A stretch of DNA of 60,457 nt from a virus (IMGVR_UViG_3300046747_000764:1-60457), one strand, 5' to 3'; shown: positions 1-60,457, numbered from the stretch's first letter. Translations and numbers: made by a program. Notes: generated by a model not told the origin, from the letters alone.

Positions 1-157
1 CGCTGGTGGCAATGCCGGCACCGTCGGCAGTATAGGTCGCGGTGGATGCCTGAATCACCTGAAATGGCTGGCATTGCATAGTCGCTGCACCCGCGAGCGA
101 CGACGACAGAGCGAGGGCGAGCGCGAGCGCACACGCCCCATAGAATGGCTTCATCAT
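1..157 (-). CDS. 5' part of an exported protein (runs off the left end)
   Basis: Manual translation MMKPFYGACALALALALSSSLAGAATMQCQPF...; GAGGGA RBS; signal-peptide-like N-terminus. Confidence 0.7.
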   Translation of the reverse strand, partial: MMKPFYGACALALALALSSSLAGAATMQCQPFQVIQASTATYTADGAGIATS

Positions 158-240
158 AAAATTTCCCTCGGAAGAGTGATATGCCGCTGAGTGGGGCGCA
201 GCGGTGGCGCCGGATACTCAAACCTTAGAGCTGCGGCCCG

Positions 241-3200
241 TTAATTCGACGGAACGTGAACCAGCCCAACCGGATCGGTACAGCCCGACGGCATCCACGG
301 CAGGAAGTCGCGCCAATCATGCGGCGGGGCCCCGATGTCAGCGAGGCCGGCGCTGGCGCGGCTGGTGAAATACGAGTTGGTGCCGTCTAGGGTTACGTCA
401 TTGGTGTTGGCGCCTCGTGTTGAGATCGGGACCAACACTCCTGTCGAATCGGAGTCAACAGTTCCGCCAGCACCAGGCACTCTGGAAGCGGAGTCGAACC
501 ACACAAACTTGTTATTGCTCCACGTCTGATGGCTATCGAGCGGAATCCCAAGGCTGAAGAACCAGTGGGCGCTATTGAGCTGCTGCGCAACATACGTGCT
601 GTTGTTTACAGTCGGCGCATTCGGCTGAACGTTGGCCTCCCAATCCCCCCCATATCGCATGCTGTCCCACGAATTCATGTCGGTCCAAGATTTGGTCGAT
701 CCATCTCCGTTGACTGACAGGATCTTGTCAAAGTGGGGTGAGCCAGAATCCATGTCCACAGTCTCGCTGCCGTTATAAACGCCGTCGATATTCTGTAGGA
801 ACATAGAGCAGGTAAAATTCGCCACCTGTGAGCGCTCTTTGAACGTATGGCCAACAATGGCCTGCTCGAAGACGCTGTTGACGGCATTGGTTATCGAGTG
901 CGTTCCGCCCTCTCCCATATAGATAATGTGTTCTGGGCCGTCGCCGCCGCCACTTCTGGCGAACACGGAGTTATAAAAATTTACCGTCTGGTCGACCACA
1001 TTGGAGCTGATGAGGTTCTGTAGTGAGTCGTGGGCATAGACGTTGCGCATGGTCCATGTTCTAAAATCTCGGATGCCGATCATCCAATAGGACCACGGAC
1101 CAAGCTCTATATTGTCAACGGTAAGCGTCGGTGGGCCGGCGCTGACGAATTCGAAATCAACGCCCATAAGGTTTCCCGCGGTTTCGGTAGACCCAAACAG
1201 GTGCGCCCGAGTTTTGCCGCCGTCCGGGGAGAGCCCCTTCAGCCACAAGTGCAGTGGGTGCTGCGGGATCAGCTGGGCTTGAATTGGGGGTATCTGATAT
1301 TCACCAGCCGATATTTTGATCTGCACGTTATCCCAATTGAGGTCGCGGGCACTGTTCATGGCCGCGTACGGATCGGTAAAATCGCATCCTCCGGTGATAC
1401 ATACGGTAAGCACGTGGTCTGGGACGAACGGGTCCGCAGCCAGCGCCACAGGCAATGTCGCGACCGGGGCCGGCGGATCAATCGCTTTGGCGACATAGAA
1501 CGTGTCCGACCTCGTGGCAACATTGAAAGAATTGTGCAAATACCAAACGACCGTAAAGCCCACATCTCGATCGGCTTTTATCACAGGGGCTGTAAGGTTT
1601 ACCGTAAAGGAAGGCGTAGCCGGAAGGTACGCATAATTGGTGCTATCGTCCCCAATTACCTCCCCAGTGCCCTGTTTGACTTGCACGAAATCCGTCGTAG
1701 TAGATGAGCCGCATGTGCCAGTAACAGTGACCGTCTCGCCCGGCGCGTAAGTCGATTTGTTGAGGGCCAGGTGCGGCCCCCCACCACATCCAGAAGTGCC
1801 GCCAATGATGGTCAATTGCTGCAATTTGGGGCTGTTGGTGAAGTTCGAGTCGGTGGCCGAGACGCAGAGATCGTAATTGCGGGCAGTGGTAAGGTTGGCG
1901 CCGGCGATGGAAACGGTCGAACCCGAGAGCGTGAACGAATTATTGTCGGCGCCGGGGCAGTTCACGCCGGCGGTCTTGGTGTAAGTCCCGGCGAACGATC
2001 CGGTGCTCACCTGGGTCGAGAGAGTTCCGATTACGGTGTTGGCGTTTGGTGCCACCGCGACAAAGGTGCTCGGCGAAAGGGTGATCGAGCTGATGACACC
2101 GCCTCCACCGCCTCCCCCTCCGCCTCCGGGGACAATGACAAGAGTGGCCGGAGTTGGATCGAATGGATTGACGAAGGCTTGGGTGGAGGAGCCACCCGTC
2201 AGGCTTGTCGTCGAGGAGAACAGGCCTGTAGATAGGTTGAGCCATGACGCCTGGAGGGAAACCCCACTGGCCGACGACAGATTTACCGTTATGTTCGCGC
2301 CAATCCGATCGTACACAATGTATTGATGCCCAGCGGTATCGACGAGAGCTGTCCCCGTGCTGGACAAGTCGCCACGCGGCAGCATGGCGGTCATGTCGAC
2401 CATCTTAGCCACAGTATTGGTATGCTTAATGGCCGCGCGGTCTACTTGGTCGTAAAAAAGGAAGCTAGAGTTAAAGACGGTATAATTTCCCGCCACGCCA
2501 CTACCCTGGAGGTCGTCCATATAAAGCACGTTGTTGCCATTCATAAATGTCGACCAGAACCAATCGGTTCCGCCGCCCAAGCCAAACTGGTGATCCGTGT
2601 CGGCAAACACCGGCTTAGAGATATTAAAGACCTCTGGAACGAGGTTATAATCTTGATCCTCCATAAAGTCGGCACTGCTCGAGCCAAATTGAGACGATGG
2701 AAGATTTACACCGACTGGGTGGTGCATGTACCCCTGTGATGATTCATACGAATGAACGTAGTTGACGATCGTCTCCTGAAACGGCCACGTCTCGGGGTCC
2801 GGCTCGTTCACCACCTCATAAAGTACGCTAGGCTCCTGCGCTAGGGTGTCAAGCAGGTGACGAAGATACGCCTGCTGGAGGGTCCAGGTCGTTGAATCGG
2901 CGCCGGTGTATGCAGTGTCAACGTTGGTTGTCGTGCCGTTGATGTTATTGGCCCCGTTCCAGAAATCGAACGCCCAATCAGGATCGTGATACATCGCGAA
3001 CAACATGGGCATTACGTAGATGCCCTTGGAGGCGGCGTACTCGACGTTTGCCTTCAAATTATTAAAGAACGCCGCGTTAAACGAAGTGACGTCGATTTTA
3101 TTGCCGCCATCGCCCGCGCAGCATGTACCGGAACGATTAAATGGGATTGGCGTCACATTGCCGACGTCGGAATTAAACCGGATACCAGAGATCTCCCAAT

Positions 3201-6200
3201 GCCGGATGACGTTTGCGTTAATACTCGACAGAAAATCGGCGAAAGCATTGAAGGAAAAAGGCCCAAAGTTAGCCGTCGACGTGTAGCCACTAAGCCAGTG
3301 ATGATTTCCCGTCAGGTAGATTCCCTTGCCGTCCGGCGTCTTGAAGTAATGCGGGTTGGAGCCTAGTACGGCGAGCGGCCCCAGCGCGTTCGTCACCGTC
3401 GCGGGCGTTACCGTGAGGGGCGTGGTTGCGCTTATGGTAAAGCCGTCGTTGAGCAAATACCGGATCTCATAATCGCCTGCGGCAGGGGCCGTAAGCGAGA
3501 TGGTGGCCGGGAGCGCCACGGGCGAGCCCGGCGGGGTTTGTGAACCGTTCAGGTAGGCCCACGTGCCGATCGTGGTCGAGCCAGAGCCGGTCGGGACGAT
3601 ATTGATCCAGTCCCTCGCGTTCCCCTGTCCATTCGACAGCGTGATTGAAACCGGAGTCCCCGAGGTGACGGTTGATCCGCCATTCACCACCAACGATGGG
3701 CCACCTGTGCCGGTGACGGTAAAACCCTGGTACTGCGGGCTGTTTGTGAACGCTCCGTCGGTCGCGCTGACGCAGATCGCTTTGCTTCCCGCAGCCGTGA
3801 TGGCGGTGCCGCCGATCTTCAGGGTCGAGCCGGCAATCGTGAAGAGGCCGTTGTTGGCACCCAATCCAGAGCACCCACCTGTCGTGGACAGGGCGAATGT
3901 CCCAGCGAATGACCCAGAGGATACCGCCGCGAACAGCGTGCCGACCGTCGAGCCTTGGTTGCCGGCCGTCGCCACAAAAGTCGCCGGTGTCAACGAAAGC
4001 GTGTTGATGGTGGCGCCACCGCCACCGCCCGCGTTGACGTGCAGGTGCATCTCCCCAAGGACCGGACGCCCTCCGGGCCCACCACCCGTGGATTTGACCT
4101 GCACCATCTGCGATGCGTCGCACGGGATGGTCCCGACCGTGACCAGGTTGTTCCCGCTGATCGCGTAGTGCGTCGGGTCCGAGGCCTTATAGATCGACCA
4201 GGTGCCGGGGGTAGCGCCTTGGGTCAGCCCCATGGTGTCCACCACGGTCCCCGGCGAGGCACCGCAAGACAGCGTGGCAAATTGGTGGGTGTGCGTAACG
4301 ACGGGAGGCACGCCGGCCACCACCACCGTTGGGTCCCAATTGTATTGCGGAGTGGCCGGGTTATAGTTGCCGGGCGATCTGGTCTCAACGTCAGCTAGCG
4401 CATGCGATACGTCATATCCCAGGATGGAGAGCCCCCATATTGCTTGATGTGCATAAGGGATGTAGCCGTTATTCGCGTAACCGCCGCCGGGGCCGGGATC
4501 GTACAGGAACCGCTGCTTGGGGCCAAAGTTAAGGCCGGCCCCGCTTTGGTTCTGTACCAACACTCCACCAACTGTAAAACCGGTGAAATTCTGCCCAGCA
4601 ACCGGACATTGACTCGGAAAGGCAGCGTGATCTGCCGCTGTGCACTGCAGGAAAAACGTCTGATCCGTATTGTTTACGTTGGTAAACGTGAACCAACGAT
4701 TGCCGGGCAACTGATCGATTATCGTAGAGTTCTGACCGAATCCCGATACGTTCTTTAACGAGTCGCCGTTGGTCAGCGACGTATTGCCCGGAATGGAGTT
4801 GAGTTGGAGCTTCCCACCAGAAAGGACGTCAATATAAATATCAAAGGTGCCAAAATCCGAGGCGTCTACGCCGTTAACAAACGGGCCGTAAATGCCGCCC
4901 ATCTCAGAGCCAGTGTTTGGGTGATCGCCTTCATGAGTAAATGGTTCGCTGGCATAATCGATGGCCCAATAAGTAGACATCATGCCGTACATCTGGCCGC
5001 CGATCTCGCCCTCGTAAATCTTGGCGTCAGGCATGGTTATAGTTTCAGCCAGCGGCGAATGCTGAAACGTCGTCATGAGGTAACCAGCGGCCTCTATATG
5101 GGCCTTGATGAACGTTTCATCGAAAACAAACATATTGCCTGGCGGATTTAACGATCCGGTAAATCCTACGCTGCTCGGACCGTCGCGATAGCTTAGAAAG
5201 GACGGCCAAAAATTGGCGTTCTCAGTAAGCAGGTCGGCGAAGTATGAGCGCTCCGGATTGTTGGCTAAGGTCGGCACCAAGGGGTAATCATCGGCGCCAA
5301 AGGTGGCTCCGTAGGAGACATCACGCATCAACCACGCGCTACCACGAGCTTGGTAGACGTTCGTCAACAAGCCCCAGTAATGGTAGATGTTGCCGTCACT
5401 GTACCGTCCGTTAGCATCGCGAAAACCTCCGCCGCCAAGATCGCTAGCGGGGCCGACGGCCACTTGCATAACATCGTTGGCAGCGCGCCATTGTATTAGG
5501 TCAAGGAAGTGACGATCGCCGAACAACTGATAGGTGAATCCGGCAAACCCAGGCATGTGATCAAGCCCGGTGTAAACGAGACCGCCCGAAAGATCGTACC
5601 CACCAGGATTCAACTTGCCTGATGGATCGGCCAACCCATTCATAGGTCCGGGCGGGATGTGAGTTTGATTTCTCGTTAACAAACCGGTGTAAGAGCCGCC
5701 ATTGCCGTTCCCACCAGGGCCGGTTGGCGGGCCATTGTTGAGGGCCGGGATGCGACCTGTCGCCTCATCCAGCGTGGTCCCATAACCGTCCCGCGGCGCA
5801 CAATACGAGGCCGTCCTGGCGGCATCCCAATCCGATTCGGCCTGCGTGACAAACGCCTGAGCCGAGTATTCGTTGGAGATACCAATATCAGAGCGAGCGC
5901 CAACATCGCCCGTACCCTTCATGTTCATGTAGCCCATCGGGCCGTAAAGATTAGAGAGCCCTATGGAGTAATCCGTAAGACCGGTAGTGCCGGGCTGAGT
6001 TAGATTGAGAGGGATGATCACCCCGGTGCGCTCCCAATATTGCTTTTCAGCAAGAGTGAGCGCCGGGTAAACCTTTCGTGTTACCCGAGTGGCCGAGCCA
6101 AAGGGCGACCAGTTGGATAGCCCAGTCGCATCAACGGTTTCCCATGTTTTGAAATGGGGATGCGGTATGCGTGCCGAGAAGGTCGTTGTTCCAGAGCCCA

Positions 6201-9200
6201 GCGCGCCGCTGAGCGCCTCGCTGTCGGTCTGCGGGGCCTGTAGGAGATTGACGTACCGCGTCTCACCTAAAGTAGACGTGCCCGCGCTGCTGGCTGGATA
6301 TACATAAAGCAGCTGCCCATTGGTGAGCCCCCCAAGGCAGCCGCCCGAGCACGTCACCCGCGTCGCCTGCCCGTTGTACCACGCGTTGAGGCCGGTCGAG
6401 GATGGTATTAATAAGCAATTGCCGTAGCCTCTATAGCAGGAGGTATTCCACGGACCTGATCCGGCGGTGAGCACCGAGGCCGACGAATTGGTAATCGTCG
6501 CGTCGAGGCCGCTCCAATCGTAGACATTGGTTGCCCCGTCATCGACCTGTGCACGATACGACAAGAATTGCGGGTCGTTGGCGAAACCGGCCGGGCCGAC
6601 GTTTCCAGCGTTACCGGCGCTGCCCTGCGCGACGTTCATCCAGCTGTTGTGGATGTGGCACACCCACCGCACATCGCCCGCCGAAGTACCATCGGAGGAT
6701 TTGGTGAAGAGGTCGATGTTGCACTGCGCGTAGAGCAGCGGATCTTTGTGTCCACTCGTCGCATACGTAAATAGCCCGCTCACGACGTACTCATCCATCA
6801 CGTTGCCGGCGGCAACGTGGCGTGGAGCATCGCGCCCGGTGTTGGCGATATTGTCGCAGATGCGGAACGTCGCATCCCCGGAATCGCGCACCGTGTCATT
6901 CGTGTTACGGATGTCGGTGAGATGGATCTTCAGGTCATGCGCCGCGGGGCCGCTGCACAAAGCGGTTAGAGGCTGGTGCGAGGATTCCGCGTAGGCTCCC
7001 GCCGTAGAGATAAACTCGAACTGTGTGGTCGCCCCATTAGCCAGGGACGACGGCAACCAAGCGGCCCAGACCGCATGGCGCCACGAACCGTTGCCGCCGT
7101 TCTCGCGCCATGTCGAGATCTCGTTCCACTGCTGGCCGGCGAGGGCTGTGTGGGTCGAGGCGCTGCGGATCAGCGGGTGGGTACCTGGCATGATATCGCC
7201 ATAGGCGAACCCCTGGCCCATGGAAATGGGCGAGCCGGCGGGCAAGGTCGCCCCGGAGAGGTTCTTAAAGGTGACCGTTGTTATGGCAGAGCCGACCGCG
7301 ATCCCATTGACGGTTAGCCCTTGAGAGAAAGGACTGTTGCTGAACGTGGCGTCGGTCGCCGTTACGCAAATCGCATAGGCGCGCACGGTGGTAACGTCGG
7401 TTCCGTGCAGCTTTAGGGTCGCTCCGGTGAGTGTGAACAGACCGTTATCGGCGCCCAATCCAGAGCACCCGCCAGTCGTCGAGAAAGCGTAGGTACCAGC
7501 GAAGGAGCCCGAAGAGACGGCGGTGGACAATTGCCCCACGGTCGCGTTGGCATTGCCGGCTTGCGCAACAAAGGAGGCCGGCGACAGCGCAACCGAACTG
7601 ATCGAGAGCACCGCGCCGGCGTTGCCCGTGACGGTGAGTTGCTGCAATTTGGGGCTGTTAGAGAACCCGCCCTGAGTAGCGCTGACGCAAATGTTATAGG
7701 CGCCCGCGCCGGTTATGTCGGACGCGCCGATATGGAGTATCTCATTATGGGTGCCGGTGAGCGTGAACTTGGCATTGTCGGTGCCGGGGCAGCTGAGGCC
7801 GGTGGTCAGGGCGAAATTGCCAGTGAAGCTTCCGCTCGACACACTAGCCGTGAGAGTGCCGACCGTGGTGGTGGCATTGCCGGCTTGCGCGGTGAAGGAG
7901 GATGGATTTAGCGCGACCGAGTTGATCTGTGGAGTGCCGGTCACGATCAGCGGAGTGGTCGCGACGATAGTGTTGCTGGATGACCCCGGCGATGTGTAAT
8001 AGCGGATCTCGTAGGTTCCCGGAGCGCTCGGGCCCGTCATTGTGTTGGTGCCAGAGGTCAACTGCGGAGATGGCGGCGACGCCCCGTCAGGATTGCCGTT
8101 GAGATAAGCAAAGCAGCATTCATTGGCGCCGGCATTTGGCCAGCTCGGCGACCCTGGAACCGCAATAGTCATAAAGTCGTAAGTATTCCCGACACCGCCA
8201 GCGAAAGTCACCGGGATAGAGGCGCCCGGCGCGACCGACGAGCCCTGGAACAGAATGAGCGATGGACCATTCCCTTGGATGGTGAGGGGCTGCAGTTTGG
8301 GGCTGTTACTGAACGATGAGTCGGTGGCAGACACGCAGATGTGGTAGGCAATGCCATTGAAGGCGGCGGATGAGCCGATCTTCAGGGTCGAGCCGGTGAT
8401 CGCAAAGCTAGCGTTGTTCGTGGAATCGCATCCAGCTCCCGTAGCCAGGGCGAAGGTGCCCCCAAAGGTGCCCGAGGAAACTACGGCAGATAAGGTTCCG
8501 ACGGTCGAATTCGCATTGCCGCTCGATGAGGTAAATGACGACGGCGTCGCGGAGACCGAGGTAATCGTGGCCGCGGGACCGCCCGTGCCTGTAATGGTCA
8601 GCTGTTGAGCGAATGGACTGTTCGCGAACCCCGCGTCGGTCGCCAGCAGGCAAATCGCATAGGCGCGCGCGGTGACGACGTCGGCGGTGTTCAGCTTCAG
8701 CGTCGAGCCCGTGATCGCAAAGCTGGCGTTGTCGGCACCGTGAGTGGCGCACCCACCCGAAGTAGACAGCGCATAGGTCCCGGCGAATGTGCCCGTCGAG
8801 ACGGCGGTTGAAAGGGACCCGACCGTCGCGTTGGCGTTGCCGGCTTGGGCCGCGAAAGTAGCCGGCGTCGCGGTAACCGAAGTAATCGTGGCGGTCGGAG
8901 CGCCAGCGGTACCGGTGACAGTCAGCTGTTGCGCGAAGGGGCTGTTCGAGAAATTGACGTCGGTCGCCAGCAAGCAGATAGCGTAAGCACGAGCGACAGT
9001 AACGGCGGACCCACCGACCTTTAGTGTCGTCCCCGCAATCGCAAAGCTGGCGTTGTCGGCGCCGTGACCAGAGCACCCGCCCGAAGTCGATAGAGCATAG
9101 GTGCCAGCGAACGTGCCGCTCGAGACGACCGATGAGAGCGTCCCGACGGTAGCGTTCTGATTCCCAGCTTGGGCGATGAATGACGACGGCGACACCCCGA

Positions 9201-9750
9201 CCGAGTTTATCGTGGCGGCTGGCGGGGCTGCCGTGCCGGTCACCGAGATTGGAAAGAAAGCGGGGCTATTCCCGAAATTAGCGTCGACGGCCCGCACACA
9301 TAGCGCGTAGGTCCGGGCGACCGTAACGGCGGTAGTGTTGATCGAAAGTGTGGAGCTTGTTATCGAAAATGCGGCGTTGTCAGTCCCGGGACAATTTGTA
9401 CTAGTCGCCAGCGCATATGTACCGGCGAAGGCGCCGCTCGATACGACGGCGGTGAAAGTCCCAACCACCCGATTTGCGTTGCTAGACTCGGCTACGAACG
9501 AACTCGGCGAGACTGAGATCGAGTTAATCTGAGGACCATTGGCACCGAAGTATGTCTTGAGGTCGCCTAACGAGTGGCGGAAGCAAGGCGGCGAGCCACC
9601 GGGACATACCAGGATCGAGTCGGAATCCGAGAGCGAGGGCCCTGGGACTAGCTGGGGGACGGTTAATCCCTGTGGGTTCTGCGCAAAAGCAGGAAGCGCC
9701 AGGAACAGTAAGGCGATCAGCAATAAGCCAAGGCGTTTTGTCACTAGCAT
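241..9750 (-). CDS. Giant (~3170 aa) exported multidomain protein: 8 cadherin/Ig-like repeats, DUF6298/clan GH-A-like domain with collagen-binding-like module, C-terminal beta-helix-like domain
   Basis: Start re-called at MLVTKRLGLLLIALLFLALPAFA (AAGGA RBS); ~100-aa repeats (I(N/T)S..SP.SF.A...N..VG.L...DN..F..Y..C..ATD..F.NSP); NPHYF..GKGIYLTGNHHW, LYEVVNE and DTDH motifs; HIIYMG and GHTFKER in the C-terminal domain. Confidence 0.8.
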   Translation of the reverse strand: MLVTKRLGLLLIALLFLALPAFAQNPQGLTVPQLVPGPSLSDSDSILVCPGGSPPCFRHSLGDLKTYFGANGPQINSISVSPSSFVAESSNANRVVGTFTAVVSSGAFAGTYALATSTNCPGTDNAAFSITSSTLSINTTAVTVARTYALCVRAVDANFGNSPAFFPISVTGTAAPPAATINSVGVSPSSFIAQAGNQNATVGTLSSVVSSGTFAGTYALSTSGGCSGHGADNASFAIAGTTLKVGGSAVTVARAYAICLLATDVNFSNSPFAQQLTVTGTAGAPTATITSVTATPATFAAQAGNANATVGSLSTAVSTGTFAGTYALSTSGGCATHGADNASFAITGSTLKLNTADVVTARAYAICLLATDAGFANSPFAQQLTITGTGGPAATITSVSATPSSFTSSSGNANSTVGTLSAVVSSGTFGGTFALATGAGCDSTNNASFAITGSTLKIGSSAAFNGIAYHICVSATDSSFSNSPKLQPLTIQGNGPSLILFQGSSVAPGASIPVTFAGGVGNTYDFMTIAVPGSPSWPNAGANECCFAYLNGNPDGASPPSPQLTSGTNTMTGPSAPGTYEIRYYTSPGSSSNTIVATTPLIVTGTPQINSVALNPSSFTAQAGNATTTVGTLTASVSSGSFTGNFALTTGLSCPGTDNAKFTLTGTHNEILHIGASDITGAGAYNICVSATQGGFSNSPKLQQLTVTGNAGAVLSISSVALSPASFVAQAGNANATVGQLSTAVSSGSFAGTYAFSTTGGCSGLGADNGLFTLTGATLKLHGTDVTTVRAYAICVTATDATFSNSPFSQGLTVNGIAVGSAITTVTFKNLSGATLPAGSPISMGQGFAYGDIMPGTHPLIRSASTHTALAGQQWNEISTWRENGGNGSWRHAVWAAWLPSSLANGATTQFEFISTAGAYAESSHQPLTALCSGPAAHDLKIHLTDIRNTNDTVRDSGDATFRICDNIANTGRDAPRHVAAGNVMDEYVVSGLFTYATSGHKDPLLYAQCNIDLFTKSSDGTSAGDVRWVCHIHNSWMNVAQGSAGNAGNVGPAGFANDPQFLSYRAQVDDGATNVYDWSGLDATITNSSASVLTAGSGPWNTSCYRGYGNCLLIPSSTGLNAWYNGQATRVTCSGGCLGGLTNGQLLYVYPASSAGTSTLGETRYVNLLQAPQTDSEALSGALGSGTTTFSARIPHPHFKTWETVDATGLSNWSPFGSATRVTRKVYPALTLAEKQYWERTGVIIPLNLTQPGTTGLTDYSIGLSNLYGPMGYMNMKGTGDVGARSDIGISNEYSAQAFVTQAESDWDAARTASYCAPRDGYGTTLDEATGRIPALNNGPPTGPGGNGNGGSYTGLLTRNQTHIPPGPMNGLADPSGKLNPGGYDLSGGLVYTGLDHMPGFAGFTYQLFGDRHFLDLIQWRAANDVMQVAVGPASDLGGGGFRDANGRYSDGNIYHYWGLLTNVYQARGSAWLMRDVSYGATFGADDYPLVPTLANNPERSYFADLLTENANFWPSFLSYRDGPSSVGFTGSLNPPGNMFVFDETFIKAHIEAAGYLMTTFQHSPLAETITMPDAKIYEGEIGGQMYGMMSTYWAIDYASEPFTHEGDHPNTGSEMGGIYGPFVNGVDASDFGTFDIYIDVLSGGKLQLNSIPGNTSLTNGDSLKNVSGFGQNSTIIDQLPGNRWFTFTNVNNTDQTFFLQCTAADHAAFPSQCPVAGQNFTGFTVGGVLVQNQSGAGLNFGPKQRFLYDPGPGGGYANNGYIPYAHQAIWGLSILGYDVSHALADVETRSPGNYNPATPQYNWDPTVVVAGVPPVVTHTHQFATLSCGASPGTVVDTMGLTQGATPGTWSIYKASDPTHYAISGNNLVTVGTIPCDASQMVQVKSTGGGPGGRPVLGEMHLHVNAGGGGGATINTLSLTPATFVATAGNQGSTVGTLFAAVSSGSFAGTFALSTTGGCSGLGANNGLFTIAGSTLKIGGTAITAAGSKAICVSATDGAFTNSPQYQGFTVTGTGGPSLVVNGGSTVTSGTPVSITLSNGQGNARDWINIVPTGSGSTTIGTWAYLNGSQTPPGSPVALPATISLTAPAAGDYEIRYLLNDGFTISATTPLTVTPATVTNALGPLAVLGSNPHYFKTPDGKGIYLTGNHHWLSGYTSTANFGPFSFNAFADFLSSINANVIRHWEISGIRFNSDVGNVTPIPFNRSGTCCAGDGGNKIDVTSFNAAFFNNLKANVEYAASKGIYVMPMLFAMYHDPDWAFDFWNGANNINGTTTNVDTAYTGADSTTWTLQQAYLRHLLDTLAQEPSVLYEVVNEPDPETWPFQETIVNYVHSYESSQGYMHHPVGVNLPSSQFGSSSADFMEDQDYNLVPEVFNISKPVFADTDHQFGLGGGTDWFWSTFMNGNNVLYMDDLQGSGVAGNYTVFNSSFLFYDQVDRAAIKHTNTVAKMVDMTAMLPRGDLSSTGTALVDTAGHQYIVYDRIGANITVNLSSASGVSLQASWLNLSTGLFSSTTSLTGGSSTQAFVNPFDPTPATLVIVPGGGGGGGGGGVISSITLSPSTFVAVAPNANTVIGTLSTQVSTGSFAGTYTKTAGVNCPGADNNSFTLSGSTVSIAGANLTTARNYDLCVSATDSNFTNSPKLQQLTIIGGTSGCGGGPHLALNKSTYAPGETVTVTGTCGSSTTTDFVQVKQGTGEVIGDDSTNYAYLPATPSFTVNLTAPVIKADRDVGFTVVWYLHNSFNVATRSDTFYVAKAIDPPAPVATLPVALAADPFVPDHVLTVCITGGCDFTDPYAAMNSARDLNWDNVQIKISAGEYQIPPIQAQLIPQHPLHLWLKGLSPDGGKTRAHLFGSTETAGNLMGVDFEFVSAGPPTLTVDNIELGPWSYWMIGIRDFRTWTMRNVYAHDSLQNLISSNVVDQTVNFYNSVFARSGGGDGPEHIIYMGEGGTHSITNAVNSVFEQAIVGHTFKERSQVANFTCSMFLQNIDGVYNGSETVDMDSGSPHFDKILSVNGDGSTKSWTDMNSWDSMRYGGDWEANVQPNAPTVNNSTYVAQQLNSAHWFFSLGIPLDSHQTWSNNKFVWFDSASRVPGAGGTVDSDSTGVLVPISTRGANTNDVTLDGTNSYFTSRASAGLADIGAPPHDWRDFLPWMPSGCTDPVGLVHVPSN

Positions 9751-9755
9751 TTTCC

Positions 9756-11015
9756 TTACTGAACGACCAGAGGAACGCCGGCACCGGTGACCCACCAGGC
9801 GGAGTTGCTTTTGGCGATGAATTCTGCGCAGCCGCGTCCGAGGCTGATTGCCTGCGTCGGCGCGAGCGGACCCGAGGGTGTGTTGATAATCGTCCCGTCC
9901 GCTTGGGCGTAGACCAGAACCGGCGTAGTGGTCTCGTCGCACACATAGGTGTGCCCGAACGCCACAGCGGCCGGCAGACATACCCCCGCTCCCGGGGGCA
10001 CGGTGCTCACGTAATTCTGTTGCGTTGTCAGCGCTGTGCAGTTGGCCTGCGTCGTGCCCATTGCGGAGAGTCCCGTCGAGCCCGAGTCGATTCCCAAAGG
10101 AACGTGATAAGCGCCGCCTCCGTCGATCGAGATAGACTGGCCGTCAGGCCGGCCGGCGCCGTTCGTAGTATTGGTGGCCAGCGGCAGAGCGGCAGCCGGT
10201 ACTAGCGCCTGCCATGACGGCGTACCTGGCTGGCAGGTTACGACTTGCGTGTTGGGGTCGGTCGTGCAGGCGCCGGGGAGGTTGATATGTACGGCGCTTG
10301 TCGAAGGTGCAGCCAAACGAGCGAGCGACCCATTGGCACCACGATAATAGGTGTCGCCCGACGCATCCGACCCGAGCGTGATGGTTGGCGAGGTTAGAGT
10401 GAGGCCGGAGGCGAGGGCCGGGGTGGTAATGGCACCCGGAGCGAGCTGCGACGGGCCGATCTGTTTGTATGTGTTGTCGTTACTTAGGAGCCGCGTACCG
10501 TCATAGTTGGCCGTGGTCGGTAGGCCGACGAGCGCCCGATAGCCAACGCCATCGCTGAATATCATCGCGCCTTGATTGGACCCGAACACAATGTTCGCAC
10601 GACCATTGATCAGCGCGTTATTCTGGGGGGTAACAGAATTCCCCTGTGCTACGGAAAAGTAGGTTGAACCGAACCCTGCGCCGAAACCGGCTGTGGCGGG
10701 CGTGTCGATTGTGTCGGCCTGCGCGGCGAAGTTGGTGCGGTAAACAATTTTGAATGCGTCAGTCGAAGGGAGCGCAAAGGCGCCCGCGACCGACTGCGTG
10801 TCGAGCACAGCCGACCATGCTCCGAATGCAACGGCCCATCCGGAGCATAAGCTCCGATCGTGGCCGGGACTCGGGCCCTGGTCGATGAGGAGGCAAGAGT
10901 CAGCGGGGAGCGGGGAGATCGCCGAAGGCTCGTCGCGGGTAAATTTGTTTGTCTGAGCAAACGCGGGCCAAGCCGCCATCATTGCGGCCAGGAATATGAG
11001 AAATTTAATCGGCAT
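9756..11015 (-). CDS. Exported tail-fibre-like protein
   Basis: Start re-called at MPIKFLIFLAAMMAAWPAFA (signal peptide); fibre-like GDTYYRGANGSLARLA and LPLAT..G..RPDG.SI.ID segments. Confidence 0.65.
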   Translation of the reverse strand: MPIKFLIFLAAMMAAWPAFAQTNKFTRDEPSAISPLPADSCLLIDQGPSPGHDRSLCSGWAVAFGAWSAVLDTQSVAGAFALPSTDAFKIVYRTNFAAQADTIDTPATAGFGAGFGSTYFSVAQGNSVTPQNNALINGRANIVFGSNQGAMIFSDGVGYRALVGLPTTANYDGTRLLSNDNTYKQIGPSQLAPGAITTPALASGLTLTSPTITLGSDASGDTYYRGANGSLARLAAPSTSAVHINLPGACTTDPNTQVVTCQPGTPSWQALVPAAALPLATNTTNGAGRPDGQSISIDGGGAYHVPLGIDSGSTGLSAMGTTQANCTALTTQQNYVSTVPPGAGVCLPAAVAFGHTYVCDETTTPVLVYAQADGTIINTPSGPLAPTQAISLGRGCAEFIAKSNSAWWVTGAGVPLVVQ

Positions 11016-11205
11016 GAAGCATGAGTCTCCCGCCACCATTGTCGTGGAGGAGGAGGAAGCCCCCACCGTCGTCATGCAGGATAAGGAAGCCGGCGCCGGC
11101 ACCGCGCCCGCTGACCCCGCCGCCGTGGCGCAACATGGCGAAGCCAGGGTGGAAGAGCAGTGCCGTTACGAGAATGATGAGCGCCAATAGGCCAATCGTT
11201 CGCAT
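11005..11205 (-). CDS. Small exported peptide with triple (F/R)LxLHx repeat
   Basis: GGAG RBS, hydrophobic N-terminus, C-terminus FLILHDDGGG-FLLLHDNGGG-RLMLHAD; overlaps next gene start. Confidence 0.65.
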   Translation of the reverse strand: MRTIGLLALIILVTALLFHPGFAMLRHGGGVSGRGAGAGFLILHDDGGGFLLLHDNGGGRLMLHAD

Positions 11206-11259
11206 TCGGGGTTAACTCCCGTTGTTTGGCCAATAGAAGGATTGGAAAAATCGGCAGCT

Positions 11260-14200
11260 CTAGCTGCCGCGGTTCATGAAACGGCCGAGATTCGAGAAAA
11301 ATAGCGTAGGTTGTCTATGCAGCGATCCGCCCCCGCCCGAGGAGTGTATCGCTGATCCTGCGATAGCCGCCAAAGAGCCGGCGCCTGCAAACGAGGCGAT
11401 AACCGAGGCTTGAATAACCGCCGCCCCGTGAAGGCTTCCGGCCCCAGAAAATCCCGCCGATGCTGTCGCTATTATTGCGGCAGCCGACGAGAAGGAAGCG
11501 CTCGCGGTGAAGTGCGCTGATAAAAGGCCAGAGAGAGTGTTGGTTCCAGCAAGCTGACCGAGGCCGGCAAACCCGCCCGCGCCCGGCATGACCAAAAACG
11601 CTGGTAACGTCATGCCGCCTGAGCCAGCAAAGGCGGCTTGGGTTAGATACGCTATCGCGCCCTGGTTCCAGATTAGGGAACCAGAACCGGCAAATCCGAC
11701 CGATGCGGCAAGAGATTGGCGGTCGGCTTCGGTGAGAGAACCAAAGCCAGAGAATGATCCCAAGCCTGCGGCGGCTAGGGCCAACCGGCTGAGAGTGAGC
11801 GAGCCCGCACCGAGAAACCCGGCCTGAGAGAAGATCGTCGAAACAATCGACGATGACAGCGTCGCCTGACCGGAAAGAGCCGCCCGCGCGGCAGCCGCGA
11901 CACTTATGGGTACGGATATCGTACCCATTCCGGCAAACGCCGAACTGGCGGCGGCTGTCTGCGCCTCTGTGGTAGCGAGCGTGCCGGCGCCAGCGAACCC
12001 CGCGGCTGTATAGCGATAGGGCTGATCGAGTTCGGCAAGCGTTCCAAGACCGGCAAAGGCAGCCGGGTTTGTCGCGAACTGCTGCCCCAACACCGATGCG
12101 AGACCGCCTGAGCCACCGAATGCTGCCTTGAGCAGGTACGCGATCGCGCCCTGGTTCCAGACGAACGAGGTGGCTCCGAAGAATCCCGCGGCCGCCGAAA
12201 GATTGGCAACGTAGCTCGCCGCGAGTGAGCCAGCGCCAGCGAACGCACCGGTCGCCTGTGATCGAGCGATCGTCGAGAGCGCCAGCGCTCCCGCTCCGGA
12301 AAAGATCGATCCGATGACCGAATTCTGCGCGGCACTCGCGCTGATGGTTCCGGAACCTGCAAACCCGGCTCCGGTGACCCGATACGGGTTATCGAGTTCG
12401 GAGAGCGCACCAAGCCCCAGGAATGAGGCCAATCCTGACGCCGCGATAGATGATCCGGTGCCTAGCGTCCCAGCCCCTATAAATGCCGAAGCGGCGGCAG
12501 CGGTTAGAGCGACCGACGAACCAAGTGCTCCACCCCCAGCGAACCCAGCAAGCGCGGCGCGGTACGGCGCGAGGTTGCTGGAGAACGCACCGAGCGCGGC
12601 TAAGGTCGCGGCGGCGGCGAGCGCCTGATTTTGAACGGTCGATAGGGTGCCGGCGCCAGCAAATCCGGCTGACGTATAGCGATATGGCGCGTCGAATTCG
12701 GATAGTCCGCCGAGGCCGGAGAACGTCGAGGATGCTGCAAGCGCCGCGACAATCTCGGTCGAGAAAGATGTGCTTCCGGCAAATGAAGAGCGCGCAGGTA
12801 TCGCCGAGGCGGCGAGGACGGCAAGTGAACCAGCTCCAGAAAACCCGGCTGCCGTTTGGCGGTAAGGCGCATCAATTTCAGTAAGCGCGCCCGCCCCGGA
12901 GAAGAGCGCGGCAGCAACGGAACTCTGGGCCTCGAGGGCCCGAAATGACCCGACGCCCGCAAAAGCGGCTCGGAGCAGATAGGCAATCGCCCCTTGGTTC
13001 CAGACGAAAGAACCGACACCTGCAAACCCCGCAGCTCCTGCGAGATTAGCTAGGTGATTAGCCGAGAAAGAACCAACTCCAGCGAAGCCTGCGCCGGCAT
13101 ACGCTTGCGCGAGCGCTGTGGAATCTAGCCTGCCAGACCCCGCAAATCCGGCTGACGTATAGCGGTATGGCGAGTCGAGTTCGGCGAGAGCGCCGAGCCC
13201 GACAAACGCAGCAAGTGCGGCGGCGGCCTGGGCGGAGGAGACAGCGAGCGAGCCGCTTCCGCTGAAAGACGAGCCGGCGACCGCGTTTTGCGACGGTGAT
13301 GCGTTGAGCGACCCGGCACCAGCAAACCCGCCGGATTGCGGGATCATCGACGTGATCAGAGCGTTAAGAGAGGCGGTCCCGGCCAAGAACGCAGCAACGG
13401 CCGAATTCTGCGTTGCCGCCGAGCCGAAAGCGCCTAGGCCAGTAAAAGCGGCCGGGTTAGTGCCGAATCTCTGCGCCGTTAGAGCGTTCAGCGCGGCGCC
13501 TCCGACGAGCGTCGCATACCCGGCCGCCGCCAGGACTGATAAGGCGTTGAGCGCGCCAGCACCAGAGAATGACGCCATCGCGACGGCCGACAGCGCAGCG
13601 GAAACCGCCACGGAGCCGCTTCCGGCAAAGGATGAGCCGGCCGCTAGGTTTTGCGCCGCGGCGGACCGGAAGCCGCCGAGCGCGGTAAAGGCTGACGCGG
13701 CTGCCGCGTTCTGTGCTGAAGCCGCGCCAAGCGAGCCAGCGCCCGCGAAACCGGTCGATTGCTGGATCACCGACGTGATCAGCGCGTTGAGGACGGCGAT
13801 TCCGGCAAAGGCGGCGGCGGCGGCTGAATTCTGCGTTGCCGCCGAGCCGAAAGCACCGAGACCGGCAAAGCCAGCCGATGTGTAGCGGTAGGGCGAATCG
13901 AGCTCGGCAAGTGCCCCGACGCCAGAAAACGCCCCGAATCCAGCGGCATTGAGAAGCGCCAAAGCGTTGAGCGCGCCGGCTCCGGCAAATCCCGCGGCCG
14001 TGTATCGGTAGGGCGAATCCAGCTCGGCGAGCGCACCGAGACCGGCGAAACTAGCCAGCGCGAACCATACGGTTGCGCCGGTTATGACGGAGTCGAGATC
14101 GTTGAGTGTACCGGCGCCGGCGAACGATCCGGCGGCAGCCGCGGTTAGTCCTGACGAAGCGGCGAGCGCGGCCAAGCCAGCGAACGCCGCGGCCGTGTAC

Positions 14201-15756
14201 CGGTAGGGCGAATCGGCTTCGCCCAGCGCTCCGAGGCCCGCGAATGCTGAAAATGCTGAAAATTGCTGAGATGTAAGTGTGCTTAGAGAGCCGACCCCAG
14301 AAAAAGCGGACGCGGCGGCCGCTCTTTGAGCCAATAGCGCGCCAAGCGTGCCGGCGCCCGCGAACCCAGCGGCGGTGAAACGATAGGGCGCGTCGCTCTC
14401 GGTAAGCGCGCCGAGGCCAGAAAACGATGCAAGCGCCGCAGCGTTGAGGAGCGACGAGATGTTGAGTGAGCCGCTCCCGGCAAGCGACCCGGAGGCGGCA
14501 GCGTTCAGGGCCGCAGAGGACGCGAACGCACCCAATCCAGCGAACCCGGCGGCCGTAACGCGATAGGGCGAATCGGTCTCAGCGAAGGCGCCGACACCGG
14601 CAAGAGAAGCCCACGCAGCCAGGTTTTGATGGTCTGTTTCCGCAAATGCTCCGAGACCGCCGAACCCGGCAGCCGTGAAGCGGAAAGGCTTGTCAGTCTC
14701 CGCGAATGCCCCGGTGCCGCCGAATGAAGCGGTCTCCGGGTATGTTAGAGATGCAGTCGTCCCGAGAAGACCAGACCCGGAAAGCGAAGCGTATGCCGCG
14801 GCATTAAAAGCGGTCGGGATGCCGACGGCTCCGGTCCCAGTAAAGCCTGCCGATCCTGCCCAGGCCGTAATGGCTCCGCCATGGACGAGATAGATCAGGT
14901 CGTCTGGGTAAGGCGGAGTGCCGCCGATAGGACCGCCGCCGATGGGTCCGCCACCGATGGGGCCGCCTCGAGGGCCGGGTGCCCAAAAGGAGGCGCCGCC
15001 CGCGAAAGATGTGGATAGCTGGGCTCGCTGAGGGCGAAGGTTGCGACCGCCTAGCCCACCGACCGCAGCGAACGCCGCCGATAATTTGGTATTATACGTG
15101 ATGACGATGAGGCCGGGCTGCCCCGGCGCGACGGATGCGCCCGCGGTAGCCGTACCGTGCGCACCGCCGGCGCCTCCGTAGATCCCCCCGGTAAAGCCGT
15201 TGCCGGTAGTCGTAGCGCCGGCCCCACCCGCGCCGACGCCGTGAGTAGCGTTGAATTGTGTCCCGCTTGCCCCAGCGCCGGCACCGCCGCTTACGGTATT
15301 GTTGTCAGCATTACCGCCATTTGCCCCAGCAGAGGCGGCACCAGTCCCATGTGGTCCGGCCGAGCCCCCTCCACCCCACGCGACGCTTGAATTGCTTTTG
15401 CCGCCGGCACCACCATTAAAGTGCACGGTGTTAGAGCTGCCGGTGCCACCCGTCCCAGCTACCGTCGTCGTACCAGTAACACCGTGATGAGCGGTGATCG
15501 TAATTCCGCCGGCTACGATCGTGGTGTCGCCCGTACCGCCGGCAGTCCCCACGGTGTATGACGTGCCGTTGGTAAGGGTTAGAGCGCCGGATTCGGACGC
15601 ATACTCGCCGCCGCCCCCGCCACAGCCCGCTACAGAGGAGCTGGCTCGTAATGATCCGTCGCCGCCGGATCCGACGCACTCAACCTTATCGGCGAATCCA
15701 GGCCAGTCACCCGGGGCGCTGAATGTCCCGCTGGCCGTTAAAAAGATTTGCGTCAT
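11260..15756 (-). CDS. 1498-aa Ala/Gly-rich repeat protein (virion fibre-like) with N-terminal glycine-rich domain
   Basis: N-terminal SGTF..P...VECVGSGG.G glycine-rich domain; dozens of ~20-22-aa F.G.G.(L/F) repeats with recurring PYRYT(A/S)AGFAG. Confidence 0.75.
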   Translation of the reverse strand: MTQIFLTASGTFSAPGDWPGFADKVECVGSGGDGSLRASSSVAGCGGGGGEYASESGALTLTNGTSYTVGTAGGTGDTTIVAGGITITAHHGVTGTTTVAGTGGTGSSNTVHFNGGAGGKSNSSVAWGGGGSAGPHGTGAASAGANGGNADNNTVSGGAGAGASGTQFNATHGVGAGGAGATTTGNGFTGGIYGGAGGAHGTATAGASVAPGQPGLIVITYNTKLSAAFAAVGGLGGRNLRPQRAQLSTSFAGGASFWAPGPRGGPIGGGPIGGGPIGGTPPYPDDLIYLVHGGAITAWAGSAGFTGTGAVGIPTAFNAAAYASLSGSGLLGTTASLTYPETASFGGTGAFAETDKPFRFTAAGFGGLGAFAETDHQNLAAWASLAGVGAFAETDSPYRVTAAGFAGLGAFASSAALNAAASGSLAGSGSLNISSLLNAAALASFSGLGALTESDAPYRFTAAGFAGAGTLGALLAQRAAAASAFSGVGSLSTLTSQQFSAFSAFAGLGALGEADSPYRYTAAAFAGLAALAASSGLTAAAAGSFAGAGTLNDLDSVITGATVWFALASFAGLGALAELDSPYRYTAAGFAGAGALNALALLNAAGFGAFSGVGALAELDSPYRYTSAGFAGLGAFGSAATQNSAAAAAFAGIAVLNALITSVIQQSTGFAGAGSLGAASAQNAAAASAFTALGGFRSAAAQNLAAGSSFAGSGSVAVSAALSAVAMASFSGAGALNALSVLAAAGYATLVGGAALNALTAQRFGTNPAAFTGLGAFGSAATQNSAVAAFLAGTASLNALITSMIPQSGGFAGAGSLNASPSQNAVAGSSFSGSGSLAVSSAQAAAALAAFVGLGALAELDSPYRYTSAGFAGSGRLDSTALAQAYAGAGFAGVGSFSANHLANLAGAAGFAGVGSFVWNQGAIAYLLRAAFAGVGSFRALEAQSSVAAALFSGAGALTEIDAPYRQTAAGFSGAGSLAVLAASAIPARSSFAGSTSFSTEIVAALAASSTFSGLGGLSEFDAPYRYTSAGFAGAGTLSTVQNQALAAAATLAALGAFSSNLAPYRAALAGFAGGGALGSSVALTAAAASAFIGAGTLGTGSSIAASGLASFLGLGALSELDNPYRVTGAGFAGSGTISASAAQNSVIGSIFSGAGALALSTIARSQATGAFAGAGSLAASYVANLSAAAGFFGATSFVWNQGAIAYLLKAAFGGSGGLASVLGQQFATNPAAFAGLGTLAELDQPYRYTAAGFAGAGTLATTEAQTAAASSAFAGMGTISVPISVAAAARAALSGQATLSSSIVSTIFSQAGFLGAGSLTLSRLALAAAGLGSFSGFGSLTEADRQSLAASVGFAGSGSLIWNQGAIAYLTQAAFAGSGGMTLPAFLVMPGAGGFAGLGQLAGTNTLSGLLSAHFTASASFSSAAAIIATASAGFSGAGSLHGAAVIQASVIASFAGAGSLAAIAGSAIHSSGGGGSLHRQPTLFFSNLGRFMNRGS

Positions 15757-15767
15757 TCATCGGGCGG

Positions 15768-16427
15768 CTAGTTTAGCACCCAGGCCGCAGCCGATGGGCT
15801 TGGCGTGATGAGGATGGCGACGACGGTTGTGTTGATCCCGGCTGTTGTGGTCTTGGCTGCCGGCGCGACCGATCCGCCTGAGGCGGCTTGGATCGTGTAC
15901 GTGGTGGCGGTGGTTTCCACCAGCCCGACGATACATTTGCCGAGCGTCGGCATATTGATGTTAGGCAGAGTTACGGTCGGTGTCGTGCCGGTCGGCAGCA
16001 GCAGGATCTTACCGCAGTCAGCTTGAACGACGTTGTAATTGTTGGATGTCAACGTCACCGCCTCGACGTCACCGTGATCTTCGGCGAGATGGGCAACCCA
16101 CACGACGGCGGCAGAGGTGGCGCTGATCGCCGAATTGCTGTTGCTCGAATAGATAGAGCCGCGGGTGAGGGTCGTGCCTGACGCGGTATAGGTCCCGCGG
16201 CCGACCTCCCAATTCGCGCCATCGCGGATCGAGTAGGAGATGAGTTCGCCGTCGATAACGCCGGAAGCCGCGAAGGTCAGATATCCTGACACAGCCGAGC
16301 CAAGGGTGATCGTGCCGGTCCCGGGCGTCCCAGTAACGGTCATCTCCGCCATGTCGTGTAGAAAGGCGAGGGACGGGTTGCACCAGGAGCACAGGAACGG
16401 CAGAGCGAGGAGGAGGCGTCGGATCAT
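15768..16427 (-). CDS. Phage fibre-associated protein with an added signal peptide
   Basis: GTGTITLGSAVSGYLTFA..Y.I.DG.NWEVG.GTY resembles a common phage virion N-terminal domain; preceded by MIRRLLLALPFLCSWCNPSLA; ATGA overlap with upstream gene. Confidence 0.7.
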   Translation of the reverse strand: MIRRLLLALPFLCSWCNPSLAFLHDMAEMTVTGTPGTGTITLGSAVSGYLTFAASGVIDGELISYSIRDGANWEVGRGTYTASGTTLTRGSIYSSNSNSAISATSAAVVWVAHLAEDHGDVEAVTLTSNNYNVVQADCGKILLLPTGTTPTVTLPNINMPTLGKCIVGLVETTATTYTIQAASGGSVAPAAKTTTAGINTTVVAILITPSPSAAAWVLN

Positions 16428-17056
16428 GGCGGCGCCTCCCACACCCCCCAGTATGACGGGGGACCCGGAATGATGGACTCGTCTACGCCTTCGATGCGTA
16501 CCGGGATTAGCGCTTCCGTGAGCAGATCAAGCACATCGGCCCCGTCATGCATCCAGGCTTGCCGTGTCGGCACAAAGCGCTGCCGGGCGTTAAGGACAAA
16601 GAGCCGGCCGCCGGGCTTCAGAGCCGCCGCAATGCGAGCGATGTCGTCCTTGACGTGAGCCATGTGCTGTAGCGCCCACACCGACAGCGCGAAGTCGAAC
16701 CTTGCACCGAACCTGCACATCCGCTCGAACGCGATGGGAGCACAGCAGAGAAACCGGTCGGAATCGACGTATTCGACCGCTAAGCGCCGCATCGACGGGC
16801 TGATGTCGACACCAAGCACGGTCCAGTTGCGGCGAGCGATCAGAGGCCGGGCGAGCCGGCCGATGCCGCATCCGTAGTCGAGGCAGCTCGAGTTGACGAT
16901 CGGCATATATCCGATGATCTTCTCGAGCAGGTACTCGGTCTCGACGGACCAGCGCTCTTCGGGGGTTCGCTTGCCGTCTGGGGTTAGGATTATGGACTTT
17001 GCTTGAGCGAGCGAGGTGACGTTAAAGATTGCGGGATCGTAAGCTAGTTCTTGCAT
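16424..17056 (-). CDS. Class I SAM-dependent methyltransferase
   Basis: LDYGCGIG, GVDIS and LKPGG motifs. Confidence 0.85.
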   Translation of the reverse strand: MQELAYDPAIFNVTSLAQAKSIILTPDGKRTPEERWSVETEYLLEKIIGYMPIVNSSCLDYGCGIGRLARPLIARRNWTVLGVDISPSMRRLAVEYVDSDRFLCCAPIAFERMCRFGARFDFALSVWALQHMAHVKDDIARIAAALKPGGRLFVLNARQRFVPTRQAWMHDGADVLDLLTEALIPVRIEGVDESIIPGPPSYWGVWEAPP

Positions 17057-17730
17057 TTGCCGTATCGGTGGGCGATGCGCAGTCGCTCTTTCAGCTTGTC
17101 ACCCGAGAGCACGAAAGGAATGTTGTGGCCGGCGTGAAAGCCGAAGGTCCCTTCGGGGGGCGGCGCGGTGAATTCAAATGAGAACCGGGTCGCGAGCTCG
17201 GTTGGCGCCCAGCGGAACCCCTCGGCAGCCAAAGCTTTGCGGTGCTTACGGCAGATCGCGTCATCTTCCGGCAGCCATAGCGGAAGCTGCGCGTTGGTTC
17301 GCAAGAACCGCATCAGCGCCGTCGCGCGCAAGCAGAACCCGCCGTTGCCGACACGAGTGTCTTCAGTATAGCCATAGCGGTCCCAGAAACTGCCCGAATC
17401 GATCGGCCATGGTGCCCCGATGTAATCGTACTCGAGGAAGGCTTCTTCCCACCGATCGGCGTCGAGCACCCAGCTGTCCCACTGAATCCAGATGTAGTGG
17501 GGCGGCCTGATGAGCTTGGGCACCTCATACCACAGCGCCCGCATAGCCGAGATATAGCCGCCGTCGTAATGGTGGTACTCCGCCCCGGAAATCTGGATCT
17601 TCTTTGGGGCGTCGGTTAGGATAAGGACTTGGTCAGGAGCGATCTGGGCGAGTGAATCTTCCAGCGCCAGGCGTGTCAGATCGTGGGTGGAATTGTCGAT
17701 CGCGACCAGCGCGATGGGAAGATCAAGAAT
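17044..17730 (-). CDS. DUF5672-like (glycosyltransferase-associated) protein; start uncertain
   Basis: QWDSWV..W...FL.YDYIGAPW, VGNGGF.LR, PED, A.RFSFE and FGFH motifs; frame stays open ~60 codons upstream of the ATG at 17544. Confidence 0.75.
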   Translation of the reverse strand: MLDLPIALVAIDNSTHDLTRLALEDSLAQIAPDQVLILTDAPKKIQISGAEYHHYDGGYISAMRALWYEVPKLIRPPHYIWIQWDSWVLDADRWEEAFLEYDYIGAPWPIDSGSFWDRYGYTEDTRVGNGGFCLRATALMRFLRTNAQLPLWLPEDDAICRKHRKALAAEGFRWAPTELATRFSFEFTAPPPEGTFGFHAGHNIPFVLSGDKLKERLRIAHRYGKCKN

Positions 17731-18046
17731 TGAACTGCCCCATTTTTAGATTGGGATTTTCCATCAGCAACCGTTCGATCGCGATGCATACCGCGGCGAG
17801 GTCGGTACGGTCGATCACCATGCGCAACGTAGGCTCAAGGTGATCATCTTCGTAAAAGAACAACTGAACATCGCCGCCGCGGATGCCGTTGCCGATGACG
17901 CAGCCGAACCATCCCTTGACACGGGTCTCGGGGAGCTGGAGCGCGTCGTGATACCATTGGCCCGGATTCGCCGGACCAGTAGGAGCCGGAGGCAATGCGC
18001 AACGCACATCGCCGTGCCCGGTGATTTTTCCGAAGCCGCCTTGCAT
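17723..18046 (-). CDS. Hypothetical protein
   Basis: 107-aa ORF with TGATG coupling in the operon. Confidence 0.5.
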   Translation of the reverse strand: MQGGFGKITGHGDVRCALPPAPTGPANPGQWYHDALQLPETRVKGWFGCVIGNGIRGGDVQLFFYEDDHLEPTLRMVIDRTDLAAVCIAIERLLMENPNLKMGQFNS

Positions 18047-18228
18047 CAGTTGATCAACACCTCTAGAGATCCCGGCACCACGATTAGCGTGTCATTGGTC
18101 ATGGGCGGTAGCGCTTCTTGATCTGCCGGCCCCGTATGCACGGTCCAACGCACATCATTGGCCAGCCGAGGAGCCTGCGGTCCCAGGTCCACATACCATC
18201 TCCAGCTGTTCCAGTCGCACATCTCCAT
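18046..18228 (-). CDS. Hypothetical protein
   Basis: 60-aa ORF in the operon. Confidence 0.45.
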   Translation of the reverse strand: MEMCDWNSWRWYVDLGPQAPRLANDVRWTVHTGPADQEALPPMTNDTLIVVPGSLEVLIN

Positions 18229-18234
18229 CTCCGG

Positions 18235-18642
18235 TCAGTTGATCTGCGAGGTAAGCGCTCCCGCCGCAATGACGAGAGTGTCGCCTGTTATAACGACGCG
18301 GGGCGTCGCGAGCAAGCCAAACCATAGCTCGTTCCCAAGCGTCGCGGTCTGGAACAGGTCGTACTGGAGAATGCCGCTCAGCGTGCGAACCGAGGAGAAC
18401 GCACCAAACGTCATTGCATTCAGATTAGTGGCTGACGCGGGTGTACCCGCTGCGTTGGCCCATGTGCAGGTCTGGCGCGAATAGCCCTCAGCGGTGCCAA
18501 GCTCACCCTGCGATCCGCCGAGTGATGTCGGAGATCCGGTGCACAGAGCAAGGAAAGGATGCGCGACAGGTAGGTTTGTCGTGCTGCCCTGGTTTATGTA
18601 ATTCAAAAGGCCAACTTGCCCATATTGACTGACGTTCGCCAT
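18235..18642 (-). CDS. Small phage virion/tail-associated protein
   Basis: LAL.T..P...E....GYSRQ...W..A....TN...TFG...D..T.GN.LW.G.L..P pattern recalled from phage structural regions. Confidence 0.7.
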   Translation of the reverse strand: MANVSQYGQVGLLNYINQGSTTNLPVAHPFLALCTGSPTSLGGSQGELGTAEGYSRQTCTWANAAGTPASATNLNAMTFGAFSSVRTLSGILQYDLFQTATLGNELWFGLLATPRVVITGDTLVIAAGALTSQIN

Positions 18643-18644
18643 CG

Positions 18645-19307
18645 CTATACTATGCCTCTTCTGTCTCGTCCAGACTTTATGCTGTGGTCAGCGTTCCACA
18701 ATGGCTGGAGATTACTATAATGACACGCGGCAAGGAATTGCGCGCGGTCGGTGAGGTCGAATGAGCACAGAGCTTTGACGTGGTCGATCTGCCACTCTGC
18801 GCCGTGATTCTGCCACGTCATGCCGGGAGAAAACTGAGCTTCAAGATAGCCTTTGAGGAATTCCACGGTGCATCCAAGGTCCTTGACCGCAGACCCCACC
18901 TTCTTACGCCGCTTGAGAGCCTTGTGGACTCGGGTCCCAAGCAGAATTTTTAATTTCTTCTGTATGTTGTCGTGATATTGTCGGGAGTTATATTCGACAT
19001 GATACCGGGGGTTGCGTTCTTTCCATTCCTTATGAGACGCTTTCCGCGAATCTAGGTGCCTGTAATAGGACGCCAACAGAGCCGCGCGGAACTTTTCTGG
19101 ATTACGAGCACGCCATTCTCGGGCATAGGTGTTAGTGCTCTCCCTATCCCGCTCCTGACGCGCCTTACACGAATCGTACTCACAACGCGTGCATCCGTAG
19201 CTGGAAATCCGCCGTTGGGCGACATGGCCCTTTGGGCACGGCTTACCATCGAAATATGTTTTGCGCCCGAGCGCGATAGCTTCCTTGCGAGAAACCAGCT
19301 CCATCAC
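18645..19307 (-). CDS. HNH-type endonuclease
   Basis: N-terminal YF.GKPC.KGH..R..C..C; C-terminal LGC..L..YLE.QF..GM.W.N.G..W.IDH..C.Y.NLQPLW. Confidence 0.8.
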   Translation of the reverse strand: MMELVSRKEAIALGRKTYFDGKPCPKGHVAQRRISSYGCTRCEYDSCKARQERDRESTNTYAREWRARNPEKFRAALLASYYRHLDSRKASHKEWKERNPRYHVEYNSRQYHDNIQKKLKILLGTRVHKALKRRKKVGSAVKDLGCTVEFLKGYLEAQFSPGMTWQNHGAEWQIDHVKALCSFDLTDRAQFLAACHYSNLQPLWNADHSIKSGRDRRGIV

Positions 19308-19313
19308 CCTTCC

Positions 19314-19616
19314 CTACTGGTCGCGCATTAATGTCAATAAGATTATTGTGTCTGTCAAATCTGCGCCAGCAACTATAACCCCAAAATTAGCAGCGTTATC
19401 CACGCTTTGGCATAGAGGGGTGCAAAACGCCGATCTGACGTCGCTCCCAACCGGATAGGTCTCGTTGCTGCTACTAATTACAATAGCGCTTGTTATTATG
19501 TCTCCAGCAACGGCCCGTTTAAAGATATTATCTGGATTCAACGCATCCAGTACTATTGAATGGAAACCACCGGCGGACCCATCTATGCCCGCTATAGCAT
19601 ATTGATATACAAACAT
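19314..19616 (-). CDS. Hypothetical protein (locally AT-richer)
   Basis: ORF coupled (TAATG) to the epimerase stop. Confidence 0.5.
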   Translation of the reverse strand: MFVYQYAIAGIDGSAGGFHSIVLDALNPDNIFKRAVAGDIITSAIVISSSNETYPVGSDVRSAFCTPLCQSVDNAANFGVIVAGADLTDTIILLTLMRDQ

Positions 19617-20617
19617 TATGCGGTTCTCCTCTTCCACGTTAGCGGCAGGAGGCCGCTCTCTATTTCGATGGGTAGGTGATGCACAAAGGGTTTCGGTCCT
19701 CGTTCGCGGATGTAGGCGACGAGCTTTTCAAGCCCCTTGACCAATCCGACTTCCTGCTCGAAGCCCAAGAGGTTCCTGGCTTTGTCGGATGAGCAGACCG
19801 CGTGTTTTACCTCGCGCGGTCTGCTAGGCAGGAACACCGGATTGAAGTGTACCCCGGCTATCTCAGCAATGATCTCGCCCAAAGCAAGGATCGTCACCGC
19901 CCCTTCATCGGGACCGACGTTGATGATCTCGCCCTTCGCGATCGGGTCAAGCCCCATCCGCGCCAATGTCGGCACGACATCGTCGATGTACGAGAAGCAC
20001 CGAACTTGCTTGCCGTCACCGTAAATGACCGGGCGCTGCCCCATAAGCATGAGGTTCGCCATGATGGCGGCGACGTTCCGATAGGGGTCGATATAGCGCT
20101 GGCGAGGCCCGTAAATGTTATGCGGTACTGCTATCGACCACTCGATGCCGTGGGTCTCGCAGAGATTGACCAGTAGCCGCTCGGCCGTCTCCTTGGCGAT
20201 GCCGTAAGGGTCTACCGGATCAGGAGCGGCCCATTCATGGAACAGTAGGTGGTTATGGCGCAAGTTCCCGTAGCGAGCCATGCTCGAGGTGTAGACAATT
20301 CGCTTGACCCCCGCTGCTATCGCTGCAGAGAACACCGCGGCTGAGCCAGCGTAGATGTTGCGGCTGATTAGCGACGGAGAGAAGTGGCTGGTGCCTTCAT
20401 ACGCTAGCGCGGCACAGTGGAAAACCACGTCAACGCCATGTAGGTCGACCGGCGAGAGGTTTTCGATGTCAGTGTAATGGTGCAATCCGCTCGGCAGATT
20501 GGCAAGATCGCCTGTGGCGAGATTGTCACACGTAACAACGTCGTCACCGCGAGCCACGAACCAATCGGCCAAGTGTGAGCCCAGGAAACCGGCCGCGCCA
20601 GTGATGTAAATGCGCAT
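19616..20617 (-). CDS. NAD-dependent nucleotide-sugar epimerase/dehydratase (extended SDR)
   Basis: GAAGFLG Rossmann motif, YGIAK (YxxxK), NIYGPRQ, GDG.Q.R.F. Confidence 0.9.
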   Translation of the reverse strand: MRIYITGAAGFLGSHLADWFVARGDDVVTCDNLATGDLANLPSGLHHYTDIENLSPVDLHGVDVVFHCAALAYEGTSHFSPSLISRNIYAGSAAVFSAAIAAGVKRIVYTSSMARYGNLRHNHLLFHEWAAPDPVDPYGIAKETAERLLVNLCETHGIEWSIAVPHNIYGPRQRYIDPYRNVAAIMANLMLMGQRPVIYGDGKQVRCFSYIDDVVPTLARMGLDPIAKGEIINVGPDEGAVTILALGEIIAEIAGVHFNPVFLPSRPREVKHAVCSSDKARNLLGFEQEVGLVKGLEKLVAYIRERGPKPFVHHLPIEIESGLLPLTWKRRTA

Positions 20618-21390
20618 TACCGAAGCATCCACACGGCTTGATCGACGATATGCTGAGCGTGTTTAACGCGAGTCTCCACGTCCTGGTTTAGACGCAATTC
20701 GATCGTCTCTCCGAGGTGGCTGTAAAGGAGTCGAATCCAATCGAGGTGCGGCCTCGGCGCCTCAAACCAAGAGCGCAACTCATCTTTGATGGAGCCCATA
20801 GCAACCATGCCGAGGCCATTGCAGTGAAAGAATTCAAACTTGGGATACTGCAGATCCTCAAACACGCGCCACACGCCACTATGACCGCCGAGTCTGGTGT
20901 CATGAAACAGCACGATGGCATCTGCAGTTAGCTTTGGTAGGTAATTCCGGTAATCGGCCAACACGCTTTCGTAGAGATGATCGCCGTCGATATGGAGAAG
21001 ATCTATCGAAGCGTCATCAAATTGGGAGGCGGCGGCAGCAAAGTCGTCTCTGATGAGGGATGAGAATGGGTAACGCTCGTTGACTTGGCCCACCAAGCGA
21101 AACACCTCGTCTCCGTCATATGCAAATCCGCCCTGGTCTCCGGCCCAATTGTCGACCGCTACTGCCGACGTATGGTCAAGACCGAGCCACGAGATGGCCT
21201 GGCAAAGCGAGAAATACGAAAGACCGTTATAGGCGCCAAGCTCGACAACGCGCTTTGGGCGCAAGGTGTCGACCAAGTAGAAGGCGAACGGGATATGTTT
21301 TTCCCAACCGGTTTCGCAGAAATAATCGGGCAGCCAGAAGGATGCGGGGGAGAGGAAATTCACTGCGCCGCCACCGATTCGATCAGACAC
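20617..21390 (-). CDS. Class I SAM methyltransferase (Methyltransf_24-like)
   Basis: VVELG..GLS, IDLLHIDGDH.YE.V..D and FHD motifs. Confidence 0.85.
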   Translation of the reverse strand: MSDRIGGGAVNFLSPASFWLPDYFCETGWEKHIPFAFYLVDTLRPKRVVELGAYNGLSYFSLCQAISWLGLDHTSAVAVDNWAGDQGGFAYDGDEVFRLVGQVNERYPFSSLIRDDFAAAASQFDDASIDLLHIDGDHLYESVLADYRNYLPKLTADAIVLFHDTRLGGHSGVWRVFEDLQYPKFEFFHCNGLGMVAMGSIKDELRSWFEAPRPHLDWIRLLYSHLGETIELRLNQDVETRVKHAQHIVDQAVWMLR

Positions 21391-22526
21391 TCATCGCGAG
21401 CGCGAGCCATAGGAACAGGAAACTTCGGCGTCGCCTCGAGCATTCGCCGAGCGGTCTCGACGATCGTGTGAACCGAGATGTCGCTGATACAGGCCGCGCC
21501 GTTGTTCTCAAAGTTCGGGGTGCATGTCGTAAAGTCAGAATGCAAGCGGTGGCACGGGAAGCACTTAACGCGCTCGGGATCGGCATGTAGCACGGTCGTG
21601 TTGACAGCGTGCTTCCCGATGTTCTCCACGCTCGCGTGACTAACCATCAGGATCTTCGGCAGCGGCTCCATCGCCACCGCCCACCATGGTCCTGTGTCCG
21701 GCGTGATGACGAGATCGCACTGCATCACTTGCGTGAGGCCGCGGCGGATCGGCCATGTGTCCTGCTCTTTGGAGAGCGACATACACGTCGCCAAGCCTTC
21801 GAGCGATCCGGAGTATTGGTGGTTCTCCTGGCGGACCTGGGCTTCGATTTCCTGAGCGATCAGGCGGTCTTTGTCCCACCCGCCGAACAGGGCTACCGTC
21901 ACGCCGAGCTCGCGGATCATTCGAGCAATGGCTATGCCCGCCCGTGGATGCCGTTTATCGATCCGGGTGCCAGAGCACACCCAGCCGATTATAGGGCCGC
22001 GCCCGATCTTCTCGCAGGTCTCGCGAGCCGCGGTTAACTCATCTTCGGTCGGAAAGAACCGTGGGCCGATCGGGTCATAGCCGATCTCGCAGACGTCGTG
22101 AACGGACTCCAGATAACTCCCGGCGCAGCGTTTGCGCCGCAGCGTCTCACCCCAATCGAACTCGGTCTGTCCCGGAAATAGCGCGTGCCGGAACTCGCAC
22201 GAGTGCGACAGGTTACGAAAGAAATCATATTCGGTCGCGCGAACCCGAAACCATTTCTGCCAGTCGTCAGGCGATGTCAGCGGAATGTCCGCGTCCTCTT
22301 TGTTCGTAAGCTTATCAATGTTGGGGTTGTTCTCGAAAACGACCGACCACGGCTTTTTGGTAATGACCTCGACGTGGCCCCATTTGGCCTTTAGGCCCGG
22401 TAGCACAGAAGAGGCGATAAGATTGTCTCCTATGCCACCAAATCGCGCAACACAAGACCATTTATTATTAGGCACCGGACTGTGTCCCGTTGCGTATATT
22501 GTCCGAGCGATTCTCGATCTGGCCAA
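21360..22526 (-). CDS. GT9 (heptosyltransferase-like) glycosyltransferase
   Basis: RFGGIGDNL, NNPNID and DLVITPDTG motifs. Confidence 0.8.
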   Translation of the reverse strand: MARSRIARTIYATGHSPVPNNKWSCVARFGGIGDNLIASSVLPGLKAKWGHVEVITKKPWSVVFENNPNIDKLTNKEDADIPLTSPDDWQKWFRVRATEYDFFRNLSHSCEFRHALFPGQTEFDWGETLRRKRCAGSYLESVHDVCEIGYDPIGPRFFPTEDELTAARETCEKIGRGPIIGWVCSGTRIDKRHPRAGIAIARMIRELGVTVALFGGWDKDRLIAQEIEAQVRQENHQYSGSLEGLATCMSLSKEQDTWPIRRGLTQVMQCDLVITPDTGPWWAVAMEPLPKILMVSHASVENIGKHAVNTTVLHADPERVKCFPCHRLHSDFTTCTPNFENNGAACISDISVHTIVETARRMLEATPKFPVPMARARDECLIESVAAQ

Positions 22527-22653
22527 TGATCAAAATTGCACTGCGTAATTCAGCGCGGGCTTCGACGTAATATCCCAAATTGAATGAGCGCTGCGCTTCT
22601 CTAAGCTGTGTTTTAAAGTCTTCTGCGTCGAGCGGTCTGCCGGCCAGACTCAT
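22468..22653 (-). CDS. Hypothetical protein
   Basis: AGGA RBS, in operon. Confidence 0.45.
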   Translation of the reverse strand: MSLAGRPLDAEDFKTQLREAQRSFNLGYYVEARAELRSAILIIGQIENRSDNIRNGTQSGA

Positions 22654-22656
22654 TTC

Positions 22657-23316
22657 CTATTCCTGAGCCAATGCAGCCAGTTCCGCCGCATGCTTCCGGG
22701 TGGCGGCTTCGCGCACTACTATCGCATTCTCGCGGCGAATGACCTCGGCGAGCCGGCTGTCCACATCGCTGGCGGCAGCTGCGCGCAGAGCGGCTAATTC
22801 CGCCTCCCACTCGCGATGCGCCTCGGCGATCTCGGCTGCGCTCTGGCCGAGACGTGAAACGATCGCGGCTTCGTTGTCCTTAAACCGTCGCTCGATAGCG
22901 GCTTTCGCCTCGTTCATCTGCCGCTCCGAATCGGCGGTACGCTGAGCCAACGCCTGCTCGTCGTCGTGGAGTTTGGTCAACGACGCAGCCAACGAACGCT
23001 CGCGCTGGGAGAGTTTGGCATCGCGTGAGGAATTGGCCGCGTCCTTCGCTGCTGCGTCGCGTTCCTGGTTGACCAGCATGGCTTTGGCAGCGGCTATTTC
23101 TCGCTCCCGCCGATCGAGCGCGGCTACCCGCTCGGCATCGCGCTTTTCCGCCTTGTTGAGTTCTTCCTGTGCGACAGCTATCTCGGCCGACAGCTTGCGG
23201 AGTTCCTCTACGGCGGCCGGGATACTGGTGTCGGCATTCTTTACCCATTCGCGGATTTCGAGCAGTGTGCCGAGCGCGATCGCCTCAGCATTACCCGAAC
23301 CTCTAGATCCCATCAT
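22657..23316 (-). CDS. Coiled-coil protein
   Basis: A/E/R/K-rich heptad-like sequence; GAGGA RBS. Confidence 0.7.
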   Translation of the reverse strand: MMGSRGSGNAEAIALGTLLEIREWVKNADTSIPAAVEELRKLSAEIAVAQEELNKAEKRDAERVAALDRREREIAAAKAMLVNQERDAAAKDAANSSRDAKLSQRERSLAASLTKLHDDEQALAQRTADSERQMNEAKAAIERRFKDNEAAIVSRLGQSAAEIAEAHREWEAELAALRAAAASDVDSRLAEVIRRENAIVVREAATRKHAAELAALAQE

Positions 23317-23331
23317 CGGCGCGTCCTCGGT

Positions 23332-23637
23332 TTAGGGGTTGCTGATGACGGCGATACGGTGGCCAGGCTTGACCCCGACGAACTGCTTGTCCCCTACGTT
23401 GACGGGGCCATTGAACATCGTAGCGACAGGATTCTCGGTGATGACGATCGAGCATCTAGCGTCGGTCGTAAATTGGATAAACCGGGTGTTTCCCGAGAAC
23501 GCCTGGGATTGCAGCGAGCCCACTGTGATGTCGACGATGTGATCGGGCACGGTTGTCGGATACTCCGGCGCCGCGATCGGTTGGCCGCGGGCGTCGATGG
23601 CGCAGGTCGCGAACTCGGAGATATAGAAAGTAGCCAC
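23332..23637 (-). CDS. Small phage protein downstream of portal
   Basis: GTG start with AGGAG RBS; beta-rich 101 aa. Confidence 0.65.
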   Translation of the reverse strand: MATFYISEFATCAIDARGQPIAAPEYPTTVPDHIVDITVGSLQSQAFSGNTRFIQFTTDARCSIVITENPVATMFNGPVNVGDKQFVGVKPGHRIAVISNP

Positions 23638-23654
23638 AGACTGTGCGCTCCTAA

Positions 23655-25253
23655 TTATTGCTTGCCGGTCGGGGCCGAGCCGCCGTTATTCGACGGCCCG
23701 GGCCCCTTCCCCGGCACTCCCGCGCCATTGGCACTGCCGGGCTGTACCGCCGGCGGGGGGTTCGCTGCCACCGCGCTGATAGCGGCGATGTCGGTTACCA
23801 GCACCGGTCCGGTCGTCAGATAGACCATCGGCTCGTCGCCGCCGTCGACCGGATCCAGGCCCAGCACATCGCGCGCCTCGTTCAGCGCGTAGATGCCGTC
23901 CTTGACGTATTTATCTAGTATTGTGGCCTGCGCCTCAGGATCGAGATCGCGCTGTTCGACCCAAGCGAACTCGAGATCCTTGTACCCCATTAGGTTCTGA
24001 ATCACGAGGTCGGCCAATCGCTTGACCCACGCCATAATCGGGGCCAAGCCTTCTTGCAGAGCCACCTCTTGGGCGGTCGCCGCCGTGGCCCGGTTGACCT
24101 GCTGCGTGAATGCACTCGGCGGCAACGAGAACGCATAGCACACGATGCGCGCCAGCCACTCGTCGAAGACGTCCTTATGCGGCGGCTCGGTGAACGGCTG
24201 ATATTTGGCGCCGGCAGGGCCCCAGATCAGCTGGTTCTGGCCGCTAAGACTGCCCTTGATCTTGCTGTCGAACCAGTCCTGGAATTCGGCAATCTGCGCC
24301 GGGCTCCAGCCTTCCGGAGCATTGATGACACCTTGCGGCACGTTGCCGGCAGTAAAATACAGAAGCTGCTTCGCTTGGCGGCGCAGGCCGATGTTTATGG
24401 TGGTCCAAATTTGCTCTACTGGACTCCTGCCATACGCTTTGTGAATCCTTGGGTTGCGCGGCAGATAGATCAGCTGGCCGTCGTTGAATAGAGCGTTGGT
24501 TTCGCCTTCGGCAGTGTTTACCTTATTTCCGTCCTCGAGCAGCACCCAAGGGCGACCGTGAATCACTTGCTCATAAGCCGGCGCGGGCGGCGGCGGGCGG
24601 CGACCCGTCTCATCCAAGAGCACCTTGATAGTGGCGCCGTCTATTTGATCGAGTCCGATGATCTGGCCGCCGCGGTTGCGCCGGATCTCAAGCGCCGGCG
24701 CGTCGATCACCAGCAAATCGTCGATGAGCTTGCGTAGCCACGTCGCAAAGTCGTTATCGTTATCCGGCCTGCGCCAGAATGCAGTTAATTCCTTTATCCG
24801 CCCGTCGCCCGAGCCGTCGGCCGACTCGTCGATCGGCTTGATCTGCCATTCGAGGGCTCCGATCTGGTCTTTGCGCGTCTCAATGGCCAAGCTGACTATG
24901 TCGTAGGCTTCGGCGAGCGCGCGGAGCTCGGCGAAGCCTATTGGTTCGTAGGAGCGTGGGCGGAAATTGGTATTGAAAGCGGTCGGATAATCCCAGGCGC
25001 GCACATTGTGGCGAGCGTCCGGGATTAATGGATAGTTCGGCGAGAAGGCGCCAGACGTCGGTTGAAATACCGTGTCGAATTGCTGGAGGTTACCCCGGTC
25101 GTTGCCGCCGAGGCCGGTCGGGTCGTTGCCGACCGAATAGGAATAGATCGGCGCGCCCTTCTTTGGTTCGCGCTTCGACCGGAAGAACGAGGTCAGCCAG
25201 CTGACCCGATCGGCCAGTGATGTCTGCGTGCCGCCGGGTCCGGGAGAGGGCAT
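23655..25253 (-). CDS. Phage portal protein (HK97-like family)
   Basis: LIDDLLVIDA, IDGATI, YG.SP, YF..GN.P.G.I, ICYAF..PP and LNEAR..LGL.P..GGD motifs; GGAGG RBS. Confidence 0.9.
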   Translation of the reverse strand: MPSPGPGGTQTSLADRVSWLTSFFRSKREPKKGAPIYSYSVGNDPTGLGGNDRGNLQQFDTVFQPTSGAFSPNYPLIPDARHNVRAWDYPTAFNTNFRPRSYEPIGFAELRALAEAYDIVSLAIETRKDQIGALEWQIKPIDESADGSGDGRIKELTAFWRRPDNDNDFATWLRKLIDDLLVIDAPALEIRRNRGGQIIGLDQIDGATIKVLLDETGRRPPPPAPAYEQVIHGRPWVLLEDGNKVNTAEGETNALFNDGQLIYLPRNPRIHKAYGRSPVEQIWTTINIGLRRQAKQLLYFTAGNVPQGVINAPEGWSPAQIAEFQDWFDSKIKGSLSGQNQLIWGPAGAKYQPFTEPPHKDVFDEWLARIVCYAFSLPPSAFTQQVNRATAATAQEVALQEGLAPIMAWVKRLADLVIQNLMGYKDLEFAWVEQRDLDPEAQATILDKYVKDGIYALNEARDVLGLDPVDGGDEPMVYLTTGPVLVTDIAAISAVAANPPPAVQPGSANGAGVPGKGPGPSNNGGSAPTGKQ

Positions 25254-25445
25254 TTGCCAGACTGCCTCCCGTCCCGTTGTTGAAATCGATGTGGAACGCG
25301 CTACGGGCGAAGAGAGGTAGAAACAGCCCGGGCATTTGTATTAAAAGGCGATCAAAGAGCCATCGGTCGGGCGATCGCTGGTAGCAACGAAGGACCGCGG
25401 CCGATTCCCAGAATATCCGAAGCCCGGCGACGGGCGCTGCAGGAC

Positions 25446-25640
25446 TTGGGCGACAAGGTGCGCTCGCGACGCGAGCAGCTCGGCCTCAGCCAGGTCGAAT
25501 TAGCTGATCGAATCGGGACAACTCAGTCGCGAATATCGCAGATCGAACGGGGCGCGACCATGCAGCTGAGCGTCTTGATGCTGTTCCGCATAGCGGAGGC
25601 TCTTGATCGCGAATTGTCGATTAGTCTGAGCCCGCGCTGA
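25446..25640 (+). CDS. XRE-family HTH regulator
   Basis: R..LGLSQ.ELA..IG.TQS.IS.IERG motif; true start may lie upstream. Confidence 0.8.
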   Translation: MGDKVRSRREQLGLSQVELADRIGTTQSRISQIERGATMQLSVLMLFRIAEALDRELSISLSPR

Positions 25641-25645
25641 ACCAA

Positions 25646-25685
25646 AATATTCCGCTTGACGGAATATTCCGCGTGGCGGTATAGC
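25646..25685 (+). promoter_or_regulatory. Candidate sigma70 promoter for the T4SS operon with an inverted repeat over the -35
   Basis: TTGACG (25656-61), 18 bp, TATAGC (25680-85); AATATTCCG-N5-CGGAATATT at 25646-25668. Confidence 0.5.
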
Positions 25686-25802
25686 CGCCGCGTCTGATTG
25701 GAGCCCGTACTCACATCGGGAAACCACCACTCCGCGCCGACGGCGTATTAGGGGAACGGCCGATGATTGACTGTAGCGTAAAACCGCAGTTGGCGCCTAG
25801 TG

Positions 25803-25833
25803 TTTCACGCTTTTTTCACGCTCTTTTCACTTT
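25803..25833 (+). repeat. Three TTTCAC(GC/TT)T direct repeats at 11-bp period
   Basis: Copies start at 25803, 25814 and 25825. Confidence 0.7.
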
Positions 25834-25865
25834 GTGTTGTCGGTCTCGCCTGATCAATTAGTGGC

Positions 25866-26447
25866 ATGTCTCATCGCCGCATAACTCAGCCGATTGTGGC
25901 TCTCATCGTGGCGCTATCGCCGGCGGTCGCTGTCGCCGACGAGTTCCGCGAGTTCCGCGCTAACATGGCCCGCTATGAAAGTGATGGCGGTCAGAACATC
26001 CCAAATTTTCGCTACACCGGGCCGGGCGGAAAGCACACCGCGGGCGGCGTGTGCCAAATGACGAACACGACATGGCGGCGGATCGCGCCTCTCATCGATA
26101 TCGATATCACAAAATTCGACGTAGCTGGAGCGGCCAGCGAGTTCGATCAATGGCGCGTGTGCTGGAAGCTCTGGTCGCTAGAGGGTTACAAGCCGTGGAC
26201 TTGCGACGGCTGTAATCCGAAACTGCGGAAGGCGCTGGCGGCGGCGACAGGTGATCAGAGACACGATTCGCAGCCGGTAATACCCCCGGAGGCGGTAGTG
26301 ACGGTAACCCCGCGCGCGCACGATTGGGATGTCTTCCCGGATCACGATGCGGAACGGCAGCCTTCGCAAGCGCCCGCCCCAGATGCAGCGCCACCGCAGA
26401 CCGACCAGGACGTGGTCGAGAAATCGGAGGAGGAACAGCCGCGATGA
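25866..26447 (+). CDS. Exported Rpf/SceD-like lytic transglycosylase in the VirB1 position
   Basis: Signal peptide; YESDGGQN, G..QM...TW, A.AS..DQ and G.KPW.C lysozyme-fold motifs; Pro/Gln/acidic tail. Confidence 0.7.
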   Translation: MSHRRITQPIVALIVALSPAVAVADEFREFRANMARYESDGGQNIPNFRYTGPGGKHTAGGVCQMTNTTWRRIAPLIDIDITKFDVAGAASEFDQWRVCWKLWSLEGYKPWTCDGCNPKLRKALAAATGDQRHDSQPVIPPEAVVTVTPRAHDWDVFPDHDAERQPSQAPAPDAAPPQTDQDVVEKSEEEQPR

Positions 26448-26505
26448 CGGACCCTAAGTGGTTTAAGCCGATAGTGGCCCCGGCGCTTGCCGGAGGCGGT
26501 CACTA

Positions 26506-26682
26506 ATGGAGACCCTAGAAGCGGCGCTCTCGTGGCTCACCGGATCGTTTGGCAAGGCCGCGATATACCTCATCCTGCTTGTGGGTGGTTTCGCCTGGAT
26601 TACGCACAGCCCAGTCGGTGAGACTGAACGCCCCCTCAGGAACCGCATTAAAAAGTTCTGCCGACGACTCACGGCGAAATGA
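26506..26682 (+). CDS. Short pilin paralogue without a signal peptide (not in ORF track)
   Basis: METLEAALSWLTGSFGKAAIYLILLVGGFAW... versus VirB2 ILTWLTGPFGKAAVAVVVG; GGAGG RBS. Confidence 0.65.
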   Translation: METLEAALSWLTGSFGKAAIYLILLVGGFAWITHSPVGETERPLRNRIKKFCRRLTAK

Positions 26683-26797
26683 ATGACCACAGCACGGCTC
26701 AGGCTAGCTACCGAAAACCGGGTTCTCGCTCCCCGGCTGCCGTGCTGCTCCTCGAGCGAGTTGCGCGCCGCGAGCGGGGGCGCAAGGCCAACCATCG

Positions 26798-27094
26798 ATG
26801 CAACAATGGTCCATACGAGTCGCTGTGTTCGTCTTTGTCGGGCTCCTGCTTTACTCACCCTATTCGGCCTACGCGCAACAGGTCGATCCCACTACGATCG
26901 TCACCGCAATTCTGACGTGGCTCACAGGACCGTTCGGCAAAGCCGCGGTTGCGGTGGTCGTCGGCATCTCGGCGTTCGCCTGCATGCTCGGGCATCATCC
27001 TTATGCAGCCTTGGGATCGTTGGTGCTGGGCTGCTTCCTATTGTTCGGATCGCAATTTTTTGTCGACACATTTGTCGGCGGCGGCGCCGGATAA
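26798..27094 (+). CDS. virB2: VirB2/TrbC pilin
   Basis: Signal peptide ending AYA, WLTGP.G motif, two hydrophobic helices, operon position. Confidence 0.85.
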   Translation: MQQWSIRVAVFVFVGLLLYSPYSAYAQQVDPTTIVTAILTWLTGPFGKAAVAVVVGISAFACMLGHHPYAALGSLVLGCFLLFGSQFFVDTFVGGGAG

Positions 27095-27113
27095 ACAGTA
27101 GGCAGCAAGCGCT

Positions 27114-27380
27114 ATGACCGCCAAACGACCATCAATATGGCGTTCGGCCCTCTTTTATCTGGGTCCTCCGGCAGGTGTTGTCGCAGCGTGGCTGGGAGTA
27201 ATACAGCCCGCGCTTTTTCGGACCCCCCAGTCGGACACAGCAAAAGCTGATCCGGCTCCTGAGGCCGCCCCGACCGGAGAGGTGGTCGGGGCGGCTTCTC
27301 CTTACGAGACGCTCCTCGGCCAGTGGTGCCAGGTGAACGCGTGGTGCCGCGAGCAGCGACCGGCCAGGCAGAATCGGTAG
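27114..27380 (+). CDS. Small membrane-anchored protein
   Basis: Single hydrophobic segment; lies between virB2 and virB3. Confidence 0.55.
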   Translation: MTAKRPSIWRSALFYLGPPAGVVAAWLGVIQPALFRTPQSDTAKADPAPEAAPTGEVVGAASPYETLLGQWCQVNAWCREQRPARQNR

Positions 27381-27386
27381 AATTAA

Positions 27387-27827
27387 ATGGCTATAGGACG
27401 ACAAACTCTAAACGTAGATTTCCCGTGGTTCGCGCGGCGCTTCATTCGTAATACGCTGGGTCAGACCGCGCGCACGATCACGCAAGCGGCGAAGGCAGCG
27501 CGGAGCACTATCGACGAGGCGCCGCTCTTTGTGGCGGATACGCGGCCAGCGATGTTTTTCGGCGTCCCGCACCCAGCGGCCGTCCTCATAATCGCGCTAT
27601 TTGGGGAGAGCATCATCTTCGTTGGGCCGATCTATGCGTTCTGGGTGATCGTCCCGTGGATTGCTCTCCGCGCCCTAGTGCGGAAGGATTACAACGCCCC
27701 GCGCGCGCTTGTCCTATGGATAATGACCAAGGGCATGGCTTGGGAAAGCGCACGGTGGCTTGGCAGCTCGCCTTCCCCGTTTCCGGCCCGGCCCGGCAAG
27801 TATCCTCGAGGAATCTGGTCGCAATAG
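27387..27827 (+). CDS. virB3: VirB3
   Basis: PLFVA.TRPAM.FGVP motif, hydrophobic core, W..SS.SP. Confidence 0.85.
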   Translation: MAIGRQTLNVDFPWFARRFIRNTLGQTARTITQAAKAARSTIDEAPLFVADTRPAMFFGVPHPAAVLIIALFGESIIFVGPIYAFWVIVPWIALRALVRKDYNAPRALVLWIMTKGMAWESARWLGSSPSPFPARPGKYPRGIWSQ

Positions 27828-27832
27828 AAGCC

Positions 27833-27979
27833 ATGACAAATCCAGCTATCGCGCTAGGACATGTGATTCCCTGGGTATTGGTAGCCTGCGCTGTAGCCGC
27901 GGTCGGCGGCATAGCGTGGAACTGGTGGGGACGCAGAAATATCGCTGCCGTCTTTGAATGGTTTAGTAACAGAGGATGA
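27833..27979 (+). CDS. Small membrane protein
   Basis: MTNPAIALGHVIPWVLVACAVAAVGGIAW; ATGA coupling to next ORF. Confidence 0.5.
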   Translation: MTNPAIALGHVIPWVLVACAVAAVGGIAWNWWGRRNIAAVFEWFSNRG

Positions 27980-28182
27980 ATCAACGAATGCCGAAGATAA
28001 CATCTAAACGCCGCGTGCTTGCTCATTACGGCTTCGAGAACGGCGGCTCTGTCGAGATCGCCTGCTCGGGCGATGTGGACACGGCCACAGCTCTTGAAAC
28101 CGCCGCCTCACTTCTCGCGATGAAGCAGAAAGAGCTGGGCGGCAGAGCACGGGCACCGCAGCCGCTAAAGGTGGCGGGATAA
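27976..28182 (+). CDS. Hypothetical protein
   Basis: 68-aa coupled ORF. Confidence 0.5.
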   Translation: MNQRMPKITSKRRVLAHYGFENGGSVEIACSGDVDTATALETAASLLAMKQKELGGRARAPQPLKVAG

Positions 28183-28192
28183 GGGGCGTAAA

Positions 28193-28408
28193 ATGATCTT
28201 GCGGGACCCGCCATACTTTCTGGCTGAGTTAGAGTCCCACAGGCTACGGCGCAAAACGGTCAGGATGGCGCGCAACCGAGCCTTTATAGAGCGCTGCGAG
28301 AACCTCACCGGCAAGAAGTTTGAGACGTACGCCGAGGCAATAGAGGCGTGGGATGAGGCTGGCTATTTCCTGCCGTGGCGTCGGTCGACAAATGCTAAGA
28401 AACGCTAA
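28193..28408 (+). CDS. Hypothetical protein
   Basis: 71-aa ORF with AAGGGG RBS. Confidence 0.5.
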   Translation: MILRDPPYFLAELESHRLRRKTVRMARNRAFIERCENLTGKKFETYAEAIEAWDEAGYFLPWRRSTNAKKR

Positions 28409-28634
28409 GTTAATCGCGGAGCGGTCCCGCGCCATAATCTGGTTTTTGGTCCGGGGATTGATAGAAGGTGCCGCCGCCTTGTTACTGATGTACGGCGGAT
28501 TGTGGAGTTTGCAATATCCGTTTCCCGACAATAATTGGTCATTGTTCGGAATCTGGTGCGTCATTTTCATTATAATAGATTTAACAGTGTCCACTGTGAG
28601 GGATCGTCGCCACAAGTCTCGCCAGCCGAGGTAG
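28392..28634 (+). CDS. Small two-TM membrane protein
   Basis: Two hydrophobic segments; immediately before virB4. Confidence 0.5.
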   Translation: MLRNAKLIAERSRAIIWFLVRGLIEGAAALLLMYGGLWSLQYPFPDNNWSLFGIWCVIFIIIDLTVSTVRDRRHKSRQPR

Positions 28635-28636
28635 CC

Positions 28637-31039
28637 ATGAGCAGTCTGGCCGAATTACTGGAGCGAACCTCCGCGCACTATCTGCCGTATCTCGGACATA
28701 GCCCGAATCCGCGCACCGTCCTGATGGAGGACGGCTCCTTCTTGAGCATGGCCCGGATCAGGGGCGTACCGCATGAGCTCGCCAGCGCTAGCGAGCGCAA
28801 CGCGGCCGGCAAGTTCCTCAATTCACTGTGGCGGCAGATAGCCGACGACAGCATCACGCTGGGTCTGCATCTGGTGCGGTACCGAAGACAGGACCAGCTC
28901 CCGGTGCCGGTGTTCTCGAACAAGTTCGCGAAGAAATTTGACGAAGCGCATCGGCGGTACATTCTGGACGCGTTGTTCGCGAACGTATGGTTTCTGAGCA
29001 TCATCGCGAGCCCGCGGGTGCCGATGGGCAATCAAAAGCAGAGCGGTCGCGAGATGGCCAGGTTCATGGCGCGGTTGCGGAAGAGGAAGGAGCCGAACGA
29101 TCCGTATCGAGTTCAGATGGTCGATGATCTATGGACCACCATCTCACGCACGCTAGAGGGTTACGATCTTCGTCGCCTCGGCTTGCGTGAGCAGAGCGGT
29201 CTCTTTTTTAGCGAGATCGCCGAGGCGCTACGGTTGATCCTTTATTGCCGGTATCTCCCGGTCGGGTTGACCGATGGTCCGCTCGGCAGCGCGGTCTATA
29301 CCGACCGAGCGGTCTTTGAGCGGCGGCACTATCGGCTACTCCATCCCGGCGGCGTCCGCTACGGCGCGCTGTTTGGCTTGCGCGAGTACATGGCGAGCAC
29401 ACGACCGGGTCTGTTCGACGCCCTTCTCCCGCTCCGTATGCCCCTCGTGCTGTCGCAGAGCTTCGGCTATCTGCCGCGCCAGACCGCGATTCAACGGCTG
29501 GCGAGGAAGCAGAACCAGATGGTCGGATCGTCCGACCGGGCCTACGCGCAAATCGCCGATATGGACAATGCGCTAAGTGAAGTAGCCGGCGGAGAGGTGG
29601 CCAGAGGGTTCCACCATCTTTCGCTCGCGATCTATGGCGACACCTATACAGAGCTAGAGCAGAATTCCGGAGAGGCGCAGAGCGCTCTCGCGCAATCAGG
29701 CGCCGTCATAGCGCAAGAAAGCCTCGCGATAGAGGCCGCCTATTACGCACAGCTCCCTGGAAACTTGGAGTCGCGAGCCCGCCCCGGCGTGATCTCCACG
29801 CGAAACCTCGCCCACTTTGCCGATTTCGGATCCTTCCCAGAAGGCTCTCGCGAAGGACGCTGGGGACCAGCGATCATGCGCTTTAAGACGGTGGGGCACA
29901 CGGCTTACGACTACATCCCGCACGTCGACGACGTGGGCATGACGGCTATTTTCGGTAAAACCGGGAGCGGCAAAACGACCTGGTTAATGGCTGTCCTTGC
30001 CATGTTCGATCAGTGCATCGGACCGGACGGCGTCATCTTCTTCTTTGATCGCGATCGCGGCGGCGAGTTGCTGGTTCGGGCAGTTGGAGGAACCTACATC
30101 GAGATTCGCGCTGGCGAGCCGAGCGGTCTGGTGCCGCTAAGAGGTTTGCAAAATACGCCGGCCGATCGAGAGTTCTTTGAGCGGTGGGTCAAGGCACTCA
30201 TCATGAGCGACGATCACGGCCCTCTACCGCCGCAAGATGACGCGCGCATTTCTCGCGGCACGAAGGCGACCATGCGGATGCCCGTGGAGCTTCGAACCTT
30301 AGAGGGGTTTCGGCAATTTCTTGGATGGCGGGACCCGCAGGGGGCGGGGGCCAGGCTAGAGCGATGGTGCCGCGGCGGCGCGCTTGGCTGGGCCTTCGAT
30401 GGCGACGAAGATCTGGTGGCCATCCAGGCTCGTATGATAGCAGGGATCCGCATATTCGGCTTTGATCTGACTTCGATTCTAGACAATGACGAGGTGATCG
30501 CCCCAGCCGCTCAATACCTGCTATATCGGATTGGCGCGACAATAGACGGTCGCCGAGCGGTTGTTTCGCTGGACGAAGCCCAGGCGTATCTTGCTCATCC
30601 GGGCTTCCAGGAAATGACGGAGAACTTTCTCCGGCGTGGCCGCAAGAACAACACCGTCGTTTTCATCAGCACTCAGCAGCCGGAAGATCTGCTCGGCGAC
30701 GGCGACACGTTTGGCACGACCATCATCGAGCAATGCCTTACCAAGATCTCCTTCCGGAACGACACGGCCAATGAGGAAGTGTGGCGCGGGAAAATGAAAT
30801 ACACGGAAGGCGAATTCCGCGCCATATCCGAAGACATGCTGCCTGGGGCGCGCCAATGCCTTATAAAACGGCCAGACGGCTCGGTGATTTTAGACTATGA
30901 TCTCACGCCAATGCGCAAGTTCGTAGCCGTGTTGTCGGGGCGGCAAAACACGGTAAGATACGCAGAGAAGCTTCGCCAGCAAACGACCGATTGGGTAGAG
31001 CCGTTTATGGAAACCTACGAGACAGCAGCGAGGGATTGA
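28637..31039 (+). CDS. virB4: VirB4 ATPase
   Basis: Walker A GKTGSGKT, FFDRDRG, Walker B SLDEA, R.GRK.N, TQ motifs; start re-called at MSSLAELL. Confidence 0.95.
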   Translation: MSSLAELLERTSAHYLPYLGHSPNPRTVLMEDGSFLSMARIRGVPHELASASERNAAGKFLNSLWRQIADDSITLGLHLVRYRRQDQLPVPVFSNKFAKKFDEAHRRYILDALFANVWFLSIIASPRVPMGNQKQSGREMARFMARLRKRKEPNDPYRVQMVDDLWTTISRTLEGYDLRRLGLREQSGLFFSEIAEALRLILYCRYLPVGLTDGPLGSAVYTDRAVFERRHYRLLHPGGVRYGALFGLREYMASTRPGLFDALLPLRMPLVLSQSFGYLPRQTAIQRLARKQNQMVGSSDRAYAQIADMDNALSEVAGGEVARGFHHLSLAIYGDTYTELEQNSGEAQSALAQSGAVIAQESLAIEAAYYAQLPGNLESRARPGVISTRNLAHFADFGSFPEGSREGRWGPAIMRFKTVGHTAYDYIPHVDDVGMTAIFGKTGSGKTTWLMAVLAMFDQCIGPDGVIFFFDRDRGGELLVRAVGGTYIEIRAGEPSGLVPLRGLQNTPADREFFERWVKALIMSDDHGPLPPQDDARISRGTKATMRMPVELRTLEGFRQFLGWRDPQGAGARLERWCRGGALGWAFDGDEDLVAIQARMIAGIRIFGFDLTSILDNDEVIAPAAQYLLYRIGATIDGRRAVVSLDEAQAYLAHPGFQEMTENFLRRGRKNNTVVFISTQQPEDLLGDGDTFGTTIIEQCLTKISFRNDTANEEVWRGKMKYTEGEFRAISEDMLPGARQCLIKRPDGSVILDYDLTPMRKFVAVLSGRQNTVRYAEKLRQQTTDWVEPFMETYETAARD

Positions 31040-31041
31040 TA

Positions 31042-31245
31042 GTGGCCAGACTACGGCAGATTATCAAAGATCTCCTCGTCGCCACAGCAGGAGTTATCCT
31101 GGTCACGTATGTTGCGACTATTATTTTTGTGGTAGTTTATGGCGTGTGGCACCGCTGGGATGCGGTGTTTTGGTCGGCTCTAATGGGCGTCATAGCGTTC
31201 GCAGGATGGTGGTTTAGACCACGGAAACGGGAGAATGGAAAATGA
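31042..31245 (+). CDS. Small two-TM membrane protein
   Basis: Hydrophobic ORF after virB4; GTG start inferred. Confidence 0.5.
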   Translation: MARLRQIIKDLLVATAGVILVTYVATIIFVVVYGVWHRWDAVFWSALMGVIAFAGWWFRPRKRENGK

Positions 31246-31457
31246 AACAGCTGATCCGATTCGCCCTCATTATTGGGATCGCGGTATTCTCGTCCCCGGC
31301 GTTTTCGGCCACGTGCTGCCAGCCAAGCAGCTACTATAACTGGGGCCGCGTCCAGCAGCAGAATCAGGCGGCTCGCCTGCGCGGAATACAGCAGCAGCAG
31401 CGCCTCTGCCGCAGCATCGCCGCTAGCGGCCGGCATGTCATGTGGAGTGGGTGCTAA
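31242..31457 (+). CDS. Small exported Cys/Gln-rich peptide
   Basis: Signal peptide ending AFSA, 4 Cys, GGAG RBS, ATGA coupling. Confidence 0.55.
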   Translation: MKQLIRFALIIGIAVFSSPAFSATCCQPSSYYNWGRVQQQNQAARLRGIQQQQRLCRSIAASGRHVMWSGC

Positions 31458-31938
31458 TGATGCCGTGGATCTTGTTTGTATCCGTCGCGATCTGCCTCTT
31501 TGGAGTGGTAGCGATGATCTTATCAGTTAGTCCGCCGTGGAGGACGATTTGGTCAGCTGTTGCCGGATCGTCGCTTGCTGTAATGGCAATTCATTTCATA
31601 CTTCAGCAGTGGTGATCGGAGCAGCGTAAAATGTTTATCGCCCGCCGCATGGGTCGCCGTCGCCGCTGGTCTATCGGCGCCAACGTCAGCTTTATGACGC
31701 TGCTGCTTTACCTCCTAATCGGCGGCCTCGTCCTCTACAGCATCGCCACCAAGGTGCAGCTATGAAAGGTGTCGTATTGTTCTTGTCGGCATATCTTGTC
31801 GGAGTGCTCTTCACGGCATTGTATTTTACCATGGCCACTCACCCGTCTGCGCTAAACTATTGTGCTGGCTCAATGATAGGCGCGCTATTGTTCTTGGCCT
31901 GCAAACGTCTGCTTCAGAGATTCAAGGTGACGCTATGA
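31457..31938 (+). CDS. Three consecutive tiny membrane ORFs (31457-31615, 31631-31765, 31762-31938), not in ORF track
   Basis: Manual translations MMPWILFV..., MFIARRMG..., MKGVVLFL...; TAATG/ATGA overlaps. Confidence 0.5.
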
Positions 31939-32711
31939 AACGGCTATTGATCGCGGGCGTAGCGGCCATTTCGCTGAGCACCTCTACTGCTCGCGCTGAT
32001 CTGCCGGTTGTCGACTTCACCGCTGTCGGCAAGCTGCTGGAGTCGATCGGCATCGAGGGCGCCCAGCTCGATGAGATGGTGGCCACATTCGAGGAGATCG
32101 TCCAGGTCTATACGATGGTCACGAACGTCTGGAACTCGGTCGCGGAGGTCGTTGGTACAGATCAGTGGGCGCCCGGCCTCAATGATCCCGGGCAACGCAA
32201 CCCGTTGCCCTTCGCAGCGGCGGACCATCCCGGCTGGGTCGGAGGATACAACGACCCGAGCGGCATACCGTTCGGTGGCCAGTATCTCTCGCAAAACACC
32301 GTGGGCGGCGATCTCTCTGTCTATAAGGGCGGCGACTTTGTCGGCTCGGAGCTCCTAAGGGGCATCCAGTCCGTGTCGTCGATGCAGGCCGTTGCCAGCA
32401 ACCATGTCCAATCCATCGAGACCAGGCTAATAGGGATAGTTGATTTATTCTCCCATCTCTCCGGCATCGCCACGATACAGGAAACCGACAGCCTGTCGGC
32501 GCGGCTCCATACCGAGCTGAACATCGCGCAATCGCAGCAGGTGCAGGCTCAGCAGGTTATGGCTGCGGCGCAGCTCCAGAGGGACGCCCGCGAGAACAAT
32601 CAGCACCAGTGGCTCTACCAGGATGAGATCAACGGAATTGTAGCGGCATGCGGCTCGGCGGCGTCAGCGGCCTCATTTATAACCATCCCAGCATGTGCCG
32701 CGGGAAAATGA
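31935..32711 (+). CDS. virB5: VirB5 minor pilin
   Basis: Signal peptide MKRLLIAG, PVVD motif, Q-rich helices, D.LSAR..E. Confidence 0.75.
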   Translation: MKRLLIAGVAAISLSTSTARADLPVVDFTAVGKLLESIGIEGAQLDEMVATFEEIVQVYTMVTNVWNSVAEVVGTDQWAPGLNDPGQRNPLPFAAADHPGWVGGYNDPSGIPFGGQYLSQNTVGGDLSVYKGGDFVGSELLRGIQSVSSMQAVASNHVQSIETRLIGIVDLFSHLSGIATIQETDSLSARLHTELNIAQSQQVQAQQVMAAAQLQRDARENNQHQWLYQDEINGIVAACGSAASAASFITIPACAAGK

Positions 32712-33019
32712 TCAGATTTGCCCTGCCCTTCGCCGTCGGTCTCACCATCGCATCGGCTGCGTTCGCGCAAGCGGGCGAGTTGCAATCAATAGCGCGCCAA
32801 TGTGCCGAGGAGATAGAGGAGGAAGCTGGGTGCACGACGGCCTGCACTAACGAAACGTGGCCGGCAGTAGCCAGGTGCGTAAACGCGAAACTCAAGACCC
32901 CCATGGCGCATGGCATAATCGAACGGTGCATTCGCCAGACGCAGAAAACCCGGCCAGCGACGGCATGTCAGCTTTGCGGTGACCCTGTCGCTGAAGTCTT
33001 CTTATGTGCCGACGGATAA
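32708..33019 (+). CDS. Exported Cys-rich small protein in the slot between virB5 and virB6
   Basis: Signal peptide ending AFA, 8 Cys, ATGA overlap. Confidence 0.55.
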   Translation: MIRFALPFAVGLTIASAAFAQAGELQSIARQCAEEIEEEAGCTTACTNETWPAVARCVNAKLKTPMAHGIIERCIRQTQKTRPATACQLCGDPVAEVFLCADG

Positions 33020-34485
33020 TCCTCGCCATAGCCGCGCTCGGCATACTTTATCCGGCCTTAGCGCGCGGCCAGGGTATAAACCCGCTGCCGTTGATTATAC
33101 AGGACGAGAGCAGCGGAAACCCAACAGCTCAATCGAAGTCCAGCACCGCGAGCGGCTTGGCGGGAGATATCAATTCGACCTGGGGGGCGGCCCTAGCCGC
33201 CTGCGGATCTTGCGGCACCCTTACACAGTTTCCGACAGCCGCCTCGGCACCCGCATCGGTCCAGGTAGCCGCTAATAACGCGCTCATCAACACCCAAGGC
33301 TTGCAGCCTTGGCTTTGCGCGAATTGCGACTCCAAATTCGCGGCTCAGGTCGCAGCTGCGGGCGGACCCAGCGCATTTCAGACCAGCGGTCTCGACACCA
33401 ACCCGGCTAACTTTTCCGCACTAGATGAGTCGTCCGGCCTAAACAGTTTCGTCGCTAGTGGGGGTACGCCTCTCTCAACCGGTGGCCTCGGGGCTGGAAC
33501 GGTATTTGCGGACGGCACCACGCTCTCGGCCGGCTCCAGCCCGACCAGCCCCCCGGCCGCCAGCCCGAGCGCTAGCGCTCTGCCGTTTCAGTGGGTGTAC
33601 AACACGGTAATCAACGGCATCATGGGCCAAGTCGACACCAGCATTCAGACGGTGGAATCGCTGGTCAGCGGCCCCGCTACCACGATCCTGGCGCTGGCGA
33701 TAGCGATCATGGGCATCATGACGCTGTTCGGCAACATGGACATGTCCGTGTTCATCTCGTTCGCGATTCGCGCGGCGATCGTCATGGCGTTCATCCAAGT
33801 GGGCAACACGTATTACAGCCAGTGGATCGAAGGCTTCGTTTTGGGGCTGCCGGACTATTTCGCGAATGCCTTTTCCCTAACCGGCACAGGCGGCTCACCA
33901 AGTCAGCTTTTCGATGGAGCGATGAACGGATGGGTAGCCGATGCCCTCAGCGTCTGGCATTCAGCACCATGGACGTTCAAGGCAATTTTCATTGGGCTGA
34001 TCCTGGCCCTGACCACCATTCTGATCGTCATACCGTCGCTGGTGGCGATGTTCACGGTGTGGATGATCAGCACATTCCTGCTGCTCGTCATGCTGACGAT
34101 AGGGCCGCTGATGATCCTGGCGCTGCTATTCAGGACGACGCATCGTTTCCTTCACGGCTACGTCAACGTGATGGTCACCGGCATAATCTTTGCGCTCGTT
34201 GTCGATATCGTGCTTGGTATTTTTTCGAGCATCTTGACCCAGGTGATGGGCATGTTCACCCCGACCGGCTCTCCCGACACAGACCTACCAGGCATCTTTG
34301 GTATTGCTATAACTATGCTGATCACGGGGCTGTCAATGAGCCGACTACCGAGAATGGTCGAAGCAATCGGGGGTGGCGTCGCCGTGAGTATGGACACAGC
34401 AGGTCGTTTCGTTGCGGGCGGATTCGCGGCAGACGCCGCCAGCGCCGCCGCAGGTACAGCAGGTGCAGCAGCGAGGGCGCTATGA
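33004..34485 (+). CDS. virB6: VirB6/TrbL with N-terminal transglycosylase-like domain
   Basis: C-terminal polytopic region (GPL.I..LLF..T.R); N-terminal signal peptide plus ESSGN..A...STASGL...STW..AP..VQ..G.QPW.C. Confidence 0.85.
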   Translation: MCRRIILAIAALGILYPALARGQGINPLPLIIQDESSGNPTAQSKSSTASGLAGDINSTWGAALAACGSCGTLTQFPTAASAPASVQVAANNALINTQGLQPWLCANCDSKFAAQVAAAGGPSAFQTSGLDTNPANFSALDESSGLNSFVASGGTPLSTGGLGAGTVFADGTTLSAGSSPTSPPAASPSASALPFQWVYNTVINGIMGQVDTSIQTVESLVSGPATTILALAIAIMGIMTLFGNMDMSVFISFAIRAAIVMAFIQVGNTYYSQWIEGFVLGLPDYFANAFSLTGTGGSPSQLFDGAMNGWVADALSVWHSAPWTFKAIFIGLILALTTILIVIPSLVAMFTVWMISTFLLLVMLTIGPLMILALLFRTTHRFLHGYVNVMVTGIIFALVVDIVLGIFSSILTQVMGMFTPTGSPDTDLPGIFGIAITMLITGLSMSRLPRMVEAIGGGVAVSMDTAGRFVAGGFAADAASAAAGTAGAAARAL

Positions 34486-34727
34486 AAATGGAAGAGATGG
34501 CGGAAAAATTCATGCGAAAAATCCGCGGCACAGAGAATCCCATGGTCCCCTTTTGGAGCACTCTTTTATGGAGTGTGATTATTATTGCGCTCACGGTCTA
34601 TCTATCTGGGTGCTCAGCCGGGGAACCGCTGCCTCCGATAGAGGGGCCGTGGTATCAACTTAATTCGGACCGGTGGCAGCCGAACGAGGCTGAGCTTCAA
34701 CAGATAAAGGGGTTGCCAGAAAAATGA
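34482..34727 (+). CDS. virB7: VirB7 lipoprotein
   Basis: Lipobox LSGC; GP...LN..RWQP as in Agrobacterium-type VirB7; ATGA overlap with virB6. Confidence 0.75.
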   Translation: MKMEEMAEKFMRKIRGTENPMVPFWSTLLWSVIIIALTVYLSGCSAGEPLPPIEGPWYQLNSDRWQPNEAELQQIKGLPEK

Positions 34728-34903
34728 TTGGCGCTAACTTACGGATGGTCGCGGGTGTGATTCTATTTATCGGCTTAGCATACCCAGCTACGTATTTATT
34801 CCTAAGAGCAGGGGCGTATCCTGCTTGGCACTTATGGTGCCAGTTTTCTCAAGGCGACCCGGTGTGTAACTCCTTCTGGTCGTGGGTGGTGTCGTTGAAA
34901 TGA
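34724..34903 (+). CDS. Small membrane protein (not in ORF track)
   Basis: MIGANLRMVAGVILFIGLAYP...; ATGA overlaps at both ends. Confidence 0.55.
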   Translation: MIGANLRMVAGVILFIGLAYPATYLFLRAGAYPAWHLWCQFSQGDPVCNSFWSWVVSLK

Positions 34904-35598
34904 GCGACATCGTCGGCGATTTCCGCGCTCTACCAATCCTCGACCCGGAGCGCGAGCAGTACCATAAGAGCGTCCGGAGCTTTCAGGCGCACCGGGTCAT
35001 TGATACGCAGCGGCGGCTTCGCACGTGGTTCTGGATGGCCATCGGCGCCTTCGTATTGGCGGGATCTCTCGCCGGAGCCGTCGTGTTGCTGTTACCCCTA
35101 AAAACCACCGTGCCGCTATTCCTGGTGATCCGGGAGGATGGCACCGTCGACACGGGCATCTCTCTCGGAGATCTCGGCGCGAACCAGGCTCAGAAAGTGA
35201 TCCGCGCTTCGGTATGGCGCTATGTCGAGGAGCGCGAGAGCTACACCTTTTCGGACGCCAAACACCGCTATGACCTGATCAGCCTCATGTCGAACGAGAA
35301 CGTAAGGCGAGACTATCAAAGCTGGTTTGTTAATTCAGCAGACAGCCCGCAAAAGGTGTTTGGGAAAAACGGGCAGGTCTCCGTCCAGGAGATCAGCATG
35401 TCGCCAGTGCGAGACGGCGTCTTCCTGGTGCGGTTCTGGCGTTACTCGCACCTTTATGGCGAGAAGGATCGGAAGAGCAGCGCCACTGCCACGGTCGAAT
35501 ATGAGCTTCTTAATGCGGCGCCGGCGTCTCTGGTCTTAGAGGACCCGGCAGCACTTATCGTCGTCCGCTACCAGCTTGAGGAAAACACCGCCCAATGA
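34900..35598 (+). CDS. virB8: VirB8
   Basis: TM followed by LLPLK..VP, YV..RESY, SP...G. Confidence 0.9.
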   Translation: MSDIVGDFRALPILDPEREQYHKSVRSFQAHRVIDTQRRLRTWFWMAIGAFVLAGSLAGAVVLLLPLKTTVPLFLVIREDGTVDTGISLGDLGANQAQKVIRASVWRYVEERESYTFSDAKHRYDLISLMSNENVRRDYQSWFVNSADSPQKVFGKNGQVSVQEISMSPVRDGVFLVRFWRYSHLYGEKDRKSSATATVEYELLNAAPASLVLEDPAALIVVRYQLEENTAQ

Positions 35599-36782
35599 AA
35601 TCAGCTCTTTGCATGACAGCGTTGGCGATGGTCCTGGCCTCTCCTGCGATAGCGATGCAGGAATGCACGCCCGCGAAAGAAGACGCCAGGATCAGGTATT
35701 GCAAATATAGCCCGACCCAGGTCTATCACCTATGGACCGCCCCAGGCGGAATCATGACGATCCAGTTTGCCGACAACGAAAGCGTTCCCGAAGGAAACGT
35801 GGCGGCGACAGATGGTAGTCGGCTTGAGCGCAAAGCGCGTGGCAACTTTCTTTATTTGAAATCCACATCAAAAGGCGGCGACACGCCGTGCATGATCCCG
35901 GAGCCGTTGCTGATAACCACAAAACTTCCGGACGGCCGGCTTCGCCCGTATCATTTCCAGATTGAAACAAAGCCGAACGATTGCTCCAAAACTCCCGCGG
36001 CGCGGCCACAGTCAGAGCCGCCGATATCCATGGTATCGACAGCAGACGCCGCCCCGAAACCTCCGCACGCTGGTAATCTACGGTACGTCGAAGAGAACGG
36101 TCTGGCGGCCGGGGCCGACGTTTTCTATGCGGCGATCTTCCAATACCCCGCCGATGACGCGGCAAAGCGAGCGGCGTGGGCTCGTCAGCGCGCGATAGAA
36201 GCGCAGCGGCAAGAGGCCAATCTGCTACTCAAGCAGCAAACATCCTGGCCCTACGGGAACCAGTTCGACGGCTCGTGGAACTTCCGATATGTGGCTCACG
36301 GCAGCCTATCTCCGGCACCCACGACGGTCAGAGACAACGGCTACGAGACTGTCTTCCTGTTCCCACAGATGCAGCGGGTGCCGGCGCTTTTCCGCCTACA
36401 GCCCGGCGTGACCCGGTGCAACCGCGAGCACGATGACCATAACGAGGCCACCGAAATCCCAAGCATGCACCGGAGCGGATCAGACGGCGACACGATGATA
36501 GCCACCGGGGTTGCGCAAGGATGGTGCCTGCGAGATGGCAAAACGGTGCTCGAGATCCTGAATTTCGCTTACCGACCGACCGGCGCGACACCAGCAACCG
36601 GCACGGTCTCGCCATACGTCACGCGGACACTAAAGCACGATCCGGAGCCCGAGCCTGAGCGGCCACCGCCTATGCCGCTAGAACCTCAGCACTCTCAGGA
36701 GGCGCCGCCGCCGCAGCAAGAGCCGATGCGTGTTCAACCAGCAGCCGATAGGGAAGGAGCTACACCGAGCGATGGCCGTTGA
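35595..36782 (+). CDS. virB9: VirB9/TrbG
   Basis: D.RIR...Y.P..VY, N.LYLK, F.YP, NFRY, P..V.DNG..T, LRDG. Confidence 0.88.
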   Translation: MKSALCMTALAMVLASPAIAMQECTPAKEDARIRYCKYSPTQVYHLWTAPGGIMTIQFADNESVPEGNVAATDGSRLERKARGNFLYLKSTSKGGDTPCMIPEPLLITTKLPDGRLRPYHFQIETKPNDCSKTPAARPQSEPPISMVSTADAAPKPPHAGNLRYVEENGLAAGADVFYAAIFQYPADDAAKRAAWARQRAIEAQRQEANLLLKQQTSWPYGNQFDGSWNFRYVAHGSLSPAPTTVRDNGYETVFLFPQMQRVPALFRLQPGVTRCNREHDDHNEATEIPSMHRSGSDGDTMIATGVAQGWCLRDGKTVLEILNFAYRPTGATPATGTVSPYVTRTLKHDPEPEPERPPPMPLEPQHSQEAPPPQQEPMRVQPAADREGATPSDGR

Positions 36783-37902
36783 TCAGGACGGGATTTCTCC
36801 CGCTCGCCGCCGCCCTCCGATCACCGGTCGGCAGCGGCTCTGGATAATCCTAATAATTATGGCTGGCGTCGTGCTTGCGATCGCGATGACCGGTCTGCTG
36901 GGCTCGAAACACAAGCGGCCAGACACGACGGGGGCCCACAATTTCTCCGGCGGCATACCCTATAGCCAACCGGTAGAGGCTAAACCTGCGGTGGCCAAGG
37001 CTATGCCGCATATCGACAAACCGGCGGTGGCCAAGCAGTTGACCAACCTCGCCCCCTCCAAAGATACCGCGCTCGAAGCACCGATCTTTGCGACATCGGG
37101 GCAGGGCTATTCGGGTCGGACGGATGCTTCGAGAGCGGGAGGGGCCGGCGGAGGCAATGGTGAAAAGGACGACGAGTTCACTTCAGCGATGACCGCGTCG
37201 AGCGTAGGGGCCGCGGCAAAAGCTCACCGCATGAAACATCCGTCGCTGACGATCCCAGCGGGCGTGGTCATACCATGCAGCTTGCAAACAGCGATAAACA
37301 GCGAATTGCTCGGCTTTGTCGACTGTCAGCTTGCGTCAGCAGTGAGTAGTGCCGATGGGGCGGTCACTCTTATGGACAAGGGGACGCAGGTCATGGGGCA
37401 AATCCGCTCGGGCCTGCGACGCGGCCAGGAGCGGCTATTCATCCTCTGGGTTAGAGCCCGGACGCCGGAAAACGTGACAGTCAATTTAGCGTCGCCAGCC
37501 GCGGACGAACTCGGACGTTCTGGGGTTCCTGGCGCCGTAAACAACCATTTTGCCAAGATGTTCTGGACCGCCGCGGCATATTCCTTGATCCAATACGGCC
37601 CGCAAATGGCCACACAAGCCATCGCGAACCAGGGCCACAATGGCAGCAACAATTCGTTCAGCAACTTCGGGACATTCCTGACTCCGCAGCAGCAGCTGGC
37701 CAACACGGTACTTCAGGAAGACCTAAAAATCCCGCCAACTCTTGAGAAGAATCAGGGCGACATCGTGAGCATTTTCGTGGCGCGTGACCTCGATTTCAGC
37801 GGCGTCTTTGATCTTCAAATGGCCGGCCACTCGACCGGAACCTGCAACGATTGCCCGCTCGCAACGTGGACCACCGAGCGAGATCTGAGGAGGAATCGGT
37901 GA
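36772..37902 (+). CDS. virB10: VirB10/TrbI
   Basis: G..IPC.LQTAINS.L.G, R.F..W.R, DELG..G..G.V.NH, IPPT...NQG..I.VARDLDF. Confidence 0.93.
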   Translation: MAVDQDGISPARRRPPITGRQRLWIILIIMAGVVLAIAMTGLLGSKHKRPDTTGAHNFSGGIPYSQPVEAKPAVAKAMPHIDKPAVAKQLTNLAPSKDTALEAPIFATSGQGYSGRTDASRAGGAGGGNGEKDDEFTSAMTASSVGAAAKAHRMKHPSLTIPAGVVIPCSLQTAINSELLGFVDCQLASAVSSADGAVTLMDKGTQVMGQIRSGLRRGQERLFILWVRARTPENVTVNLASPAADELGRSGVPGAVNNHFAKMFWTAAAYSLIQYGPQMATQAIANQGHNGSNNSFSNFGTFLTPQQQLANTVLQEDLKIPPTLEKNQGDIVSIFVARDLDFSGVFDLQMAGHSTGTCNDCPLATWTTERDLRRNR

Positions 37903-38936
37903 CGAGTCCAGCCGCCCCACTCCTCGAGCACTTGCTGCAGCCGATGGCCACCTGGCTGAACGACTCGGCGGTCGAAGACATTGCCATCAACGAACCCGGT
38001 AAGGCCTGGATAAGGCACCGCGGGGCGTGGGAAGGGGTCGAGATACCGCTCGGCCTAGATGACTTGGAGGAACTCGCGATCCTGGCTGGGGCGCTCCGCA
38101 GGCAGGAAGTTGGAGTGCTGTCGCCGCTCTGCGCTACCGAGCTGCCGGGGGGCGAGCGGCTCCAAATCTGCATGCCACCAGCCGTACCGAACGGGACTAT
38201 TTCGCTGACAATCAGGGTGCACGAGCAGGATGTGGCGCCGCTATCCGACATCAATAAGCGATACCTGTCCAGCGAGTGGAACAAGTGGAACAAGCAGCGC
38301 CGTCGCCGAAACCTCTCCGAAGCGATGGCTGCGTATCGCGCTGGCGATCTCGAACAATTCCTTGACCTGGCCGTAAAGGGCCGTCTCAACGGGCTGCTGT
38401 GCGGGAGCACCGGAGCTGGCAAGACCACCCTATCGAAGACCATCGTGTCGGCTATACCGCACACCAGGCGCATCGTTACCGTAGAGGATACGCTTGAGCT
38501 AAAACTCCTTCAGCCTAACGTCGTGCGGCTACTTTACAGCAAGGACGATCTCGCAGGAACGGACATCGGAGCGGAGGACCTGGTTCAAGCAGGGATGCGC
38601 ATGAACCCCGACATTTTCCTATTGCAGGAACTCCGTGACGACGCGGCGTGGAGCTATTTGACCGCCATCTGCTCGGGACACCCAGGGTCATGGACGACGA
38701 TTCATGGGCGGGACGCGGCGGATGCGATCCGTCGTTTGAGCCTGCTCGTAAAGAGTTCGCCTGCCGGTCGCGCCCTCGAACGCGACGATCTGATTGATCT
38801 GATCTCCGCTTCGATCGACGTCATCATCCCGCTTGAGAAGGACGCTGGCGTAGTCCCGATCGTGCATGACGTTTGGTTCGTAGCCGATGCCGCGGATCGC
38901 GGTCAGACAGTGTCGGACCTGTTGATGGCGGCATGA
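37899..38936 (+). CDS. virB11: VirB11 ATPase
   Basis: Walker A GSTGAGKT, TVED..EL, RM.PD, ELR, SGHPGS.TT.H; GTG start with GAGGAGG RBS. Confidence 0.95.
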   Translation: MTSPAAPLLEHLLQPMATWLNDSAVEDIAINEPGKAWIRHRGAWEGVEIPLGLDDLEELAILAGALRRQEVGVLSPLCATELPGGERLQICMPPAVPNGTISLTIRVHEQDVAPLSDINKRYLSSEWNKWNKQRRRRNLSEAMAAYRAGDLEQFLDLAVKGRLNGLLCGSTGAGKTTLSKTIVSAIPHTRRIVTVEDTLELKLLQPNVVRLLYSKDDLAGTDIGAEDLVQAGMRMNPDIFLLQELRDDAAWSYLTAICSGHPGSWTTIHGRDAADAIRRLSLLVKSSPAGRALERDDLIDLISASIDVIIPLEKDAGVVPIVHDVWFVADAADRGQTVSDLLMAA

Positions 38937-38939
38937 TAT

Positions 38940-40814
38940 ATGCCCTATGCCCGACCTCTAATCCTTCTCGTCTCCCCGTTTTTTATCGCCATAGCCTGGC
39001 TTCTGTGCGCATCAGAAGTCTGGAGCACAGGCACCGACACCCCGTTCTCGGTGTGGGCCTGGTGGGACGCGCTTGATTGGTGGGCAGACGACTGGTGGGT
39101 CACGCTATGGATCGCTCTCGGGGCGTTCATACCGACGATATTTCTGTGTCTATTCCTGGCGGGGACGGTCCAATGGCTACGCCTCCGCGGCCGCGTGCAG
39201 CGCCGGATGACCGGCAGAGGCACGCAAGTCAGCACCTGGGGAAGGCGGCGATACGATGCGGTGCCGGAAATCATACCGGCCGCGCCGGCTCTCACGGACA
39301 ACCACGGGCACAGCTACTGGCGAACCATGCAGGAGGTGCAAAAGCGATTCGATGGACCTGTTCTACCGCATGGCGGCATAGCCGCCGGCGAGGCTTACAG
39401 GGTCGATCATGATCGGTCGGTCGCGGGCATAGAGTTCGATCCGAGGAACCAAGCCACCTGGGGATTGGGTGGCAAAGCGCCCCTCCTTATCGATTCGTGC
39501 ACCAGGGGTGCGCGGGCGTTCCATGCGTGTGAATTCGGTCCCACCGGGTCCGGCAAGAGCGCCGAATTGGTCACGAAGATCCTCGGGTGGACCGGGGCGG
39601 CGGTGGTCTTTGACCCCACTATAGAGATCGGCCCTCTGCTTGATCGGGCTCTACGACGGCGCGGGAGAAATTGGCGGGTCTTTCACATTGGCCTTCCCAA
39701 TTCAGGAAAGCCTATCCGAATGACCGGGTATAACATCCTGTCGTGGATCGACATCAACCATCCGGACGCGGAACTGCACGTGAGAGGAATAGCTCACACG
39801 ATCTATGACGAGACCTCTGGGGAGAAGGATGGTAGAGCAGAGGCCCGGGCAGACGATCCATTTTTTGGTCCTATGGGACGATTGCTCGTTAGCTGCTTGC
39901 TCGGTCATCTCGTGTGGCAAGACCCAGACAAAATCGAGATCAGTCTAGCCACCTTTGTCGCGCTGATGACCGTCCCGGAGGACGATATGATGGCGCTCCT
40001 GAATTCAATCCGAGCCCAGAGTCCAAGCGGAATGGCACGCCGATTGGCTGGCACCATCATGGGAACGAGAGCCGCCGAAACGTTCTCTGGGATCTATTTA
40101 AACGCCGTAAAGGGTGTAGAGTGGCTAATATTTTCCAGCGCTTATGCCGACCTCTTGTCGGTAGGAGAATTCGATCCGCGGTTCCTGCTTATCGGTAACT
40201 GCACGACCTTTCTCAACATTGATGAGCGCTCGATTAAGTTGGCGCCGGTCCTTCCGCGAGTGATCTTCAACGGCATCCTGAACACGATCTTTATGGCCGA
40301 GGGGCATTCGCATGGGCTGATCGCGCTCTTTATCGACGAGGCCGACACGCTACGATATTTCCCGCCGCTCCTTACAGCGCGCGACAGAGGGCGGCATTAC
40401 AAAATCGTGTTGCACATGCTGTGGCAATCGATCGGCCAGATGCGAACCATCTGGGGAATGGAGCAAACGCGGGCGTGGCTCGACGCGTTCTCGTGGGTCG
40501 GGTTCTCTGGAATACGAGCCGCTAGCGCCGGCAAAGATCTGTCGACTGAACTCGGAAGCCATGGCGTTCTGGCGTACAGCGAAGGCGTAAACCAGGGCCA
40601 GCAGCAGCCGTTTGGACTATCATTCGGCACCTTCTCGCGCGGTCAAAACGTCAACACGCACGAGATTAAGCGTGCCCTCATCACCGCCTCAGAGATGCAG
40701 CAAGACCTCCGCGCCGACGAAAAAATCATCGTCCCGGACACCGGTTTGCCGATTCGTTGCGGCCGATGCCCGTGGTTCCGTAGAGAAGAATTTGTTGAGA
40801 TGGTGGAGCAGTAA
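38940..40814 (+). CDS. virD4: VirD4/TraG type IV coupling protein
   Basis: N-terminal TMs, HG..W, GPTGSGKS, DP..E, IDEA, GR.Y.I, QS..Q. Confidence 0.9.
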   Translation: MPYARPLILLVSPFFIAIAWLLCASEVWSTGTDTPFSVWAWWDALDWWADDWWVTLWIALGAFIPTIFLCLFLAGTVQWLRLRGRVQRRMTGRGTQVSTWGRRRYDAVPEIIPAAPALTDNHGHSYWRTMQEVQKRFDGPVLPHGGIAAGEAYRVDHDRSVAGIEFDPRNQATWGLGGKAPLLIDSCTRGARAFHACEFGPTGSGKSAELVTKILGWTGAAVVFDPTIEIGPLLDRALRRRGRNWRVFHIGLPNSGKPIRMTGYNILSWIDINHPDAELHVRGIAHTIYDETSGEKDGRAEARADDPFFGPMGRLLVSCLLGHLVWQDPDKIEISLATFVALMTVPEDDMMALLNSIRAQSPSGMARRLAGTIMGTRAAETFSGIYLNAVKGVEWLIFSSAYADLLSVGEFDPRFLLIGNCTTFLNIDERSIKLAPVLPRVIFNGILNTIFMAEGHSHGLIALFIDEADTLRYFPPLLTARDRGRHYKIVLHMLWQSIGQMRTIWGMEQTRAWLDAFSWVGFSGIRAASAGKDLSTELGSHGVLAYSEGVNQGQQQPFGLSFGTFSRGQNVNTHEIKRALITASEMQQDLRADEKIIVPDTGLPIRCGRCPWFRREEFVEMVEQ

Positions 40815-40832
40815 CCCTGGCTGGAGGAAGTT

Positions 40833-41036
40833 ATGACGGATGAACACGCTACTCGCATCGCACACGCGCTTGAGAACATCGCCAGCGCGCTAGAGACCAT
40901 CGCGTTCCAGCTTAACGATGATGGAGCGATCGGCGAGGCGATCGGCAGGATCGTCGAGGTGTTCGAAGCGGTTGCGCCGGAGGGCGAGCGTAACAGTTAT
41001 CGGTATCTGAGAACGCTAGATATCGGCCGCGACTGA
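40833..41036 (+). CDS. Hypothetical protein
   Basis: GGAGGA RBS. Confidence 0.55.
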   Translation: MTDEHATRIAHALENIASALETIAFQLNDDGAIGEAIGRIVEVFEAVAPEGERNSYRYLRTLDIGRD

Positions 41037-41061
41037 AACCCCGAGGCAGGAGAAACGACCC

Positions 41062-41280
41062 ATGGCGAGGAGTAAATCAGGAGGAGCAGACCCTGTTCCG
41101 CAGGCGAGGCAAGACCTCCGCCAGACCCAGCAGACCAGGCAGGAAAGATCAGCCGCGTGGGTGCAGCAACAAGTCAACGAAGGCTACGGGATCATGCAAT
41201 CCCGCGCTGAGCAGCTCGGGCAGACGCAAGCTCCACAGCAAAACGCCACCAACCGACCACGTCAACCCCGGCAGTCATAA
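41062..41280 (+). CDS. Gln/Arg-rich small protein
   Basis: AGGAG RBS; basic C-terminus RPRQPRQS. Confidence 0.55.
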   Translation: MARSKSGGADPVPQARQDLRQTQQTRQERSAAWVQQQVNEGYGIMQSRAEQLGQTQAPQQNATNRPRQPRQS

Positions 41281-41406
41281 CCCGTACGGTTGCGCCGCTT
41301 TTGGAAAAAGCTGCAATGGAATATCAGTCCCTAAAACCGGCGTTTGGGACGGTCTCATCCGGACCAAGGCTGGCACCCTTGTTCGCGTATACGTTGGGAG
41401 GATCGG

Positions 41407-41703
41407 ATGGTGGCGCTGAAGGGTCGAGATTACGGTTGGGTGCCGTTCTTGCGTAAGGTGGAAACGACGGATGAGCTGCGGCGGGCGCTCGATGAGATGC
41501 TGGCCGAAGGAGAGAACGCCGACCTAGCGGACACGTATATTGTGCGCGTCTGTGAGGTGGCTCTCGATCCCGGGCCGAGAGAGGGCTTAGGCGACCCGGT
41601 CCTGCTGATCGATCGCTGCGTGAGCATCAGACCGATTAGGGAGCCCGTGCCGACCTGGCAGGAGATCTTACGACGTGGCGATCCGGATAGAGACGAGCGA
41701 TGA
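41407..41703 (+). CDS. Hypothetical protein
   Basis: GGAGG RBS before MVALKG. Confidence 0.5.
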   Translation: MVALKGRDYGWVPFLRKVETTDELRRALDEMLAEGENADLADTYIVRVCEVALDPGPREGLGDPVLLIDRCVSIRPIREPVPTWQEILRRGDPDRDER

Positions 41704-41876
41704 GGAAGATCATCCAGATCGCCTCCGCAGGTGACCGGCTGTTCTCTCTGTGTGACGACGGGTCCGTGTGGCAGTACCTGTGGAGCAGGGAGAATTGCCG
41801 GGGGTTTGGTTGGTGGGTGCAACTTGAGTGTGTGCCTGAGCCGCCCCAGGACGATCCGATCGCGGGGTTGATCTGA
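41700..41876 (+). CDS. Small hypothetical protein (not in ORF track)
   Basis: MRKIIQIA...LFSLCDDGSVW; ATGA overlap. Confidence 0.5.
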   Translation: MRKIIQIASAGDRLFSLCDDGSVWQYLWSRENCRGFGWWVQLECVPEPPQDDPIAGLI

Positions 41877-41896
41877 GACGCCATGGTCGTCCGGCG

Positions 41897-44800
41897 ATGA
41901 TGACGTTCCGGGCAGGCTCGGTCGGCTCGTCGACGGTCAGCTCGGCAGTCGCGGAGTACTACTTAACAGACACTGTACAATCGGAGACGATGCGGGCGGC
42001 CGAGTACTACGCGGGCCGCGAAGAACGGGCGGATAGTTTCTGGCGGGCCGAGGTGATGGACGGTCGGCTAGAGATGGGGCAACACCGGGCCGAGCTGCGA
42101 GCGGATCTATCGCCAGAGATGATCGCGCGGCTTGGCTTGAACGGGAGCATGGGGCCGGCGTTCACGCTGCCGCTGACGCAAGAGCGGGTCGCCAATCTGC
42201 TGAGCCTGAGACAGGCGGATGGAAGCGCGGTCGAGGGGCGGCAAATACACCGGGCGACGGCCGAGGGGAAGAAGCCTCCCACAGGGTTCATCGACCTGAC
42301 GTTCTCGGCGAGTAAGTCGCTCTCGGTCGCGTGGGGGTTGGCGGCCGATCCTCGCGAGCGAGAACAGCTTATCGGGATACACCGGGCGGCGGTCGAGAAG
42401 ACGATGTCCTATGTGGCGGAGGAGATTGGTTTCACCCGGCGTGGTGGATCGCGACGAAGCCGAACGGAGCCCGGTGAGATCGCGTGGCTAGGCTTCCAGC
42501 ATTACACATCGAGGCCGGTCGATAAGCAGGCCGCGGACCCGAACCTGCACACCCACGTCATCGTGTTGAATGATGTGATGACCGAGAACGGTCACATGGG
42601 CGCGATCGATCTGGCGCGGCTGAACGGTAGGATCAAAGAATTCGGCGCGGTTTACGAGGCATATGTGGGGGCCGAGGCGCGCAAGCTTGGTGTGGCGGTG
42701 CAGTTCGACGAACGCCGCGAGACGGTCCAGCTGTCGGACATCCCGGAGCACATCAACGAGGTGTTCAGCAAGCGCTCCCAGCAAGTAGAGGAGGCGGCGA
42801 AGGATCTTTCCAGCAAGATGGGGCTGGAATGGGAAACCCTGAACGAGGAGCGTCGATCCGGGATAAGCCGTAGAGCGGTAATTCTGAGCCGGCAATCGAA
42901 GGATGGCGAGAGGAACGACTTCGGTTCCTGGTCACGCCAGGCGGATGAGGCCGGCTACCGGTATGAGAGCGTGCTCGGTCGTGTCGAGACGGTAGAAGCA
43001 CCGTTGCCCATACCGGAGCCGGAGCCGATTGATGATCTGTCGAAGCAGTTGGTGGAGGCGATCACGACCGCGCTTCGGTACAGCGATCCGGAGACGCAGG
43101 CAGATCGTCTGATCTGGGAGGTTGACCAGATCATGCGGGACCACAAAGCGTCGGGCGATCCGACACCGCGCTTGGCACAGGATCTCATGCGCGGGATCAC
43201 CGCGACCCTATCGGCACAATCGGCAACGGAACCGGAGGCGCGGCTGATCGCGGCAACCGGCGAGGCGATAGAGCAGCACGCCGAACGGGGGCGGGCCAGG
43301 CAGGAGCGGATAGCAGCTGACACGGCGCGACAGCGCGCGGCCTATGAGACGGCGCTGCCGCGGCTGCAGGAAGAGTTTCGTCGGCGGTCGGTGCTCGATG
43401 GGAACGAACTCAGGCGCGTAGCGGCACAGGCCCTCGTCACGTCCGGGATCAAGGACGCTGGGCTCGACCTCGACGCAATCATGGGATTATTTCGGCGAGA
43501 CGGCGTCGATCATGAGGGCCAGAGAGCACCGTTGGTCACACAGGAGCTGAGTGTGCGCGGTGTGATGCGGGAGCGGGTTACGACCGGCCTTCACGTCGCT
43601 CAGGAGCGGGAGGTGATTCGCCTGGCCGCGGCTGCGGCCGCAGATGGGTCAGGAGCGATGTCCGAAGCGAAGATAGATCTTGCGGCCCGCGTATTCCTGT
43701 CCGCTCATCCGGAAATAGATGGAGCTGGCGAGCATTGGCAGGCTCAACGGCGGATGATGGACCACCTTGCGACCGGTGGCCGGCTTGGGGTGGTGATCGG
43801 TGTCCCCGGGTCGGGAAAGAGCTTCGCACTGTCGCCCCTGGTGCAGGCGTGGAAGGACGATGGGCGATCTATCTATGGGATCTCGCTAGCGTGGCGGCAA
43901 GCCGGCGATCTGGAAGCGGCCGGCATCACCGAGCGAGCGTCGATCGCGGCGTTCCTGAAACGGGTTGAAACGGGTCGATACGAGTTGGATCGGAACAGCG
44001 TGGTCGTGGTGGATGAGGTAGGGCTGGTCGGCTCGCGGCAGATGCTGGAGCTGCTCCGAATCCAGGAACGGACGGGAGCGCAATTTGTCATGGTCGGCGA
44101 TCCGCGGCAGGCCCAGCCGATCGAAGGCGCGGCCGGTCTCGAGCTGCTACGAGCCGCGCTAGGCGATGAGGCGATCCCGCGGTTGCTGTACTCGACCCGA
44201 CAACACAGCGAGCGCGAGCGGGAGATCGCTGCACTGTTCCGGCGGGGCCAGGCAGCGGAGGCGCTGGAGATGAAACAGGAGGACGGCACGGCGTTCCTGG
44301 TGCCGGGCGGTCGGGAGGCGACGGTCGTTCGAGTAGCGGAGCTGTGGCGCGAGCGCATGGAGGCGAATCGGGGCACGCGGGATTTTACGTTGAGCGTGTC
44401 GACGCCGACGAATGCCGACGCGAGGGAGATCGGCGCGGCGATTCGAGTCGAGCTGCGGCGGGCCGGTCAGCTTGGAGCGGATGTACAGACCATGCGGGCG
44501 ATCGACCGCACCGGGGAGACCTACGACATATCCCTGGCGATCGGCGAGCGCCTGCGGCTGTTCGACCGAGTGTGGGATCGCGCCCTGCATCAGGCGATAG
44601 CGAACAATGGCGACGTGGTCGAGCTGCGTTCGCTACGGCCGGACGGGATGGTGGTGCGCAACGCCAGCGGGACGGAAGGTCTGGTGGAGTGGGACAAGAT
44701 CAGGACGCACCCTGAGGCCCCTGTGAGGCTCGCCCATGGGTATGCTTTGACGGTGGACACCGCACAAGGGAGCACCGCGACCGAGCACATCCACGCGCTT

Positions 44801-45037
44801 CCCTCGGGCTCCCAGGATACGCATGGGTTCAAGGCCTACGTCGCGGCCACACGCCACCGAGAGCAAAACTGGATCGTGATCGATGAGGCATCGGAGCGGG
44901 GCCAACTCGACGAACGGCGCATGATCGGTCATCACGTCGAAGTGCAAGCGCCGGATATCTGGCAGAACGTGGCGAAGAATGTCGCGCGGCAGCCGGTCAA
45001 GGCGCCGGCGATCTCGGTGTTGCGCAAGAGCGCATGA
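41897..45037 (+). CDS. MOB-F (TrwC/TraI-like) relaxase-helicase
   Basis: Two AEYY motifs (Y21/22, Y37/38), DLTFSA.KS.S, H.TSR...DP.LHTH (3H motif), helicase GVPGSGKS, VVDE, GDP.Q, GYA.T...AQG. Confidence 0.93.
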   Translation: MMTFRAGSVGSSTVSSAVAEYYLTDTVQSETMRAAEYYAGREERADSFWRAEVMDGRLEMGQHRAELRADLSPEMIARLGLNGSMGPAFTLPLTQERVANLLSLRQADGSAVEGRQIHRATAEGKKPPTGFIDLTFSASKSLSVAWGLAADPREREQLIGIHRAAVEKTMSYVAEEIGFTRRGGSRRSRTEPGEIAWLGFQHYTSRPVDKQAADPNLHTHVIVLNDVMTENGHMGAIDLARLNGRIKEFGAVYEAYVGAEARKLGVAVQFDERRETVQLSDIPEHINEVFSKRSQQVEEAAKDLSSKMGLEWETLNEERRSGISRRAVILSRQSKDGERNDFGSWSRQADEAGYRYESVLGRVETVEAPLPIPEPEPIDDLSKQLVEAITTALRYSDPETQADRLIWEVDQIMRDHKASGDPTPRLAQDLMRGITATLSAQSATEPEARLIAATGEAIEQHAERGRARQERIAADTARQRAAYETALPRLQEEFRRRSVLDGNELRRVAAQALVTSGIKDAGLDLDAIMGLFRRDGVDHEGQRAPLVTQELSVRGVMRERVTTGLHVAQEREVIRLAAAAAADGSGAMSEAKIDLAARVFLSAHPEIDGAGEHWQAQRRMMDHLATGGRLGVVIGVPGSGKSFALSPLVQAWKDDGRSIYGISLAWRQAGDLEAAGITERASIAAFLKRVETGRYELDRNSVVVVDEVGLVGSRQMLELLRIQERTGAQFVMVGDPRQAQPIEGAAGLELLRAALGDEAIPRLLYSTRQHSEREREIAALFRRGQAAEALEMKQEDGTAFLVPGGREATVVRVAELWRERMEANRGTRDFTLSVSTPTNADAREIGAAIRVELRRAGQLGADVQTMRAIDRTGETYDISLAIGERLRLFDRVWDRALHQAIANNGDVVELRSLRPDGMVVRNASGTEGLVEWDKIRTHPEAPVRLAHGYALTVDTAQGSTATEHIHALPSGSQDTHGFKAYVAATRHREQNWIVIDEASERGQLDERRMIGHHVEVQAPDIWQNVAKNVARQPVKAPAISVLRKSA

Positions 45038-45231
45038 CGGGGAGCGTCGCTAACGTAGAAGTGGGCGGGGGCGCTCGGTAAGGTGCTAGAACACCGAGCC
45101 GAGCGCTAAAGACCGAAACCCTTTACCCCACGCGTCGGTAGCAGCTGGATAGGAAAACTGGGCCGGCTATAAGCCTACCGGCGCAGACCTCTGTGAAGGC
45201 GCTCGGATTATAGCTCGTAGCCGGCCTTCGA

Positions 45232-45684
45232 TCAATGATCTGATTGCTCTAGCAGCGCGATGATTCGATCCAGTTTTTCCGCCTCGATGCGCGCTAACGA
45301 GATCTGAAGCTCTTCGATCTCTTCCTTGGCCCGCAGGTTGACCTCGTAATCGTGCTGCGAGTGGAACCGATCGCGGTCGGCCTGCCGGTTCTGCGCCATC
45401 AAGATCAGCGGCGCCGCGTAAAACGCCTGCAGCGAAAAGAAAAGGTTCAGCAACACAAAGGGATAGAGATCCCACTGATACCGCCACCCCACGACGTTCA
45501 AGATCACCCAGGCAATCGTGATCCCGGTTTGTATGAGGATAAACGGCCAGGAGCCGATCGCCGCGGCGACGATATCGGCGATGTGCGCTGACCGCTGCAG
45601 CTCGTCGAGGTGCCGCTGATGCCAGTGCCAATCCATCGCCACAACGGCTTTATCTCGCGCCCCGCTGTTGCCGTTCGTATTCAA
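45232..45684 (-). CDS. DUF1003 membrane protein
   Basis: GSW.FI, D.YPF.LLNL..S..A...APLILM.QNRQ...DR, DY.VNL.A. Confidence 0.88.
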   Translation of the reverse strand: MNTNGNSGARDKAVVAMDWHWHQRHLDELQRSAHIADIVAAAIGSWPFILIQTGITIAWVILNVVGWRYQWDLYPFVLLNLFFSLQAFYAAPLILMAQNRQADRDRFHSQHDYEVNLRAKEEIEELQISLARIEAEKLDRIIALLEQSDH

Positions 45685-45686
45685 GG

Positions 45687-45914
45687 CTAGCTCGAAGAGG
45701 CGCCCTTGCGGCGCTCACGAGCGAGGATGCGGCTAACCTGGCTCTGGTGAATGCCGAAGATCTGGCCGATCTGCTCTTGTGTATGGTTCCCTTCCGCGTG
45801 GATTCGTCTGATGTCTGAGATGTCGCTATCCGTCATCTCGGGGACATGCGGATTAAAGAAAGACCAGACCCTGGATAGGAAGCTCACGGCTGTTTCCTCT
45901 GCTGGTTTTCCCAC
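45687..45914 (-). CDS. Small HTH protein
   Basis: TQEQIGQIFGIHQSQVSRI helix-turn-helix. Confidence 0.6.
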   Translation of the reverse strand: MGKPAEETAVSFLSRVWSFFNPHVPEMTDSDISDIRRIHAEGNHTQEQIGQIFGIHQSQVSRILARERRKGASSS

Positions 45915-47329
45915 TCGACAGAACCTGGTGCGTAGAGCGGGGTCGGTGCGGGCGGCACATTCGCCTCGGCCAACTTGCGGGCCTGCTCGCGGTAGAGCTC
46001 GAAGATCCCGGAATTTGACATCGGCTCGACGAGGAGGTCAGTTAGGGCCCAAATCAAACTGTCCGCATTATCGGGTGACCGATCGCCCAAATATCCCGCG
46101 GTCGAGAAATTGAGCATCTGATCCTCGAGCTGAGGAAATTGCCCAGCGTGCCGTACCTGGTCTTTGTGCCAGACGCCGTCTCGCTCGTAGCCGTAGAGAG
46201 CCGAGACCGGTTCGGCGCGGATGGCCTTGCCGCGCGACGCGGTCACCACCTGCACCGGCACATTGGGGTCGACCGTGTGCAGGAGGGCGCGCACCATATC
46301 GCCGCCGTAGTTCTGCTCAGCGACGATGCGGTCGGCTTTGAACTCTTTATAGGCGGTGACGGCGACGCGCGCCCAGCCTTCAGGGGCCAGGTTGCACGTC
46401 CGATCGGCCAGCACATACGCCATGTTGTCCGTGGCTAAGCCAACGACCACGATGCCGATGTTGTCGGATCTCTCGTCTTCGTCACCCCGGGTGCCCGATG
46501 GGTCGACGGCGACGACAACTCGCTTGAGCGTGGCCGGCACATCTTCTGGCAGGCAACGCGCGTGCTCGATGGACTCGAATGTCCAGAGCGCCCCGTCGAC
46601 TTCGGTTTGATAAGCGCCAACGAAGAACCGTTTGCGTTGTCGCTCTGGCAACGCATCGAGTTCCGCAAGCATTTCGGACGTGAGATTCTCGGCGTTGTCA
46701 CCGGGATTGATGTAATCGTAGCGATACTGTTCTGGATTGCTGGTCGGTTGCAGCGTGACTGGATCGCGCCCCTGCACAAACCGGACATGGCTCCAATGGC
46801 GAGTGCCAACCGGGTTGAGGTCGTAATAGGCGCGCTGAATTAAGGCGGGGTGTTTCTCTGCTAACCGGGTTAATGCGATCGTGAGTGATGAGTATGGGAT
46901 CTGAGAGCACTCGTTGAAATACAACGTGCTGAACTCTTGCCCCAAGATTTTCTCGACGCGTTCCTTCTCGTCTAATCCGCTTATCCAGATCTGCGATCGG
47001 CCTGGGTAGACCTCGACATAGCCGTCGCTACGCTTGTCGATGAGCGTGGCGTCGGGATAGCATAACCGCAGCGCTTTAGGCAGCGTGTCGAGCCAAATCG
47101 AGGCTCTTGCAGCGTTGGCGCGGAATCGCAGGATGGCGTGGCGAGAACCCGGCGCTAAAAGCGCCCTGGTTAGAACGGCATAGCAAAAGAGGTAAGTTTT
47201 CCCTGATCGCGCGCCGCCGTACAACAGGGTGTGGCGCTGAGGACCGGCCAACAAATGAAGCGCCGCGAGTTGTTTGGGATTAGAGGCGCGAGAAGGATCT
47301 TTGGCAGATTCAAAGCCGAGCGGAATCAC
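45884..47329 (-). CDS. terL: Terminase large subunit
   Basis: Walker A GGARSGKT, Walker B LYFNE, NP, nuclease VAVDPS, E.NYGG, K..RA.PV, PD.ADS; GTG start inferred. Confidence 0.93.
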   Translation of the reverse strand: MIPLGFESAKDPSRASNPKQLAALHLLAGPQRHTLLYGGARSGKTYLFCYAVLTRALLAPGSRHAILRFRANAARASIWLDTLPKALRLCYPDATLIDKRSDGYVEVYPGRSQIWISGLDEKERVEKILGQEFSTLYFNECSQIPYSSLTIALTRLAEKHPALIQRAYYDLNPVGTRHWSHVRFVQGRDPVTLQPTSNPEQYRYDYINPGDNAENLTSEMLAELDALPERQRKRFFVGAYQTEVDGALWTFESIEHARCLPEDVPATLKRVVVAVDPSGTRGDEDERSDNIGIVVVGLATDNMAYVLADRTCNLAPEGWARVAVTAYKEFKADRIVAEQNYGGDMVRALLHTVDPNVPVQVVTASRGKAIRAEPVSALYGYERDGVWHKDQVRHAGQFPQLEDQMLNFSTAGYLGDRSPDNADSLIWALTDLLVEPMSNSGIFELYREQARKLAEANVPPAPTPLYAPGSVEWENQQRKQP

Positions 47330-47759
47330 CGGTGATTGCGATGACGATGGGCTCGCCGCCTTTCTTGCCTTCATGTTGGTGGTCGACGGTCTCCTTCCAG
47401 CCCATCCGCGTCTTTGCCCAGAACATCGCCAGAGAGCCGCGCGTGGGTTCGTGCGTTACAGAGGTCACGCCGGGTATCGGCATTCCTATGATCGTCGCGA
47501 ACATAAACTGAGCGACACGGAAGTTCGCCTCGATCTCGGCCCGCGCGAGCTCGTCCTTGAAGTGCTTGCGCAGCGTGGGATGCGAAATGCCGATCTGCCC
47601 CGCGATGCTGTCTTGCGGCGTGCCGCAGCCCGCCATCTCCTTAACGAGGCGGCGCTGATTATCAGTTGGTGCGAACGGGGGTTGGCCGCGGGCCTTACGC
47701 TGCGGCGCGGTCGTGTCGAGCGGTGGCGATTTCGTCGAAGGCTTCTCCTGACCAGCCAT
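47310..47759 (-). CDS. terS: Terminase small subunit (putative)
   Basis: HTH (IA..IGIS..TLRKHF), FW.KTR.GWKE; directly upstream of terL. Confidence 0.75.
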   Translation of the reverse strand: MAGQEKPSTKSPPLDTTAPQRKARGQPPFAPTDNQRRLVKEMAGCGTPQDSIAGQIGISHPTLRKHFKDELARAEIEANFRVAQFMFATIIGMPIPGVTSVTHEPTRGSLAMFWAKTRMGWKETVDHQHEGKKGGEPIVIAITGDSARL

Positions 47760-47803
47760 CCGGGGTCGGCCCCCTTTTTATAGACGAAAAGTAATAAAAG
47801 TAT

Positions 47804-48010
47804 TCAGCCGCAGCCATCCCAAACGGCGCTCGCAGAATCGGTGTGATCGGGCGGCGGGCACGGCAGCGTCTCGCCGTGTACGCCGGCGTGGTAACACCAG
47901 CAATCGCCCGACGAGAGACCCTTGCGCAGGTGACAGCCCTGCCGCTCACCCTTGATGCGCAGCATGGCGGTGCGGATGGTGGCGAAGTCGTTAGCAGCCG
48001 GTTCCGGCAT
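47804..48010 (-). CDS. Small Cys/His protein sharing N-terminus with neighbour
   Basis: Begins MPEPAANDFATIR. Confidence 0.5.
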   Translation of the reverse strand: MPEPAANDFATIRTAMLRIKGERQGCHLRKGLSSGDCWCYHAGVHGETLPCPPPDHTDSASAVWDGCG

Positions 48011-48013
48011 GGT

Positions 48014-48223
48014 TTAACCGATTCCCATTCGTCGCTGAGCATCGGCTCGCCGGCTTCTCTGAGTTTTCGAACTCGCCGAAGTCACAGAGGCGAATGCTTC
48101 TCTCGCGCGCTCACCCCAACCGAGCACCACAGACGCAGGCTCGCTGGAGAGGCGCCGATCGTCGTCAAGGCGCTGGAGGCCCGCTCGGATCGCCGCGAAG
48201 TCATTAGCAGCCGGTTCCGCCAT
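48014..48223 (-). CDS. Small protein sharing N-terminus with neighbour
   Basis: Begins MAEPAANDFAAIR. Confidence 0.5.
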   Translation of the reverse strand: MAEPAANDFAAIRAGLQRLDDDRRLSSEPASVVLGWGERAREAFASVTSASSKTQRSRRADAQRRMGIG

Positions 48224-48228
48224 CCCTT

Positions 48229-48474
48229 CTACTCCCTGCCGATCTGGTCGAGCCACGCGATCCGATCCCGCAGATCGCCCTTCGCGGCGTCGATGACGGC
48301 ATCCCGAATCGGCAAGGGAAGCGCGGCATAGTGCTTTAGCGGTAGATGCCGCTGCCCGGTCTCGATTTGATTCACGAATGCCGGAGAGACACCCAGGAGT
48401 GAGGCGAGATCCTGTTGTTTCAGGTTGGCTTCGCGTCGCGCCTTCCGGAGCGCCGACCCAATCAGATTTGCCAT
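48229..48474 (-). CDS. XRE/Cro-like HTH regulator
   Basis: LRKAR...L.Q.DLA..LGVS..FVN.IE.G; start re-called at MANL. Confidence 0.8.
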   Translation of the reverse strand: MANLIGSALRKARREANLKQQDLASLLGVSPAFVNQIETGQRHLPLKHYAALPLPIRDAVIDAAKGDLRDRIAWLDQIGRE

Positions 48475-48521
48475 GAGGCTTAATATGGCGCAGAAAACTG
48501 CAAAAATAAAGCGAAATAGCA

Positions 48522-48551
48522 CTTGACTGAAATCAAGCGGGTAGCTATATC
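48522..48551 (+). promoter_or_regulatory. Sigma70-like promoter with a short inverted repeat over the -35
   Basis: TTGACT (48523-28), 17 bp, TATATC (48546-51); CTTGA-N6-TCAAG. Confidence 0.55.
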
Positions 48552-48627
48552 CCATTCATCAGAAGCGAACGACGCCAGCCCGGTTAAAGGCCCGGACCGA
48601 GGACCGAGAAAGACGGTACGCCAGCAA

Positions 48628-48679
48628 GGGTCGCGCGGTAATGCGCCGCGCCTGACGATGGCTCGTTAAGCCGAAACCC
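48628..48679 (+). ncRNA. Type III hammerhead ribozyme
   Basis: GGGU-C^ GCGCGG/UAAUGCG/CCGCGC CUGACGA U GGCU/CGUUA/AGCC GAA ACCC: full core, three paired stems, GUC triplet. Confidence 0.85.
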
Positions 48680-48690
48680 CGGAGAGCACG

Positions 48691-48885
48691 ATGACCGACA
48701 CCCAGTTCATACGGGGCCTACCGCAGCGGGAGCACCCACGCGGTTTTACCCGGGCACTTACAGCCGAGGAGCTGTCGCGGCTAGAGAAGATCGCCGCACA
48801 GCATCTCCGCGATGGAGACAGTGTGCATAGGCCCGATCTGTACGGGAATGTGCACGAAGCCAGGATGCTGCTTGCCACTCTCTAA
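48691..48885 (+). CDS. Hypothetical protein
   Basis: GGAGAG RBS right after the ribozyme. Confidence 0.55.
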   Translation: MTDTQFIRGLPQREHPRGFTRALTAEELSRLEKIAAQHLRDGDSVHRPDLYGNVHEARMLLATL

Positions 48886-48965
48886 GCCTACGGGGGCGGG
48901 GCCGGCGGGGGACAAGACCACCATCAAGCAACCCGCCGGCCTCGATAATCTCAACGGAGGATAAG

Positions 48966-49199
48966 ATGAACTCAACTATCGACCGCGGATACAACATCAA
49001 TTGGACCATTAAGGTCAAGCCAGGGCTGGAAAGTAATGCGCCTAGCGCCGCTGGGGTTTACACCTATCGCGTACTGCGCCGCCACCGCGACCAGGGCTAC
49101 TGGGAAACGGTAATCACGAAAGGCGGCCACCCCGCGCTGCTCGGCTCCATCCAGATAAAAAGCGGCAAGGAGATCCTCGCCGACGCGTACGCGCCATGA
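48966..49199 (+). CDS. Hypothetical protein
   Basis: GGAGG RBS. Confidence 0.6.
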   Translation: MNSTIDRGYNINWTIKVKPGLESNAPSAAGVYTYRVLRRHRDQGYWETVITKGGHPALLGSIQIKSGKEILADAYAP

Positions 49200-49453
49200 C
49201 CCCATCTCAAGCCGCGGCAGCGATCCGCACCAGCGCGGGTCAATGTTGGTGCGAGTTCACCAAGGAGGACGGCACCCAGCGTGTCATGCGCTTTCAGTTT
49301 CAGCGCATTGGCCCGATCAATGGCCGCGGGTCGCCCCTGACGAACCCAGATCAAGTTCGCGTTTGGGATCCGGATGTGCGGGGGTGGCGCACGATAACCT
49401 GTAGTCGTTTGCAATGGCTCGATGTCGACGGCAAGCGACAGGAGATACGATGA
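49196..49453 (+). CDS. SH3-fold WYL_2-like protein
   Basis: FTK.DGT.R.M ... V.VWD.D..GWR. Confidence 0.65.
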   Translation: MTPSQAAAAIRTSAGQCWCEFTKEDGTQRVMRFQFQRIGPINGRGSPLTNPDQVRVWDPDVRGWRTITCSRLQWLDVDGKRQEIR

Positions 49454-49611
49454 TGACCGAAGAACCCACAGTGACCGTGCCCCGCTGGGCTCTGCAGTTC
49501 GTTATGGACAATGCTTGTTTTTGGGACAAGGGGCCGCAGGGGGCGGGGTGGCGGTCTGATGAAATGAGGCGGGCGACCGACGTGCTCGAAAAGGCGCTGG
49601 AGGAGCAATGA
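49450..49611 (+). CDS. Hypothetical protein
   Basis: AGGAG RBS, ATGA coupling. Confidence 0.5.
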   Translation: MMTEEPTVTVPRWALQFVMDNACFWDKGPQGAGWRSDEMRRATDVLEKALEEQ

Positions 49612-49765
49612 CACGCCCTACAGAGACGACTCTAAAGCGCAAGAACCCATGGACAGCGGCGTTTGCCGCACTGCTTGGGCTCGCAATACTTCTCGCAATA
49701 CCCTTTCTCGCCCTTATCGCATTCGCCCTTATCGCAGCGAAGATGATCCCATAGGAGATACGGAA

Positions 49766-49978
49766 ATGAGCACAACACTCGCGACGCGAGACTTCGCGCA
49801 CGCCGCCACCGTATGCGCCACGTTAGAGACGGGCCTTCGGATCGGTATCTCTCGGGCTCAGCGAGCCATCGAGGAGGCTCAGGCCGAGGTACGGCAGATG
49901 ATCGACTTGCTCAACCAGGGCCGCGTCGCGCGGGGCTTCCCGCCGCTCGATATGGAACTCTCTAGAGATGTGACATGA
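49766..49978 (+). CDS. Hypothetical protein
   Basis: AGGAG RBS before MSTTLA. Confidence 0.55.
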   Translation: MSTTLATRDFAHAATVCATLETGLRIGISRAQRAIEEAQAEVRQMIDLLNQGRVARGFPPLDMELSRDVT

Positions 49979-50262
49979 TGCGGACTCAAGCCGCTAATAT
50001 CATCGTCTTGCTGGGGCTCGCAGGGTGCACCGCCCCGGTGTGGGATCGGCCCAACACCACCCAATCGATGTTTGAAATGGACGCTGCAAACTGCCAGCTA
50101 GTGGCAAAAGCCGTCACCCCCGACGTAGGGCCGAGTCGGGAATACCACTCGCTATCGAGCGCCGCTGGAGCGGGCATCGCCGACGGGATTATGCTCGGCA
50201 TCGAGCACGCCGAGAACTATTCCCTGTGCATGAAGGCCCATGGCTACACGAGGATGAGGTAA
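49975..50262 (+). CDS. Lipoprotein
   Basis: Lipobox LAGC; D.A.C and CM.A.GY motifs. Confidence 0.75.
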   Translation: MMRTQAANIIVLLGLAGCTAPVWDRPNTTQSMFEMDAANCQLVAKAVTPDVGPSREYHSLSSAAGAGIADGIMLGIEHAENYSLCMKAHGYTRMR

Positions 50263-50274
50263 ATATTCCGAGTT

Positions 50275-50502
50275 TCACGTGGAACGGGCGTGCGGGACCG
50301 GCGGAACTCTGGTCCTTCTGGCCGTTGCTGCGCGGCGCCGTAGACTCGCTACTTGGGTCCGGGCGTCAATGTCTCCAAAGCCGCTAGCGGCGAGCATTTC
50401 GTCGACGAGAACCGCAACCGGGCGTTGGTCGCCCCTCTCGCGCTGCCGGCGGATCAGCGCGCCGAGGCTCGTATTGATGCTGGTAAGGGTCCGGCCGTCC
50501 AT
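50275..50502 (-). CDS. Hypothetical protein
   Basis: AGGAG RBS. Confidence 0.45.
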   Translation of the reverse strand: MDGRTLTSINTSLGALIRRQRERGDQRPVAVLVDEMLAASGFGDIDARTQVASLRRRAATARRTRVPPVPHARST

Positions 50503-50604
50503 GGGCCGTCTCCTGGTCAGCGAAGACTTAAACTCATATCGTCGGCAGGGTCATCGAGAGCGCGAGCGCGAAGGCCGCGGCGTGCAGCAATAGGCCGGTC
50601 AGCC

Positions 50605-50928
50605 TCACTGAATCCGGCTCAAGCCGTATACATCTGCGGTGATCAGCACTCTGCTATTGAGTTCTATCCCCACCACAGCGCTTACCCTTTCGATCTGCCG
50701 CAAGGCTATTGCTTCTTTTCTGCTGCCTCGCGGGATGTGGCATAGCGCGTGATGCGCCGCACAGTAAGCGGAAGCGCCGCGCCGAGCAGCGCCGCAACTC
50801 ATGCCCGCATCGAGGATGTAGCGGCAATCACCATCGATCTCGTGGCCGATGAGGTTCATGCCCGCAGGGAGAGGGCGACGGGAGGAGCGTCGGGAGGAAT
50901 GAAGGCGCACCGGCTCGGCCAAGGTCAC
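50605..50928 (-). CDS. GcrA-like Zn-binding domain protein
   Basis: L......CRY....CGA....YC..H...C, resembling the GcrA C-terminal domain. Confidence 0.6.
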   Translation of the reverse strand: MTLAEPVRLHSSRRSSRRPLPAGMNLIGHEIDGDCRYILDAGMSCGAARRGASAYCAAHHALCHIPRGSRKEAIALRQIERVSAVVGIELNSRVLITADVYGLSRIQ

Positions 50929-51103
50929 TTAGTGTCGTGCTGGTTGGGGAGCTTCGCCTGGGCCTTTTGCATTTTGGTAAGCAGAGCGATACCGCGGCGC
51001 AGCGCAGCGCGGGAATCGTCCCAGGTTAGCAAGCTGCGGGCGAGCAGCGCGGTGCGCCGAGCCAACCCATCAATGGTCGGTGTGTCGTCGGTTTTGATGT
51101 CCA

Positions 51104-51871
51104 TTAAATGCCTGATCTGGCGATAATCCTGCGGACCTGGGTGCTGTTCCAGGTGATGCGTCTAGATGGCGTTTCGATGCCGCGCGCCGTAAGTGCCCTG
51201 GCGATCTTGCCTAGAGTGCAGCAGCCGGCCTCACGAGCTTCCTGGATGTACAACATCACATCAGCTGCGTGCTCTTCAGCCTTTGCCGACCGCGCCTTTC
51301 GAGCGGATCGAGCATCGCCGAAGCGGTCGCCTTTGCGTAGATTAGGATTGCCGAGTTTCGTGATGGACTTGCCAGAGCGGCGAGAAATCCACTGCCCGGT
51401 AGCTTCGATAGCGGCCTTAACGACAGCTAGAGCAGCCTTGGTGCGCTCCGATACGGCGGTTGCTTCGTATTCGGCGAACACGGCCATCATCTGAACGAGC
51501 ATTTTGGTGGCGTGAGGATTGTCACAGGCCACGAAATCGACGCCAGACTCCATAAGCCCAGAGACAAAGTGAACGTTCCTGGCTAAGCGATCCAGCTTGG
51601 CAATCACCAAGGTCGCTCGCCTAAGCCGGCACGCGCCTAGAGCGGCGATCAGCTGGGGCCGCCGCCGCTTGTTTGTGCCGGTCTCTATCTCCGTGAACTC
51701 AGCCACAACAGTCCCGCCCTGAGCGGCGACATAGCGAGCCACAGCTTCCCTCTGGGCTTCGAGCCCAAGGCCGCTGTCGCCCTGTTTATCCGTACTCACG
51801 CGAAAATATAGGGCAAACCTCGGCGCAGAGCCTGGCATGCCCGAGGCCCGCAACCGGGCGTCGCGGGCCAT
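51104..51871 (-). CDS. Serine recombinase (resolvase/invertase family with short recombinase-type tail)
   Basis: YFRVST..Q..SGLGLEAQ, RP.L..A, KLDRLAR, E...SERTK. Confidence 0.9.
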   Translation of the reverse strand: MARDARLRASGMPGSAPRFALYFRVSTDKQGDSGLGLEAQREAVARYVAAQGGTVVAEFTEIETGTNKRRRPQLIAALGACRLRRATLVIAKLDRLARNVHFVSGLMESGVDFVACDNPHATKMLVQMMAVFAEYEATAVSERTKAALAVVKAAIEATGQWISRRSGKSITKLGNPNLRKGDRFGDARSARKARSAKAEEHAADVMLYIQEAREAGCCTLGKIARALTARGIETPSRRITWNSTQVRRIIARSGI

Positions 51872-52495
51872 CGTGGGGGCATGTCATCCTAAAATGTTCG
51901 TATGGACTGAGTGATACGAATCGACCGGATCGTTGTTACAGAATCAACAGAATGCGGGTGATAGGCGGCACCAGGACGGTCGCACGCGCTTGTCGACGCG
52001 GCCGTCGTCTAGTCTGACGGACAGAAAAATTCGACCGATAGCGATGAGCTCGCCGCTGGCTTCGCCGTGATTGGCTTCAGGAGCGAGCCGCACGCGCGCA
52101 CCCAGCTTAAGGAAGGTCACGGTGCGGTGCTGTCTCATTTGCTCAGCACCGTCGTCCTGGAGAAGTAGGCTATTAAAACGATCGAGCCGAGGTCTGGGAA
52201 CCCCGGCTCTATCTTGACGATCTGGAAGATGGAAAAGCCGTTGACGCGGCTCGAAAGGCGTCACCCCCGAACCTAGCGGAGCGACTTACTCTTAGCATTT
52301 TTCCCTGTCGTAACCAAGGAAAATACGGATGATCGCCGACACTTTTAACAAACCAGACGCAAAGCATGTCGATGGCGACAAGCCGAGCGTAGGCCAGACG
52401 GCGTGCACCTGCTACAGGCTAGGCAGGCTGCCGCGTGGCCACAACCACCATCCGTTATGCGATATCTGGGAAGGGCGACGGACCGATTCGTAGGG

Positions 52496-53137
52496 TTATC
52501 GGCCTGGCCGCATGAGTCGATAGTGCTTGGCCAGATCGCCGAGCGCAAACACCAGGATGGTTTGTGCCTCGCCGACGGAGAGCCGCCGGCCGTTGCTCCG
52601 CGACAGGGCCCACTCGGCGAGCGAGCGGTCCCACCCGAGGACGGTCCACAGAACTGACCCGGCTGGCGAGGCAAGGCCGCCCACGGCCACGATGGCGTGG
52701 TAGATGGCCAAGCGGGCGGATTCGACGCGAGCGTTTGGTTCGCGACCAGCCGTCGACCCGGCGCTGCGCACGAGCGCGCCGGCGCGAAGCGGGCTGAGAC
52801 CGGCGGCGAAGAACCCATCGCGGAACGTGTCGCCCGCGGCGCGCTGGTCTTTGTCGATTACTCCGGATCGCTCCATACCGGCGAGCAGCCCGACGGCACG
52901 ATAAGGAGAGACCGGCCGGCCCTCGTCGTCGGCGATCGGTTCTTTCATGCGCTCGACGGCGCCGTGACGTAGTCGATCGGGGAGAGGCAGGCCTAAATTG
53001 TCTTTGCGCAAGCGGCCGTTTGGCTGGCGCTTGCCAGACTTGCGAGCTCTGCCCATTCGCCTCCCGGACAAAGCGCGCGTTGCTGGAACGGGAGGCCGGG
53101 CGCAAGAATCCCAGTCTCTATTTCGCTCGTTTAGCAT
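52496..53137 (-). CDS. DUF6456-like phage protein
   Basis: G.I...Q..AG..FR..F..AG.; V.G...SL...; L..AL..LA.HY. Confidence 0.65.
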   Translation of the reverse strand: MLNERNRDWDSCARPPVPATRALSGRRMGRARKSGKRQPNGRLRKDNLGLPLPDRLRHGAVERMKEPIADDEGRPVSPYRAVGLLAGMERSGVIDKDQRAAGDTFRDGFFAAGLSPLRAGALVRSAGSTAGREPNARVESARLAIYHAIVAVGGLASPAGSVLWTVLGWDRSLAEWALSRSNGRRLSVGEAQTILVFALGDLAKHYRLMRPGR

Positions 53138-53248
53138 GATCTCCCCCTCGTTGTCAAGGAAGTATGTGACAAGGCAAAATAAAGTGGCGAGCCAGCCAAG
53201 GAGCTGCTAGCTAGTAAATGGCGTTTTACTTGTTTCTTGGTGTTATTG

Positions 53249-53560
53249 TTATTTAGTGGCGATATGCACGCATATCCGGCCGCCGCCATCTTCGATGAAT
53301 TCGAGGCCAGCCGCCTCCAAGCTCTGTCGTAGAGCCGAGAGATGATTCGGGTGGAGCAGCCGGCCGTTTTCGAACAGCCGGATGGTTTCGCAGGAGAGGT
53401 TCGCGGCGGAGCCCAAACTCCGTCGCGACCACCCCAGGGTGGCCCGCGCTTGACGACAAGCAATCGGATTGAGCAGCAGGCCCGACCCCCATCCCCCTTG
53501 AGCCGTCGCATTGATCCCCAACGCCTTGACGGATATGAGGTTTTCGATAAAATGATTCAA
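53249..53560 (-). CDS. XRE-family HTH regulator
   Basis: CR.ARA.LGWS...L...A.....I..FE.G, LE.AG.EFI; start uncertain. Confidence 0.7.
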   Translation of the reverse strand: MNHFIENLISVKALGINATAQGGWGSGLLLNPIACRQARATLGWSRRSLGSAANLSCETIRLFENGRLLHPNHLSALRQSLEAAGLEFIEDGGGRICVHIATK

Positions 53561-53576
53561 ATGGAAAGAGGGTTAT

Positions 53577-54011
53577 TTGGTTAGGGTCGCAGTTATTCCA
53601 CCAAAGAGAGACCCTGACGAAGATTTTTGCCTTCCAGCCACCGATCTAGCCGTGTTTGGCAGATATTTGTATCAATCTGGGTGGCAAAAGGCCATGAGCG
53701 TCGAATTGAAGGTCAATCGGCGACGAATAGTCTATTGGAAAACGTTTAAAAAGCCGGTCAGCAAAAAATATAGCGCCATGATCACTCGGATCGTCGGGGC
53801 ACGTCATAAGCGCCGCGTAGCTCGAGAAGACGAGGAATTTAGGGCGATGATAGAGTCGCTCTCCTCAGCGCCCGCGCGCGCTATGCTTCTGGCGATGTTG
53901 GCCGCTGAGGTGGAGGTGCGAATCCGCGCAATCATGCAGTTAACGAGCGGCCACATGGGCGATAGGATGGTTAGGCAAGCCCGGCCCGACGCTCCGAGAC
54001 GCTTGGATTAG
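53577..54011 (+). CDS. Hypothetical protein divergent from the XRE gene
   Basis: 144-aa ORF. Confidence 0.45.
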   Translation: MVRVAVIPPKRDPDEDFCLPATDLAVFGRYLYQSGWQKAMSVELKVNRRRIVYWKTFKKPVSKKYSAMITRIVGARHKRRVAREDEEFRAMIESLSSAPARAMLLAMLAAEVEVRIRAIMQLTSGHMGDRMVRQARPDAPRRLD

Positions 54012-54022
54012 CCCACGCCCAC

Positions 54023-55024
54023 TCAATCCGAATTCTTCGATGTGTACGCGTCGGGGTTATCGTAGACGCGTCGGTCGTTCGGACCGTTGTCGACCGTCGC
54101 GCCGGTAATTGATCGGCCGATGGTCGCTGGATCAACGCGAGCGTGAGCTTTCGTTATGTCGGGCCAGCTATAAGGTGCCTCTGAAGGGCGACGGTGTGTG
54201 GTCGCTTCTTGCGCCCGCGCCGCTTTAACAATCTCAGACGAAGCCGCCGCTTCGTCAAACTCGTCCAGCGGCGGAGGCCCCCAAGGGGCCGGCTCAATAG
54301 GTTCACCAACCTCTTCGATCTGTGAAGCTTCAACAATCGTCGTGTTTTCTGACCCCAGCTGGTCGGGAGCCGCTTGTGGTTCGTCGCCGACATACATGCA
54401 CAGGCCGTCATCGAAGCAGCCCTCAGGCCGACCGGCGCAGCGCTCGCATCGCTTTTCAGTCTTAGCCGCCTCGGGCAGCTCTACGGTTCGAAAGCGGTCA
54501 GGCTGGTATGCCGGATCGGAAACGGCCACGACTTCGGTCGGAACCGGCCGCTTCGGGTTGGACCGCTTGACGAGCTCCTGGTAGTGCCTCTCTATACCAC
54601 CGACGGTTCGGCCCATATCGCGAGCGAGGGATCCGAACCTTTGCGCGGCGTTAGCACGCCCCTGGGCAGCTGCCATTATCCGCTGGTCATCAGCGGGCGA
54701 ATATGCAGCGTGAGGGCCATGCGCGCGGCGCTTGCGAGTAGGGCTGACTTGGTCGGGGGACAGCCGCACGGGCTTCTTGGGATTGCTGGGCCGCGGTGTA
54801 GCTGGCGCATCGTTAGTCGCTGGCGAGGTAGGCGCATTGGAATACCGCGCAGCGATCTCCACAGCTTGCCGCTCAAGCGAGACCAGCGCCGCGAGAGCGG
54901 ATTCGAGCGTGGTTTTCTCCTCGATCACTTGCGCGAGGCGGCACTCGATGGCTGCTCGGGCGGCGGCGAAGCGGTCGGTGGTTTTATGTTCTTCCACGCT
55001 CTCTCTCCATCTCGTTGCGTCCAA
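54023..55024 (-). CDS. Hypothetical protein
   Basis: 333-aa ORF in the minus-strand operon; CxxC cluster. Confidence 0.55.
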   Translation of the reverse strand: MDATRWRESVEEHKTTDRFAAARAAIECRLAQVIEEKTTLESALAALVSLERQAVEIAARYSNAPTSPATNDAPATPRPSNPKKPVRLSPDQVSPTRKRRAHGPHAAYSPADDQRIMAAAQGRANAAQRFGSLARDMGRTVGGIERHYQELVKRSNPKRPVPTEVVAVSDPAYQPDRFRTVELPEAAKTEKRCERCAGRPEGCFDDGLCMYVGDEPQAAPDQLGSENTTIVEASQIEEVGEPIEPAPWGPPPLDEFDEAAASSEIVKAARAQEATTHRRPSEAPYSWPDITKAHARVDPATIGRSITGATVDNGPNDRRVYDNPDAYTSKNSD

Positions 55025-55033
55025 TCGGACATT

Positions 55034-55246
55034 TCATGGGCGCAGGAAATCCCGCGCGACGCGCTTGGCCGCCGTGTCCCTCAGCGCCGAGCGCTGCCGC
55101 GACAGCGCAGCCCGCGCCACGCCTAGTCGCGGCTCGTGCGATTTGCCGTCGGCGCGCCTACACGCCTCGCCCGGCACCGCACCGCACGTAGGACACGCCA
55201 CGGCGAGAATCTCGGCCCGCGACGGGTGGGTGAAGGTGTGTTTCAT
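55034..55246 (-). CDS. Small Zn-finger protein
   Basis: CPTCGA.PG..C...H.PR. Confidence 0.65.
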   Translation of the reverse strand: MKHTFTHPSRAEILAVACPTCGAVPGEACRRADGKSHEPRLGVARAALSRQRSALRDTAAKRVARDFLRP

Positions 55247-55887
55247 GACGTCGGGTCTCCGCTCAACACTTCCATAAAGCCCGCTGCAGCGGAAACAGGA
55301 TCAGCCGATAAATAAATCGGTCGTCCCACTACAGCGTGGGTGGCACCAGCCACTCGGCACTCCCGCGGAGTGATCGGCCGAAAGTGGCCGTCGCTACCAG
55401 TGACACCTTCCCAGCGGACACCAGGTACAACAACGTCCATCGATTCCCAGAAGCCCATCGCCATGTATCCCGGGACAATGACGCCATGCACGCCGGCCGG
55501 CCTGATCGGCCGCTCGTCGGGTCTCGCCGGGGGGTCTTTGTCGCTCGGCCAAAGCCATTGCCAGATCTTTATCCGCCCGTCGGCGGCTTCGAGCGCCACC
55601 TTCGTCGCATCCAACCCGCACGTCGACACCGCAGCAATGCGAGCACCGGCGAATCGTTTCACAGCCTCTCGCACGGTGTGCTCGGTATCGCTGAGTTTGA
55701 TGTCGAGGAAAATATTGGGGTGTGGAGTTGCTGCTGCTAGCTCGGAGGTGAAATAGGGCCAGTCGTCGCTGCACATCAACAGCGGGCCGATTTTGAGCCA
55801 GCTGACGCCAGCATCGATGAGCGAGCACGCGAGGGCGTATTGGTCTTGGTCCTCCGGGCCGTCCAGCGCGACCACCAGCTCTGTCAT
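55243..55887 (-). CDS. OMP decarboxylase (PyrF)-like TIM-barrel enzyme
   Basis: VVALD, KIG, FLDIKLSD (DxKxxD), PGVR and VVGRPI motifs. Confidence 0.8.
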   Translation of the reverse strand: MTELVVALDGPEDQDQYALACSLIDAGVSWLKIGPLLMCSDDWPYFTSELAAATPHPNIFLDIKLSDTEHTVREAVKRFAGARIAAVSTCGLDATKVALEAADGRIKIWQWLWPSDKDPPARPDERPIRPAGVHGVIVPGYMAMGFWESMDVVVPGVRWEGVTGSDGHFRPITPRECRVAGATHAVVGRPIYLSADPVSAAAGFMEVLSGDPTS

Positions 55888-56199
55888 TCAGGCACTCCGG
55901 CGCCGCGGCACGCTCGGCGGCGGGTTGAGTGCGGCCTTCAGAGCCTTGGCCGGCACGAACTTAGCTGCGTCTTTAGCAGGCACCTTGATCGGCTCCCCGG
56001 TTTTCGGGTTGCGCCTATCCGCGGCGCCGCGGTGGACGACCTTGAACGTGCCGAAGCCGGGGATCCGGATCTCCGAGCGTTGGATAAGCCCGTTGGCCAG
56101 TCCGCAGAAGACGGCGTCGACGGCGCTTTCCGCGGCTGCCGTTTTCATCTCGGTTATGATGGCGACTTGGCGCACGAGGTCTTTTTGGGAGATGGTCAT
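55888..56199 (-). CDS. HU-family DNA-binding protein
   Basis: GFGTF, RNPKTGE.I.VPA, F.P.KALK. Confidence 0.92.
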   Translation of the reverse strand: MTISQKDLVRQVAIITEMKTAAAESAVDAVFCGLANGLIQRSEIRIPGFGTFKVVHRGAADRRNPKTGEPIKVPAKDAAKFVPAKALKAALNPPPSVPRRRSA

Positions 56200-56206
56200 G
56201 TCGATT

Positions 56207-56744
56207 TCACTCCTGGTTCATCGCTAATCCCAACTCAGCGGCAGCCCGCCGTAGTTCTTCCGGGTCTTCGTGCTTTGGTATTTTACGCTCGGTAGCCGAG
56301 ACGCCAAGCGCGGCGTGCATTTCCTGGATCTCTCGACCGGTCATTCGCGAGGGCGCCCGGTATGGTGTGCGTGATCTACTGACGAACAGATCAACGTTGG
56401 CCGCGTGCTGCTGCCCGCAGAGAGCCATGAATGTCAGCATCTCCGGAGTGGGGTCGCCATTTTGCTTCCGCTCTCCGTGAACCTGCACCTGCAGCCTGAG
56501 CTGAGCACGCTCGTCATCCTGCTTGCGGAAATGCGCCGCCAGTTCTCGGTTGGGTTCGACGTCGGCGCGAGAGGTCGACAGTGCAAACGGCGGGCGAGGC
56601 TTCGCATAGATGCTCTCAGCAGCCTGTACCAGGCCTTCGTCGAACCACTTGCCATGCTGGTCCAACGCATAACCAGCGTCCTGCGGGTCACCGCGGGATC
56701 GCAGGAAAGCGTAGTCATACGCGTGGTAATGCCAGCGCTCGGTA
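56207..56744 (-). CDS. Hypothetical protein downstream of the initiator; start uncertain
   Basis: Open frame 56207..56995 that overlaps the initiator 3' end. Confidence 0.45.
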
Positions 56745-57494
56745 TTAGTGAGGCCGGCCCACGCGAACTGGGAATCCTTCAATTTTTGGCGCAGGTTCTG
56801 TAGGTCCGTCATAGAAGGAAAGGTCGTGGCCGTTGGGCTTGGTGGTCGGTTCGACAGTTGGTGCCCGGGCGGTTCGGCACCAGTTCCGCCATGTGGCTTC
56901 CCAGTCCAGTTTGCATCCATCCTTGCCAGCCTTTGCGTGCCAGTAATCGACGAAGTGGTTCGCTTGCGAATCCAGGTTGATGGGGGACAAACCATCGGCG
57001 TTGCGAATTTCGGCCCCCTTGTCCTTCCACTCCTGCGGAACCTTAAAGTCAGCAGGCAGCCGCGAAGCGCGGCGCTGTGGCGACTCTTGTATTGGTTCTT
57101 GGTTTATTATTGGTTCTTGGTTTAGTTTAACGCGCGTACCATTGCTGGGCGCATCGCCTAAGGGATTGATATTCCAGCGTTTAGCTGCTCGTTCTTGACC
57201 AGTTATTGACCGTTTATGAGCCCGTTCTAGCTCAGTTATGACCCGGTTATTACCCAGTTGTGACCCAGTTAGAGTCAACTTATGACCCACTAACAGCTCA
57301 GTTATGACCCTCTTAATCCGGTTTCGCTTCGCCTTGACGATGCGGAAAAGGCGCTCATCGTCAACCGGTATGGGACCTCCGGTTGAGGCGATGAGATCGC
57401 ACACCGTGCGATAAATGCCATTTTGCTCGGGCGTAAGTCCTGCGACGCCGACGAGCCATTCGTCTGGATGATGTTCAATGTATCGTACCTTCAT
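56745..57494 (-). CDS. Phage replication initiator (DUF1376/YdaU-like)
   Basis: W......LT.EQ.G.Y, GP...D..L, N.R...E; C-terminal F.DYW..K.G....KLDW.ATW.NW; internal iterons. Confidence 0.8.
   Translation of the reverse strand: MKVRYIEHHPDEWLVGVAGLTPEQNGIYRTVCDLIASTGGPIPVDDERLFRIVKAKRNRIKRVITELLVGHKLTLTGSQLGNNRVITELERAHKRSITGQERAAKRWNINPLGDAPSNGTRVKLNQEPIINQEPIQESPQRRASRLPADFKVPQEWKDKGAEIRNADGLSPINLDSQANHFVDYWHAKAGKDGCKLDWEATWRNWCRTARAPTVEPTTKPNGHDLSFYDGPTEPAPKIEGFPVRVGRPH
57090..57124. repeat. 17-bp AT-rich direct repeat next to the iterons
   Basis: TATTGGTTCTTGGTTTA at 57090 and 57108. Confidence 0.75.
57234..57310. repeat. Tandem 11-bp iterons (AGTTATGACCC consensus), putative origin
   Basis: Good copies at 57234, 57245, 57256, 57278 and 57300; degenerate units at 57267 and 57289. 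Confidence 0.75.
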
Positions 57495-57705
57495 CGGACT
57501 TTCTTACAAAAAAAAGCGTTATGAAAGATTAACCACCACGCGAGCGCGGCTCGTTTAACGTCTTGAAAACGGTACATCATTCCCGTATATCCCCCATCCG
57601 AGCCACACACGACACTCCCCCCCAGGTTGGGTGATGGTTCACGCTGCAGTCAGAGACTGCAGTTAGACGCGGCCCCGGACCCCCGCCCCGCCGGTCCGGG
57701 GCCGC

Positions 57706-58158
57706 TCATCTTTCGGTTGTAGGCCGCTCCGCCCTGTCGTGAGAAAGCGCGCATGCAGCTGTCTCCCAAGGCCACCCGATCATCGGCCTGCCCCTGGCGG
57801 GAATGTGCGGCGAGACCGGTTGCACATCTTCGAGCCGCCATGCGAATCGCCCTGGCGAATAATCACCAAACAGGTCTGGCTCTACAGATTCGGCGGGCAG
57901 AGACTCCGCCAAGACTGCCGTGCAGACCACGACACCGCGAGGCAAGCGATAGACCGAGCCATTCACCGCCGACATGATCGCGAGAGCTGTTTCACGGTCT
58001 AATCCAACGAGAGTGATTTCGCGCTTCGCCGCATGGATGGCGATGCGCTGACCGAGCAGTCGCTGCGGTGCGGCGAATGATCTGGTCTCGAATTTCTTGA
58101 CTCCGACGGCGATGAGGCTCGCATACGGTTGCCACAACGTAAGTGCTGGAATAATCAC
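57706..58158 (-). CDS. ASCH-domain protein
   Basis: ALTLWQPYASLIA.G.K..ETR, IAIHAAK, G.FAW.L; GTG start overlapping the upstream stop. Confidence 0.8.
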   Translation of the reverse strand: MIIPALTLWQPYASLIAVGVKKFETRSFAAPQRLLGQRIAIHAAKREITLVGLDRETALAIMSAVNGSVYRLPRGVVVCTAVLAESLPAESVEPDLFGDYSPGRFAWRLEDVQPVSPHIPARGRPMIGWPWETAACALSHDRAERPTTER

Positions 58159-58403
58159 GCGGCGCTCGGACGTCCCGGCCATAGGTCCGGCCGGATGGCG
58201 ATGATGTCGAGCGCTTGGTTCAACGCGTCGGCGCGCACCGCAGCGATGGCGCGAATGCCGGCGATGCTCACGAGGCAAACGTTGCCGTCGTCCAGGATGA
58301 CCCCGCCACATTTAAGGACCAGGTTTGTCATGCCCTCGTCGTCTAAAAGCGGGCGCATGTCGGCGGCGAGCAGGCGCTCGATGTCGAGCCGCTCGATGCT
58401 CAT
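58155..58403 (-). CDS. Hypothetical protein, paralogue of 58480-58728
   Basis: MSIERLDI...ADMR.LL...CGGVI...LN.ALD.IA.RPDLWP. Confidence 0.65.
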   Translation of the reverse strand: MSIERLDIERLLAADMRPLLDDEGMTNLVLKCGGVILDDGNVCLVSIAGIRAIAAVRADALNQALDIIAIRPDLWPGRPSAA

Positions 58404-58483
58404 TCTGCGGCCTCGAATCGCTTGGCGCGAACCTCTGTTAATGAGGCCCAAGGCTGATGCAATGTAATCGCCGGAATAATCAC
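58400..58483 (-). pseudogene. Truncated duplicate of the ASCH N-terminus
   Basis: VIIPAITLHQPWASLTEVRAKRFE then stop, versus VIIPALTLWQPYASLIAVGVKKFE. Confidence 0.65.
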
Positions 58484-58728
58484 GCGTCGCTCGGTGGCTG
58501 CGGCCAGAGATCCGGTCGGGTGGCAATGAGGTCGAGAGCCCGGTTTAGTACGTTCGAGCGGACGGTGTCTTTGATCCGCGTGCCGCCGACCTGGACGTAC
58601 CACTCATCGCCGACTTCGACGATGACCCCACCACATGCGTAAAGTATGTCGGTCATCGCCGGCTCTTCGAGCAGCCAACGCATATCGGCGCCGAGCTGCC
58701 GCGCGATGTCAGGGCGGTCGATGCTCAT
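58480..58728 (-). CDS. Hypothetical protein, paralogue of 58155-58403
   Basis: MSIDRPDI...ADMR.LL...CGGVI...LN.ALD.IA.RPDLWP. Confidence 0.65.
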   Translation of the reverse strand: MSIDRPDIARQLGADMRWLLEEPAMTDILYACGGVIVEVGDEWYVQVGGTRIKDTVRSNVLNRALDLIATRPDLWPQPPSDA

Positions 58729-58967
58729 CGCCGCTTACTCCCCAAAAAACCGGAGGGTTGCCCCTCCGATAAGTTGTGGGAGGAAACACCGGCCGTCTCC
58801 GACCGGCCCTCAGCGGCCCGATAAACCGCCGAAGCTCGTCGCAGCTTGAATTGCTGCCAATAATCCTCGCTGAACGCGTCGGCGCATTGCTCACTACAAA
58901 ATTGTAGCTTGGTGGCGCGCGGCAAGTGACCGCGGCACCACACGCACCTGCGCAGCGGCTCGCTCAT
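58725..58967 (-). CDS. Zn-ribbon small protein
   Basis: CVWC...FCSEQC. Confidence 0.5.
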   Translation of the reverse strand: MSEPLRRCVWCRGHLPRATKLQFCSEQCADAFSEDYWQQFKLRRASAVYRAAEGRSETAGVSSHNLSEGQPSGFLGSKRR

Positions 58968-59401
58968 CGCAGCGCCCCCAGGAATAGCTCTAACGTCGTG
59001 GCGTGTGCCGGTGTGCCAGCCCGCCCGCCACCAAGGACTTCGGCGCACGGCAGTGGTAGGACCTCAATACCGGGGGACAGCGCCCAGCGCTTCTCAGGCC
59101 ATACAGACCAGACGATCGCATCACGATCGCGGTAGACTCCCTCCAGGAGCGCCTTCAATAAATTATCGATATCCGGGGTCTGCGTATGGGGAGTGCCTGC
59201 GGCTTCTAGCTGCTTCGTTTTGGTCCAAGAAGGTGGAATCGGCATCCAGAAGATAACCTTGGATGGTATTGGCAACTCGACGCGCCGAGCCGCGACCTCA
59301 TCACGGAATGCAAAGTATTTCTTAACGGCATCACGCTTAGACCAGTGATCTTTCTGGGTCATGCGCGGCGCCGCCATTGGGCAGATGGGGTAGAAGGCCA
59401 T
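58964..59401 (-). CDS. RusA-like Holliday junction resolvase
   Basis: PRMT..D.W, F..P.P.SW, PDIDNLLK, K.W. Confidence 0.8.
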   Translation of the reverse strand: MAFYPICPMAAPRMTQKDHWSKRDAVKKYFAFRDEVAARRVELPIPSKVIFWMPIPPSWTKTKQLEAAGTPHTQTPDIDNLLKALLEGVYRDRDAIVWSVWPEKRWALSPGIEVLPLPCAEVLGGGRAGTPAHATTLELFLGALR

Positions 59402-59407
59402 TGCGGA

Positions 59408-59728
59408 TTATGTCTGGCCGTTTGACCAGTCAAATAAGTCAAACTGTATAGCTAGACCGATTCGGTGCATTGCCTCTAACTGCTCACGCGCCACAGCGCC
59501 CTTGTCCTCAAGGCGCAGCTTCGCGAGTTTTTTCATTGCAGCGATGTCGCGGGGCGCGAATTCGCGCTCGACGCATTCGGCAACGACCTCTTTGAGGTCA
59601 TTAGCGGCAACCTTGGTTTGGCGCAGGCACTCTTCCATGCGCTCGACCATGCTTTTAGTCAGGGTCGAACGATCTAAATCAAAGATTTTAGCGAAGTCGC
59701 GCTCGGGTCCTGAATCGTCTTTAGGCAT
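59408..59728 (-). CDS. GapR/DUF2312-like nucleoid-associated protein
   Basis: VER.E......D.KEV.AE.....MKK...LR pattern. Confidence 0.6.
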   Translation of the reverse strand: MPKDDSGPERDFAKIFDLDRSTLTKSMVERMEECLRQTKVAANDLKEVVAECVEREFAPRDIAAMKKLAKLRLEDKGAVAREQLEAMHRIGLAIQFDLFDWSNGQT

Positions 59729-59741
59729 GACCGTTTCCCCC

Positions 59742-59969
59742 TTAGTGTTTTAGCCGCTCCCACGAGCGCATCCTGCCGCGGCACCCGGTACAATAGCCGT
59801 AAGAGCTGCCGCCGCGTTTGCTGCCCCATCGCTCGTAGGCAGCGAGGCCATCTCGCACATAACAGTGCTCACCGAGGTCACATTCGGTCGGCGTGATTGC
59901 CGAGCGTCTAGCCTCGAACAGCGCGTCCCGCTGCGCCGCGTCAAAATCGGTATGATCTATTAGGCTCAT
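59742..59969 (-). CDS. Hypothetical Cys-containing protein
   Basis: GAGGGG RBS; CxxC. Confidence 0.5.
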   Translation of the reverse strand: MSLIDHTDFDAAQRDALFEARRSAITPTECDLGEHCYVRDGLAAYERWGSKRGGSSYGYCTGCRGRMRSWERLKH

Positions 59970-60231
59970 TTGTCGTTCCCCCTCAGTTACCGCTCGATCT
60001 CAGGCATTGGACGTGCTATCCATCTCGTGGATGAGCTGTAGCGGGTTCATCGGCGGGCGATCCCCTCACCTGCCCCACCGGGCGCTGGATATCCCCCCAT
60101 CCAGCGCCCGGTTTCGTTGTGGCTCCGTTTGTGCCGGGGTAAGCGCCATCGCGAAACCGCTGCCGTTTCCCAAAATCCCGAATATTTTCGGCGGAAACGC
60201 TAGGCATACGGCGCTTTCGGCCATCGCGGCC

Positions 60232-60296
60232 ACGGTTTGCTAAACCGTTAGGCGTCGTAAAGCGCCTCGTGGGTTCGAATCCCATCCCCTCCGCCA
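60232..60296 (+). tRNA. 3' fragment of tRNA-Ser(GCT), att-core-like, not a full gene
   Basis: Anticodon arm ACGGT-TTGCTAA-ACCGT, long variable arm, GTGGG-TTCGAAT-CCCAT, CCCCTCC-G-CCA; no GGAGGGG acceptor strand or D-arm upstream. Confidence 0.8.
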
Positions 60297-60302
60297 TTTC
60301 AA

Positions 60303-60457
60303 TCACTTAGTCGTCTCGCTTCGTTTGAGACCACTTGTACCTGTTCCGGCTTTTGTGCCGGCTTGCTCGTCAGGCGTTAGGAATGAGAGGTAAATCTCAG
60401 TTACCTTGACGGAGCTATGGCCGAGGATCTGGGATAGCGTATAGATGCTGCCGCCGC
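60303..60457 (-). CDS. C-terminus of a tyrosine integrase (runs in from the right end; not in ORF track)
   Basis: Manual translation GGSIYTLSQILGHSSVKVTEIY..., the box II LGH...T..Y motif with catalytic Tyr. Confidence 0.85.
   Translation of the reverse strand, partial: GGSIYTLSQILGHSSVKVTEIYLSFLTPDEQAGTKAGTGTSGLKRSETTK

Follow-up and report, generated by a model that had tools for sequence, protein, structure and literature searches.

A Conjugation Gene Set Between the Terminase and Portal Genes of a Probable Temperate-Phage Backbone from Soil

Introduction

It is customary to regard phages and conjugative elements as belonging to separate realms, which differ in host range, in cost, and in the barriers they face. 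The contig IMGVR_UViG_3300046747_000764, analyzed over its full 60,457 nt and referred to here as the window, raises the question of what a conjugation system is doing within a phage packaging operon. In it, the genes for TerS and TerL (45884-47759, minus strand) and that for the portal (23655-25253, minus strand) are parted by an insert. The plus strand of this insert encodes an XRE regulator, a VirB1-slot protein, VirB2-VirB11, VirD4, and a MOB-F relaxase-helicase. The module might have become part of the phage, be a passenger in it, serve the host, or reflect a faulty assembly.

Results

The phage backbone

Backbone features recognized in the window are listed below, with E-values in parentheses.

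23655..25253, minus strand: portal, 532 aa, intact (Pfam Phage_portal, 3.5e-27; PHROG phrog_2662, 4.2e-71)
45884..47374, minus strand: TerL, intact (Pfam Terminase_6C/Terminase_3; PHROG phrog_979, 2.6e-54; Walker A at residue 53)
47310..47759, minus strand: TerS (PHROG phrog_309, 1.1e-13)
51104-51871: serine recombinase of the backbone, 255 aa
56745..57494, minus strand: phage-type replication initiator, DUF1376/primosomal-like (Pfam DUF1376, 3.8e-11; PHROG phrog_3992, 7.9e-24, and phrog_1408)
60303..60457, minus strand: tyrosine recombinase C-terminus, truncated at the right edge of the contig (six-frame search, PF00589 match at 60387-60449, 0.031, below the cut-off)

A terminase and a portal, two of the features expected of a tailed temperate phage, are both present, and RusA is found among the backbone genes. 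The portal begins with MPSPGPGG, an N-terminus common to the window and to a relative referred to as L005. The initiator gene contains iterons with an 11-bp period (57166-57315, repeat family D8), which belong to the backbone and lie outside the insert. The translation of the tyrosine recombinase fragment ends in ...LGHSSVKVTEIYL..., which we read as the box, including the catalytic tyrosine, that is usual at the C-terminus of such enzymes, and the fragment is a candidate for the backbone integrase. By gene content the window does not qualify as a phage-plasmid, given that a six-frame search of it returned no match to a ParA-type gene, that its initiator is of the phage type, and that the end of a candidate integrase gene is present.

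Over the 23.6 kb that lie downstream from the portal gene, Pfam, PHROGs, and a PDB sequence search recognized no capsid, protease, or tail genes. This region instead encodes enzymes that modify sugars, along with giant proteins that are secreted and built of repeats. The missing capsid and tail matches constitute weak evidence, as the head genes of relatives are likewise invisible to PHROGs; the record itself is a fragment, 26% complete according to CheckV.

The insert and its genes

The insert is 20.6 kb in length (about 25283-45904), and both the terL and the portal genes are whole despite its presence. Its features are as follows.

25254..25282, minus strand: 29 nt left over from the 3' end of the ancestral terL, directly upstream of the portal start, marking the left edge of the insert
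25446-25640, plus strand: XRE regulator (translation; homologues head related T4SS operons in loci L168 and L171)
25866-26447, plus strand: VirB1-slot protein (translation)
26506-26682, plus strand: pilin-like fragment (translation)
26798-27094, plus strand: VirB2 pilin (tblastn with VirB2 of pACRY03, 39% over 104 aa; translation)
Between VirB2 and VirB3, within 25446..27827, plus strand: 88-aa ORF (translation)
27387-27827, plus strand: VirB3 (Pfam VirB3, 1.5e-11)
28637..34485, plus strand: VirB4, small membrane ORFs, VirB5-like protein, secreted 123-aa protein, and VirB6 (Pfam), including VirB4 of 800 aa (CagE_TrbE_VirB PF03135, 1.4e-35; Walker A GKTGSGKT), the VirB5-like protein (T4SS PF07996, 1e-9), and VirB6 (TrbL, 7.7e-16)
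About 34560-34727, plus strand: VirB7 lipoprotein (tblastn with the pACRY03 gene, 4e-7; lipobox LSGC; translation)
34560..38936, plus strand: VirB7, VirB8, VirB9, VirB10, and VirB11 (Pfam VirB8, 1.3e-35; CagX, 3.2e-24; TrbI, 1.8e-45; T2SSE, 8.1e-27)
38940..40814, plus strand: VirD4-type coupling protein (Pfam T4SS-DNA_transf PF02534, 8.3e-35; TraG-D_C, 5.5e-14; Walker A at 200)
40815..41896, plus strand: spacer of 1.1 kb with small ORFs of no known family (no Pfam matches)
41897..45037, plus strand: MOB-F relaxase with a C-terminal SF1B helicase (Pfam TrwC, 4.1e-44; AAA_30, 1.9e-35; NCBIfam MobF)
45232..45684, minus strand: DUF1003 membrane protein, 150 aa (Pfam PF06210, 7.4e-35)
45687..45914, minus strand: HTH protein, 75 aa, first phage-strand gene of the insert (weak Pfam HTH matches)

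An earlier note on this DNA had described terS-terL and portal as separated by an opposite-strand block of about 19 kb carrying a full conjugation gene set. The separation is borne out by the Pfam, PHROGs, and NCBIfam gene identities. The size is 20.6 kb, and the strand assignment holds in part, as the small HTH protein and the DUF1003 protein, directly after terL, are encoded on the phage strand. The HTH matches (E-values of 4e-5 to 5e-3) all fall under the Pfam cut-offs, and the GTG start of this gene overlaps the terL stop codon.

The claimed genes virB2-virB11, virD4, and the relaxase-helicase were recovered by family matches and by tblastn with genes of pACRY03. VirB4, a coupling protein, a MOB-F relaxase, and the MPF-T accessory set, all components expected of a self-transmissible MPF-T/MOB-F system, are present; for VirB2, B3, B5, B6, B7, B8, B9, B10, and B11 the frames are open (Pfam, NCBIfam, tblastn). 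The 800-aa form of VirB4 is also present in the protein collection. As the note had maintained, the ATPase and relaxase motifs are intact: Walker A motifs occur in VirB4, VirB11, VirD4, and the relaxase helicase (at 635 in the last), and the relaxase contains YY and H..TSR...LHTH, presumably the catalytic tyrosine and histidine triad motifs of the MOB-F class. With NCBIfam MobF the relaxase reaches 167.5 bits, the cut-off being 100. A relaxase and a coupling protein beside a T4SS are the signature of conjugative DNA transfer.

The designation of the VirB1-slot product as a transglycosylase is not supported: the protein encoded at 25866-26447 matches no transglycosylase family, and its resemblance to the VirB1 found in the sister T4SS clade is confined to a C-terminal tail of 40 residues. 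Note that the operon also contains two extra blocks of small ORFs, each of about 0.8 kb and several of them encoding hydrophobic products, that are absent in the nearest relatives.

From its position, the spacer between VirD4 and the relaxase is the most likely place for an oriT. It contains one 12-nt inverted repeat (41677-41723). A search by inverted repeats in the spacer and by a plasmid nic motif identified no oriT; the motif gave eight matches versus 4.6 expected, which is chance level.

Edges and junctions

ORF scans and six-frame family searches detected no integrase, transposase, or ParA-type gene within the insert, in keeping with the earlier description of the block. Its ends share only an imperfect 9-bp direct repeat (7/9), which could be due to chance, and nothing longer than 10 nt. 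No att or IS ends of the kind left by an independently inserted plasmid or ICE were found; the ends of the whole element fall outside the record. Promoter and terminator consensus matches at the module edges did not exceed chance. The left edge of the insert is marked by a contig from sequencing run X4 that matches the window up to 25282 and then continues for 26 letters, the reverse complement of which encodes the TerL C-terminus. As judged by comparison with L005, the right end of the insert provides the last codons of TerL in the window.

Logan contigs from four runs besides the likely source map to 23001-43000, mostly without differences, although the runs may stem from one sampling campaign. 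The portal-side junction is spanned by an aligned contig (X4 record 18, 329 nt, 25176-25504, 0 differences) that originates from another soil sample and a different assembler. For the terL-side junction the support is word content, with run X2 containing 0.92 of the sampled words across 44500-46500. Thus the insert is real DNA, and a chimeric assembly, which the note had named as a possible refutation, is already largely refuted. That a phage contig was fused with a plasmid contig is exceedingly improbable, for although the window is a single metagenomic record of low depth, supported on the terL side by word content, both breakpoints would have had to fall in one 15-nt intergenic space with both genes left whole, and the junction data above are joined by the same linkage in diverged relatives.

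Relatives with and without the insert

The note had proposed a search for relatives with and without the block, and both were found. In L005 (TerL 64%, portal 73% identity), which has no insert, the terL stop and the portal ATG are 15 nt apart. A close insert-free relative coexists in run X4, and the insert is therefore dispensable for the backbone. In eight of the 80 viral loci with TerL relatives, no more than about 0.2 kb separates the portal from the TerL match; the terL-portal gap measures 2.6-6.2 kb in 28 of the 80 genome loci. A pectate-lyase-like gene occupies the gap in L122 and L121, the two loci examined. By this comparison the gap is a variable cargo site in the wider lineage.

Three NCBI contigs carry genes of the module, in the first two combined with portal-side genes, their linkage being inferred from protein-collection records with equal contig size rather than read from DNA. 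The first, of 14485 bp, encodes a portal (P0380, 91.7% protein identity), a glycosyltransferase (P0138, 92.1%), VirB3 (P0420), and VirB4 (P0122, 89.1%). The second, of 11356 bp, combines VirB4 (P0002, 86.2%) with a glycosyltransferase (P0393, 85.2%) and is only about 1.7 kb longer than the spacing in the window requires. The third, of 37117 bp, contains VirB4 (P0003, 83.1%), VirB9, and a DUF1003 homologue. The portal, glycosyltransferase, VirB3, and VirB4 are full-length in relatives differing by 8-15% in protein sequence. Since the arrangement is kept in these diverged relatives, the association appears to have been maintained rather than to be a fresh accident. The four phage-linked VirB4 sequences (the window and the NCBI contigs) form one clade with support 100/100, apart from relatives of 82-83% identity; in one of the latter, L166, a coupling-protein gene and not a portal lies upstream. 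This clade suggests a single acquisition of the module. Within the portal gene, all 14 listed differences between an X2 contig and the window (24318-24465) are at third codon positions.

Discussion

On balance, the explanation we consider probable is that a temperate-phage backbone, in a host read as an uncultured soil alphaproteobacterium, stably acquired a conjugation module and now works like an ICE on a phage chassis. The module (MPF-T, VirD4, and the MOB-F relaxase) would have entered terL at its last codons, immediately upstream of the portal gene. Lacking a recombinase or replicon of its own, it would leave integration, excision, and replication to the backbone, which would in return gain a conjugative route. 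Once excised, the element would be nicked by the relaxase at an oriT, probably located between the VirD4 and relaxase genes; one strand would be exported by the coupling protein together with the T4SS, and on arrival in the recipient the element would be inserted by the integrase. The earlier note had likewise proposed that the module depends on the phage for integration and replication. Its structural claim stands, and the dependence fits with an insert free of recombinases, a phage-type initiator with iterons, and a partial, candidate tyrosine integrase. The element may thus spread by mating, whether in addition to virus particles or in their place. Counting against this explanation, the module runs antisense within the expected late operon and shows no promoter or terminator consensus at its edges beyond chance, a close relative does without the insert, no capsid or tail genes were recognized, and the extra 20.6 kb may exceed the capacity of the capsid.

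A more far-reaching version, which we regard as tentative, is that the phage lineage has domesticated the conjugation system and keeps both exits, namely virions and single-stranded DNA via the T4SS, or that it is midway from phage to ICE. On the latter path, the phage integrase and initiator would do the housekeeping with the terminase and portal still under selection. MOB-F relaxases can catalyze site-specific integration, and the relaxase itself might have mediated capture of the module.

It is unlikely that the module is a fragment from a conjugative plasmid or an ICE that landed in a prophage, in the nested ICE::Phage fashion, and just sits there. The late operon would then be disrupted, the genome overloaded, and the phage crippled, with the module at most self-serving or decaying. 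The close insert-free relatives, the antisense orientation of the module inside the expected late operon, the unrecognized capsid and tail genes, the variable terL-portal gap, and the description of nested ICE-in-phage structures (PMC13651849) are all in line with such an event. The module, however, is without its own integrase, att sites, and replicon, and is therefore not an autonomous ICE. Moreover, the arrangement persists with full-length genes across relatives 8-15% apart, the phage-linked VirB4 proteins form one clade, and all the listed portal differences of the variant X2 contig fall at third codon positions.

Less probable still is that the T4SS is a lysogenic-conversion trait, serving for example in effector delivery, DNA release or uptake, or mobilization of other DNA, with the phage genome itself not moved. 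The two extra small-ORF blocks, the replaced domain in the VirB1 slot, and the failure of the oriT search would accord with such a role, but a relaxase-helicase with intact catalytic motifs and a coupling protein adjoin the T4SS, and the gene order matches that of a plasmid typed as conjugative, MPF_T/MOBF.

That plasmid, pACRY03 of Acidiphilium cryptum, shares with the window the order HTH regulator, VirB1 slot, VirB2-B11, and VirD4, with protein identities of 25-57% (VirB4 48%, VirB11 57%). In pACRY03, RepC, ParAB, and toxin-antitoxin genes surround the operon, whereas the window module has none of these, carries the relaxase directly downstream, and contains the two additional small-ORF blocks.

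Nested ICE-in-phage elements and conjugative phage-plasmids have already been published, and the window is, as far as those accounts go, a further variant of such composites. Huang et al. (Sci Adv 2026, PMC13651849) report phage-ICE tandems and nested ICE::Phage structures, list ICEs inserted into phage genomes, find that phage integrases drive composite excision, and describe composites that arise by site-specific accretion as "not a hybrid". There, as in the window, a conjugative module is physically linked to a prophage, and the two could potentially be transferred together. At the level of the abstract, from which the distinction is drawn and beyond which the supplementary lists could contain a similar case, their composites consist of separate phages and ICEs. 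The window shows the nesting but not a recombinase or att repeats belonging to the module, which occupies the precise terL-portal boundary, has diverged in step with the phage genes, and resides in an uncultured soil alphaproteobacterium. The conjugative Escherichia coli phage-plasmid p1002-1, as outlined in the SegMantX preprint (10.1101/2025.03.14.643293), also combines phage genes and a conjugation system on one replicon from two joined elements. In p1002-1 a complete conjugative plasmid has fused with a complete phage-plasmid, whereas the window has a transfer module alone, in an apparently integrative phage with no plasmid replicon or partition gene. P1-derived plasmids, in the account of Pfeifer and Rocha (Nat Commun 2024, PMC10879196), gained mob/oriT, possibly after outgrowing the capsid, and similarly illustrate a phage-derived element that shifts or adds a transfer mode through conjugation functions. 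Those plasmids carry a relaxase or oriT alone, are mobilizable in trans, and have lost phage genes; the window gained a full self-transfer set with its terminase and portal intact. Conjugal transfer has also been reported for the prophage Phi1207.3 of Streptococcus pyogenes (PMC4260502), a Gram-positive host; the start of that abstract names no T4SS or relaxase module.

The link between phage and conjugation is not a fresh accident, since relatives whose proteins differ by 8-15% retain it, and the question is thus testable. Classifiers that sort sequences into virus or plasmid will misfile such elements. If the proposal is true, an element with two routes could pass barriers at which one route by itself would fail, for instance the loss of a receptor or the requirement for contact between cells, and the window would provide a natural example of one kind of mobile element turning into another.

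Gene Content of the Conjugation Insert

Features of the window, in order from right to left
60303-60457, minus strand: C-terminus of a tyrosine recombinase, truncated by the right contig end
left of this end: RusA (backbone)
56745-57494, minus strand: DUF1376/primosomal-type initiator, with iterons (at least six overlapping copies of an 11-bp-period repeat) inside the gene at 57166-57315
51104-51871, minus strand: 255-aa serine recombinase (backbone)
between serine recombinase and TerS: HTH regulator (backbone)
next, backbone: TerS, followed by TerL (45884-47374, minus strand)
directly after terL, phage strand: 75-aa HTH protein, GTG start overlapping the terL stop
after terL, phage strand: DUF1003 protein (Pfam E 7.4e-35)
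insert, plus strand, in gene order: XRE regulator, VirB1-slot protein, VirB2, VirB3, VirB4, VirB5-like protein, VirB6, VirB7 lipoprotein, VirB8, VirB9, VirB10, VirB11, VirD4, relaxase
23655-25253, minus strand: portal (backbone)
left of the portal, in order: coiled-coil protein, GT9 glycosyltransferase, two methyltransferases, epimerase, endonuclease VII-like protein, one small head protein (phrog_240), repeat proteins of 1498 and 3246 aa

The plus-strand genes of the insert have open frames throughout. Walker A boxes are present, and the relaxase shows YY and H..TSR...LHTH; these are the class motifs. The relaxase, with 1046 aa, contains TrwC and AAA_30 domains and scores 167.5 bits against the NCBIfam MobF model (cut-off 100). 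VirB7 carries an LSGC lipobox, and VirB2 is 39% identical over 104 aa (tblastn) to a gene of pACRY03, the Acidiphilium cryptum conjugative plasmid. That plasmid, typed as conjugative, MPF_T and MOBF, displays a gene order identical to that of the insert. An earlier note, made from the sequence alone, had claimed a full conjugation system between terL and portal; given the gene set, open frames, motifs, profile and tblastn matches, and the pACRY03 gene order, that observation is therefore confirmed. What is present is, as read from the DNA, a complete predicted self-transfer gene set with intact motifs.

The virB set, virD4 and the MOB-F relaxase described in the note all stand, and the HTH and DUF1003 genes on the phage strand had been missed. 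The transglycosylase assigned to the virB1 slot was not borne out: the protein matches no transglycosylase family and has only a 40-residue tail in common with VirB1 of the sister T4SS clade. The reported lack of an integrase or Par gene at the block edges agrees with six-frame searches of the insert, which returned no tyrosine recombinase, serine recombinase or ParA-type gene.

Two plus-strand stretches of small ORFs, each ∼0.8 kb and with several hydrophobic members, lie between VirB3 and VirB4 (27828-28636) and between VirB4 and VirB5 (31040-31859). The corresponding gaps in L164, among the nearest T4SS relatives (VirB4 82%), are only about 80 and 160 bp, and the related loci L165, L166 and L172 likewise have VirB3 and VirB4 close together. 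Ten small ORFs searched with Pfam gave no match, and five unexplained proteins gave none below E 0.2 against PDB sequences. Just upstream of the full VirB2 is a 58-aa ORF (26506-26682, plus strand) with a pilin motif, ..LSWLTGSFGKAAI.., which may be the leftover of a second pilin copy. A 144-aa ORF at 26683-27117 was rejected as a gene, being a spurious frame across VirB2.

A plasmid nic-site motif gave eight matches versus 4.6 expected and none in the VirD4-relaxase spacer. One contig of sequencing run X5 has 22 other letters in place of the 67 nt that immediately precede the relaxase start (41829-41897), a length variant where oriT is expected.

Insertion Site

In the insert-free relative L005 (TerL 64% and portal 73% identical), 15 nt separate the terL stop from the portal ATG, and the portal N-terminus, MPSPGPGG, is identical to that of the window. 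The portal lies within ∼0.2 kb of the TerL match in 8 of 80 viral TerL-relative loci, none of the 80 carrying insert homologues. A contig of run X4 tracks the window from the portal to 25282, after which 26 other letters follow. When reverse-complemented, these code for the end of TerL (APGSVEWEN), and two synonymous changes set them apart from terL of the window. Since this contig passes from the portal into the TerL C-terminus, an insert-free close relative coexists. The segment 25254-25282 is thus what remains of the former 3' end of terL, and the insert extends from about 25283 to 45904 (20.6 kb).

The sole edge repeat is an imperfect 9-mer (7/9) that encodes Gln-Gln-Arg at both ends, and the ends share no longer repeat. 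Comparison of the edges with each other and with the VirD4-relaxase spacer gave no more than 10-nt chance matches. Scans of the two edges for promoters and terminators gave results equal or close to those expected from shuffled sequence, and no GC break was seen between insert and flanks. Base composition was set aside as uninformative: GC3/tetranucleotide r was 0.95-0.96 for insert versus flanks, and unrelated alphaproteobacterial loci also gave 0.91-0.96.

The relatives of TerL at the top of the list from genomes all belong to Alphaproteobacteria or unclassified Pseudomonadota (Xanthobacter, Methylobacterium, Hyphomicrobium, Stellaceae MAGs), and insert homologues were found in none of 80 such genome loci. 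In 28 of the 80 (L114-L160), on alphaproteobacterial MAG chromosomes of Stellaceae and others, the DUF6456 gene, a 450-aa TerL and a portal at 52-66% identity are kept, with terL and portal 2.6-6.2 kb apart. Two of these loci, L122 and L121, were examined, and in both the gap includes an 857-948-aa pectate-lyase-like protein, and thus the terL-portal gap is a place of cargo uptake in the lineage. Such loci are either prophages of a widespread family or copies of a domesticated element. In the closest IMG/VR relatives of TerL, L002, L003 and L006 (86%, 77% and 66%), neither the portal nor the HTH gene of the window follows terL directly (L002:5306-5466), and in L003 and L006 a small membrane ORF occupies this position, which adds to the evidence for a variable site.

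Integrity of the Assembly

The evidence says that the insert is not an assembly artefact. Two false joins would both need to fall in one 15-nt spacer with both genes left whole. Logan contigs, produced by a different assembler, were compared over 23001-43000 for four runs that are distinct from the probable source. Aligned were 77 contigs of X2, 36 of X3, 49 of X4 and 59 of X5, most at least 99% alike, covering 30, 24, 28 and 29 of 30 bins, respectively; uncovered bins in X3-X5 carry no information. The earlier note had named spanning of both junctions as a check. The portal side is bridged by X4 record 18 (329 nt, 25176-25504, 0 differences), with more than 100 letters on each side, and for the terL side X2 contains a share of 0.92 of the words sampled from 44500-46500. 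These soil and rhizosphere metagenomes carry similar dates and could stem from a single campaign. Contig joints whose shorter side measured ∼20 letters were discarded as probably spurious, and no inference was drawn from the small word shares of X6-X24. In one X2 variant contig, all 14 listed differences within 24318-24465 affect the third base of portal codons.

Inferred Linkage in Related Contigs

Close VirB4 relatives include proteins 89, 86, 83 and 83% identical, and farther ones reach down to 47-48% for the named Acidiphilium plasmid proteins. Linkage among the collected proteins was inferred from equal size of the contig recorded for each rather than read from DNA. On this basis, a 14485-bp NCBI contig carries a portal (P0380, 91.7%), the glycosyltransferase (P0138, 92.1%), VirB3 (P0420) and VirB4 (P0122, 89.1%); an 11356-bp contig carries VirB4 (P0002, 86.2%) and the glycosyltransferase (P0393, 85.2%); and a 37117-bp contig carries VirB4 (P0003, 83.1%), VirB9 and a DUF1003 protein. 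Equal sizes across four separate protein clusters are very unlikely to arise by chance. The span from glycosyltransferase to VirB4 end is 9.7 kb in the window, and therefore the 11356-bp contig leaves little room for another arrangement.

In a maximum likelihood tree of 24 VirB4 proteins, the window, P0122, P0002 and P0003 form one clade (100/100), whereas L164, L166 and P0004, at 82-83%, make up another; upstream of VirB1 in L166 is a coupling-protein gene, not a portal. Identities on the phage and T4SS sides run parallel (92/92/89 and 85/86). The pattern fits a single acquisition, after which both parts descended together.

Megablast of the insert found no match in plasmids or phages, the relaxase query no relatives in the viral or genome contig collections, and VirB4, as a single query or an alignment, no match in the viral contig collection, where the portal query found one distant locus. 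The VirB4 family was present in 0 of 5 long viral relatives, and the host genomes of TerL relatives hold only distant copies (≤37% identity, in 4 of 5). The portal was found in 0 of 401 sampled genomes of G006's family at E 1e-100, a sample and so no evidence of absence.

Phage Backbone and Virion Capacity

The window is the whole IMG/VR record, classed as linear and estimated by CheckV to be 26% complete, and its minus strand holds nearly all backbone genes. At the right end, a six-frame PF00589 match (60387-60449, E 0.031) falls below cut-off; the translation ends in ...LGHSSVKVTEIYL, the box usual at the C-terminus of tyrosine recombinases. The backbone integrase probably sits just beyond the right edge. 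The repeats within the initiator gene have the layout of a phage origin. Five related loci (L003, L007, L111, L112 and L140) have homologues of the 255-aa serine recombinase, 48-56% identical, at a distance of 1-3 kb upstream of their terL; the gene is a conserved part of the backbone. The tRNA and Rfam scans gave no match.

No capsid, protease or tail genes were recognized left of the portal in the window. Where head genes are expected (16424-22526, minus strand) lie a GT9 heptosyltransferase-like enzyme, two methyltransferases and a nucleotide-sugar epimerase; the glycosyltransferase is 1.1 kb downstream of the portal, a linkage kept in relatives (equal-sized contigs, 14485 bp and a JGI contig of 6898 bp with portal P0378). 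Giant repeat proteins fill 241-16442 (minus strand), with no PHROG match. The 3246-aa protein is built of repeats of ∼108 aa and has a stretch weakly resembling GH5/collagen-binding domains, the 1498-aa protein consists of 24% Ala and 18% Gly and repeats every 60 aa, and signal peptides are found on the 3246-aa protein and on neighbours of 224 and 448 aa. These giant proteins may serve as tail fibres or as cargo adhesins. Missing capsid and tail genes are weak evidence, because the downstream-of-portal proteins of L005 and L122 also match no PHROGs and the record is a fragment. The antisense position of the insert in the late operon and its 20.6 kb of extra DNA could both hamper virion production.

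Proposed Mode of Transfer

In the accessible text of published work, Phage-ICE tandems and nested ICE::Phage forms across seven phyla (PMC13651849), a conjugative phage-plasmid arising by replicon fusion (10.1101/2025.03.14.643293) and P1-derived plasmids that acquired mob/oriT (PMC10879196) are described. No description was found there of an integrase-less full conjugation module between terL and portal, inherited along a phage lineage; supplementary tables may list one.

By sequence comparison, the insert has neither recombinase nor replicon, the backbone supplies a predicted initiator and the putative end of an integrase, and both parts are conserved. Spread by virions may or may not persist. 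For conjugation, the backbone integrase would excise the element, the relaxase would nick an oriT, probably in 40815-41896, and the T4SS would export the nicked strand, as in ICE.
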